Shown here one piece after another: positions 1 to 42,150 of a stretch of 42,150 bases of DNA; position 1 is the stretch's first letter, and each line of letters starts with the position of its first letter. The translations under genes and the position numbers were made by a program. Under the pieces are notes generated by a model, which made no database searches, had not been told where the DNA came from, and was given only the letters and a program-made list of their open reading frames with translations. The stretch is from a virus, in UHGV virus genome UHGV-0166076. One strand, given 5' to 3'.

Positions 1-109
1 TAAGCCCAAACACTGACGCAATTGCCTGTACAAGCAGTAAGATTGCTGGGATCAGTGCCGCCCAGAATGCCTTGTTTTTAATTCTTACAATCCAATTAAT
101 CTTCTTCAT
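1..109 (-). CDS. Holin, N-terminal portion. ATG at 109 and the gene runs off the left edge. It continues in frame with 42011..42150 if the window is circular.
   Basis: Minus-strand ATG at 109 is preceded by an AAAGGAG RBS. Translation is MKKINWIVRIKNKAFWAALIPAILLLVQAIASVFGL, a basic N-terminus followed by a TM helix, typical of phiLC3/Hol44-type (Phage_holin_4_1-like) holins. It lies immediately downstream of xhlA, as in the PBSX xhlA-xhlB-xlyA cassette. Confidence 0.7.
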   Translation of the reverse strand, partial: MKKINWIVRIKNKAFWAALIPAILLLVQAIASVFGL

Positions 110-122
110 TTTTCATTCTCCT

Positions 123-404
123 TTACAAATACATTGCTGCTATTCCACCAATCACAGCTCCGATCAGTGCGGTTACTACTACGTCCCACCGTTTAGCTGG
201 TGTCTGCTCAAGATGTGTCACTTTTGCGGTCAGCTGCACAAGAGTCTGGTTCATAAAGCCAACCTCTTTGGTTAGCCCTACCATCTCTTGTGCCAGTTGA
301 TGCACCACATTTACAATATCTTCCACCTCATTCATCCGGTGCTTTAACGAGCCGATTTCTTTATTATATTCGGCAAGTGTTACTTCTACTTCATTTTCTG
401 TCAT
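123..404 (-). CDS. xhlA: XhlA-like lysis-associated membrane protein, also called haemolysin XhlA family.
   Basis: 93 aa with an N-terminal coiled-coil region and a single C-terminal TM (WDVVVTALIGAVIGGIAAMYL). Has an RBS. Sits directly upstream of the holin, the PBSX-like arrangement. Confidence 0.6.
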   Translation of the reverse strand: MTENEVEVTLAEYNKEIGSLKHRMNEVEDIVNVVHQLAQEMVGLTKEVGFMNQTLVQLTAKVTHLEQTPAKRWDVVVTALIGAVIGGIAAMYL

Positions 405-414
405 TCTCGTCTCC

Positions 415-2079
415 TTACCATATTTTTGCTGTTCCTAAGTATGCCGCTGTTACCTGTTTGTTTCCGATATAAATTTTTCTAATACGATCATATCCAAGAT
501 ACATTTTTTTATCTTCTTCCCATATGGCATACAATGTAGCATTTCCATAAATGGTATATACACTATCTGGCTGATATTCAGGATTTCCACCAGGCGAAGT
601 TGCCCAACCTTTAAATACATAACCGGATTTATAAGGGGCACGAGCTGGAAGATACCATGCTTCGCCATATTTGCCACGTAATGGGTTAAATTCTCCACTT
701 CCACCTTGGAGGTCAAATGTGATAGTATATACAGATTCTTGTTGTTCCCATACTGCGTAAAAAGTCATGTCTCCATATGGGGTGTAAGTTGATCCAGGTT
801 GATAATCTGCGGATGTCGCCCACGATGATGTAGACCATCCTAAAAAAGTATGGTTAGACCATGTTGGGGTTGTGTATGGAATGTAAGTTTGCTCTCCTAC
901 AACTTTTTGCTGCATTGATGGAGCGCCGGAGCCTCCATTTGCGTTGAAAGTAATTGTACAATACTGTGTAGATTTGCCCCAAACTGCATAAAGAGTACTG
1001 TCACCATACAAAGTATAATATTCTCCGGGCTGATATGATACACTGCCACTGGAATAAGTTGACCACCCTTTAAATGTGTATCCGCTTTTTGCTGGAGTTG
1101 TATATGGAATTTGTACCCGTTCACCATATCCTCCATACAAAGTATTAAATGCGCCTGTTCCCCCTTGAAGATTAAAGGACAAAGAGTATTGTGTGACCTG
1201 ATTTTGTCTCCATACCGCATATAATGTTATGTCATATTCAGACATATATGAATAACCAGGCGTATATGCGGACTCTGGTTCGGTTGCTCCAGACCATGTA
1301 GACCAGCCTAAAAAAGTATATCCACTACGAGTGGGTTTCGAATAAGTAATTGTAATGGATTGACCTACATTTACTGTCTGTTTTGCGGGTGCATTTGTTC
1401 CTCCATTCGCATTATATGTGACACTCCATGTTCTAGTAACATTCTGACCCCAAACAGCATACAAGGTCGTATCTGCATCTATTGTAAATGCATCTCCTGG
1501 TTGATACTGTGCATAGGAAGATGAGGGTGAAGTTGCCCATCCTTTGAAAGTGTAACCGGATCTTGTAGGTTTTTGAGTAGTAAGATATAGGGTATTGTTG
1601 AAATACTTCTTCTGCATTGACGGTGCGCCGGATCCGCCATTCGCATTAAAATACACACCCCAGAGATTTCTTTTGACATTGATTGTGAAATCCATTCCCT
1701 TGCCTACTACATTTGGAATAATGATATTCGCATATGCATTCAGAGTGATATCCGCTCCCGCTTCTGCTTTCACAAAGACAGCCTGATCATAAAAAGTACG
1801 TACTTGATTTGCTACAATTTCCATATACTTTTCTTCTAAAGTACCCTCTTCGTGTCCGTGAGTACCTGCCTGCACTTTTCCATAACCATAAGTAGCGTAC
1901 GGACTGGTCTTGGTCGCATTTATGATAAATCGACAGTCCCACCCTGGCTGCCCATCCCGATACACCCGATAAGTTTCCCAACGACACCAGGCAGTGCAGT
2001 TTGAGTTCCCGTCCATGGGATAGTGTGGTGTTTCACCAGAAAAGTCTGCCGATCGCTGTAGTTCTTTGTTATTTTTCAT
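415..2079 (-). CDS. Putative cell-wall-targeting lytic/adhesion protein. N-terminal CHAP-like Cys/His domain plus five ~70-aa Listeria-Bacteroides (Flg_new) repeats.
   Basis: Start refined to MKNNKEL, because the AGGAG RBS lies inside the longer ORF. N-terminus has NCTAWCRWETY ... AGTHGHEEG (Cys...His), CHAP-like. Five tandem repeats of the form FNANGGSGAP...GYTFKGWAT...LYAVW. Occupies the position of PBSX XepA, between the tail-fibre genes and xhlA. Confidence 0.6.
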   Translation of the reverse strand: MKNNKELQRSADFSGETPHYPMDGNSNCTAWCRWETYRVYRDGQPGWDCRFIINATKTSPYATYGYGKVQAGTHGHEEGTLEEKYMEIVANQVRTFYDQAVFVKAEAGADITLNAYANIIIPNVVGKGMDFTINVKRNLWGVYFNANGGSGAPSMQKKYFNNTLYLTTQKPTRSGYTFKGWATSPSSSYAQYQPGDAFTIDADTTLYAVWGQNVTRTWSVTYNANGGTNAPAKQTVNVGQSITITYSKPTRSGYTFLGWSTWSGATEPESAYTPGYSYMSEYDITLYAVWRQNQVTQYSLSFNLQGGTGAFNTLYGGYGERVQIPYTTPAKSGYTFKGWSTYSSGSVSYQPGEYYTLYGDSTLYAVWGKSTQYCTITFNANGGSGAPSMQQKVVGEQTYIPYTTPTWSNHTFLGWSTSSWATSADYQPGSTYTPYGDMTFYAVWEQQESVYTITFDLQGGSGEFNPLRGKYGEAWYLPARAPYKSGYVFKGWATSPGGNPEYQPDSVYTIYGNATLYAIWEEDKKMYLGYDRIRKIYIGNKQVTAAYLGTAKIW

Positions 2080-2089
2080 GTTGCTGCTC

Positions 2090-2308
2090 CTAATCAACGA
2101 TTAAATACACAGTCTGACTGTCTTTCACTCTTAAATGATCATAATCAGATTGCGTCATGCTTTCGAAAGCATAGGGCACTCGATTTCTATCGATATACTT
2201 ATTTTCCAGTTTTCTGGATAAATACGACAACCCGCTGTAGTCTAGAACCTTTTTCGGGGAAGCTTTTTGCTCCCCCACCCGAAACATCTTTTTTAAAAAT
2301 TCAGGCAT
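2090..2308 (-). CDS. Small phage protein of unknown function (XkdX-position).
   Basis: 72-aa ORF translationally overlapping the start of the downstream gene. Function not recognisable. Confidence 0.4.
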   Translation of the reverse strand: MPEFLKKMFRVGEQKASPKKVLDYSGLSYLSRKLENKYIDRNRVPYAFESMTQSDYDHLRVKDSQTVYLIVD

Positions 2309-2323
2309 TGCGTGTCACCTGCC

Positions 2324-3043
2324 TTATGAGAATAAACCATCAATTTCAGAATTTGTAATAGACTGAACATTCGCATCTGATCCAGCTGGCCCCTGTGGTC
2401 CCATTGGTCCAACGTCTCCTTTTTCGCCTTTTAATCCCTGAGGTCCTTGCGGTCCTGTTTCTCCTCTGTCACCTTTGGCTCCTGCTGGACCCTGAATTCC
2501 CTGTTCTCCTTTTGCACCCGCTGGGCCCGCCGGACCTGTTGCTCCCTGTAATCCCTGTGGTCCCTGAGGTCCTGTCATACCTGTGGCTCCTGATAAGTCC
2601 GTAATGTAGGTATAGGATGAGGCTCCTTTTACGTACAATTTTGCATTGTCGGCATCCTGTACATCTCCTGTGTCAATCATGACAAATTGCCCGGTCTTTA
2701 CCCCATCGGTTGCAAATCCTTTATTCATCGCATCAACGGATTCAAATGTTTTAGCGATTTTAAACGCCTCACCGGCTGGACCCTGTGGCCCCTGTAATCC
2801 CTGAGGTCCCTGTGCACCCACCGCACCGGCTGGCCCTGCTGGTCCCTGCGGTCCGGCTGCTCCAGTCTCTCCTTTATCTCCTTTGAATTCTCCAGCTTTG
2901 ATTGCCTCATCCAACGGCTTTAATTTATACAAAACATCAGTAGAGGCTACCTTATCTGTTTTCTTTCGAAATGCGCCATTTGCCCATTCCTGCATTTTTG
3001 TTTTAAATGTTCCAAGCCCTGTAAGATCTAAAAATTTTGCCAT
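2324..3043 (-). CDS. Collagen-like triple-helix repeat tail-fibre protein.
   Basis: Two long runs of Gly-X-Y repeats (GETGAAGPQGPAGPAGAVGAQGPQGLQGPQGPAG...; GATGMTGPQGPQGLQGATGPAGPAGAKGEQG...). C-terminal motif QSITNSEIDGLFS. Confidence 0.8.
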   Translation of the reverse strand: MAKFLDLTGLGTFKTKMQEWANGAFRKKTDKVASTDVLYKLKPLDEAIKAGEFKGDKGETGAAGPQGPAGPAGAVGAQGPQGLQGPQGPAGEAFKIAKTFESVDAMNKGFATDGVKTGQFVMIDTGDVQDADNAKLYVKGASSYTYITDLSGATGMTGPQGPQGLQGATGPAGPAGAKGEQGIQGPAGAKGDRGETGPQGPQGLKGEKGDVGPMGPQGPAGSDANVQSITNSEIDGLFS

Positions 3044-3061
3044 GTTCTTTCTTCTCCTTTA

Positions 3062-3259
3062 TTACTGAAATAATCCGTTAATTTCGTCTTCTGTGATGAT
3101 CTCGTTTCCTGCTCCTGCTTCCAGTTCCCCGATCTTCTGCTCTACGGATTTTCCTTCCGTGAGCTGCACACTTTCCGCCATGACCAGTGGGTAATTCCCG
3201 TTATTTTTTACCGTTAAGGTGTTGACGATTGTAACACCGCCGTCAATACTCTGTGCCAT
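3062..3259 (-). CDS. Small fibre-associated protein of unknown function.
   Basis: 65 aa. Has the C-terminal motif TEDEINGLFQ, shared with the two neighbouring proteins. RBS present. Confidence 0.45.
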   Translation of the reverse strand: MAQSIDGGVTIVNTLTVKNNGNYPLVMAESVQLTEGKSVEQKIGELEAGAGNEIITEDEINGLFQ

Positions 3260-3272
3260 CTTCCAAACCTCC

Positions 3273-4037
3273 TTATTTTACTGTAACTGCTGTAGATCCC
3301 AGTCCTGCATTTACGGACATCCAGACATCATAACTCTGCTTGTAACCGGATGCGTTGGTAAATTCCAGCGTCTGTGCTTTTTTAAATCCTCCGTCAAATC
3401 CACCCACATTGAATGTTGGCGTTCCAAAGGATGTAGGGATTGCATACACAATCTTCTCTCCTGCTCCCGCATTGACCGTAAAGGTGCGCCCTCTTCCACC
3501 GGCAAGCGAGGATCCTTCCAGTGCCAGGATATCGGCATTTTCCAGCTGTGCCTTGTTGCTCTTGCCCCAGTAGACTTTTGGCTGGAAGGTAATGCTTGCG
3601 GTTCTGGATACAACCGCATCCCTCTCATCTGTTACGGTCAGAACGATATTTGTATTTGTTTTGATTGTCTTTCCTGTATAAGATTTCTTGCGGAGCGCCT
3701 TATCCAGTACTTCTTCTGCGTCTGATCCGAATTTGATCTTCTGCGTTTTTGGCTCTTTGTTTAACGTCCACGCGACATCAGATGCGGTTACTGTTGCACC
3801 GATCTCATTACTGCTGTTTGTAGCAGTCAAGGTATTGATTGCAATCTTGGTGTATGCCAGATCGTCAATCTTCTGCTTGTACTCATCCGAAAAATCATTG
3901 CTGGATAATCCTTTCCCATCCTCCTTTCTTACGTATCTTGCATCATTTTTCTGTACCAGGTGTGCAAGACCATCCTGATCCAGGTACTTCTTTTCTGCGG
4001 CCAGTGCCGCTGCTTTTGTTGCTTTCTTTCTTGGCAT
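3273..4037 (-). CDS. Phage tail fibre / structural protein (hypothetical).
   Basis: 254 aa, Thr/Ser/Asn-rich and beta-rich, in the tail-fibre gene block. No catalytic motif recognised. Confidence 0.45.
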   Translation of the reverse strand: MPRKKATKAAALAAEKKYLDQDGLAHLVQKNDARYVRKEDGKGLSSNDFSDEYKQKIDDLAYTKIAINTLTATNSSNEIGATVTASDVAWTLNKEPKTQKIKFGSDAEEVLDKALRKKSYTGKTIKTNTNIVLTVTDERDAVVSRTASITFQPKVYWGKSNKAQLENADILALEGSSLAGGRGRTFTVNAGAGEKIVYAIPTSFGTPTFNVGGFDGGFKKAQTLEFTNASGYKQSYDVWMSVNAGLGSTAVTVK

Positions 4038-4039
4038 GT

Positions 4040-4591
4040 TTAATCTGCTCCTTTCATAATCTCGTCAATCTCCGGATTGGTGATCGACTCTATCTCCACA
4101 GTTCCGCTTCCCCCGCCTTCCGGAAGTTCCACTTCACTGAGTAGATTCTCCCCGGAAAAAAGCTGCATCCGGTTTTCCTCCAGCTGCAGCCTGTCTCCTT
4201 TTTTATTTAGTTGTTCTAATAGTTCTTCCAGAATGTGTTCCTCTTCTGGTTCTTCATAATCTTCCGGCTTTGGACGCTTATTCACTGCACATTCAATCTG
4301 TCGGATAGTCTGACCGGATTTTGTGTCTGCCAAATACAAAAACGCCCAAATATTTCTCCCATTTTTCAGTAGAGTATCCGGTATTTTTGCCAGAATGTGA
4401 TTTTCTTTCACTTCTCCGATTACCGTTTTTGCTGTTTCGCTCCCTGCAATCGCAAAATGAACTTCCATTGTTTTATTTTGAAAATCCAACCCACAGATTT
4501 TTAGTGTCTGACCACGATCCCACTGCCAAAGCCCTGGAACCCTCTTGTATCCTTCACCGTCATTAAAAGCGGCGGTTATCATATCCCCCAT
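4040..4591 (-). CDS. Phage tail / fibre-associated protein (hypothetical).
   Basis: Start refined to MGDMITAAF (ATG at 4591) behind a GGAGGTGAGAAA RBS and after the upstream stop at 4603. C-terminus ESITNPEIDEIMKGAD shares the SITNxEID motif with the collagen-like protein. Confidence 0.5.
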   Translation of the reverse strand: MGDMITAAFNDGEGYKRVPGLWQWDRGQTLKICGLDFQNKTMEVHFAIAGSETAKTVIGEVKENHILAKIPDTLLKNGRNIWAFLYLADTKSGQTIRQIECAVNKRPKPEDYEEPEEEHILEELLEQLNKKGDRLQLEENRMQLFSGENLLSEVELPEGGGSGTVEIESITNPEIDEIMKGAD

Positions 4592-4602
4592 TTTCTCACC
4601 TC

Positions 4603-6009
4603 CTAACTTGCTGCGATCCAAGATGTACAGATCGTCCGCTCTGCATAATCTTTCTTTTCCACATCCAGAGAAATCTTGCCTCCTATACGATATCTTCCAG
4701 TTCCAATGATCGTCCCTGCGACTACTTCCGGGCACGCGCAAAATACGTGATATTTCGGCTGGAATTCTTCCGGGATGGCCACCTCGTCAAAATCATTGAA
4801 AGACCCGCTGTTCGGAAACTGCGCCAGCATCTCAATTTTGCAGTGTACGATCTTGCCGATCTTATACAACCACACCTGCACGTGATTACTGCTGTTTACA
4901 TTGGAGTACGGCCCTCTCACCTGTCCGGAATCATGTTCCTTGATCCCCATCAATTCTTGATCTCCAAGTAATAACTTTCCGTGAAACCTCACATCTTGAT
5001 AGAAATCATATCCCTCTTCTCTGTCACTTGCTGTTCCACCAAAAGCAATGCTCCTTCCTTTATTTGCAACATCCAACGCCCGGAACTGCGCGGGAACAAT
5101 CACTTCTTCCTGTTTGTTTCCGTTTAAGTCTGTGATTGTAACAATCACAAAATACACATACGATGCAGATATTTGTCCATTTCCTATTACAGACGAAATT
5201 TCCCCACTTGCTGCATTTGGCTTCGTTTCACTGACTTTGACTAAGGATCCGGTACTCGTTTTCTTGTACTCTATTTTTATGCTGGTCGCGATGTTGGAGC
5301 TGTTTAACGTCCTGTCCACCTTCCATGTTCCAGACACTTTGATATAGGTTCCGTCTCCCATAGCGTTCCCTTTTGAGTCACACCGCAGCGCTTTTAGATT
5401 TGTAATTGTCGGTTGGATATACGCAATTTTCCAGACTGCATACAAGGTGATATCCACATCTGTGCCGTAAGTAGACCCCGGCATGTACGACACCTCTCCA
5501 GCAGATGACGTTGCCCAACCCATAAATACATACCCGTCTCGTGTAGGGCGTGCAGAGGATAGGGTTAAGTTTGACCCATATATTTTCTTTTGACTGCCCG
5601 GCGCGCCCGTTCCTCCGTTTGCATTGTAAGATACGGTATGTTCCCACGTGATAGCCGAGAGTGCGTAACTTCCGCTTGCTGAGATTGTGGACGGGTTGAT
5701 TCCCGTGTTAATTGTTGCGGAAAATCCTATGTTCTTGGGCTGTCCGCTTGTCGGCATCGTAATACGGAATGTCTTAGTTCCGCCAATGTTTGTCCATATC
5801 CATTTTCCTCCACCACTTCCCACCGCAAATGTTGCGCTGCCAGATGTATTCTGCCCATCACAGCTCATGTTGTACGGTGCACCGCCGTAATTGTATCCGC
5901 CCCAGTCAAACGCAATATCAAACCTGATATCTACATCGTACTGATGCGTGAGGTTCACGTCTCCTACACCACGTACTGCGGTTACATATATTCTTCCTGT
6001 TCCTGCCAT
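4603..6009 (-). CDS. Tail fibre / receptor-binding protein with one Listeria-Bacteroides (Flg_new) repeat.
   Basis: 468 aa. Contains SYNANGGTGAPGSQKKIYGSNLTLSSARPTRDGYVFMGWATS...LYAVW. Has an AGTAAGGAG RBS. Directly downstream of Tal. Confidence 0.55.
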   Translation of the reverse strand: MAGTGRIYVTAVRGVGDVNLTHQYDVDIRFDIAFDWGGYNYGGAPYNMSCDGQNTSGSATFAVGSGGGKWIWTNIGGTKTFRITMPTSGQPKNIGFSATINTGINPSTISASGSYALSAITWEHTVSYNANGGTGAPGSQKKIYGSNLTLSSARPTRDGYVFMGWATSSAGEVSYMPGSTYGTDVDITLYAVWKIAYIQPTITNLKALRCDSKGNAMGDGTYIKVSGTWKVDRTLNSSNIATSIKIEYKKTSTGSLVKVSETKPNAASGEISSVIGNGQISASYVYFVIVTITDLNGNKQEEVIVPAQFRALDVANKGRSIAFGGTASDREEGYDFYQDVRFHGKLLLGDQELMGIKEHDSGQVRGPYSNVNSSNHVQVWLYKIGKIVHCKIEMLAQFPNSGSFNDFDEVAIPEEFQPKYHVFCACPEVVAGTIIGTGRYRIGGKISLDVEKKDYAERTICTSWIAAS

Positions 6010-6020
6010 TTATTTTCTCC

Positions 6021-8195
6021 TTACTCGATGTAGATTAGAGAGAGATGTCCATCTCCATTGTCCAGCATAGCATAGTTGCCTACCCCAACTCGCTTAGCAC
6101 TTAGATTGTCGACTTCCGCCACCGGCATATACGCTTTCTCGTTGCCGAAATACGCCAGCCCTTTGTCCCCCTCGTAGAATCCTAAACGGGAGTTGGTTAG
6201 CCTTGCTTTCAGGTCGTTGCTTGTTCCACCCAGCTCCAAAAACGGCGTAACTCCATCCGATCCCTGCCGCACCCACGTATCGATAACTTCTGTCTTGCCG
6301 TCTACGTAAGTTACGGTATTCTTAAACTCAGCACGGACCTCATTCTTGTACTTTTCGAAACTGGTATTGATGTTGTTGACGCTGGAGATTGCAGTGTTCG
6401 CAGAATCCTGTGCGTTTCCTGCTGCATCTTTTGCATCCTCGATGTCTCCCGTGTATGCTTCTACCCATTTTTCGCCGTCCCAGTACTTAAGGACGTTGTT
6501 TATCGTGTCGTACCAGAGTTTAGTCTTATCGTCTGGTGGTGTTTCAGACTTGATTGCTCCATCTGCGCCATCATCCCCTTTGTATTTTGACCACTGGTAA
6601 TCTCTTGGATCGTCGCTTTCTATCTGGGATTCCTTGTTGTATGCGAGTCCGATGTAAGCCTTGTCATCAGGACTGTCAGACATTCCCTTTCCATTCTGGT
6701 CATCTGCATATTTCACCCAGGTATAATACGTCACTCCATCTTTTCCTGGATCCCCCGGTGCTCCATCGTCCACTTTGGTGATTGTCACCTCATAATATCC
6801 ACGCCGGATTCCATTTTCGGTGGCTGTAAAAGAGTATACTGCCTTGGTATCCACATCATCAGCATTAACCGTCACGCTCCGCCCAGTACGGAACTCTGCG
6901 TCATCTTTACTCCACCGGAATTGTAGCTTGCCTGATACATCCACGCCATTATCGTAGGCGTAAGCTGTCAGAGTGGTGCTGCCGATACCATTTTTAAAGA
7001 TGATGCCATTGTTGGTGGAGATGGAACATGTGTACACCTTATTTTTGTTGATAAGATCTTCCATCCTCTGCAATAAGCTATCCGAAATTTCGGATGTAAG
7101 CTCTTTGTAGTTAGTAAATACGGTCTTTGCGACTGTTGGATTTGTAAAGCTGCGGACTTGCTCGGACACTCTCGCCTGTAAGTATAAGATCGGATTCCAT
7201 TCCTGATCCTGCATCCTTACGGTGTCCCCGATGTCGGTATCAAAATATCCTTCCACCTCATAGGTTACTACCGGTTCAGATGCGGTTTTGAGGTCAGACA
7301 GAGCCATGCTGTAAAGTTTCTCTTGGTTGTCCGTGTCATACTCTTTTCGCATTGCGATATAGGCATCATCCTTATTAACCACGTTAGACGGAAATCGGTC
7401 TCTTGCCTGTGGTGCTCTGATGATCGCACCGTCTGTAAAGTATTCCAAACGTCCGCTTGCATCGTATTCCTTTTTATCCAGACCATTGATGGTCAGCCCA
7501 TCCTTCCCGGTCGGAATGATGCAGGTGTATAGGTTCTCAGCATCTGTGGTCTTCCGGATTCCGGTAATCCCTTTCCCGTATCGCAGGACAACATCATTTC
7601 GGAATGTTCCAATTCCGCTGTCCTTGTCGCTCTGCTCCCGATATACGTTTAAGATAATCTCTTTTAGTGAGTAGTCTTTATTCAAAACGGTCTCAAACTC
7701 CACTTCTGCGGAAAATACATTTGCGAGGGAAAAGAGTCTTTTTAAAATAGATGTGGTCCCTGTCCATTCGTTCGTGATCCGCTTGTCGGATACCTCATTC
7801 AGTCCTAATCGAACGGAATGTTCCGGATCAAATACATTCAGGTATTCTTCAAAACTCATGGCGTTCTCTGCTTTATACGCCCCGGCATCCTCGTTAATCA
7901 ATTCAAAGGACAGAGACCATGCTTCTGCTGTCACCGTCTGTTCTGTACGCTCTGTACGGACGATATTTAAGTAGTAGTGTTTACCCTTTGCAACAAAAGC
8001 AATCTTATTTCCGGCTGTGATGTGCACGGAATCTGGATGCTTTGCGTCTACTGTAAAGGTGAAAGTATTCGCCGCCCCCTGTAAATACTCATGCAGTTCG
8101 TCGCCCCAGTAGTGCATAGACTTTCGGTGATTGTTATCCATATAAGCCAATGGCTTGTCTCCTGTACTCAGGATCCCAATTCTTACGTGTTCCAT
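6021..8195 (-). CDS. Tail-associated lysin / phage tail endopeptidase (Tal, Prophage_tail family).
   Basis: 724 aa, immediately downstream of Dit with a TAATG overlap. N-terminal region typical of siphovirus Tal. Contains a short GAPGDPGKDG collagen-like stretch. Confidence 0.65.
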   Translation of the reverse strand: MEHVRIGILSTGDKPLAYMDNNHRKSMHYWGDELHEYLQGAANTFTFTVDAKHPDSVHITAGNKIAFVAKGKHYYLNIVRTERTEQTVTAEAWSLSFELINEDAGAYKAENAMSFEEYLNVFDPEHSVRLGLNEVSDKRITNEWTGTTSILKRLFSLANVFSAEVEFETVLNKDYSLKEIILNVYREQSDKDSGIGTFRNDVVLRYGKGITGIRKTTDAENLYTCIIPTGKDGLTINGLDKKEYDASGRLEYFTDGAIIRAPQARDRFPSNVVNKDDAYIAMRKEYDTDNQEKLYSMALSDLKTASEPVVTYEVEGYFDTDIGDTVRMQDQEWNPILYLQARVSEQVRSFTNPTVAKTVFTNYKELTSEISDSLLQRMEDLINKNKVYTCSISTNNGIIFKNGIGSTTLTAYAYDNGVDVSGKLQFRWSKDDAEFRTGRSVTVNADDVDTKAVYSFTATENGIRRGYYEVTITKVDDGAPGDPGKDGVTYYTWVKYADDQNGKGMSDSPDDKAYIGLAYNKESQIESDDPRDYQWSKYKGDDGADGAIKSETPPDDKTKLWYDTINNVLKYWDGEKWVEAYTGDIEDAKDAAGNAQDSANTAISSVNNINTSFEKYKNEVRAEFKNTVTYVDGKTEVIDTWVRQGSDGVTPFLELGGTSNDLKARLTNSRLGFYEGDKGLAYFGNEKAYMPVAEVDNLSAKRVGVGNYAMLDNGDGHLSLIYIE

Positions 8196-9718
8196 TACAG
8201 ATATACCTCCCGTATTTTCGCTCTGATCGTTGGTGGTGGATTACTAAAATCTGAATAGTAAAACTGTACTTCTGTAGTTCCTGGCGGCACCTTAAAATAA
8301 TCCGTTCCGGTCACCTCATGTCCTGCGGATGTCACGCCATCTACATAGACCTTGGTACTCTCTCCATTGATCTGAACCACACTCCCGGCTTGAAACCGGT
8401 TTGGAACGTCCCTTTGTGCATCCACGCTGTGACTGGTAAATTCTACAGAGTATACGTGATTTTCCCCGATTCCTTCCCCGGATCCCCAGACACCAATAAA
8501 GATGCTGATCTCGGTCACCTCAATGTCTTTCATTTCCGGCACCGTAAATGACCGCACTTCTCCGTTGACATTAAACTCAAACCGATCCCCAAACTTGGAG
8601 ATACTGGATTTCCCTGCGTTTTGTCCAGTTCTTGGATTATCCCAGCTACAGTCAAACTCAATCTTATCTTTATTGATTCCATTTACAAAAAACTCTGCGT
8701 AACCTCTGTTATTTCCAAGCTCATTCTTAAACACAGTCATAGCTGCCACGTTCTTTTTGTTGCGGTCCGTCATCAAAAACTGGATGACACCCCGGTTGTT
8801 AAATGTGGATGTCGTAAAGTAATGATGCCAGGACAGCGTGCAATTCTTGGCTCCGCTGTGCGTATTGCTGTCCCTTGGCACTTGCTTTGTCCAACTCGGA
8901 CCGTGCCACTGCTCTCCTGCTCCATAATCTGTGACTCGCAGGGCATAACCTCCGGTTCCGTTGGTGATTGCAAGGTTTCCGGTCTGTTTATGCTCGCTTA
9001 CTACATGGACAGTGGTGGCGTTATTTAATACCCATCCGCTGGTGCTTGGAGAAAATTTGTCATTGATGAGGATTTCTGATGCTTCGTAGTCCTCCACGTC
9101 TGTTTCCTCTACCTTTCCGAGTTGGATCGTTCCGTACTGGCTGACAAGTCCAATAAAGCCATTCTCGTGTTTGTGGGTAATCTCATAGTCCACATCGCAC
9201 CATTCCGTTCCGCTGTTTTGGATGGTAAGTGTCTGATATCCACTTTCCTGATGGGCTGTAAATGATTTTTCTACCGTAGAGTACTTCCGCGGATCGCAAC
9301 AATAGAAAGTAAATTCTCCTTTCACATTCAGGCTTCCAGGTTCCACATCACCAACGCTCGATTTTGTCCCGATAAAATACTTATCCGGCTCATCTGCAAA
9401 AATCAGCTTTACTTGCTCCTTATTCAAAATTTCAGAAAGCTTATTAAATTTATCGCGAAACTCTCTTGGAGTTTTGCAAAGCAATTGATATCCAACCGTA
9501 ATGTTTCTTGCTACATCTCGTTTCCCCACATACTCTGATCCGTCTACAAGATCTATTTCCCGCTCTGTAAACTCGGATTCTAGCAGTTCACGACCACTCA
9601 CATATAATGTTCGGTATCCGTCAATTACATTTTCGATATATGTTCCGTCAATCTGCATGGCTTCACTCGGCAGGGAGCTCAATACTCCCGCCGATTCCGT
9701 ATCCGCAAACTCATACAT
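8195..9718 (-). CDS. Distal tail protein (Dit, siphovirus tail component family).
   Basis: 507 aa. Start overlaps the stop of the tape measure gene. Canonical position between TMP and Tal. Confidence 0.7.
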   Translation of the reverse strand: MYEFADTESAGVLSSLPSEAMQIDGTYIENVIDGYRTLYVSGRELLESEFTEREIDLVDGSEYVGKRDVARNITVGYQLLCKTPREFRDKFNKLSEILNKEQVKLIFADEPDKYFIGTKSSVGDVEPGSLNVKGEFTFYCCDPRKYSTVEKSFTAHQESGYQTLTIQNSGTEWCDVDYEITHKHENGFIGLVSQYGTIQLGKVEETDVEDYEASEILINDKFSPSTSGWVLNNATTVHVVSEHKQTGNLAITNGTGGYALRVTDYGAGEQWHGPSWTKQVPRDSNTHSGAKNCTLSWHHYFTTSTFNNRGVIQFLMTDRNKKNVAAMTVFKNELGNNRGYAEFFVNGINKDKIEFDCSWDNPRTGQNAGKSSISKFGDRFEFNVNGEVRSFTVPEMKDIEVTEISIFIGVWGSGEGIGENHVYSVEFTSHSVDAQRDVPNRFQAGSVVQINGESTKVYVDGVTSAGHEVTGTDYFKVPPGTTEVQFYYSDFSNPPPTIRAKIREVYL

Positions 9719-12506
9719 GGCTTCGTTCTCCTTTCAGTCTCATCTTCATGCTCTCTCGACTATCCAGCTCTTTCTGCGTAAATTCTGCCGTAACTCGTGC
9801 TGCTTCTCTTCCGTTGTACTCAACTGGTACAACAATTGTGTATGTAGCATTTCTGTTGTAGGAATAATCACCAGAAAGTTCAGGATTTCCGGCACCAGAA
9901 ACCCGCATTCTCATATCTGTAGACAGGATTGGAATCTCTACAATACTCTGCGTAGCCTCATCAACCTTTCTAGTCATCGACTCAATTCCAAGTGCAAATC
10001 CTTCACCTACATAGGCGCCCAACCCAACAAACACTCTTGATGGGCTGTGAATTTTCGCTTTTGCCCTGACTGCAGCATCTGCAGCCGCAGCCATTTGAGC
10101 CGCAACTGATCTAATATATCCTAATGTTGCCGACATACCATTTGCAAAACCTAACCCTATGTTGTATCCGCTACTGTATGCGCCGCTTGCACCAGAAGCA
10201 AGGGATGATAATACTGCAGATACAGTTTTGATTGCGACTGCCTGTGTTGGTTGGAGCCCGTTTTGCACACCCTCTTTTGCACTGTCCCCAAGTTTCTGTC
10301 CAGAGCTTCTCGCTTTTCCTGCACCGCTATCAAATGCACTTACAATAGATTTCACCGCGCTTTTTGCCTTGTTACCAAGCGCATCCAGCCCATCGTTTAC
10401 GATACTTACAGAATCTTTCATGCTTGTAATGGATTTCTGCGCTGTCTTTGCGTTCTTTGCAATGGATTTCATGCTGGAATTTACCGCCAATAATGCTGCT
10501 GCCATTGCCAGTACTCCAACACACGCCGCCGCAATTGCAACTCCAAATGCAACTACTCCGACCGTGACTCCAAGCACCGCAACGGCTACGGCAAGCAATC
10601 CAACCGCAAGGACGGCACAACCTGCCCCAGCTACAATCACACCAGCTCCAAATACCGTCATTGCAGCACCTAACGCCCCAATTGCTACAGATGCCTGCAA
10701 TCCATACTCAGCAACAATCGGAAGTACATTCGCCACAATCGCAAGACCTGTACTTGCAAGCAATACTGCTGCTCCAACAAGTGCCGCAGCCGCACCGAAT
10801 GCAATCAAGCCAACTGCCCCGGCCGTAAGGACAGGAGCCACCGCAGCCGCTACAACCATCAAGCCACCAATCGCTACAATCAAACCGAACATCACTGCGA
10901 TTGCAAGTGGACCTGCATTCGCCAAGGAAATTGCGGACATAGTTAATACGGCGATTCCGGCCGCTGCCAAAACAACAGCTGCGCCGAATGCAACAAATCC
11001 GGCTGCGCCAGAAGATAATGTCGGAGCTACCATTTTTGCAACAATCAAAAGACCTGCAATCGCTGCCACCATTCCAACTAAAACTGCAACCGCTAAAGGA
11101 CCCGAGTCCGCCACTGCCTTTGCCCCCTGGGAAAGCAGGAAAAACCCTGCACTAATCAGAGCGACACCTGCACCGAGCATCATAAACGCTTTCGCTGATT
11201 CCATAGTGCTTTTCACACTTTCTTTGCTCGACACGCCGACTTCTTTCTGCCCTTTGGAAATCCCAAATAATTTTCCGGCAATTTTGCTGATTCCTTTACC
11301 GGCAAGACCGGCAATTGCACTGGTAAATGCACCTACAAATGGAGCAACGCTTTTTGCAATCTTAAAGCCTTTATATGCAACGATTAGTTTTGGGAGTTCA
11401 GTGATCACTCTCGCAATGATATCTGCATGCTCTTCCAAGAATCCTGCAAACGCTTGGAGCGCATCCCCAGCTCCTTGAATCGCATCGCGGAACCCGTTCA
11501 CGCTCTCTGTAGAGCCAAATGCTGGAATAAGTTTTCCAAGTTCTTTTCGGATTGCTCCAAATGCATCCCCAAAAGCCCCAGAAACTTGAGAAGCCTCTCT
11601 TTTTAAGATTTTCCAATAGGATCCCAAGCGAATCATTGTTGCTGGAATCCAAGTCTGCAATCTGGAAAACGCGCTTTCTACTTTTCCGTTAAATTGATTG
11701 ATCGCATCCACAGCCTTACCTTTAACAAAAGAATCGTAAATGGACTGCATTCCGCTTGTCACCGTTGCTTCAAGGTTTCCCATTGCTCCTTCGAATGTCG
11801 TAACTGATTGCGCGGCTTCTCTTGCCATATCTGTCATCCCTATATTGTTCATCGCCTGCCCCAGAAGATCGGCTGTGATAGCTCCATCTTCCATTGCCTG
11901 TTTAAAATCCTCTCCTAAAATCGGATTCAATTTAATCAATTCTTTTCTTAATCCACCGGCAAGCTGCGGACTCGCATTGACGATCTGGTTCCAATCCTGC
12001 GCATGTAAAGCGCCAGATGCCATCGCCTGTGAAAATGCGAGTGCAACACTACTAAACTCCTGTGCGCCACCACCGAATACAGCAACTGCATTTCCAACGG
12101 ATTCCGTTAATTTCTCTGCGTCTTTAACCCCATTTGCAGACAGAGATCCAAAGGTTGACATTACATCCTGTAAAGAAAATACTGTTTTATCAGCATAGGT
12201 CTTTAGCGTTCCTGTTGCACCTGCGATTCTCTGTATTTCATCCTCAGCATATCCGCTAAACCGCATTGCCTGTTGTAGCTTTTGCATAGCGTCAGAAGTG
12301 TTGATCGTTTCTTTGGTCAGCCCAGAAAGGCTTCCGGACACGACAGATACAGCTTTTTGTCCAATTGCCATCATTGCTCCAAAGCCAATCCCACCCATAA
12401 GTGTACTTTTTAACTCTTTGGCTGATTTTGTGGCTGCTCCGAAAACAGATTTGAACCCCTTATCCTGTGCAGACAATATCGCCTTAACCGAAAAAGTTTC
12501 TGCCAT
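9711..12506 (-). CDS. Tail tape measure protein.
   Basis: 931 aa. Central hydrophobic, TM-rich block of about 235 aa containing two ~63-aa tandem repeats. Gene sits between the chaperone pair and Dit. Has a GAAAGGAG RBS. Confidence 0.9.
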   Translation of the reverse strand: MAETFSVKAILSAQDKGFKSVFGAATKSAKELKSTLMGGIGFGAMMAIGQKAVSVVSGSLSGLTKETINTSDAMQKLQQAMRFSGYAEDEIQRIAGATGTLKTYADKTVFSLQDVMSTFGSLSANGVKDAEKLTESVGNAVAVFGGGAQEFSSVALAFSQAMASGALHAQDWNQIVNASPQLAGGLRKELIKLNPILGEDFKQAMEDGAITADLLGQAMNNIGMTDMAREAAQSVTTFEGAMGNLEATVTSGMQSIYDSFVKGKAVDAINQFNGKVESAFSRLQTWIPATMIRLGSYWKILKREASQVSGAFGDAFGAIRKELGKLIPAFGSTESVNGFRDAIQGAGDALQAFAGFLEEHADIIARVITELPKLIVAYKGFKIAKSVAPFVGAFTSAIAGLAGKGISKIAGKLFGISKGQKEVGVSSKESVKSTMESAKAFMMLGAGVALISAGFFLLSQGAKAVADSGPLAVAVLVGMVAAIAGLLIVAKMVAPTLSSGAAGFVAFGAAVVLAAAGIAVLTMSAISLANAGPLAIAVMFGLIVAIGGLMVVAAAVAPVLTAGAVGLIAFGAAAALVGAAVLLASTGLAIVANVLPIVAEYGLQASVAIGALGAAMTVFGAGVIVAGAGCAVLAVGLLAVAVAVLGVTVGVVAFGVAIAAACVGVLAMAAALLAVNSSMKSIAKNAKTAQKSITSMKDSVSIVNDGLDALGNKAKSAVKSIVSAFDSGAGKARSSGQKLGDSAKEGVQNGLQPTQAVAIKTVSAVLSSLASGASGAYSSGYNIGLGFANGMSATLGYIRSVAAQMAAAADAAVRAKAKIHSPSRVFVGLGAYVGEGFALGIESMTRKVDEATQSIVEIPILSTDMRMRVSGAGNPELSGDYSYNRNATYTIVVPVEYNGREAARVTAEFTQKELDSRESMKMRLKGERSHV

Positions 12507-12510
12507 GCCA

Positions 12511-12825
12511 TCACTCTCCTTTCATCATTCTGCCGATTATGTCTAATCTTTCATTTTTCTTCTTGCGGCCCTTTATGCGATCCACTTCTTTTTCGTAATC
12601 AAAAAACTTCCTAAATCTCTGATAAACTGGCTTTGTCTTATTTTTTCCTACCCTTTTCTCTGCTTTCACTGCAAAATTCAGGAACGCCTGCAGATGGTTT
12701 CGGTAGTCCTTGTCTACTTCTCTTAGCTGCACAGCTTCCATAAGCAGGGTGTATTCCGGGATCGTCAACCTGTCCACTTCTTCAAAGCTCTTGAAACCTA
12801 GATATCGAAAGCAATTTAAGGCCAC
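12511..12825 (-). CDS. Tail assembly chaperone, downstream (GpT-like) frame.
   Basis: ORF begins at GTG but its frame stays open upstream across the end of 12849..13259, in the -1 frame. This is the classic G/GT arrangement between major tail protein and TMP. Confidence 0.5.
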   Translation of the reverse strand: MALNCFRYLGFKSFEEVDRLTIPEYTLLMEAVQLREVDKDYRNHLQAFLNFAVKAEKRVGKNKTKPVYQRFRKFFDYEKEVDRIKGRKKKNERLDIIGRMMKGE

Positions 12826-12848
12826 TTCTTTGTAGGATTCTTCAAAAT

Positions 12849-13259
12849 CTACATCATCAGCTCTCTTTTCCGTGCTTCTTCCTCTTCTATTCTCTGTTTC
12901 TCTTTCTCCACAGCATCCATAAGTTCTTTCGTTGTCCTCTTTGTAGCATTCGCACTCTTCAAGAAACCCATTACTGTATCTGTAAGATCATCGATATCTG
13001 TATTCTCGTCATCGATATAACCATCGAGCAGATTTCTTGTTACTCTTGGGTTCTGCCCTTTATTCGCAACGTCAAGAATATTCACAAGAGCTTCTGGATC
13101 TCCATCCATCAAATTCATAAGCGCGTACCGGAACCCTACATCTTTTTTAACTCCAGGTGCTCCATCTATCGGCACATTTGTCTGCTTGTTTATCTCTCTC
13201 AAAAATCCCATTCCAAAGTTAAACTGGTACACCTGTCCGTTAATTGTTAATTCCATCAT
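12849..13259 (-). CDS. Tail assembly chaperone (GpG-like).
   Basis: Start refined to MMELTINGQ behind a GGAGGA RBS. Position and size typical of this chaperone. Confidence 0.55.
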   Translation of the reverse strand: MMELTINGQVYQFNFGMGFLREINKQTNVPIDGAPGVKKDVGFRYALMNLMDGDPEALVNILDVANKGQNPRVTRNLLDGYIDDENTDIDDLTDTVMGFLKSANATKRTTKELMDAVEKEKQRIEEEEARKRELMM

Positions 13260-13381
13260 TTTTAATTCCTCCATTAAAAAGAGAGCGGTCTTGCCGCCCT
13301 CTATGTACATGATCTATTCTTTTCCTACTTTTGCCTTTCCTACTTTACCTCTGCCGATTAAGGCTACATCGTCAGAGGGCA

Positions 13382-13909
13382 TTATTCCCCCTCTTTCACG
13401 CTGTCCTTAAACACGTAATTCGCGATTTCCTGCTGCTGCGTTGTCACGGTTACATCTCCGCGTTTTCCAGAACCATTGATCCCAAATGTCAACGATACTT
13501 CAACCATATCTTCTGCGGATGATGTAATTTCAAATTCCGTAAGATACCCTTGGAAATACATGCCTTTGAATTTATTCGGTCCTCCATCTGCCGGTTCATC
13601 AAGGTTCGCCTCCCAGATTTCAATCAGTTCGTCTCCGTCCATTGCATCTTCAAGTTCGTTAACTGTTTTATCACCTTTTGCTAAGATACTGGTTGCCGTG
13701 ATTTCTACCTCTGCCGCTCCGGGTGTTCGGATAGCACCGTCCTTTGTCGCGGTGGAGTCCGCATCCTTGCTTTTTGTTCTTCCATTCTCTGTCGTAAACG
13801 CAAGATTTTTTCCAGCTTCTTTAGAAGCGTTTTGGGCAAGGCGGTATAAATACACAATTTTTTTACCGGCCACCGCCTCTGCAAATAACTGTAGTCCTGT
13901 TTTAAACAT
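13382..13909 (-). CDS. Major tail protein (phi13-like family).
   Basis: 175 aa (MFKTGLQLFAEA...). Lies upstream of the chaperone pair. Confidence 0.65.
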   Translation of the reverse strand: MFKTGLQLFAEAVAGKKIVYLYRLAQNASKEAGKNLAFTTENGRTKSKDADSTATKDGAIRTPGAAEVEITATSILAKGDKTVNELEDAMDGDELIEIWEANLDEPADGGPNKFKGMYFQGYLTEFEITSSAEDMVEVSLTFGINGSGKRGDVTVTTQQQEIANYVFKDSVKEGE

Positions 13910-13922
13910 ACTTTTCTCCTCT

Positions 13923-14306
13923 CTAACTAAAACTAAATTCTATTTCCAGCAACCCGTGCAAGAGTGGCTGCTTTGTACTCTTATCCGGCAAAATCCTTTG
14001 ATTTACATGCCGGACATCCCATGCAAAATTTTCTGTATGATCCAATTTTCTGCATGTATTTTTGATCGCCAACAACATTTTTGATACCGTTCCCCTCTGT
14101 CTTGGATTGTTGTGCCATATATGGATTGTCTGATGGACACTTCCAAAGACAGCGGTTTTATTGGCATCATCTATCTGGTGGTTGTCTGCGAGATAAATAA
14201 AAGGATATGGCGTACCATCCGGCGGCAAAAAGCCATCGTATACGTCATATCCTAATGATTTGATTTCTGTAAGTAATTTTGTAAATAACTCTTGCTGTGG
14301 ATCCAT
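13923..14306 (-). CDS. Tail completion / tail-component protein.
   Basis: 127 aa in the head-tail joining gene block. Confidence 0.45.
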   Translation of the reverse strand: MDPQQELFTKLLTEIKSLGYDVYDGFLPPDGTPYPFIYLADNHQIDDANKTAVFGSVHQTIHIWHNNPRQRGTVSKMLLAIKNTCRKLDHTENFAWDVRHVNQRILPDKSTKQPLLHGLLEIEFSFS

Positions 14307-14309
14307 ATA

Positions 14310-14648
14310 TCACCTCACAAGCTTTTGCAAATCTTTTTCAAACTGTTTCTTCTGTTCCTCAAATGCAGGGTTCAAATATGGCTGCGCTTCCATAAAGCGG
14401 GTTCCAAACTCCACATAAGGCGCGTACTCTGCTGTGGGCTCTACTGTAGCAGTCATTCCGCCGTCAGATACTTCTATTCCGATACTTCTTTTCAAAGTTC
14501 CAGTATCAACCGGTGCGTTCCTCTGCGCTTTTCTTTGCATATCAGAACCATTCTTTTTCACGACCGTCTTGACCGCACTCATATCCATTCGCTTTCTTAA
14601 GCCTTTATTCAACTTTGCAATTCCTTCAAATTTTACTGTAGCCATCAC
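14310..14648 (-). CDS. HK97 gp10-family head-tail adaptor protein.
   Basis: Contains VDTGTLKRSIG...YAPYVEFGTRFMEAQPYLNPA, typical of the HK97 gp10 family. Confidence 0.65.
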   Translation of the reverse strand: MMATVKFEGIAKLNKGLRKRMDMSAVKTVVKKNGSDMQRKAQRNAPVDTGTLKRSIGIEVSDGGMTATVEPTAEYAPYVEFGTRFMEAQPYLNPAFEEQKKQFEKDLQKLVR

Positions 14649-14947
14649 TGCACCTCCGATACTACAAACACATGCTTCGTTCGCAGTTTTCGTTCAAAAT
14701 CCACTCTGTACAGTTTCCTTCCAACACGGATCCTGTGAAATAGCTCCGTATAGTGCGTCTGTAGTTGGATGGTCAAACTCCCTTGCTTAATCTCACCGTA
14801 AACTAAATTCATCGTTTCTGTACCAGTATCAGAAACACACCCATACCGTTTTGTTTCGGTTGTATAATCTTCCGCATAATCTCCCGTTGTAGGATTATAC
14901 ACTCCTTGTACTACCGTTTGAAAGAATACAGGTTTATCATATCTCAT
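14645..14947 (-). CDS. Head closure protein (SPP1 gp16-like).
   Basis: 100 aa, position and size typical. Overlaps its neighbours by 4 nt. Confidence 0.55.
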   Translation of the reverse strand: MRYDKPVFFQTVVQGVYNPTTGDYAEDYTTETKRYGCVSDTGTETMNLVYGEIKQGSLTIQLQTHYTELFHRIRVGRKLYRVDFERKLRTKHVFVVSEVQ

Positions 14948-15270
14948 AAAAACCGAATCCTTCCTTTCTTAATCCCGCCTATGGAATCAAGATACGCCTG
15001 TATCTCCTCCATATAGGGAGCAAAGTCATTTTCTAAATAGGATGTGCTCTCTCCCGCTACAGTATGGGTTGACATTCCCTCTGACCCAATACGATTAAAA
15101 CGGATCACCGCTACATCTGTGACAATATGCTGCATACTCGGCGGTACTTCCATACCGCCAAGAAGCAGTTTTAGTCGATTTTTTACAGATTCCAGAATCA
15201 ACAAAAGCTTTTCATCAGAATCCCTGTCAGAACTGTCAATCCCCAAAAGGATTTTCAAGTCGTCTAACAT
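14944..15270 (-). CDS. Head-tail connector / DNA-packaging protein (gp15/gp6-like).
   Basis: 108 aa, directly downstream of the major capsid gene. Confidence 0.55.
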   Translation of the reverse strand: MLDDLKILLGIDSSDRDSDEKLLLILESVKNRLKLLLGGMEVPPSMQHIVTDVAVIRFNRIGSEGMSTHTVAGESTSYLENDFAPYMEEIQAYLDSIGGIKKGRIRFL

Positions 15271-15283
15271 CTCATCACCTCAT

Positions 15284-16486
15284 TTATTGAGACACGATCA
15301 CTGCACTGCCTTTTGCAACAGCTTTAAACCCAGGATCTGCTTCCACAATTGTCAGATGCTCTCCATTTGTTCCATCAATTTCAGAAACTCCGTCCCATTT
15401 CTTCCATGTTTTCACATCCATTCCATAAGTTACTGCTTCCGCGCTCCCGGCTTTCACTTTATACTTCCAGCAGTTATTCATAGATGACAATTGCTTATCT
15501 ACAGATGGAAGAGTCTTTCCATTTTCAGAACCCTTCACAGATGCTACTTTTAGTTCCCCAAGTTTCTGTGTATTTTCACCGCCTACCGACATATATGCAA
15601 TGGCATCCATATACTCGCAAAAAATACGAAGCCCCATAATTGCAAACATATCTGAAATCGCTCTTTCATAAGTTCCCTGAGCATGAAATCCGATGAACCC
15701 AGTTGCTGAATCCGTAGTATATGACAGTCCGGCTTTTACAAACTCGGAATCTGCTGGATCCACATAGTATGCGATCATATTGTTTAGTGGGGTTGCAATT
15801 ACTGTTTTTTCTGGAATTTCTGATGTTACAAATACGACATCTGCACCAAGGAAGTTTTTAATGTACGACATTCCAAACGAAGTCTGCAATGTGATATCGG
15901 CTGCTCCGACATATCTATAAACATCCAAAGTATTCACCCATACTGCAATCCCTGTAGCTGTTCTGTTCATGCTCTCAAATTTTTCTTTCACCTTTCCAAT
16001 GGACATTGCGATCGCCATCTGCCATGTAGTTTCATGCCCTACAAGTGACCCGGCCTTTAACTGAGCATACAACTTTTCTTTGACTTTATTCTGTAGATCT
16101 GATTGAAACTCCTCATCCGTAGACTGCACCGCAGCATCATACCCTTTCTCCGCAATCGCTTCTATAGATACAGCTTTTCTGTATTTTTCAATTTTGATTG
16201 TATCGAACGGTGTTTCCTCCACAGTATACTGAGATAATGGAATCTCTTCTCCCTCTCCAACATCTCCAGATTTTAACTCACCTTTCACAGTCTTTGTTTT
16301 CAAAACTGTTCCATTTGCTTTGCGAATCATCCGTGTAATCCCAAGAACATCCAACAAATCCTGAATATTCTTTCCAAAACTCGTTACAAAATCAATTTCA
16401 CGTGCTCTGACCTGGATCTGTGCCTGTCCGGTCATACCTTCTGGAGCTGCAAATACCTGTAATCCTAAATTTCCAATATCATGCAT
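15284..16486 (-). CDS. Major capsid protein (HK97 fold), possibly with a C-terminal Ig-like domain.
   Basis: 400 aa, downstream of scaffold and Prp, with a strong RBS. Confidence 0.7.
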   Translation of the reverse strand: MHDIGNLGLQVFAAPEGMTGQAQIQVRAREIDFVTSFGKNIQDLLDVLGITRMIRKANGTVLKTKTVKGELKSGDVGEGEEIPLSQYTVEETPFDTIKIEKYRKAVSIEAIAEKGYDAAVQSTDEEFQSDLQNKVKEKLYAQLKAGSLVGHETTWQMAIAMSIGKVKEKFESMNRTATGIAVWVNTLDVYRYVGAADITLQTSFGMSYIKNFLGADVVFVTSEIPEKTVIATPLNNMIAYYVDPADSEFVKAGLSYTTDSATGFIGFHAQGTYERAISDMFAIMGLRIFCEYMDAIAYMSVGGENTQKLGELKVASVKGSENGKTLPSVDKQLSSMNNCWKYKVKAGSAEAVTYGMDVKTWKKWDGVSEIDGTNGEHLTIVEADPGFKAVAKGSAVIVSQ

Positions 16487-16502
16487 ATCTTCTTTCTCTC
16501 CT

Positions 16503-17135
16503 TTATTGAAATAATGTCATGTTTTCTGCAATTAACTTCTGTCTTTCAGATGGATTTTTAATTGCCAGAATCTGATCTTTTGTCATTGTTCCTTTTCCGC
16601 CAGTCCCAACTTTTGGCGTATTTCCTTTTAAAGCATCCTTTACTGCAGCCTGTATTGCTGCTTTATACAACTTCGTAAATGATTCTACTGCTTCTTTTGT
16701 TTTTTCAGCATCCTCACTTACAAGATGGGAAAGCAATTCATCCGGAAGGTTGATTTCTTCCTCTGCCAGCATCTTTCTTGCTGTCTTTGCCATATCTGAA
16801 AGAGCATTCTGGCGTTTCAGATCGCTCAGTTCTTTCTCCAGCTTATTTGCCCTGTATTCAGCCTTCTCCTCTTTTGTCATCTGCGCCAGACGTTCTGCTT
16901 CAGACATTTTATCGTCCGTCAACGCTTTCCATTTCTGTTGGGCATTTGCTACCGCAGTCTGAGTTGCTTTCTGCACACGCCTATCAAATTCTGCCTGATT
17001 TCCACCTTGCTTTAAAAAATCATCAAAAGATAACGGATGATTTTTATCACCAGATCCCCCATTTCCTACTCCGTCTCCGTTTGCGTGTACGCCACCGTCT
17101 CCGTCGCCTTCTGCAAAAATCTGTAATTTTGCCAT
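16503..17135 (-). CDS. Scaffolding protein (GP20-like).
   Basis: Start refined to MAKLQIFAEGDG, with the RBS inside the longer ORF. Charged alpha-helical protein with the C-terminus KNPSERQKLIAENMTLFQ, typical of GP20-like scaffold proteins. Confidence 0.6.
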   Translation of the reverse strand: MAKLQIFAEGDGDGGVHANGDGVGNGGSGDKNHPLSFDDFLKQGGNQAEFDRRVQKATQTAVANAQQKWKALTDDKMSEAERLAQMTKEEKAEYRANKLEKELSDLKRQNALSDMAKTARKMLAEEEINLPDELLSHLVSEDAEKTKEAVESFTKLYKAAIQAAVKDALKGNTPKVGTGGKGTMTKDQILAIKNPSERQKLIAENMTLFQ

Positions 17136-17261
17136 TGGTACTCTCCAACAACTCAATAACTTTTTATGTTTCATCTCATGTTTCCTTCCTGCCCCAACCC
17201 GTTCAATTAAGCCCAGGTCATTGCTCGAATCTTAGTTTTACGACTTTTCGGTCGCATCAAG

Positions 17262-17549
17262 TTACACCACCCGAACACATTCCGGGAATTCATCAGCAAT
17301 CATACTGACTCCAATGAAAAAGGAATCCACCAGAGTCTTTCCTTTCTCTGATAGATTCCTGTATTCTATCTCAGCCCTTCCGGGAGATACCCTATATTCT
17401 ATTTCATCACCTGCTAGGTCCTTAATGGACTGGATCAGTGTCTGCATAAGCGCTGTAACTCCTGCGCACACAATATCTTTCCCTAGTTCTGCGTACCCGG
17501 CATGACCAGAAATTTCCATTTGCTCTGGCCGAATTCTTACTTCAATCAA
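17262..17549 (-). CDS. Prp-like cysteine protease (ribosomal-processing protease homologue used by phages to trim capsid/scaffold N-termini).
   Basis: 95 aa with ISGHAGYAELGKDIVCAGVTAL (His...Cys dyad). Confidence 0.65.
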   Translation of the reverse strand: MIEVRIRPEQMEISGHAGYAELGKDIVCAGVTALMQTLIQSIKDLAGDEIEYRVSPGRAEIEYRNLSEKGKTLVDSFFIGVSMIADEFPECVRVV

Positions 17550-17612
17550 ATCACATCACCTCCAAAATTGGTATAAAAATACCACCAGCCTTTTTCTGAC
17601 TAGTGGTATCTA

Positions 17613-17786
17613 TCTTAGATTCAAATAACCATTTTCATAAAGAAAATCAATTTCTTCTACTGTGAGTTTACTGACTGGATTTTCCCAGCCGTCATCTTCT
17701 GTTTTTAAATCCGGTATCTCTATTTCTGTTGGACTGCACCCTAACTTTTCGCATATTCTCTTATATTCTTTCTCTTTATCCATCAT
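17613..17786 (-). CDS. Small hypothetical protein (57 aa).
   Basis: Not in the ORF track because it is under 60 aa. ATGA overlap with the stop of the minor head gene. Translation: MMDKEKEYKRICEKLGCSPTEIEIPDLKTEDDGWENPVSKLTVEEIDFLYENGYLNLR. Confidence 0.35.
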
Positions 17787-19294
17787 AACACCTTCATTTC
17801 AACACCTGAATCATAAAACATATTTTCTACAGAATCAGTATATCCTTCTTTTTCCATTCTTTCAAGGGCATAGTTGCAAATTATCTTATTAAATCTTTTT
17901 TCATCAACAGAATACTGAAAAATCTTGCCGTCATGACATACAACAACCCCACATTTATATTTCCTCTGCAAGCAAGCCAGTATATCTCCCATACTCGGAA
18001 CACTGCTTCCTGGATGATTATGTATTCCAATGATGGTATACAGTTCCGCATTTTTCAGCATTGCATCCATTTTCTTATTCGGCTTTGCGCGACTTTCAAC
18101 ATCATAATCCTTGTTGATTTCATATTTTCCGGTTTTCCCATCAATATATGCTAAATCTTCAAATTTTGTTCCCGACCTGTGGAATAACATGTCTTTCGAA
18201 ATCTTCCATATATTTCTATTAACCTTTGTTGTATTAGACATCTTATCAACTCGTCTTCTGTACTCCGGAGAATTGATGAGATTTGAGTCAACAACCGTAT
18301 TTTTGTACTTATACTTCCTTTTACTTTCTTCTTTCTCTCTACTGTTTTTCCATTCATCAAAGTTCATTCCATGCTCAGAATATCCATTCAGCCATTCATG
18401 ATACTCCTTATCATCCATATATGCCGCAGTGCTGCACCTACATCTGGGATGCATCGGAGGGGCGTTGGCTCCAGGCATCATTTTGGAAACTTTAAATTGC
18501 TTCTCATCCAGCCCTTTGCAAATTGGACAGGCATCTCCTAGTGCAAGAAACGTATATTCATCAAACCCGTTCTTTTCAAAAGATTGTTTCTGCGCTTCTG
18601 TCTGCACCCTTGCAAGTTCTGTTACCATCAGACGCTCCGCGTTGCTCTGACTGACTCCGAATCGTTTTCTGAGATGTGTTGCCAATTTTTTCGGATTTTG
18701 CCCTTGGATAAGTCCAATTTGCAATAACTTGGCTAACTCCGATTTTAACATATCTTGGTACATCCAGATGCGATCTGAAAAAGTCGCATTGCGAAAAGAT
18801 GCATTGACAATAACTCTTGCCTTTTTGGCATTATTTTGTACGGTTTTTCCAAGGATGCCAGCCTGACGCTTCAACTCCTTTTCTGTCCGATCATACAAAA
18901 TCTGATCAAACAGCTTATCTATTTCATCGAATCCGGCTACCATTTCAAGTCCGATCTGAGCTTTCAGAAGTTCCAGCCTGTTTACTTTCATTGTGAGATT
19001 GTAAAGACGCATTTCCGCATTTGCCTTGTCAGAAAATTCTTTATCTTTCACATATTCCTTTGCCTTTCTTGCATAAGATTCAATATCCAATTTCGCAACT
19101 CTTTTCTTCGCTTCTGAAAGAGTGATTCCTTCTTTCCTTGCATATCGGACATAAAAACCATTGATCTGTTTTTCAATCTCATCCATCATATTCTGATAGA
19201 TTTCATCTAATTGTTCCCTAAACTCCTTTTCTTCCTGTACATTATGTTTCTTCTGCTCTGCTTCTCTTTCTTTCCAGTACTCCTGACTGCTCAC
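17783..19294 (-). CDS. Minor head protein (Mu F / SPP1 gp7 family) with a C-terminal RadC/JAB-like domain.
   Basis: Central region has CPICKGLDEKQF...PMHPRCRCS, the Mu F signature. The C-terminal ~200 aa contain IIGIHNHPGSSVPSMGD, matching the JAMM/RadC HxH...S..D pattern. Start is probably the GTG at 19294, behind a GGAGG RBS. Confidence 0.8.
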   Translation of the reverse strand: MSSQEYWKEREAEQKKHNVQEEKEFREQLDEIYQNMMDEIEKQINGFYVRYARKEGITLSEAKKRVAKLDIESYARKAKEYVKDKEFSDKANAEMRLYNLTMKVNRLELLKAQIGLEMVAGFDEIDKLFDQILYDRTEKELKRQAGILGKTVQNNAKKARVIVNASFRNATFSDRIWMYQDMLKSELAKLLQIGLIQGQNPKKLATHLRKRFGVSQSNAERLMVTELARVQTEAQKQSFEKNGFDEYTFLALGDACPICKGLDEKQFKVSKMMPGANAPPMHPRCRCSTAAYMDDKEYHEWLNGYSEHGMNFDEWKNSREKEESKRKYKYKNTVVDSNLINSPEYRRRVDKMSNTTKVNRNIWKISKDMLFHRSGTKFEDLAYIDGKTGKYEINKDYDVESRAKPNKKMDAMLKNAELYTIIGIHNHPGSSVPSMGDILACLQRKYKCGVVVCHDGKIFQYSVDEKRFNKIICNYALERMEKEGYTDSVENMFYDSGVEMKVL

Positions 19295-20600
19295 CTGGTC
19301 CACCTCCGAACATGCTATTCATCACAGCATCTTCTCTTTGCTGATTTTCTTCCTCGATTTTTTTTATCTCTTCCTTCACATTATCTACGATAGAAAGCGT
19401 TTTAAGCTGGGTATCCTGTGACACAATTCCCTCCAAATTGCCTGCAATCTGAGTCTCTTCCAAGATATTTGCTGGAAAGTTTGGCGTAAAATGTGGATGA
19501 ATCAACACAAAATCGTCTTTTTTCATTCCAGATACAGGATTACTAAAAATCAATCTGTATCTTCGATTCATTCCAGCAGAAAACTTTCGTTCTTTTGTTT
19601 TTTCCAGATTGCTCATTGCCTGCAACTTGTACTTTAAGGCGATGCCGGATGTAGTTCCAAAGTTTTCATCCGAAATGTTAGCTACCATGCTGATCTGAAA
19701 AATCAACTTTTCCAGTCTGTCAATCAGATGCTCTTGCGTATTATCTCCGTCCGGCTTGCTCATAAATTCAACGATCACATTCTCTGTATCTCCGTCAAGG
19801 TTTATAATCCTGTTATCTCTAATATGTTCCGTTTCGTCATTTCCCAGGAGAGTCCCAAGTATTTTCAGGTATGCATCTGCAAAATAATCTACATCATTCG
19901 CTTTTTCGGAGATCGTCTTATTATATGCATTTATCATCGTCATAACCGGCTCAAAAATCCCAATCCGTTCCGCGTTCTCCACGAATTCTGCTGCCGGAAC
20001 ACCATCGAAACCATGAATCTTTTCTTCTGTCTCCCATACAATACGTCCTTTTAATACAAACCACTTAACCTTTTGTTGATCTGATACACTACCATGTAAT
20101 ACCTGATCCGCATCCGTGTACAGCCTCACAAAATAACGTTCCTTACTGAGTACAGAATCATCGTACACCATAAATGCATCCATCGGAGAAAGATATGTAA
20201 TCCCGATGTTGCCAAGATCATCTACATAATACATTTCATATCCTTTTCCGTATATGCTACATATTTTTGACAATTCCGCGTTGTTATCGTCCTGGTTATT
20301 ATACTGATCCAAAAATTCAACATATTTCTCAACATCTTCATTCCCGTCCACAGACAACTTGATTGGATTCCCAATAAAAAATCCATTCATGGTATCCACA
20401 ATATATTTTGCAAAATTTACTGCAATACGGTTATCCGGCTTCCATCTTGGTTTTTTAGGCTCGTAAAAAATCGGATAATCTGTTTCATACGCCTTTCGAA
20501 GTTCCTCATACCGAAAAACACATTCTGCGCGATGTCTCTCTATAAACTGACCAAGCGTCTCATCTGTCAGTTCTTCTTCCGATGAAATCCTGTATATCAT
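19242..20600 (-). CDS. Portal protein (SPP1 Gp6-like).
   Basis: 452 aa, immediately downstream of the large terminase with a 1-nt gap. Confidence 0.85.
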   Translation of the reverse strand: MIYRISSEEELTDETLGQFIERHRAECVFRYEELRKAYETDYPIFYEPKKPRWKPDNRIAVNFAKYIVDTMNGFFIGNPIKLSVDGNEDVEKYVEFLDQYNNQDDNNAELSKICSIYGKGYEMYYVDDLGNIGITYLSPMDAFMVYDDSVLSKERYFVRLYTDADQVLHGSVSDQQKVKWFVLKGRIVWETEEKIHGFDGVPAAEFVENAERIGIFEPVMTMINAYNKTISEKANDVDYFADAYLKILGTLLGNDETEHIRDNRIINLDGDTENVIVEFMSKPDGDNTQEHLIDRLEKLIFQISMVANISDENFGTTSGIALKYKLQAMSNLEKTKERKFSAGMNRRYRLIFSNPVSGMKKDDFVLIHPHFTPNFPANILEETQIAGNLEGIVSQDTQLKTLSIVDNVKEEIKKIEEENQQREDAVMNSMFGGGPGEQSGVLERKRSRAEET

Positions 20601-21860
20601 CTATAATCCTCCCTGAATCGTTCGATTTAGTCTCACTGGCACTCGTCTCTCCTGCTCAATGGAATACCGAAGCATTGCCATTGCGTCATCAAAGAAATTC
20701 ACTGGCTCGTCTGTGAAAGTATTTGTCTTCTCATCCTTCTTCCATTTCCACTGCTGAATCTCTTTGATTGTGTTTACGCAAGATGGATGAATGTAGATGG
20801 TGTGCTGTTTTAGGTAATCAATCTGTGCTTTTACGCTGTTTGGCTCTTTCTTTACCGGACGCGCTCTGTATCCTGCTTTCTGCCACATCTTAATCCTGTC
20901 TGGCTCAGCAGAATCGCAATACATGGTAATTCGCTTCTGGAATTTTCCCTCGGCCATCTGTATGATCTCTGATGTATCTTTTTCAAATACATACAATTCC
21001 CGGCATAAGTAGATATCTCCATCTTTGAATCCAACCTCCCCGATACAGTTCGCATGGTTGAATCCAAAATCCTGTGAATTTACCATGTAATCGAATCTTT
21101 CTGGGGATGTGTCGAATTCCTCAATCACATAATTTGTAAGAATCAGACCTCCGGTCTCTCCCCATTCACCAAGTCCGTAAATCCGATATCCGTCCGGATC
21201 CCGTTCTTTACGCATCATCATACGCCGGTGATATGCTTCGTCTATGAACCGGTTCTGCAGGTACGTGGACTGATGTGTGTATACATCATCACTTTTTATG
21301 TCAAAATATTTCGCTTTTAACCAGTGCGTTGCTGACACCGGATTGAAGCTGAATGTAATCTGGTAATACAAAAATGGATTGAATGACAAGTCACCTCTGA
21401 GTCGGTCATCGAGAATATCGACATCCGCTTCGTAAAGCTCCGTTGCTTCTTCAATCCATATCCATGTTAATTTTCCGACATCAAATGTGATAGACTTTAC
21501 TTTTTCTCGCTGTCCATCATCTTTCATCCCTCGGAAAATCACTTTATTTCCTGTCACTTTCGAGATCAGCTCCATTGGATTACTTCTGATCTGCCAGAAT
21601 AATCCTGCTTTATCCCCGTATATTTTATATATTGCACTCTTTAGCTCCGCATAAGTACTATCTTTGTTTGTTGTGTCTACTTTCCGGACGCACAGAAGAT
21701 TCGCACCTTTGTACTTCGGATCACCAAGTTTGATGATAAAATTCTGTGCAATGTTTACTGACTTCCCAGAACCGGCAGAGCCTTTTGCCAATCGGTATCG
21801 TTTCTTGCACTCATTGAATTCTTTAAAATTTCTGTTAAATCCAACATTAACTTCCTTCAT
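20601..21860 (-). CDS. terL: Terminase large subunit (PBSX family).
   Basis: Walker A motif GSAGSGKS, about 420 aa. Start probably the ATG at 21860 behind GGTGA. Overlaps the end of the terminase small subunit gene. Confidence 0.9.
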   Translation of the reverse strand: MKEVNVGFNRNFKEFNECKKRYRLAKGSAGSGKSVNIAQNFIIKLGDPKYKGANLLCVRKVDTTNKDSTYAELKSAIYKIYGDKAGLFWQIRSNPMELISKVTGNKVIFRGMKDDGQREKVKSITFDVGKLTWIWIEEATELYEADVDILDDRLRGDLSFNPFLYYQITFSFNPVSATHWLKAKYFDIKSDDVYTHQSTYLQNRFIDEAYHRRMMMRKERDPDGYRIYGLGEWGETGGLILTNYVIEEFDTSPERFDYMVNSQDFGFNHANCIGEVGFKDGDIYLCRELYVFEKDTSEIIQMAEGKFQKRITMYCDSAEPDRIKMWQKAGYRARPVKKEPNSVKAQIDYLKQHTIYIHPSCVNTIKEIQQWKWKKDEKTNTFTDEPVNFFDDAMAMLRYSIEQERRVPVRLNRTIQGGL

Positions 21861-22416
21861 CTTCATCACCATAGTCTACTACAATCTTCATGTCCATATC
21901 TCCTGCTACATCCAGCTTGTCATTCCACATACCTAAATGCCTGCCGAGAAGCTCGAGCGCCTTTACCTTGTCGCAGGGCTTCTGTTCCAATCCATCGCGC
22001 CCCTTTTTAATCGTTCCGAGGGCTCGCCGCTGTTCCTCAGTAAGGTTATCTGTAAGCTCCAATTCTACGGTCCGATACAGAATCGGTTCTCCGTCTTCTC
22101 CTACGAGCGGAATAATATTTCCATCTACTTCTGCTGTAGCCTGTTTCTCAACTACTTTCGCGTAGTCTGAAGCCTTGGAAAAAGCAATGGCAGCCAGTTC
22201 ATTTAAAACTCGATCCTGCGTGATCTCCGTCCGCTTCTGCCGCTCTTCCATTCTTTCGGTAATATATTCTGCAACCTTAGCATTTCTTAGCAACTTACTT
22301 CCATTTACTGCTGCTGACTCTTCTTTCTTTACGCTTGGATATGCGACGCGGTAAGCCCGTGTGGCATTTAGATCAATCAAGTACTCATCTGCAAATATTT
22401 TCTGTTTTTCTGTCAT
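21847..22416 (-). CDS. terS: Terminase small subunit (Terminase_2 family).
   Basis: Start refined to MTEKQKIFADEYLIDLNATRAYRVAY, the family signature, behind an AGGTGGTGAG RBS. Confidence 0.8.
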   Translation of the reverse strand: MTEKQKIFADEYLIDLNATRAYRVAYPSVKKEESAAVNGSKLLRNAKVAEYITERMEERQKRTEITQDRVLNELAAIAFSKASDYAKVVEKQATAEVDGNIIPLVGEDGEPILYRTVELELTDNLTEEQRRALGTIKKGRDGLEQKPCDKVKALELLGRHLGMWNDKLDVAGDMDMKIVVDYGDEDEGS

Positions 22417-22485
22417 AGGACTCACCACCTTCCAATCTGTTAATTTAATACATAGAAAAAGAGACACCGAAGTGCCTCTGAACTT

Positions 22486-22743
22486 TTACAACTCTTTTGC
22501 TATCTCTATCGCTTCTTGACTCAATTGATTTCCCTGACTATTCCATCCTTTTTCATTATTCCTTCCGCCATGTACTGAATAATGATTCGGAAGGAACCCG
22601 CGATCTATAAAATTATTTACTATCTCACGAAATTCTTCTAGCTCTATTCCTAATTTTCTCCCAGTTACCCTATCCATCTTACGCGGCTCATCACATACAG
22701 CCTGATAAAATGCTTTTAAAACTTTCTTTTCATTATCTGTCAT
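22486..22743 (-). CDS. Hypothetical protein (85 aa).
   Basis: Start refined to MTDNEKKVLKAF, with a TGGAGGA RBS inside the longer ORF. Confidence 0.45.
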   Translation of the reverse strand: MTDNEKKVLKAFYQAVCDEPRKMDRVTGRKLGIELEEFREIVNNFIDRGFLPNHYSVHGGRNNEKGWNSQGNQLSQEAIEIAKEL

Positions 22744-22941
22744 GTCTGTCCTCCATTTTAATACAATTCCTTTTTGCCAAACGTCTTTCTTGCACCTTAC
22801 TTGATAATAAAATTTCAGAATACAATGCAAAGTCGTTTTAACTTCTCGGAACTCTATTAACTTTAAAAGGTGCTTATACATCTGGCTGTTACATCTATTC
22901 CAACAACAGCGCTATCGATATGCTTAGTATACCATATCATT

Positions 22942-22985
22942 TTAGCACTCGCAACAAAAGAGTGCTAATTTATAATTTTTTAATA
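22942..22985 (+). terminator. Terminator-like hairpin, oriented on the plus strand.
   Basis: Perfect 9-bp stem TTAGCACTC ... GAGTGCTAA with a 9-nt loop, followed by TTTATAATTTTTTAAT. Confidence 0.4.
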
Positions 22986-22989
22986 TTTA

Positions 22990-23073
22990 GGACTACTGCA
23001 AAATGTAAATGACAACAAAAAGCCAAAATAACTCAACACAAAATCTATAAGAAAGAGGAACTTGCAGTAGTCC
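22990..23073. repeat. Perfect 12-bp inverted repeat GGACTACTGCAA / TTGCAGTAGTCC separated by a 60-nt A-rich spacer.
   Basis: Read directly from the sequence. Abuts the 3' end of the tRNA at 23078. Confidence 0.6.
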
Positions 23074-23077
23074 ACAG

Positions 23078-23151
23078 TCCGAACAACGGGAGTCGAACCC
23101 ATGACACACAGCTTATAAGGCTGCTGCTCTAACCAACTGAGCTATGTCCGG
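23078..23151 (-). tRNA. tRNA with anticodon UAU, resembling tRNA-Ile2 and reading AUA.
   Basis: Manual cloverleaf: acceptor CCGGACA/TGTTCGG, D arm GCTC-AGTTGGTTA-GAGC, anticodon arm GCAGC-CTTATAA-GCTGT, T arm ATGGG-TTCGACT-CCCGT, discriminator A. No encoded CCA. Confidence 0.75.
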
Positions 23152-23348
23152 TAGGATGCCTTTTATTGACATCCTTTACCCTATCCGCAATCGGGTACGC
23201 TGATTACACTAAATATAGATTGCTGAATCTATTTTTGTTTGTTTTGCAGATCTGCGGATATCTGCGTTTTGGTACCATTGCAATGTAAGTCCGGTGTGCA
23301 CTCCCAGAACAGACCTCAGCTGTGCAGCCTGTATACTCACATCACAAA

Positions 23349-23417
23349 GCGGAGCACCTGGAATCGAACCAAGGACGCGGCGATACCCCGCACATCTACC
23401 ACTGATGCTATACTCCG
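23349..23417 (-). tRNA. tRNA-like element, non-canonical or degenerate, anticodon ambiguous.
   Basis: Clear D-loop (CAGTGGTAG), T-arm (CTTGG-TTCGATT-CCAGG) and acceptor pairing (CGGAGTA/TGCTCCG). Only about 69 nt, and the anticodon and variable regions do not fold canonically. Confidence 0.4.
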
Positions 23418-23561
23418 CATAAAAACACCGCCAGACGAGAAAGGGCAGAAGTCCGGCGGTGTTCCGAATGTTGTTTGGAAAGCTTTTGGAGTCTTTCTTC
23501 TAACTCCATGTTATACTATATATTATTTAAAGCGGACAATGTGGACAAAACGGACAAACTT

Positions 23562-23978
23562 CTATTTTTCTTTCATCCACCTCTGAAATTCTTTCCTTGC
23601 GCTTTCCCCTGTGCAATTTCCTTTCATCTTCGCAGCTACTTCATCCCATGTCAGTCCTTGCATCACCTTGAACCGGATAATCCTCTGCATCCTTACCGGA
23701 GCTTTATTGATTACTCGCTCTGCTTTTACTTTAATCCGCTTTGCGTTCAGCTTTCGTTCTTCCAACAACCGTTCCTCTTCGTCTATATTCACCGTGTTCT
23801 CTATACATCCAGAGATATTAAAGCTCTGCGGTTGGTACGGAAACTCTGGATTGCTGCCTGTCACTTTATCCTGTACGATTGACTTTCTTCTGTGCCGTCT
23901 GATATCTTCCTCTGTCTCTTTCACAAGTGCTTTCGCATCCATGTACTCATAGATTATATTCTTATCCACCTCAATCAC
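23562..23978 (-). CDS. ArpU-family-like late transcriptional regulator (sigma-70 region-4-like C-terminus).
   Basis: 138 aa immediately upstream of the tRNAs and terminase. C-terminus has RMQRIIRFKVMQGLTWDEVAAKMKGNCTGESARKEFQRWMKE. Confidence 0.45.
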   Translation of the reverse strand: MIEVDKNIIYEYMDAKALVKETEEDIRRHRRKSIVQDKVTGSNPEFPYQPQSFNISGCIENTVNIDEEERLLEERKLNAKRIKVKAERVINKAPVRMQRIIRFKVMQGLTWDEVAAKMKGNCTGESARKEFQRWMKEK

Positions 23979-24195
23979 CTCCCGGAATTGGCTTTTTGAT
24001 GTTGTACTTGCTTGCTATGTATCCTAGAGTGTCCGTATTTGTTCTGTCAGCCCTTTTAAAATCACAGGCAAAGGCTTTATGCTCCTGTTGCTTTAAAGCT
24101 GTCTCACAGGGCTTTCTCGTTGCCATATCATGTGCTTCAATCTTACGGATGACTCCCGCTGTCTCCTTTCTGCGTTTCAGGGTATCTCTTGTCAT
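23971..24195 (-). CDS. Hypothetical protein (74 aa).
   Basis: ORF overlapping its neighbours by 4 to 8 nt. Confidence 0.4.
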   Translation of the reverse strand: MTRDTLKRRKETAGVIRKIEAHDMATRKPCETALKQQEHKAFACDFKRADRTNTDTLGYIASKYNIKKPIPGGD

Positions 24196-24797
24196 TCCTG
24201 CACCACCTCAATATCTTCTCCTGTCAGCTCTTCAAGCTTCTGTCGCATTTCCTCGATGGTCATTTTCTTTGGTTCTTTGCGCTCCCAGATGAGTTCGAGG
24301 TTGCGATCACAGAACGCTTTTTCTATGGTTCCTAGTGATTCATGGATAATTCTATAGACCTTGACGATATCCCCGTCTCTGTTGGTACCGCACCACTTCA
24401 AATTATTTGTATATCTGCTGATTTCATTGTGTCCGCATTCTCTTACGGCCACCCCAGCTAATACAAGATACCTATTCCCATTTCTCTGTTCAACTACCAT
24501 TCCGTCTTTTAAATCTGACTTTGTAAATTCTTTCTGCATGTAATCACCACATTCCAAGATTTTATAATTGTACTTTTCTGCAAAATCACGAGACGAATAT
24601 TCTCCGTTTCCGTAATAACACGTTCCTTCGTGGTGCGTATTATAATTTGTATTTTTCAAATAACTTTCTCCGTTACACCACTTCATTCCATGTTCGTGCA
24701 TCTGCCTGCAGAAATCTTTTGCTTCTTCTTCGGTCTTGCAATTCACCGCAATCTTATTGTCTTTATTTTTAAATTCATCCCAGTTAAATTTTCTCAT
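24192..24797 (-). CDS. Hypothetical Cys/His-rich protein.
   Basis: Start refined to MRKFNWDEF behind a GAGGTAG RBS. Confidence 0.45.
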   Translation of the reverse strand: MRKFNWDEFKNKDNKIAVNCKTEEEAKDFCRQMHEHGMKWCNGESYLKNTNYNTHHEGTCYYGNGEYSSRDFAEKYNYKILECGDYMQKEFTKSDLKDGMVVEQRNGNRYLVLAGVAVRECGHNEISRYTNNLKWCGTNRDGDIVKVYRIIHESLGTIEKAFCDRNLELIWERKEPKKMTIEEMRQKLEELTGEDIEVVQE

Positions 24798-24802
24798 ATT
24801 TT

Positions 24803-24994
24803 CTACCTCGCTATCTTTCGCACGATCCAATCCAAAAACACCACAAATAACAGTATCGGGAATCCCGCAGCCATCAGGTAATCCGCACCTTCTAGTTTTA
24901 CATCCTCTTCCAATCCTGTCTTTAGGGCAATCACTGTTCCAAGCCCCAGGATGTAATACAGGGCTAGGAATGCGATTGTGATTAAAATGTCCAT
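24803..24994 (-). CDS. Small membrane protein (two TM helices).
   Basis: Start refined to MDILITIAFLALYYILGLG behind a CAAGGAGGAATAAC RBS. Confidence 0.5.
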   Translation of the reverse strand: MDILITIAFLALYYILGLGTVIALKTGLEEDVKLEGADYLMAAGFPILLFVVFLDWIVRKIAR

Positions 24995-24995
24995 G

Positions 24996-25433
24996 TTATT
25001 CCTCCTTGTATGGTTCTGGAAATGGCTGCCATGCAACAACTTCTTTCTTATTTGCTTCTATGAACTCATTATAAAATTCTTCGTAAATATACCATCGATC
25101 GTCTCTAACTCTGTAAAAACCACACTTAACAGCTCCATATGATGTTTGCACATTCAGCAATGGATAATATTTACCATCACCAGCTTCCGGCAATTTATCA
25201 CTTACCGGAATCCAACCGTTTTTACTAGGGACATTTGTGTCCTTGGCTAACTCTAAATACTTCTTCATTTTACGAATTGCTTGCACTATCACGCCATCAT
25301 CGCAATTGCATATACCATCTTCCACGTCAAAGCAAGCACCTTCGCATTGATTAAAGCATTTTTCATTTTCTTCTATTAGTTCTTTGATCGCTACAATTTC
25401 TTTTTCTTCCAAAATCTTCTCTAGTACGTTCAT
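24996..25433 (-). CDS. DUF551-like phage protein.
   Basis: C-terminal WIPVSDKLPE...VVAWQPFPEPYK pattern. Confidence 0.5.
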   Translation of the reverse strand: MNVLEKILEEKEIVAIKELIEENEKCFNQCEGACFDVEDGICNCDDGVIVQAIRKMKKYLELAKDTNVPSKNGWIPVSDKLPEAGDGKYYPLLNVQTSYGAVKCGFYRVRDDRWYIYEEFYNEFIEANKKEVVAWQPFPEPYKEE

Positions 25434-25618
25434 TCCGTATCCTCCTTATCCACATACTTCTCTACGACATCTGCTGCACAAGTCAGCCCATAAATATAGC
25501 TTTCCAGCTCTTCTGCTGTTTTGCTCGCTCCGTGTTTTCGCTTTTCTTCTTTCAACGTTTCGTAGGCATCATTTTTCATGGATTCGATTTCTTCCACGAT
25601 TTTCTCCGGTATATTCAT
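25430..25618 (-). CDS. Hypothetical small protein.
   Basis: Start refined to MNIPEKIVEEI behind a GGAGAGG RBS. Confidence 0.4.
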   Translation of the reverse strand: MNIPEKIVEEIESMKNDAYETLKEEKRKHGASKTAEELESYIYGLTCAADVVEKYVDKEDTE

Positions 25619-25784
25619 TTTTCCTCTCCACTTCATTGTCGTATTTCAGGCACTTTCCATCCTTGTACGCTATGCATCGCTCTTTAATGCACGGATTTAA
25701 TACTGGTCTGACAAAATCTCCATTTCCTACGAGCATTGCTTTTACCTCTTCTTTTCCGACTAAATCAGGGCAAAATAAAATCAT
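25569..25784 (-). CDS. Hypothetical small Cys-rich protein.
   Basis: Start refined to MILFCPDLV, ATGA-coupled to the methyltransferase stop, behind a GGGGTGGAG RBS. Confidence 0.4.
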   Translation of the reverse strand: MILFCPDLVGKEEVKAMLVGNGDFVRPVLNPCIKERCIAYKDGKCLKYDNEVERKNEYTGENRGRNRIHEK

Positions 25785-26413
25785 CACTCCACCCCTTTCA
25801 TATAGCATCCCCAGAATGTCTTACTCTTCTTTCCACTTCTGTGTCCAAATAATGGCTTCTGTCCAATTGCATCCCATACTTCGCTTGCCGGTATGTCATA
25901 CTCGCTCCACTTAAAAATCAGTACCCCGTCTTCTTTTAGAACCCTCATGCATTCAGTAAATCCATCATGTAACATTTTTCTCCAGTTTTCTCCAAGTTTC
26001 CCATACTTCTTGGCTAGCCATGCAGTCTCTCCAACTTTCTTTAGGTGCGGAGGATCAAATACTACCAGTGAAAAGCTATCATCTCCAAACGGAAGATTCG
26101 TAAAATCGCACTGTATGTCTGGATCTATAGAACACAACCTTTCAGACGCTTTCCAGATTCCGGAAAAAGATTCCCTTCTCTTGTCACAATATATTACGGA
26201 CGGGTTTTCTTTATCGAACCAAATCGTCTTGGATCCACAGGTTGCATCTAATATTTTCTTTCCCTTGCAATCTTCCTCATATTCCGGACACTCCGCACAA
26301 TACTCATACCGGTCCATTCTTGCGCACTGCTCTTTGCACACTTCGTTTTCTGGGCATTCTATGCAGCAACGATCGGATCCGCATATACTTGTTAATTTGC
26401 ATCTTCCCATCAT
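25784..26413 (-). CDS. DNA methyltransferase (amino-MTase with a DPPH motif) and an N-terminal Cys-rich zinc-finger-like region.
   Basis: Motif I ILDATCGS and motif IV VVFDPPH. Start refined to MMGRC directly after the Lar stop, behind a GGAGGG RBS. Confidence 0.6.
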   Translation of the reverse strand: MMGRCKLTSICGSDRCCIECPENEVCKEQCARMDRYEYCAECPEYEEDCKGKKILDATCGSKTIWFDKENPSVIYCDKRRESFSGIWKASERLCSIDPDIQCDFTNLPFGDDSFSLVVFDPPHLKKVGETAWLAKKYGKLGENWRKMLHDGFTECMRVLKEDGVLIFKWSEYDIPASEVWDAIGQKPLFGHRSGKKSKTFWGCYMKGVE

Positions 26414-26415
26414 AG

Positions 26416-26601
26416 CTATTTCACCCTCCTGTTCCATTTCCCTATAGCAGTAGTTTCTAAAGCATATCTTCGCGTTGCGACTCCGCATTCTTCGCAGTAC
26501 ACGAAAGCTGATATAACTTTTTCGTCAAATCCATAATGGATTTTCAGTGTCGCTTCTCCACCACAAAACGGACATTTCTTTAATTCTTCCATGTTACTCA
26601 C
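26416..26601 (-). CDS. lar: Lar-family restriction-alleviation protein (zinc ribbon).
   Basis: 61 aa. Has KKCPFCGGEA...YCEECGV, the Lar family pattern. Confidence 0.6.
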   Translation of the reverse strand: MSNMEELKKCPFCGGEATLKIHYGFDEKVISAFVYCEECGVATRRYALETTAIGKWNRRVK

Positions 26602-26851
26602 TCCAATCTAATCTCTGTCCACAATGATTGCAGCAATCAGAATCCCAATGACAAAACATTTCTATATCTGCCATATTTCCAAACAGTCTTTTGCATCTAG
26701 GACACGACGCTTGTCCATTCCAGTTTTCTACTTTCTTCGGCAACTGCTTTTCTAGTGCTTCGATTGCTATTAGAAATGCATCAACATAATTGTTATAATC
26801 ACTTTTTTCTCTCGTTTTTGGTGGAAGTGAGCATAATGTTGCGTTATACAT
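26594..26851 (-). CDS. Small zinc-ribbon protein.
   Basis: CPRCKRLF...CCNHCGQ. Start probably at the internal MYNATLCS. Confidence 0.45.
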   Translation of the reverse strand: MYNATLCSLPPKTREKSDYNNYVDAFLIAIEALEKQLPKKVENWNGQASCPRCKRLFGNMADIEMFCHWDSDCCNHCGQRLDWSE

Positions 26852-27590
26852 GTATGTATAATTTCTTGTATTCCGGGAAGTCTGCAAATTCTTTGTATCG
26901 TTTCTTTCCTGCCATCACGCAACCAATGCACCCCACACGATCATATCCGCACTGGTACAGCTCGCACGTCTCTATTTTCTCGGAATTTATATATCCCCAG
27001 ATATCACTATGCGTCCAATCTATGATAGGATTTACAATCATTTTTTTCTGCTGCATACATAGCTCACTCATCCGTCTTCGTGCATCGTTATCCTCCATCA
27101 GCATTATCTTCGTAAATTTTTCTTTCTCTTTTTTGGTTTGTCAGAGCTTTTCAAACTCTTCCCTTTTCAATCTGGAAGTACTTTCGTCCCATCTTACTCC
27201 GGTTGCGATATACCGGTTTGCACATCCAGTTTCTTTCAGCGTAGAGCAACAGTATCTTACCAATCTTGTCGGCGGCATAAGCTTTTCGGGAATTAACCTC
27301 CACATGCTAATCAATTTTCCTTTATAACGTGGTTTTTCTATCTCGCACTTAATTCCATGCAGTTCCAGTTCTCGAAATACCTTCCGGATATGCCGAACTG
27401 TCTGTGGCGCATCTGCCGTTGTATGGCTGTTATGCACTTCAAACGGGATTCCGGATTTCTTAAAAATCTCTAACATCACATCACTATCCTTTCCTCCGCT
27501 ATACGTACAAACAAGCGGTCTACCATAGTGATGTAGACTCATTTCACTTGCCATTTTAATTCTTTCGATTGCTTTTTTCTCTTTATCCAT
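26844..27590 (-). pseudogene. PAPS-reductase-like ATP pyrophosphatase (DndC/BrxP/CysH superfamily) interrupted by one in-frame TGA.
   Basis: ORFs 27141..27590 (CTYSGGKDSDVMLEI P-loop) and 26844..27104 (IDWTHSDIWGYI ... GCIGCVMAGK) are in the same frame. They are separated only by TGA at 27141..27143 plus 12 sense codons. Confidence 0.7.
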
Positions 27591-27664
27591 TTTCTCAGAA
27601 GCCCGGTATACCCTTGCCCCGGCCGGAGGCTGGCTCCTTTCTATTTTCGCTTATTTTTTATAAC

Positions 27665-28147
27665 CTACTGCAAATACCTCCGCATTAATATCCGGTTTTG
27701 ATTCGACATCGCCCTGTTGAGCCGGCAACTGGTCCTCACCCAACCCTCGTGAAACTCCATGTAATTTGCAATGTTGCCAAAGATATCCTTGACCGAAGTT
27801 TCCTGCTTCTTCGACTCAGGCAGCATATCATTGTCTTTTAAAAAGTTTTTGAACGTTTCAATACTTACATCGATTCCGCTCTCTTCGCTTATTGCTGCAT
27901 AGATGTTCTGGATCGTAAGTCCGTATTCGATCATGCACTTAATTTCTCCCTTGTACGGTTCGTATTGTTTTCTTTTATTTTCCATTTTTCTTAACCACAT
28001 CCTCTTGTTTGCTATTACCCTCTTTTTCACTTCTTTTCCAGTAATATCCTCAAGTACTCTGCAGATATGCTCATCCGTGCATCCGAGTTTTACTATCTCT
28101 TCGATCTGGAACTTGTAGGGATCCAGAAAGTGTCCTGGTCTACTCAT
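27665..28147 (-). CDS. Hypothetical protein (160 aa).
   Basis: ORF in the early region. Confidence 0.45.
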   Translation of the reverse strand: MSRPGHFLDPYKFQIEEIVKLGCTDEHICRVLEDITGKEVKKRVIANKRMWLRKMENKRKQYEPYKGEIKCMIEYGLTIQNIYAAISEESGIDVSIETFKNFLKDNDMLPESKKQETSVKDIFGNIANYMEFHEGWVRTSCRLNRAMSNQNRILMRRYLQ

Positions 28148-28281
28148 TTCCCTCTCACCCTATTCTTTCTCTTCCGCTTTGTGCTGCCGCGCGTAAACGC
28201 ATCCATATTTCCGTGTCTCAATCCGGTAGACTGTTTCCTATAGACTCTAAAACCGTATCTTTTTCTGTTCATGTTTGCCTC

Positions 28282-29013
28282 CTAACTGAAACTTACTTCC
28301 GGCTCTTCCTCTGGACATATTTCTCCACCTGCTTCCATTTCGTTTATGATGATTTTCGTTCCCGCTCTTTGTAATCTCAGCAACAGCATGTCAAATTCCC
28401 CAAGGTATCTCAACGACTTAATGTCTACACATCCCAAACTGTCAAGTGTATACTCTTTCTCAAAATCCCATTTCGATATCGGAATTTCCATATTCAACTC
28501 TTCATCGTGTTCGTTTTCGAAAATGATTACCGCCCTATGCAGGGAGCTCCAAGTAGATCTTTCACACTCTTCTATTAGCATCTCGCAACTGACCGATTCG
28601 TAGTGTGGTCCATCGTCAAACTCCACTTCCAGACCAGTTGTACTGATCTTCTTTTCGCACATTGCAATCCATGCATCAAACAGATCCGTGACTTCCATTT
28701 CTTTTTCTTCCTGCTTGATTGATAATTCCTTAAAATTTTCTAGAATCTTTTTATTCTCAATGCAAGCATCGGAATTTACGATTTCTGTAAGCACCGTATC
28801 CAACTTTGGAAGGTATTCCGAAAAATCATACTTCTCTATGTACGGCACCATGACATCGTTTATCTTTTTCTTCAGTGCCTTTTCCGCATCTCCCCATCTA
28901 AACGCTGATCCTATTGCCGATTCTATCGATTCCTTAAATTTCTTTTTGAGTATTTCCTTTACTTCTTCCTCGGAGAGACACTCCTGTGCCATTTTTAATA
29001 ATTCTTCTTTCAT
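28282..29013 (-). CDS. Hypothetical highly acidic protein (243 aa).
   Basis: Strongly Glu/Asp-rich. Sits directly downstream of the replisome organizer. Confidence 0.45.
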   Translation of the reverse strand: MKEELLKMAQECLSEEEVKEILKKKFKESIESAIGSAFRWGDAEKALKKKINDVMVPYIEKYDFSEYLPKLDTVLTEIVNSDACIENKKILENFKELSIKQEEKEMEVTDLFDAWIAMCEKKISTTGLEVEFDDGPHYESVSCEMLIEECERSTWSSLHRAVIIFENEHDEELNMEIPISKWDFEKEYTLDSLGCVDIKSLRYLGEFDMLLLRLQRAGTKIIINEMEAGGEICPEEEPEVSFS

Positions 29014-29024
29014 TTTGTTCCTCC

Positions 29025-29894
29025 TTAATTCGAATTCAACAGCTGCTCTTCCAGAGAGTCCATGTCGTATTCTCTGCGCTCAAAGTTGTTTAGATTTCTG
29101 CTTACTGGCGGTTTTGCTGGCATTTTTTCCGTCTGCTCTTGGTTAAGATAAACATCGAAATTACTGCCGAACAGGGTTTTTGGTCTTAGATATATCCTCA
29201 TATCCTTAATGCCGCGCTGTAATTCCTCTTTTGTCGGCTTTCTGCCCCACTCATGGTATTTTTTATCAATCACCGTCTTAAAGTCATCCAGAGTGTATCC
29301 TTCATTGAATCTGGCTTTTATTTCCTTCTGGTTACTCTTAACATCCCACCTTAGTTTCTTGCCTGTCTTTTCATTCAGGTAAGTTATGATCTCTTTGTAC
29401 GGGACATATATATTATTATCTTTTTCTTTATCTTCTTCTTTATCTATATCTGAAACAGCGACGTCAGACGTTCTTTCAGACGACTTGTCAGACGATTTTT
29501 CGATCAAAGCTCTTTGTTTGGCTCTTCTTTCCTCTTGGTACAGCCTGTCACGCTCTTTTTTCCGTTCATAAGCATCCAATGTCTGGTGCTTATTCCAGTT
29601 CGGGATCGTGATTATTCCCTCCACTATCTCAATCATTTTAAATTGCTCAAACGCATTCAAAGCCAACTTTACAGTGGATTCATTCATTCTAAAGATTGTT
29701 GCCAGCATCTTGTCTGTGTAGGGAATCTTGTCATTCATCAGGAATACACCACCGTTATTCTTTTTCCCGGCAAGACATAGCAACTTGAACCAGACTGTTA
29801 TAATTGCATAAGCATCCGGTAAACTCTCTATCAGCAATATCTTTTCATCATCAAAGATATCCGTTGCTATCTTGATCCATTTCACCTCTGCCAT
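29025..29894 (-). CDS. Phage replisome organizer (N-terminal DnaD-like domain plus the conserved phage C-terminus).
   Basis: MAEVKWIKIATDIFDDEKILLIESLPDAYAIITVWFKLLCLAGK... and C-terminal YKEIITYLNEKTGKKLRWDVKSNQKEIKARFNEGYTLDDFKTVIDKKYHEW...YLRPKTLFGSNFDVYLNQ. Confidence 0.8.
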   Translation of the reverse strand: MAEVKWIKIATDIFDDEKILLIESLPDAYAIITVWFKLLCLAGKKNNGGVFLMNDKIPYTDKMLATIFRMNESTVKLALNAFEQFKMIEIVEGIITIPNWNKHQTLDAYERKKERDRLYQEERRAKQRALIEKSSDKSSERTSDVAVSDIDKEEDKEKDNNIYVPYKEIITYLNEKTGKKLRWDVKSNQKEIKARFNEGYTLDDFKTVIDKKYHEWGRKPTKEELQRGIKDMRIYLRPKTLFGSNFDVYLNQEQTEKMPAKPPVSRNLNNFERREYDMDSLEEQLLNSN

Positions 29895-30304
29895 TACTCA
29901 TCCTCCGCAATATAGACCACCACGCAAGGTGTATCCGAGTACACTTTTTCAATCTCCAGACTGGTTACCTGCTTATCATCCGTATATGCGACTCCATTCA
30001 GGCCATCCAGAATGATTTTTGCAATGTTGTCTAAGTCAGGCTTCTTATTCGGCTTCATTTCTCCTTTTAAAGCCCTATCCTTATTCTTCTTAGACCAGCT
30101 CTCTGGAATCGGAAATTTCGCTAAAATTCGAACTCTCAGAGGGATGTCCGTGTAAAGCACGCCTATACTCTGCTTGTAAATCCTTGCAACTTCCTTTTCG
30201 TATTTTTTGCTTTCGTCTGGCGTATATGTAATGACTTTAAATCCGGCTCTGCGGAATCTCGGTCTTGCTTTTCCAACCGGTTTGCCCGGAATTGTAATTA
30301 CCAT
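29894..30304 (-). CDS. rusA: RusA-family Holliday-junction resolvase.
   Basis: 136 aa with GKPVGKARPRF... and DLDNIAKIILDGLNGVAYTDDKQV. Confidence 0.85.
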   Translation of the reverse strand: MVITIPGKPVGKARPRFRRAGFKVITYTPDESKKYEKEVARIYKQSIGVLYTDIPLRVRILAKFPIPESWSKKNKDRALKGEMKPNKKPDLDNIAKIILDGLNGVAYTDDKQVTSLEIEKVYSDTPCVVVYIAEDE

Positions 30305-30417
30305 TTATTCTCCTTTCTGCTCCCGGAATTACCGGGAGACAATGAATCTGGCTTACTTAAGGTATTTGTGACGTACTGTGCAGCAGCCATGAACGGGTTA
30401 CAATTTATAGCGAAAGG

Positions 30418-30798
30418 TTACCCTTTGCTAACATAGTGAAATTCTTGTCGGAACTGCTCTTCTGTTCCGTAGTGCTGCAAATAATACTCTTTGCAGCGTT
30501 TTCTTAAGTATCGGTCAACTTTTGATGCATTCTCCCCTGCCCTTGTTCCGTTTGGATGCAGGTCTGGTCTCAATGGAGCGATAAAACCATAATCCTCCGA
30601 AAGTTCAATTTCTTTCGATGTGTGACTAAAAACATGATGCCTCTCCACTCCGTAAACTCCGGTGTACATGCAGTGATCCATATCCTCTGTGAATATGCTC
30701 CACAGCTTCTTTGGTCTGCCGGACGTCCTCTGATGACCTTTTTTCTTTTTCTTGCGCTTCGGCTTAGGGAATGCCATGTTACTGTAATCAATGCTCAC
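30418..30798 (-). CDS. Hypothetical basic protein with an N-terminal KPKRKKKKKG tract.
   Basis: 126 aa. No clear family match. Confidence 0.4.
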   Translation of the reverse strand: MSIDYSNMAFPKPKRKKKKKGHQRTSGRPKKLWSIFTEDMDHCMYTGVYGVERHHVFSHTSKEIELSEDYGFIAPLRPDLHPNGTRAGENASKVDRYLRKRCKEYYLQHYGTEEQFRQEFHYVSKG

Positions 30799-31346
30799 AG
30801 TTCAATCCCCCATTTTTGTCTAAGCTCTTCTTTTTCATCTGGGGTCAAAAGGTCTGCATCTGGTATTCCAACCTCTCTGCAATCTTCCAACACGCCTTTG
30901 ATGAGTCTGCTCATTTCTTTTGTGTTATACTTGCTTGACCCTTTGTAGCATTGCAGAGTGTGTAATGTTTCAGTTCTCCCTTTTAGGTCTTTTACTTCCT
31001 GTGCTCCACGATCTATCACAATCCGGAACACTGACTGTGCCAGATAGATGTCTTTTTCCCGGAGCGGTATATACTCGAAAGCGCCGTGGGATTTTAATTC
31101 ATTTAGGTACGCTTGCCATCTGGTAATATTCAGCTTGTCTGCTAATTTATCGAGTAACACCCACAAGTAAGAGTTTGCGTCAAGGCTTCTCTTTGCTCTG
31201 TACGGCTTTATTTCAAGCGTTAATTTCTCATAATCTTTCAGTTCATCGTAGGCTTGTCGGAAGTCCTCTATAGGCTCGAATAGAATGGTCAGCTTTCCAC
31301 TGTGATAATCTGCGACAGGTTCTTTCAATCTTCCTGTAAACCTCAT
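30795..31346 (-). CDS. NinB/Orf-like recombination mediator.
   Basis: RSLDANSYLWVLLDKLADKL resembles lambda NinB RSLDQNRKLWACLGDVS. Adjacent to the Rad52-family annealing protein. Confidence 0.55.
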   Translation of the reverse strand: MRFTGRLKEPVADYHSGKLTILFEPIEDFRQAYDELKDYEKLTLEIKPYRAKRSLDANSYLWVLLDKLADKLNITRWQAYLNELKSHGAFEYIPLREKDIYLAQSVFRIVIDRGAQEVKDLKGRTETLHTLQCYKGSSKYNTKEMSRLIKGVLEDCREVGIPDADLLTPDEKEELRQKWGIEL

Positions 31347-32062
31347 TATTCTTCTCCCATATTTCTCATAAGCTTTTTAAATTGCTCCACTGTCAGTTCT
31401 CGCAAGCCAGACACCTTATAAGCCCGACACACATTCGCTATTGTCTGCTTATGCTTAGGAATGCAAATTTCCAGTGTTTTTACCTGTGATTCGGTCACAT
31501 AGTTTTTGGGAGGTTCTTCTTGATTAGCAGGATTATAATTTCCGGCATTTCTACCAAGCGAAAATACTACTTTTCCGGTTTTCTCATTTTCGATTTTCAG
31601 TGCATCTATGTTTCTTTCTTTGTCATAACCAACATAACTTACTCGGAAACGATCATAACAAGTGCTTCCATTACCATTCTGTTTCGCGGAAATTTCGCAT
31701 TTATCGGATGAGATCCAAATAAACGGAGCGGTATATAACTCTCTTCCGATTCCCCAATTAAAGCAAGCTCTCTTAAAGCTGTCGGATGCAAGGCCTTTCT
31801 GTTTTTCAGTAAAGCTTTCCGTTCCTGTATCTTCTTTGGAAACCCAGATACCTTTATCATCATCCCATATACTCACGGTGCAGTTTGCGTTGTCTCTGCT
31901 ATGTTCTCTTTTCCAATTTAGCTTTCCAACAGTTTCATCCAAGATATTCATATCGCACCTTGCATCTTTGTATAGTAATAGTGATATCCCATTACTCTTC
32001 ACCGTTGCGATACGACATTCAATCTCGTTCGCTTTTAATGTTCTGAACTCCATATTTCTCAC
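31346..32062 (-). CDS. Rad52/Sak-family single-strand annealing protein.
   Basis: LLLYKDARCDMNILDETVGKLNWKREH...SDSFKRACFNWGIGRELY, the Rad52/22 signature. Confidence 0.8.
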   Translation of the reverse strand: MRNMEFRTLKANEIECRIATVKSNGISLLLYKDARCDMNILDETVGKLNWKREHSRDNANCTVSIWDDDKGIWVSKEDTGTESFTEKQKGLASDSFKRACFNWGIGRELYTAPFIWISSDKCEISAKQNGNGSTCYDRFRVSYVGYDKERNIDALKIENEKTGKVVFSLGRNAGNYNPANQEEPPKNYVTESQVKTLEICIPKHKQTIANVCRAYKVSGLRELTVEQFKKLMRNMGEE

Positions 32063-32527
32063 CTACCGAATCTGAATATTATTGTTCTGTACCAATACAA
32101 CTCCAGATAACTCAACACCATCTTTCAGTGCCTTTTTCACCTTTGTTTTATCAACCTCAGGATCAGCAAATTTCAAGTATTCCTTGTCCAGTTTTGAAAC
32201 ATCTTGCACCTCTACACTCTCTGATTTTCGATAAGAGATGCTGACTCTTGCTGTTTTAAATTTTTCACCACACAAATAACCAGACAGGTATTCTTTTAGA
32301 TTTCTTGCCTTGTTTTCACATGATTTCTGGCGGTCAGCCAGTTTATTTTTTTCTGCCTTGATTGCTTCTGCATCAGATAAGAGGTTTTTGATCCAGAGAG
32401 CAATTCCCTCTACCTTTTTGTCAAAATCCATCTGTAGCTGTGCCAGCTTTTCCGGGTCGATAATCTCTCCTGTTTCCTGATCTACACAATTCAAAATCTC
32501 TTCATCAATCTCGTATAATGTTGCCAT
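32063..32527 (-). CDS. Sipho_Gp157-family protein.
   Basis: MATLYEIDEEIL ... TARVSISYRKSESVEVQD. TGGAGGA RBS. Confidence 0.7.
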   Translation of the reverse strand: MATLYEIDEEILNCVDQETGEIIDPEKLAQLQMDFDKKVEGIALWIKNLLSDAEAIKAEKNKLADRQKSCENKARNLKEYLSGYLCGEKFKTARVSISYRKSESVEVQDVSKLDKEYLKFADPEVDKTKVKKALKDGVELSGVVLVQNNNIQIR

Positions 32528-32652
32528 TTGTTATTTCCTCCATAAAATCACAATAATTCTGATAGTGCCTTTTGCGCACCCTAAAATATCTGTCTTTTTC
32601 AGCCGCTTCTTGATCTGTTATTTCTTCCAGTTCTTCCGCATATTCGTACATA

Positions 32653-32916
32653 TTATTTGCCCACCATATCTACTGCTTTTTCCAGCAATACTTTTGCCAA
32701 AACGATTGCATCATCTAGTTGCTTATCTGTTGCAATCCCGTCAAACAGATCGTAATCTCCATCAGCAACAAATCCGTTTTCTTGCGCGCAGAGAAGTATT
32801 CTGCCACCGTAGTTCGAAAATTCAATGCTTACATAAGGGTACCCATCCTTACCTTCTCCACGCTCTTGAATCCCAAGAATTAAGTCTAAAAGTTCATGTA
32901 TTTTATTTCTATCCAT
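32653..32916 (-). CDS. Hypothetical protein (87 aa).
   Basis: ORF in the early region. Confidence 0.4.
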   Translation of the reverse strand: MDRNKIHELLDLILGIQERGEGKDGYPYVSIEFSNYGGRILLCAQENGFVADGDYDLFDGIATDKQLDDAIVLAKVLLEKAVDMVGK

Positions 32917-33003
32917 TGCTTATCCTCCTAAAATCTGTTAATATAGAATCGTATTTTTTCCTGAGTACCTACGGCTCCCCAGCCTTTTTGTAGGTGCTCA
33001 TTT

Positions 33004-33189
33004 TTAATACCCAAATATCAACCACCATCCGATCAACGCCAGCACGAACCCGATCACAGATGCTGCAATCTTATGCCAGTAAGGCTTGTCCTTTTCCGGC
33101 AATTCAACAGATACGGAGCGGATATCCCAGCTGTTTAAAGTGTTTGGATGTTGAGTGGTGTCGCAGCGGTATGTTCCTTTAATGGTCAC
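33004..33189 (-). CDS. Small membrane protein (GTG start).
   Basis: AAGGAGGTGGAGAC then GTG. C-terminal TM AASVIGFVLALIGWWLIFGY. Confidence 0.5.
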   Translation of the reverse strand: MTIKGTYRCDTTQHPNTLNSWDIRSVSVELPEKDKPYWHKIAASVIGFVLALIGWWLIFGY

Positions 33190-33365
33190 GTCTCCACCTC
33201 CTTTAGTTTTACAGATTTCTTATGTTGGATTTCCAGTTCCATTCTGTAATTTTCCAAACAGGCGATTGCGTGTAACTTTTGCTCCTCAGAATACCCACTA
33301 ACCCTTTCTGTGGATTCCAGAGCCTGGATGAATTTCTCAATCTGATTGATTGTCAGCCTTTTCAT
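33186..33365 (-). CDS. Small hypothetical protein (59 aa).
   Basis: Not in the ORF track because it is under 60 aa. GAAAGGAGG RBS then ATG at 33365. Translation: MKRLTINQIEKFIQALESTERVSGYSEEQKLHAIACLENYRMELEIQHKKSVKLKEVET. Its stop overlaps the next GTG start. Confidence 0.45.
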   Translation of the reverse strand: MKRLTINQIEKFIQALESTERVSGYSEEQKLHAIACLENYRMELEIQHKKSVKLKEVET

Positions 33366-33505
33366 AGCTTGTCCTCCTTTCTACCGCCTAAGCGGTTTTC
33401 TCTTCTGTCCTCTTTTCGAGTGTGTAATCAATTTTCACATGTTCCTGTTCTTCGATCAGAGATATCAACACTTGTATGATTTTTTCCATATCTGGTTTCA
33501 TGTCA

Positions 33506-33697
33506 TCACCTATCTTCCTCATAGTTTCTTGCGGTCAGAGCTTTCCGGTTTAATTTTTCCGCAAGTAATTCTGCGTCCGGCAAGTCTTTTACTTCCACTT
33601 CTTTTCCGTTGATTACTACAATGTTCTTTATAGTCACTTGCACCACCTCTCTAATATGTATGACGGATGGTTTGTCCGAGATATGTTGTCCATTCAA
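33506..33697 (-). CDS. Hypothetical small protein.
   Basis: 63-aa ORF. Confidence 0.35.
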   Translation of the reverse strand: MNGQHISDKPSVIHIREVVQVTIKNIVVINGKEVEVKDLPDAELLAEKLNRKALTARNYEEDR

Positions 33698-33699
33698 TC

Positions 33700-33885
33700 C
33701 TATTTACGCTTCGTTCCAAACCTATCAATTATCATGTCTGTCACATCGGTAACAAAGTCCATGTTGACATCAAGTAAATGATCAACAGCCTTTTGGATAA
33801 TACTCATAGACTCCCGTGTCACTACAAGACTTGTAACGATTGATGTTATGATCGAGCAGATGATGCTTACTATTACAATTTCCAT
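33700..33885 (-). CDS. Small membrane protein.
   Basis: N-terminal TM MEIVIVSIICSIITSIVTSLVV. Confidence 0.4.
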   Translation of the reverse strand: MEIVIVSIICSIITSIVTSLVVTRESMSIIQKAVDHLLDVNMDFVTDVTDMIIDRFGTKRK

Positions 33886-33899
33886 GTCAATCCTCCCTG

Positions 33900-34661
33900 C
33901 TACGCCACTCCGTATTTAATAGCCAACTCTTTTACGATAGCCGTATATCCCTCAATCAGTTTCTTATCATCAGCGATCACATCCAGATAATTCAATTTGT
34001 CTCTTCTGGATTTGCAAACACCCTCATCTGCCATTCTTCTACGCTTGTTTGTGAGTCTCTGCTTTACATTCACTCCCATACGTTTTTCTAACAACTGATA
34101 GGATTCTGCCCTTACATCTTGATAAGACTTGCTGTCTCCGCACTCCATACCAATTTTTCTCAAGATTCTTCCGGTATCTTCTCTCCATGATGTTGTATCG
34201 ATTGCAACAACCTCACGGATGCTTTCAATCCGTTCTTCCACGTGCTCAAGCTTCTCTGCCTGACGCTTCTGCTCAATTTCCAAGTTAATCATGACCTGCA
34301 ACTGCGGTGAGAGTTCTTGTGTGGCAAGAGATGCCGCTTTGTATTTCTTTTCTACCTGGATGAAATATCTGCGTACTTGTTTTCCTTTTTCATTCCGCTC
34401 AAGCATTGCCATTTCTTTGGCAGCATCCAGTTTGATGATATGGTCTTTTTTAGTCTGACCGGAAGGTGTAGAAATTTCTACGCCTTGAAAATCTTCATTT
34501 TCTATAGCATCAATGTCTGATAATCTGCGTTTCGCCCATTCGCGGTAAACACTTGGTGCTCCCAGAACTTCATGCAGTTCTGAGCCATATACTACTTTTT
34601 CTCCTGTGCTTGTCTCGTATACTGGGACAAGTTCGTTCTCAATTACTGTTAAATTGTTCAT
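33900..34661 (-). CDS. Antirepressor-like protein (ORF6N/AntA-type N-domain plus ORF6C-like C-domain).
   Basis: 253 aa. N-domain: ELHEVLGAPSVYREWAKRRLSDIDAIENEDFQG. C-terminal half is coiled-coil rich. Confidence 0.55.
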   Translation of the reverse strand: MNNLTVIENELVPVYETSTGEKVVYGSELHEVLGAPSVYREWAKRRLSDIDAIENEDFQGVEISTPSGQTKKDHIIKLDAAKEMAMLERNEKGKQVRRYFIQVEKKYKAASLATQELSPQLQVMINLEIEQKRQAEKLEHVEERIESIREVVAIDTTSWREDTGRILRKIGMECGDSKSYQDVRAESYQLLEKRMGVNVKQRLTNKRRRMADEGVCKSRRDKLNYLDVIADDKKLIEGYTAIVKELAIKYGVA

Positions 34662-34672
34662 TATTCCTCCTA

Positions 34673-34818
34673 TATATTGTGATTTTCTTGATTTTTATAC
34701 AAAAAGTGGTATAATATCAAGGTTGTACTATTCACTAAATATTGTGCGAAAACATATGTTTCGTACTTTATATTGTGTTTTTCGTGATTTTTATTTGACT
34801 TTCCATATATTGTGTTGT
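34673..34818. repeat. Iteron-like direct repeats in an intergenic region.
   Basis: Four copies of the motif TATATTGTG. Two ~27-bp imperfect direct repeats: TATATTGTGATTTTCTTGATTTTTATA (34673..34699) and TATATTGTGTTTTTCGTGATTTTTATT (34770..34796). An extended -10 TGGTATAAT lies at 34698..34706. Confidence 0.55.
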
Positions 34819-34867
34819 ACCATCTTACTAGAGGTATCTCATTTTTAATAAGAAAGGTGGTGAATAT

Positions 34868-35002
34868 ATGGCAAAAGGAAAATCATGCAAGCCATCTGCT
34901 AAAGTCAGCAAAGCTGGAAAAACTCTTTCCACAAGCAAATCAGCTTCCGCAAAATCTAAAGCAGGAACAATCCTTGCAAACCATAAAAGTACAAGCCATT
35001 AG
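34868..35002 (+). CDS. Small Lys/Ser/Ala-rich basic protein (44 aa) on the plus strand, moron-like.
   Basis: AAAGGTGGTGA RBS 5 nt before the ATG. Translation: MAKGKSCKPSAKVSKAGKTLSTSKSASAKSKAGTILANHKSTSH. Followed immediately by a perfect terminator. Confidence 0.4.
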   Translation: MAKGKSCKPSAKVSKAGKTLSTSKSASAKSKAGTILANHKSTSH

Positions 35003-35008
35003 TCTTTT

Positions 35009-35034
35009 GTCCTGAGTTTATACTCAGGACTTTT
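35009..35034 (+). terminator. Rho-independent terminator.
   Basis: Perfect 9-bp stem GTCCTGAGT / ACTCAGGAC, loop TTAT, then TTTT. Confidence 0.7.
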
Positions 35035-35193
35035 AAATTGTCCTGAATAGCATTTTTGCCATTTCAGTCATTGCTATAAGCTCTTCTGGTGTTGGGTTAT
35101 CCTTGTTCGCAGTGCGAATAACGAACTTCGATAAATCTTCTACCATTTCTTCATACAAACTTTTTTGACTTTTCTTAGACATCTTTTTCTCCT

Positions 35194-35406
35194 TTACAAT
35201 TTCTTCGGTTTAATAAACTTGTCCGTATTCACTTCCAGTGCTCCGCAGATCAACTCATATTCTTCAAAAGTAAACCGTCTCTTGCCATTCAGCGAACTAC
35301 AGATCTTATGTTTCGGTATCCCTGTTTTTTGTGATAAAAAAATCTGTTTGATACCTCTTTCTGTCAGGTAATCATTGATTGCTCTTCCGAGCCATTCATC
35401 TGCCAT
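35194..35406 (-). CDS. XRE-family HTH transcriptional regulator (70 aa).
   Basis: Helix-turn-helix QIFLSQKTGIPKHKICSSLNGKR. Confidence 0.55.
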   Translation of the reverse strand: MADEWLGRAINDYLTERGIKQIFLSQKTGIPKHKICSSLNGKRRFTFEEYELICGALEVNTDKFIKPKKL

Positions 35407-35456
35407 AAATTCCTCCTACTCCAAAAAATACTCAACTGATACGTTGAAGTAATCTG

Positions 35457-36116
35457 CTACGCCACAGATTCCAGATATGCAAGATCCTTCACTGTTTCCA
35501 ATCTCTTCTTACAATCCTGATAAATCTCTTTGTAATGTTTTCCAGTCAGTATTCCAGTATCGATCACATGGAGAATGATGTTTTCCATCAGCGAAAGATT
35601 GTTCAGTTGCATAACTGTTGCTTCATCACGCTTTCCAATTCCAGCCATCTTATTTGCAAGTTTTGAATAGGTCATGTAAAGCATCTCTGCGTGTGTGCTC
35701 CCCTGCCCTTTTGCGTATTCCACTAATTTCTGAATGGTGTCCGTCTCTGCTCTTCTGGTCAGTTTTCCGGCTTTTCTTGTTTCTACCCATGTCTGCGTTG
35801 CTTTTTCTTTGATGAGTGCTTCCATCTGATCGAAAGCATCACTATACATTAGCTTCCAATGCACTGCATCTTTCCCATTAAACCCCATTACCAAAATCGT
35901 AAATCCTTTGCGATTCATAATGTATTTCTCGTAAGTCCTACCTTTTGCATCTTTATGATGGGAAATACGGAAAATTTTCCGGTTTTCAATCTCCTCATTT
36001 TTGAGGAGATTAGAAATTGCTCGCATCACATTATCGTGCCGTTTTCCAAACTTCTCAGCCACCTGCAAACTGTCACACACTGCTTCATCATTTTTTAAAT
36101 ATACGAGTTCTGTCAT
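35457..36116 (-). CDS. Rha-family phage regulatory protein.
   Basis: N-terminus LVYLKNDEAVCDSLQVAEKFGKRHDNVMRAI, typical of Rha. Confidence 0.7.
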   Translation of the reverse strand: MTELVYLKNDEAVCDSLQVAEKFGKRHDNVMRAISNLLKNEEIENRKIFRISHHKDAKGRTYEKYIMNRKGFTILVMGFNGKDAVHWKLMYSDAFDQMEALIKEKATQTWVETRKAGKLTRRAETDTIQKLVEYAKGQGSTHAEMLYMTYSKLANKMAGIGKRDEATVMQLNNLSLMENIILHVIDTGILTGKHYKEIYQDCKKRLETVKDLAYLESVA

Positions 36117-36355
36117 TATTTCTCCTGCTCCTGATCCATCTCCTTTTCCATCAACTCCAGCTGTTCCATCGTTACTCCGTCACGGATTAACTGCTTTCCT
36201 CTCTTCTCATGCCATCTGAGTTGATACAGATACTGTCTCCTCTTATATTTAATGCGCTGTTCCTGTCTGGAAAGCTGTACGGCATCGGATTGATTTAATC
36301 TTTCGATCTCCTGTTCTACTTGTTCGTCTGTTAAAAAATCTTTTCTTGGTTTCAT
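36116..36355 (-). CDS. Hypothetical coiled-coil protein (79 aa).
   Basis: ORF between cro and rha. Confidence 0.4.
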   Translation of the reverse strand: MKPRKDFLTDEQVEQEIERLNQSDAVQLSRQEQRIKYKRRQYLYQLRWHEKRGKQLIRDGVTMEQLELMEKEMDQEQEK

Positions 36356-36367
36356 TTGCCTATCCTC

Positions 36368-36568
36368 CTATCCTAATAATTCGTCAATGGTACATCCTAG
36401 CACCTTTGCTACTTTAGATAAGCTTCTTACTGTAGGACTAACTGTATTCCACTTATAAATGCTTCCAGTGGAAACACCAGCACGACTTTCTAATAAGTTG
36501 ATGGAAATACCTTTTTCCACAGCTTTCTTAGATACCTTGTCAAAAATATTATTTTCCGTATCAATCAC
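36368..36568 (-). CDS. Cro-like XRE-family HTH regulator.
   Basis: 66 aa with HTH LLESRAGVSTGSIYKWN. First gene of the leftward early operon, facing the operator region. Confidence 0.6.
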   Translation of the reverse strand: MIDTENNIFDKVSKKAVEKGISINLLESRAGVSTGSIYKWNTVSPTVRSLSKVAKVLGCTIDELLG

Positions 36569-36586
36569 TCCTTTTCTTTTTGTTGA

Positions 36587-36782
36587 GTTCTGAAAATATC
36601 ACAATTTTATATTGACTAAGTTCTGAAAATATTCTATAATCAAGTTGTCAAGCAAAATTACAAAATAAATTCCAGCATTCTTATTATCGCAAGTTTTTTG
36701 CGATTTTTTCAGAACCCTATAATCACATTATACGCGATAATTTCAGAATGTCAAGAGTTATTTTTGCGATTTTTTCAGAATT
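36587..36782. promoter_or_regulatory. Immunity-switch operator and promoter region. Five copies of a TTC(T/A)GAA-core operator and two consensus sigma-A promoters arranged face to face.
   Basis: Operators: GTTCTGAAAATAT at 36587..36599 and 36620..36632, TTTTTTCAGAAC at 36703..36715, ATTTCAGAAT at 36738..36749, TTTTTTCAGAAT at 36768..36782. Rightward promoter: TTGACT (36612..36617), 17 nt, TATAAT (36635..36640). Leftward promoter: TTGACA (36754..36749), 16 nt, TATAAT (36732..36727). A 20-bp direct repeat TTTTTGCGATTTTTTCAGAA occurs twice. Confidence 0.65.
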
Positions 36783-36799
36783 TTGAAAGGAGTCTACAT

Positions 36800-37222
36800 A
36801 TGACACTGAGAGAACGCGTAAAACATCTATGCAAAGAACATGGAATTTCAATGAATAAATTGGAAAACGAGCTTAATTTTGGAAAAGGGTACATAAGCAA
36901 ATTAGGTTCAAGCCAACCAAATGTTAATAAGTTGCAGCAAATCGCTGATTACTTCAGCGTATCATTAGATTATTTAATGTCTGGGGAATCTAATGGCGAT
37001 AATCTGTCATTACTCACGGCGAAAGATGAACGCGACATTGCAAAAGACATGGAAAACATTAGAAATAAGTTAAAAAACAATGAAGAAGGTCCTGCTTCTT
37101 ATGACGGTCAAGCTATCCCGGAAGAAGATATTGACTTACTTCTTGGGCAAATCGAGCTGATGATGAGAAGATTAAAACCGATTAACAAAGAAAAGTACAA
37201 CCCTAACAAAAATAAAAAGTAG
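36800..37222 (+). CDS. XRE-family repressor (ImmR/CI-like).
   Basis: Start refined to MTLRERVKHLCKEHGISMNKLENEL, an HTH, behind a GAAAGGAG RBS. Followed by the ImmA protease gene. Confidence 0.75.
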   Translation: MTLRERVKHLCKEHGISMNKLENELNFGKGYISKLGSSQPNVNKLQQIADYFSVSLDYLMSGESNGDNLSLLTAKDERDIAKDMENIRNKLKNNEEGPASYDGQAIPEEDIDLLLGQIELMMRRLKPINKEKYNPNKNKK

Positions 37223-37666
37223 GTGTATAAATTGAGAACAAACGATATTAAGCGTTTAGTTGAATACTACATAAAGAAATTTAATACAAGAAATCCTTTT
37301 GAACTTGCAAACTGTTTAAATGTCGAAGTTCAATTAGGACCTTTGGGAAGTCGAGCTGGATGCTATATGTTTCTGAAAAATCACAAGTGCATTTTTCTGA
37401 ATGAAGATTTGGAAGAACATGAACTGAACCTTGTAATGGCTCATGAATTGGCGCACTCCATTCTTCATAGAAAAGAAAATTGTTACTTTATCAGAAATAA
37501 GACTCTTCTATTATCTTCTACCAATGAAATAGAAGCGAATATTTTTGCAGCAGAACTTCTAATACCAGATTCTTTGATCTATGAGAATCCGGGCATGACA
37601 AAAAGCCAGATTGCAAGGCTGGCTGGATATGATGAAAAGATTATGGATTTTAAAAATTTTAAATGA
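37223..37666 (+). CDS. immA: ImmA/IrrE-family metallo-endopeptidase (anti-repressor protease).
   Basis: HEXXH motif MAHELAHSILH. Directly follows the XRE repressor, as in ICEBs1 ImmR/ImmA. Start is GTG at 37223 or TTG at 37232. Confidence 0.8.
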   Translation: MYKLRTNDIKRLVEYYIKKFNTRNPFELANCLNVEVQLGPLGSRAGCYMFLKNHKCIFLNEDLEEHELNLVMAHELAHSILHRKENCYFIRNKTLLLSSTNEIEANIFAAELLIPDSLIYENPGMTKSQIARLAGYDEKIMDFKNFK

Positions 37667-37725
37667 TATAATCGCTACAGCGTTTATATAGAATGAAGTG
37701 GTGTGAGGTACAAAAAGGAGGAAAT

Positions 37726-38790
37726 ATGGAGTTTATCGAATCTATTAAACAGTTTTCGGAGCGCGTATCACTGATGAAAGATACTGTATCTACCGAAGAG
37801 GCAACAAAAATGTCTTTAATCGTCCCTATGTTTCAGATACTTGGGTACGATGTATTCAATCCACTGGAGTTTTGCCCGGAATATACAGCGGACGTTGGCA
37901 TTAAAAAAGGGGAAAAGGTTGACTATGCAATTTTGGATAATGGAGAACCAAACATTCTAATTGAATGCAAAAGTTGTTCCGAACAGCTAGATAAACATTC
38001 TTCACAACTATTCAGATATTTTGGAACGTCTCCTGCCAAATTCGGCATTCTGACAAACGGGATTATATACAGATTTTACACGGATTTGGAAGAAGCGAAT
38101 AAAATGGATCTGGTTCCATTCCTTGAAATAAACATGCTCAGCCTAAAAGACTCTTCCATAAATGAATTAAGGAAGTTTTGCAAGGAAAATTTCGACAGAG
38201 AAAAAATATTCAGCACAGCTGAAGAGTTGAAATATAGTTCGCTCATAAAAGGTGTGTTGTCAGATGAATTTGAATCACCATCAGAAGAATTTGTAAGGCT
38301 TGTACTCACGAATATATATGACGGACAGAAGAACCAAAGAGTGATAGAAAAATTCACTCCTGTTGTAAAAAGGGCGTTCTCCTCATTTGTGAATGAAATC
38401 GTGAATAACAAGATATCTTCTGCTTTATCAAAGGATAATGATGATGAAAAAACAGAAACAGAAGAAATCACAGAAGAACCCGTATCAAAAATCGTAACTA
38501 CGGAAGAAGAAATCGAATCATTCTACATTGTAAGAGGTATGCTCGCTGGAACCGTAGATGTTAACGATGTAGTACATAGAGATACAGAGAGCTACTTTGG
38601 AATCTTGTACAAAGATAATAATAGAAAGCCTATTTGTAGGATAAATCTCGACAAGAAAAACAAGCAATTATTCATTCCAGACGAAAATAAGAAAATGGAA
38701 CGTTTTTACATCGAAACACTCAATGATTTGTACAAATACAAAGACAGGTTAATCGAAGTAGTGAAAAGATATGCAGAGCAGGATAAATAA
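37726..38790 (+). CDS. HsdR-N-terminal-like (PD-(D/E)xK restriction-endonuclease-fold) domain protein. Candidate lysogen defence or exclusion factor.
   Basis: Start refined to MEFIESIKQF behind an AAAGGAGG RBS. Contains VDYAILDNGEPNILIECKS, a D...E.K nuclease motif. C-terminal region is unassigned. Confidence 0.5.
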   Translation: MEFIESIKQFSERVSLMKDTVSTEEATKMSLIVPMFQILGYDVFNPLEFCPEYTADVGIKKGEKVDYAILDNGEPNILIECKSCSEQLDKHSSQLFRYFGTSPAKFGILTNGIIYRFYTDLEEANKMDLVPFLEINMLSLKDSSINELRKFCKENFDREKIFSTAEELKYSSLIKGVLSDEFESPSEEFVRLVLTNIYDGQKNQRVIEKFTPVVKRAFSSFVNEIVNNKISSALSKDNDDEKTETEEITEEPVSKIVTTEEEIESFYIVRGMLAGTVDVNDVVHRDTESYFGILYKDNNRKPICRINLDKKNKQLFIPDENKKMERFYIETLNDLYKYKDRLIEVVKRYAEQDK

Positions 38791-38822
38791 AAAACAAATC
38801 GCAAAACGGGAGAAACTATACT

Positions 38823-39314
38823 ATGAAAAAGAAAATTGTAGCAATGATATTAGTAGGAGCTATGGCATTATCCATTACAGCGTGCGGTGGAGATAAAGAG
38901 CCAGAAAAAGAGAATACTGCGAAAACAGAGGCTACGGAAAAAGAACCGGAAGTCGAAGTGACGTATCAAAGTATTCTCGATGATTATACAAAGAAGATTG
39001 CTGATGCGACTCCGGGACTTGTGGAAGAATATAATAACGAAGCAGCTCCGATTGCCGGAGACTTAAATGCGCTTGCTGAATTATCAAATAGCAAGGTTGA
39101 AAAACTGGCCGAGATTTCTAATCAGGGCGTTTCCGAAATGGCTACGCTAATGCAGAAGAATGGGGACGAATACAGTGTTTATGAAGAATGGTCATTGAAA
39201 TTAACTGACGTATACACCCAATACGCAAAGCAGATCACTGACGCATACACTTCTTCCGCTGCCGGCATGAGTACGGAAGACCTGATGAATTCTCTCAATT
39301 CTTTAGGACAATAA
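38823..39314 (+). CDS. Lipoprotein, Ltp-like superinfection-exclusion candidate.
   Basis: Signal peptide with lipobox MKKKIVAMILVGAMALSITAC. Lies between the lysogeny module and the integrase. Confidence 0.6.
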   Translation: MKKKIVAMILVGAMALSITACGGDKEPEKENTAKTEATEKEPEVEVTYQSILDDYTKKIADATPGLVEEYNNEAAPIAGDLNALAELSNSKVEKLAEISNQGVSEMATLMQKNGDEYSVYEEWSLKLTDVYTQYAKQITDAYTSSAAGMSTEDLMNSLNSLGQ

Positions 39315-39489
39315 AATACCGCCCCAGTGCTACCAACACTGAGACGGTCTACATATCCGAAGATATGCGATTAAAATCCAAGAATATTGTATCATCTTCG
39401 GAAACAGCTTGCAATCCAGAACATTCGTTCATGTGCTGGCTGTTATTTTTATACCATTTTTGCATAAAATTAAATAAGGAGATGATAAC

Positions 39490-40965
39490 ATGGAAACGAA
39501 ATATGCTTTTGGATACGTCCGTGTATCCACTGGAAAGCAAGATGAATTATCCCCAGATTCCCAAGCGAAGTTGTTAAAAGATTACGCAAAGAGTCACGGG
39601 TATGTGGTGTCTAAGATTTTTTACGAGGTCGGGATTTCTGGAAGAAAAGCTGATAAGCGCCCGGAGTTCCAAAAAATGATTGGGCTCGCAAAAGCATCAG
39701 ATCATCCGGCAGATGCTATCTTAGTATGGAAATACAGCAGATTTGCGAGAAACCAAGAGGAAAGCATTGTATATAAGTCTCTGCTCAAAAAGAAGCACAA
39801 TGTGGATGTCATAAGCGTGTCAGAACCGTTGGTAGATGGCCCATTTGGCTCTCTGATAGAGCGAATCATCGAGTGGATGGACGAATATTATTCCGTTCGT
39901 CTCTCCGGAGAAGTAACCAGAGGAATGAAGGAGAAAGCAGAAAGAGGTGGATACCAAGCACGCCCACCGCTCGGGTATAAGATCGTGACGCATAAGGAAC
40001 CTCCGGTAATCGTTCCGGAAGAAGCTGAAATCGTGAAACTGATTTTTGAAAAGTATGCAAATGAGAACTTAGGAATATTTGAAATTGCTAGGCTTTTAAA
40101 TATGCATAATTTCAAAACCTCGCACGGGAAAGAATTTGAACGCCGGTCCATTGAATACATCCTACAAAACCCTACTTACTGCGGTATGATACGCTGGAAT
40201 CGGACAATCAATGAATCCAACGAAATCCGTCCGGAAAGCGAATGGATTGTAACCGATGGGGAGCATCCTGCAATCATAAGCAAGGAGCTATTCGATAAAG
40301 CACAGGAACGATACAAGAGAGAATACAGGCCACGTGGTTCGAGACCAGTAAGCACATACAAGCACTGGTTGTCTGGTGTCGTTAAGTGCCCAGCGTGCGG
40401 CAGGACAATGACTGCAAACACGATCAGGAATAACACAAGAGTGTACTCTCATTTTAGGTGCTATGGATACACAAAGGGAAAATGCATGGCGAACAACTCT
40501 ATCAGTTCGATTAAGCTAGAACCTGCGGTACTGGAATCCATCAAAACTGTGCTTAATAATGGTAAAATCACATACCGTAAGATCGAAGCCAAAACCGATG
40601 ACACTGTGGACTTAAAAACCATACTGGAAGACCAGATTAAAAAGATCGATGTGAAACTGCAAAGAATCAAAGAAGCCTACATGAACGGGATTGACACTAT
40701 GGAAGAATACAAGGAAAATAAACAGGCTGTACAAGAAGAAAAACAACACCTTGAAAAACAACTGTCCGAAATCAAGGAAGAAAAAAGCAACAGCAAAGAT
40801 GATGACGAGGACATGCTGCTAAGGGTGAAAAATGTGTACGATATTCTCTCTTCCGACTCTGTTGATGCGACAACCAAGAATGATGTGCTCAGGAGTGTTG
40901 TAGAAAAAATCATCTACGAAAAGGATAAGGACTTGTTAAAGGTTTATTACTACTACATGCCGTAA
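39490..40965 (+). CDS. int: Large serine recombinase (integrase).
   Basis: N-terminal resolvase domain YVRVSTGKQ with the catalytic Ser, recombinase domain, Cys-rich zinc ribbon (CPACG...C) and C-terminal coiled coil. AAGGAGA RBS. Confidence 0.9.
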   Translation: METKYAFGYVRVSTGKQDELSPDSQAKLLKDYAKSHGYVVSKIFYEVGISGRKADKRPEFQKMIGLAKASDHPADAILVWKYSRFARNQEESIVYKSLLKKKHNVDVISVSEPLVDGPFGSLIERIIEWMDEYYSVRLSGEVTRGMKEKAERGGYQARPPLGYKIVTHKEPPVIVPEEAEIVKLIFEKYANENLGIFEIARLLNMHNFKTSHGKEFERRSIEYILQNPTYCGMIRWNRTINESNEIRPESEWIVTDGEHPAIISKELFDKAQERYKREYRPRGSRPVSTYKHWLSGVVKCPACGRTMTANTIRNNTRVYSHFRCYGYTKGKCMANNSISSIKLEPAVLESIKTVLNNGKITYRKIEAKTDDTVDLKTILEDQIKKIDVKLQRIKEAYMNGIDTMEEYKENKQAVQEEKQHLEKQLSEIKEEKSNSKDDDEDMLLRVKNVYDILSSDSVDATTKNDVLRSVVEKIIYEKDKDLLKVYYYYMP

Positions 40966-41087
40966 ACCCTTGAAAACACTGGGTTTGCGGGTGTTTGTAG
41001 GTTGTTACAAAAAGGTCAACCTTTATGCAAGGGCATACAAGTAATATTCTTACCTATTATAATAGGATAAAAATGGTACAATATTCA

Positions 41088-41120
41088 CCCCTCAGAGAGC
41101 TAATCTCCGAGGGGGGTTTT
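41088..41120. terminator. GC-rich hairpin plus T-tract terminator.
   Basis: CCCCTC...GAGGGG stem then GGTTTTATT on the plus strand. Lies between the convergent int and amidase genes. The minus-strand side lacks an immediate U-tract. Confidence 0.55.
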
Positions 41121-41121
41121 A

Positions 41122-41862
41122 TTAAATAGATTTAACCGGTTCACGATACAATGGGTTCATCAGTCTCACATGCCATGGTGCATTTTTGCCCCAACTGTAG
41201 CATGGCATATCATGCCCAAAGTTATCCTTATAGACCTGCTGAATGATTTTTAACTCGTCTGGATGTGCTAAAGCTGTCACAACTCCATCATGATACCAAT
41301 AAACACATCCTTTTCCTTCTACTGTAAACATGCACTGCATATCTTCATTTTCTCCTTTCTGCTCTGCTGTTGCGACTTGATTTCCATTCATCAGTTCGCT
41401 GATGCGTTTAATAAAATACGTTTTTGTCGCTGTCGCACCACCGTGAATCTCCACTGATCTGTGCGGACAAGCTGTTGCGTACACCTCCTGATGTAACATG
41501 ATTGTGCTTGCACTTGGTGTAATTCCGTACTGCTTACATTTCTGCGCTGCTAACTGCAATGCTTTTTCTTCGTTCGCCTTAAAGGTATCCAAGTCCCCCA
41601 TGCTCTGGCAGACCTCTATACTCAAGAAATTGAGATTTCCGTTCAAGTATCCGCAGTGCCAAGCGCAATTTTCGTCATCTTCCGCCTGTAAGATTCCATC
41701 GCTGCACACATAATAATGGGCAAATCCGTTTTCCAAGTTTGCGTTTTGTAAGTAATTCCCGTAATACGCTGTCGTAGCATTCTGACCGTCTGCCCCATTA
41801 TGAATAAAAATACCGACAGGATTTTTACCTCTCCTGCCGGCAATTCCTCTACAAATACTCAT
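41122..41862 (-). CDS. N-acetylmuramoyl-L-alanine amidase endolysin (Amidase_2/PGRP fold) with an uncharacterised C-terminal domain.
   Basis: GIFIHNGADG ... CPHRS zinc-ligand pattern. The C-terminal ~80 aa are Trp/Cys-rich, a possible wall-binding domain. Confidence 0.8.
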   Translation of the reverse strand: MSICRGIAGRRGKNPVGIFIHNGADGQNATTAYYGNYLQNANLENGFAHYYVCSDGILQAEDDENCAWHCGYLNGNLNFLSIEVCQSMGDLDTFKANEEKALQLAAQKCKQYGITPSASTIMLHQEVYATACPHRSVEIHGGATATKTYFIKRISELMNGNQVATAEQKGENEDMQCMFTVEGKGCVYWYHDGVVTALAHPDELKIIQQVYKDNFGHDMPCYSWGKNAPWHVRLMNPLYREPVKSI

Positions 41863-41956
41863 TATTTCTCCTCCTGTTCTTCCTCCTGTTCTTCTGTCTC
41901 AAATGCTTTTTCCAGTTCCTCTGCTGTTGTTCTTCCAAATTCGTTCTGTTCGCTCA
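41863..41956 (-). CDS. Tiny acidic protein (30 aa) between holin and amidase.
   Basis: AGGAGGTGAG RBS. Translation: MSEQNEFGRTTAEELEKAFETEEQEEEQEEK. Overlaps the amidase start codon. Confidence 0.3.
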
Positions 41957-42010
41957 TGTTCTCACCTCCTTGCATAATAAAAGAGAGCCTGTTTCCAAGC
42001 TCTCCTGAAT

Positions 42011-42150
42011 CTATTTATATGTAAGCGCCCGTTCTGAGTCTCCTGTGCCCGGTGTTGTAGGATCTACCACTACACCAAGGATCGCCAACACTGCAAAAAG
42101 TGCATTGATTACGGTTAACAGCTTATCACCAAGGTCTCCAAGGTTGATGT
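42011..42150 (-). CDS. Holin, C-terminal portion (runs off the right edge). Continues in frame from 1..109 if the window is circular.
   Basis: Translation INLGDLGDKLLTVINALFAVLAILGVVVDPTTPGTGDSERALTYK*. Second TM plus the conserved DPTT.G..DS..AL.Y C-terminal signature of phiLC3/Hol44-type holins. Confidence 0.7.
   Translation of the reverse strand, partial: INLGDLGDKLLTVINALFAVLAILGVVVDPTTPGTGDSERALTYK

Follow-up and report, generated by a model that had tools for sequence, protein, structure and literature searches.

A probably complete genome of a temperate siphovirus-type gut phage, opened inside its holin gene

The window analysed here, a stretch of phage DNA of 42,150 nt, carries a fragment of a holin gene at each end. 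This raises the question of whether the two ends belong together, so that the window represents one whole phage genome, or whether it has been cut from a longer DNA such as a host chromosome.

The holin gene and the lysis cassette

On the minus strand, positions 109..2 translate to MKKINWIVRIKNKAFWAALIPAILLLVQAIASVFGL, the N-terminal half of a holin, and positions 42148..42011 to INLGDLGDKLLTVINALFAVLAILGVVVDPTTPGTGDSERALTYK*, the C-terminal half. Base 1 is T and bases 42149-42150 are GT, which together give a bridging minus-strand codon, AAC (Asn). The original prediction had taken these fragments for the two halves of a single 82-aa holin; translation over the joined ends (109 to 1, then 42150 to 42011) confirmed the AAC bridge and gave an ORF of 82 aa plus stop with no internal stop. 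That the join is more than a chance in-frame match follows from a profile search in which each half alone matched the complementary half of PF04531 (residues 1-32 for the 5' half, E=6e-9; residues 40-79 for the 3' half, E=1e-11). The genes of the lysis region are as follows.

1..109, minus strand: holin gene, 5' part (start codon 109-107; codons 1-36 and the first base of codon 37)
42011..42150, minus strand: holin gene, 3' part (from the last two bases of codon 37 to codon 82, then the stop codon at 42013-42011)
123..404, minus strand: XhlA-like ('hemolysin') protein, 93 aa, upstream of the holin (phrog_937 hemolysin, E=2e-9)
41981..42006, minus strand: terminator-like hairpin just past the holin stop (11-pair stem, then a T-rich tail; a consensus match only)
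41862..41957, minus strand: small acidic ORF of 31 aa, starting with the ATG at 41957 and with AGGAGG upstream
41122..41862, minus strand: endolysin, an N-acetylmuramoyl-L-alanine amidase, 246 aa (PF01510 Amidase_2, E=9e-17; phrog_670 endolysin, E=3e-59)

The joined protein, which has two hydrophobic segments and a charged C-terminal tail, does match holin families. It aligned end to end (1-79 of 82) with PF04531 (Phage_holin_1; E=4e-26, 91.7 bits against a curated cut-off of 22 bits), and it matched four PHROG holin families (best E=1e-27). The predicted phiLC3 type was borne out by TIGR01598 (holin_phiLC3), with 83.4 bits against a curated cut-off of 39.7; Phage_holin_4_1, which had been proposed alongside it, gave no match at E<=1 in the Pfam profile search, the Pfam family being Phage_holin_1. 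An identical 82-aa holin, encoded by an uninterrupted gene, is recorded on an ENA contig from another public assembly, and its 90%-identity cluster has 271 members, with a length of 82 aa in 14 of the 15 members listed.

As predicted, the lysis cassette is contiguous across the window ends in the order XhlA-like gene, holin, small ORF, Amidase_2 endolysin, although the name xhlA is best kept tentative: the 93-aa protein matched the PHROG hemolysin family cited above, with no Pfam XhlA match at E<=0.01 and no Pfam or NCBIfam family at its cut-off. The gene adjoins the holin in all relatives. The small ORF, whose stop overlaps the amidase start and for which gene callers use an alternative start at 41975 (37 aa), had no family match in Pfam and PHROG profile searches; relatives carry an ORF of 31-37 aa at the same place.

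The junction and the opening point

The window equals positions 1-42150 of the SPAdes contig NODE_683_length_42205 (ENA ERZ843408); the rest of the contig is a 55-base k-mer overlap. Over the part of NODE_683 that was compared (positions 17665-38147), all 20,483 bases agree with the window, coordinate for coordinate, and the excess of 55 bases (42205 - 42150) is what a circular path usually leaves as k-mer overlap. A near-identical sister contig from another sample, scaffold_716, begins at window base 1 and ends in an exact 55-bp terminal direct repeat of window 1-55; it differs from the window by 3 SNPs in the parts compared, and after trimming it is 105 bases longer. From this repeat and the 55-base excess we infer that the last 55 bases of NODE_683 are window 1-55.

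1..55, no strand: sequence of the 55-base k-mer overlap trimmed from the end of the source contig, deduced from the scaffold_716 repeat and the excess of NODE_683

The junction was also found in independent sequences. A contig from a third sample (L019, ERZ27274222) is 100% identical over the 4892 bases leading to the junction and over a further 44 bases beyond, and seven related contigs (L003, L012, L013, L014, L015, L017 and L018) cross it with 92.5-98.2% identity over the junction region. In the isolated Ruminococcus gnavus phages MT980836, MT980837 and MT980840 the window ends map to adjacent bases (18855/18856 in MT980840). All seven spanning contigs and phage phiRgIBDN1 encode an 82-aa holin, 79-81 of 82 residues identical, with no indel at the junction. 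These comparisons show the junction to be real, contiguous DNA; a search of IMG/VR with the exact 40 bases at the junction gave no match.

Why the contig was opened at this point is suggested by L003, which shares window 41015-42150 and 1-55 without a difference and has its first mismatch at window position 56. Since the contig end coincides with the divergence of this variant, the cut appears to be an artefact of the assembly graph and not a biological end. The variant comes from ERZ27274222, a sample other than the source, and the same variant presumably caused the break in the source sample. SPAdes, at k=55, would thus have recovered the genome as a circular path in the metagenome assembly, and the contig would have been written out from an arbitrary graph node inside the holin gene, with the 55-base terminal overlap trimmed afterwards. 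The node would not be random, in that a sister phage occurring alongside, which shows no difference over the preceding 1.2 kb, begins to diverge there. Such an opening, followed by trimming, accounts for window ends that are two halves of one 82-aa, class-II-like holin.

Gene content, integration and alternative readings

The remainder of the window, outside the lysis and integration regions, holds the following features.

36800-37222, plus strand: HTH repressor-like protein, first gene of the lysogeny/accessory block (36800..39314)
37232-37666, plus strand: ImmA/M78 metalloprotease, same block
37726-38790, plus strand: HSDR_N-type endonuclease, same block
38823-39314, plus strand: 163-aa protein with a weak Sie-like match, same block
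22486..36568, minus strand: early, replication and accessory genes, in mosaic pieces with 88-92% DNA identity to R. gnavus phages
23077..23151, minus strand: tRNA-Ile, anticodon TAT (ARAGORN; Rfam RF00005, 67.8 bits)
15284..22416, minus strand: packaging and head module, TerS to major capsid protein
21847-22416, minus strand: TerS
20601-21866, minus strand: TerL (Terminase_3)
19242-20600, minus strand: SPP1-type portal
17783-19294, minus strand: Mu-F-like minor head protein
17262-17549, minus strand: Prp-like peptidase
16503-17135, minus strand: scaffold
15284-16486, minus strand: major capsid protein
415..15270, minus strand: head-tail connector and tail module, connectors to fibre/receptor-binding proteins
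13923-15270, minus strand: head-tail connectors
13382-13909, minus strand: tail tube
12511-13310, minus strand: tail chaperones
9711-12506, minus strand: tape measure
8195-9718, minus strand: Dit
6021-8195, minus strand: Tal
415-6009, minus strand: fibre/receptor-binding proteins with Flg_new repeats

The early region encodes pRha and AntA antirepressor-like proteins, Sipho_Gp157, RusA, a replisome organiser, a Lar-like protein, a DNA methyltransferase, a DUF551 protein and a split PAPS_reduct gene. Each phage module is present in exactly one copy, the genome size is normal, and examination of the gene content of the 42,150-nt window found no host genes or host DNA. Read as a circle, the order is attP, serine integrase, repressor/ImmA, early and replication genes, TerS, TerL, head, tail, lysis and again attP. 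With all modules present, host DNA absent and the junction contiguous elsewhere, the earlier claim of a single phage genome of about 42.15 kb was upheld.

Integration maps to the region following the cassette, where a serine integrase and a candidate attP had been predicted.

39490..40965, plus strand: large serine recombinase integrase, 491 aa (Resolvase, Recombinase and Zn_ribbon_recom domains; phrog_95 integrase, E=1e-125)
40997..41038, no strand: attP, with imperfect inverted arms around a central CA (41017-41018), from attL, attR and attP junction sequences

The integrase, which carries a YVRVSTGKQ motif, and the amidase gene converge, and the attP core sits between them. Junction contigs established attP at 41015-41018: six contigs join integrase and host (attL; L005, L006, L007, L009, L010, L011), one joins host and amidase (attR; L003), two have the attP form (L004, L008), and GTCA at 41015-41018 is the core common to attP, attL and attR. 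Of the 20 positions that flank CA in the attP arms, 14 are complementary; 0.005% of all positions in the window score as high. Fused in frame, the host flanks give one conserved protein, uninterrupted in 80 reference genomes, and the insertion point lies inside a conserved motif of an orthologue of sleC (spore cortex-lytic enzyme). The phage integrates by its large serine recombinase at the CA dinucleotide inside host sleC; no recombination directionality factor was identified.

Three features bear on the packaging type, namely the Terminase_3 TerL, the SPP1-type portal and the Mu-F-like minor head protein. The only solved relative of TerL is the 'Gene 2 protein' of 4IFE/4IDH, which we take to be that of phage Sf6, a headful packager. 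Judging from terminase and portal type, headful DNA packaging is most likely, and the virion DNA would then be terminally redundant and circularly permuted.

Taken together, we consider the window very probably to be a whole phage genome, complete and non-redundant at 42,150 bp, from a temperate, siphovirus-type phage that belongs to gut Lachnospiraceae, and a circular assembly opened in the holin. Its circularity is that of the assembly, and the sampled molecule was presumably circular or permuted rather than a tandem array. It is unlikely, though conceivable, that the circle instead reflects two or more tandem prophage copies, or replication or packaging concatemers, with the same unit genome in linear repeated form. 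Head-to-tail repeats and a circle look alike to an assembler, integrated copies exist in gut metagenomes (the six attL contigs and the attR contig L003), and the types of TerL and portal point to headful packaging that depends on concatemers. However, junctions of the attP form are present in at least three assemblies (L004, L008, NODE_683), as expected for excised or virion DNA, and this reading, which sequence does not separate from a circle, alters the physical form only: the window would still be one complete genome unit.

In a chimera, the tail/XhlA side and the integrase side would come from different genomes, the path having closed through the 1.2-kb stretch (41015..42150 plus 1..55) identical in two related phages. 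The contig does end exactly at the variant branch point, and lysogeny and replication modules are shuffled among these phages (the same integrase stands with other replication genes in L005 and L006 than in L004). Nevertheless, we regard a chimera as very improbable, because the same full-length arrangement was obtained from three assemblers or samples: NODE_683 and scaffold_716 are near-identical in the parts compared, and in ERZ27274222 contig L020 matches window 9242-30599 at 99.97% and L019 covers window 1-4892 and the 44 bases over the junction. Moreover, gene order over the junction and attP is kept in isolated phages and in contigs with other opening points (L012, from a 39,969-bp contig, L015 and L018), and every module is single-copy in a genome of normal size. 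That the window is an integrated prophage cut from a chromosome, so that its ends would contain or adjoin host DNA and the in-frame join would be a coincidence, is barely credible even for a temperate phage with known integrated copies: phage/host boundaries in those copies lie at 41015-41018, inside the window and not at its ends, the end halves form one gene that is intact in every relative and whose exact protein is on record, the source contig extends only 55 bases further, and no host gene is present.

Comparison with known phages and integrated elements

The window is an ordinary circular metagenome-assembled temperate siphovirus. Like other such genomes with terminal k-mer overlap, its source contig is longer than the unique sequence by exactly k=55 and has an arbitrary opening point that splits a gene; nothing is unusual, and the opening point is here traceable to a strain-level graph branch. 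The holin likewise shows no notable difference from the phiLC3 family (TIGR01598/PF04531), with a full-length match, 82 aa, two hydrophobic segments and a position upstream of the endolysin.

By its sequence, the phage is close to phages of Ruminococcus (Mediterraneibacter) gnavus. The closest are the temperate siphoviruses phiRgPS_6, phiRgIBDN1, phiRg519T2, phiRM10 and phiRg507T2_2/_3 (MT980836-MT980841; Buttimer et al. 2023, PMC10072058) and RG-TP1 (PQ571303). They share the overall gene order, including an XhlA-like gene, an 82-aa phiLC3-type holin and an amidase followed by a convergent integrase and lysogeny block. DNA identity is 88-92% in mosaic pieces, which cover 19-39% of the window's early half, and 87-90% over the XhlA/holin region, and 79 of 82 holin residues are identical. 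In contrast, the window, at 42.15 kb, exceeds these phages in length (36.5-37.8 kb), and its packaging, head and tail-shaft module differs: here megablast matches to the R. gnavus phages are confined to tail-tip pieces, the nearest match of this module being an unannotated faecal contig (MT835606). The integration systems differ as well, in that the six R. gnavus phages are reported to use a tyrosine integrase with an intergenic or tRNA attB (PMC10072058), whereas the window phage has a 491-aa large serine integrase with attB inside sleC.

While a circular assembly opened inside a holin is an ordinary result, integration in the spore-germination gene sleC is more interesting. The papers searched did not name sleC among reported integration targets. 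The closest parallels are prophages or prophage-like elements that lie in sporulation genes, namely SPbeta in spsM, skin in sigK, yin in yabG and gin in gerE (PMC4191935, PMC5025042, PMC10747680, PMC5595907), and the likeness seen covers insertion, not sporulation-linked excision. The window phage differs from these in its target, a cortex-lytic germination enzyme, and it is apparently a complete, functional phage and not a degenerate remnant. As in those elements, a large serine recombinase places the phage inside a spore-related coding sequence, truncating the gene, and the joined host flanks restore one intact reading frame.

A single holin gene across the window ends

The original prediction held that the ends of the window join in frame within one holin gene, and translation across the junction (42150/1) bore this out, since the joined reading frame encodes 82 amino acids without an internal stop. 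The features of this region are:

109-2 (minus): N-terminal part of the holin, MKKINW...SVFGL
1 and 42149-42150 (minus): bridging codon AAC, from T at position 1 and GT at 42149-42150
42148-42011 (minus): C-terminal part of the holin, INLGD...LTYK, ending with the stop codon at 42011
41981-42006 (minus): terminator-like hairpin, directly past the holin stop codon
41862-41957: small, very acidic ORF (31-37 amino acids) past the hairpin, its stop overlapping the amidase start
41869-41894: 12-base tandem repeat inside the small acidic ORF
41122-41862 (minus): Amidase_2 endolysin gene, on the same strand as the adjacent holin

Taken alone, the N-terminal half matched positions 1-32 of the Phage_holin_1 profile (E=6e-9) and the C-terminal half positions 40-79 (E=1e-11). 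The joined protein scored 91.7 bits against this profile (PF04531; cut-off 22, positions 1-79 of 82) and 83.4 bits against TIGR01598 (holin_phiLC3; cut-off 39.7, positions 1-77 of 79), and it also matched PHROG holin families with E-values down to 1e-27. A Kyte-Doolittle plot with a 15-residue window, which is a simple hydropathy measure rather than a dedicated topology predictor, revealed two hydrophobic segments whose values exceed 2.0, around residues 13-38 and 46-68, and after them a polar, charged tail. The expected phiLC3-type holin with two predicted transmembrane segments was thus recovered. The Pfam family suggested for it, Phage_holin_4_1, gave no match at E≤1, and Phage_holin_1 was the only significant Pfam family. 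We assign the protein to the phiLC3-family holins; its putative function is to open membrane lesions through which endolysin is released.

The same junction was seen in sequences assembled independently of the window. An identical 82-residue protein has been recorded as the intact gene product of another ENA contig; its cluster has 271 members, 14 of the 15 members listed are 82 amino acids long, and some carry names such as 'phi LC3 family holin' or 'phage holin [Mediterraneibacter gnavus]'. L019, a related metagenome contig from sample ERZ27274222, covers window positions 4892 to 1 and a further 44 bases past the junction with one mismatch, and L003, from the same sample, likewise spans it. 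Six contigs from other samples (L012, L013, L014, L015, L017 and L018) span the region at 95.7-98.2% identity. In three isolated phages of Ruminococcus (Mediterraneibacter) gnavus, the window ends map to adjacent bases (18855/18856 in MT980840, 18101/18102 in MT980837 and 19031/19032 in MT980836), in each case within an annotated holin gene. Across the junction each relative encodes an 82-residue holin, identical at 79-81 of the 82 positions and free of indels. A search of IMG/VR for the exact 40-base junction sequence gave no match; this was uninformative, as the phage is absent from that collection at 100% identity. Taken together, these results demonstrated that the junction is contiguous, that the in-frame join is not a coincidence and that the terminal half-ORFs are one holin gene rather than two truncated genes.

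The 93-residue gene upstream of the holin had been labeled xhlA. Its position and a match to phrog_937 'hemolysin' (E=2e-9, residues 6-91) agree with that label, although it had no match to Pfam XhlA (PF10779) at E≤0.01, and no Pfam or NCBIfam family scored above cut-off; the gene is only weakly XhlA-like. At the place of the small acidic ORF, relatives likewise have an ORF of 31-37 amino acids.

The source contig and the position of the cut

An exact-protein look-up identified the contig from which the window derives, NODE_683_length_42205_cov_10.86 (SPAdes; ENA ERZ843408). Over 20.5 kb, from 17665 to 38147 in the coordinates of both sequences, it matches the window at 100% identity. NODE_683 exceeds the window by 55 bases (42205 against 42150), and circular paths assembled at k=55 typically carry a terminal overlap of this length; the window thus corresponds to the SPAdes contig trimmed of that overlap. 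This overlap was deduced for NODE_683 from the difference in length, and the repeat itself was viewed directly in scaffold_716, a near-identical contig from a different sample (ERZ28597107). Scaffold_716 starts at window base 1, differs by three SNPs in the parts seen and ends with 55 bases that are an exact copy of its own first 55, which equal window positions 1-55. The one SNP near the end of NODE_683 is synonymous. With its overlap trimmed, scaffold_716 still exceeds the window by 105 bases, which must fall within contig positions of about 10405-29594. We considered whether the repeat might be a biological direct terminal repeat and rejected this, because it is exactly as long as the k used in assembly, and a check of the window for terminal repeats of at least 8 bases found none.

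NODE_683 and scaffold_716 were assembled independently from two samples, and in both the circle was opened at exactly the same base. L003 belongs to a variant phage that agrees with the window at every base of 41015-42150 and 1-55 (100% identity); position 56 is the first at which the two diverge. This identical segment of 1.2 kb comprises the holin C-terminus, the amidase and one attP arm. The opening base thus lies one k-mer length ahead of the point where this variant departs from the window, which places the contig end at a fork where the assembly paths of two co-occurring relatives part. This fork is most likely the reason that the assembler opened the circle in the holin. Biologically the position of the cut is meaningless, and the split holin is an ordinary assembly artefact.

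The attachment site, gene content and closure of the genome

The lysis cassette had been predicted to be followed directly by the serine integrase and a candidate attP, and contigs carrying attL, attR and attP junctions now place its core between the amidase and integrase genes. In six contigs an identical integrase is followed by host genes 53 bases past its stop codon; one contig has host DNA joined to the amidase side, and two carry an uninterrupted attP as in the window. The only sequence common to all three kinds of junction is GTCA at 41015-41018, and the attL sequence reads ...ACAAAAAGGTCATCCAG... The arms of attP are imperfect inverted repeats centred on the CA at 41017-41018 and are complementary at 14 of 20 positions, a score that only 0.005% of window positions reach. 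The true boundary between phage and host upon integration is therefore at 41015-41018, inside the window. The integrase scored above cut-off for PF00239, PF07508 and PF13408 and carries the motif YVRVSTGKQ at residues 9-17. Its Resolvase catalytic domain has the nucleophile serine. Together with the short attP, these features identify a large serine recombinase of the phiC31, Bxb1 or SprA type. Among the small ORFs, none stood out as a candidate recombination directionality factor for excision. Contigs L005 and L006 come from other prophages, in which the 491-residue integrase of L004, at 100% identity, and its repressor/ImmA block are combined with a different recombination/replication module, with an SMC-like ATPase, RecT and DUF3799; this indicates module shuffling within the phage group.

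Gene content of the window by module
Packaging and head: TerS (Terminase_2), TerL (Terminase_3 and 3C), SPP1-type portal, Mu-F-like minor head protein, Prp-like peptidase, scaffold, major capsid
Tail: connectors, tail tube, chaperones, tape measure, Dit, Tal, fibre proteins with Flg_new repeats
Lysis: XhlA-like gene, holin, small acidic ORF, Amidase_2 endolysin
Integration: 491-residue large serine recombinase with Resolvase, Recombinase and Zn_ribbon_recom domains
Lysogeny and accessory: HTH repressor with ImmA-type protease, endonuclease, protein with a weak Sie-like match
Early and replication: pRha, AntA, Gp157, RusA, replisome organiser, methyltransferase
RNA: one tRNA-Ile, 23077-23151 (minus), anticodon TAT

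All essential modules are present in single copy and the window contains no host DNA. The full set of modules, the internal host boundary and the closed junction all support the claim that the whole window is one phage genome. Because the host boundaries lie at an internal attP and the host flanks join in frame, the window represents everything that an integrated copy carries from attL to attR, joined end to end and devoid of host sequence. For further analysis it may be handled as a single closed phage genome, at the ends of which no host flanks are to be expected. Circular metagenome-assembled temperate phages are common, and this result is routine in itself.

Several features of the gene content are worth recording. 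Flg_new (Listeria-Bacteroides repeat) domains occur in two distal tail proteins (415-2079 and 4603-6009, both minus), with five matched stretches in the one of 554 residues; these proteins, which are probably receptor-binding fibres, are the part most widely common to other R. gnavus phages. The tRNA-Ile sits between the early genes and the terminase genes, where the relative phiRgIBDN1 has tRNA-Ala and tRNA-Asn. A PAPS_reduct-family gene (26844-27590, minus) is split into ORFs of 149 and 86 amino acids in the window, whereas the near-identical contig L020 has a single ORF of 236 amino acids. At the stop codon of the 149-residue ORF the window has A at 27143 where L020 has C, and it has one T fewer in the T-run at 27572. 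The split is also present in NODE_683.

The sequence is compatible with monomer circles, concatemers, permuted virion DNA or tandem prophages in the sample. Tandem prophage copies or concatemers, rather than monomer circles, would be an improbable source of the closed contig, and they would alter the physical form alone and leave the unit genome unchanged. We consider it very unlikely that a chimeric circle was closed through the shared 1.2-kb lysis segment: three samples show the same arrangement, and contigs opened elsewhere, like the isolated phages, keep the gene order across both the junction and attP. A prophage with host flanks is hardly credible and was rejected, as the att boundaries map inside the window and the 42205-base source contig is only 55 bases longer. 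For the closed phage genome, headful (pac) packaging is our best guess, suggested by a TerL that resembles 4IFE/4IDH and occurs with an SPP1-type portal (SPP1_portal) and a Mu-F-like protein (Mu_F). The only solved relative of this Terminase_3 protein is 4IFE/4IDH ('Gene 2 protein', E=3e-7), the large terminase of the headful packager Sf6, and the sequence relatives of TerL include Listeria phage A500 and staphylococcal phages. Virion DNA would then be permuted and terminally redundant, which fits the earlier description of the genome as 'circular or circularly permuted'.

Integration into host sleC and comparison with known elements

When joined, the host flanks from the attR and attL sides form one in-frame ORF encoding a single protein. 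At least 80 reference genomes, from Mediterraneibacter, Faecalimonas, Dorea, Faecalicatena and their relatives, encode this protein without interruption, and it matches PDB 9h68 ('Spore cortex-lytic enzyme pre-pro-form') over nearly its full length (E=8e-136). We take this structure to be that of SleC, the enzyme with which clostridia break down the spore cortex as they germinate. The insertion point lies within a conserved motif of the catalytic domain, CPNWMT/QWGSKxLGDQGY (slash, point of insertion). In lysogen contigs the target ends in ...NWMTFL and a stop codon at 301-306 amino acids, compared with about 420 when intact, and thereby loses about 120 residues, including the PG_binding_1 domain. 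The junction contigs thus give good support for an integration site within the reading frame of a sleC orthologue of the host.

Parts of sleC in lysogen contigs (contig coordinates)
L007: 1585-2490
L009: 1670-2575
L010: 1585-2505
L003: 2512-2604

The 5' parts of sleC beside the identical integrase in L007, L009 and L010 differ by 10-21% in DNA, which indicates that prophages with this integrase occupy sleC in several divergent host lineages. An exact search of GTDB genomes for the host-side att pattern gave no match, and reference loci for the target were then found by a protein-level search. The best reference locus among the matches listed had 84% protein identity, and the best nucleotide match was at most about 81%. 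The host is placed no more finely than within the Lachnospiraceae, in the neighbourhood of Mediterraneibacter, Ruminococcus gnavus, Faecalimonas and Dorea.

The integration site in sleC is the sole point of wider interest here. Clostridial-type spores need SleC, a cortex-lytic enzyme, for germination. It is conceivable, if unlikely, that the prophage is a new gene-intervening element of a spore gene, such that lysogens of gut Lachnospiraceae would form spores able to germinate only if it excises in the sporulating mother cell. As a speculation by analogy with SPbeta and skin, the prophage might then act as a regulatory switch of gene integrity that governs germination in abundant human gut commensals. 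By interrupting sleC in gut Lachnospiraceae, a serine-integrase phage could tie lysogeny to the germination of spores and so to the transmission of gut commensals.

The closest described phages are the temperate siphoviruses of R. gnavus reported by Buttimer et al. (PMC10072058). They have gene order and the lysis cassette in common with the window and share mosaic pieces of the early region at 88-92% DNA identity, but they carry a different head/tail-shaft module and are smaller (36.5-37.8 kb versus 42,150 bases). A tyrosine integrase and an intergenic attB were reported for them (PMC10072058), unlike the large serine integrase of the window phage, whose attB lies inside sleC; in a later collection, most R. 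gnavus phages are reported to have serine-type integrases (PMC13435783). The window genome is a new, uncultured mosaic member of this known phage group.

Serine-recombinase elements have been described in other spore genes, namely SPbeta in spsM, skin in sigK, yin in yabG and gin in gerE (PMC4191935, PMC5025042, PMC10747680, PMC5595907), and we found no report of sleC as a target of such elements in the literature searched. Like the elements of the SPbeta/spsM and skin/sigK type, the window phage inserts inside the coding sequence of a spore gene and truncates its target, and, as the joined host flanks show here, removal of the element restores an intact reading frame.
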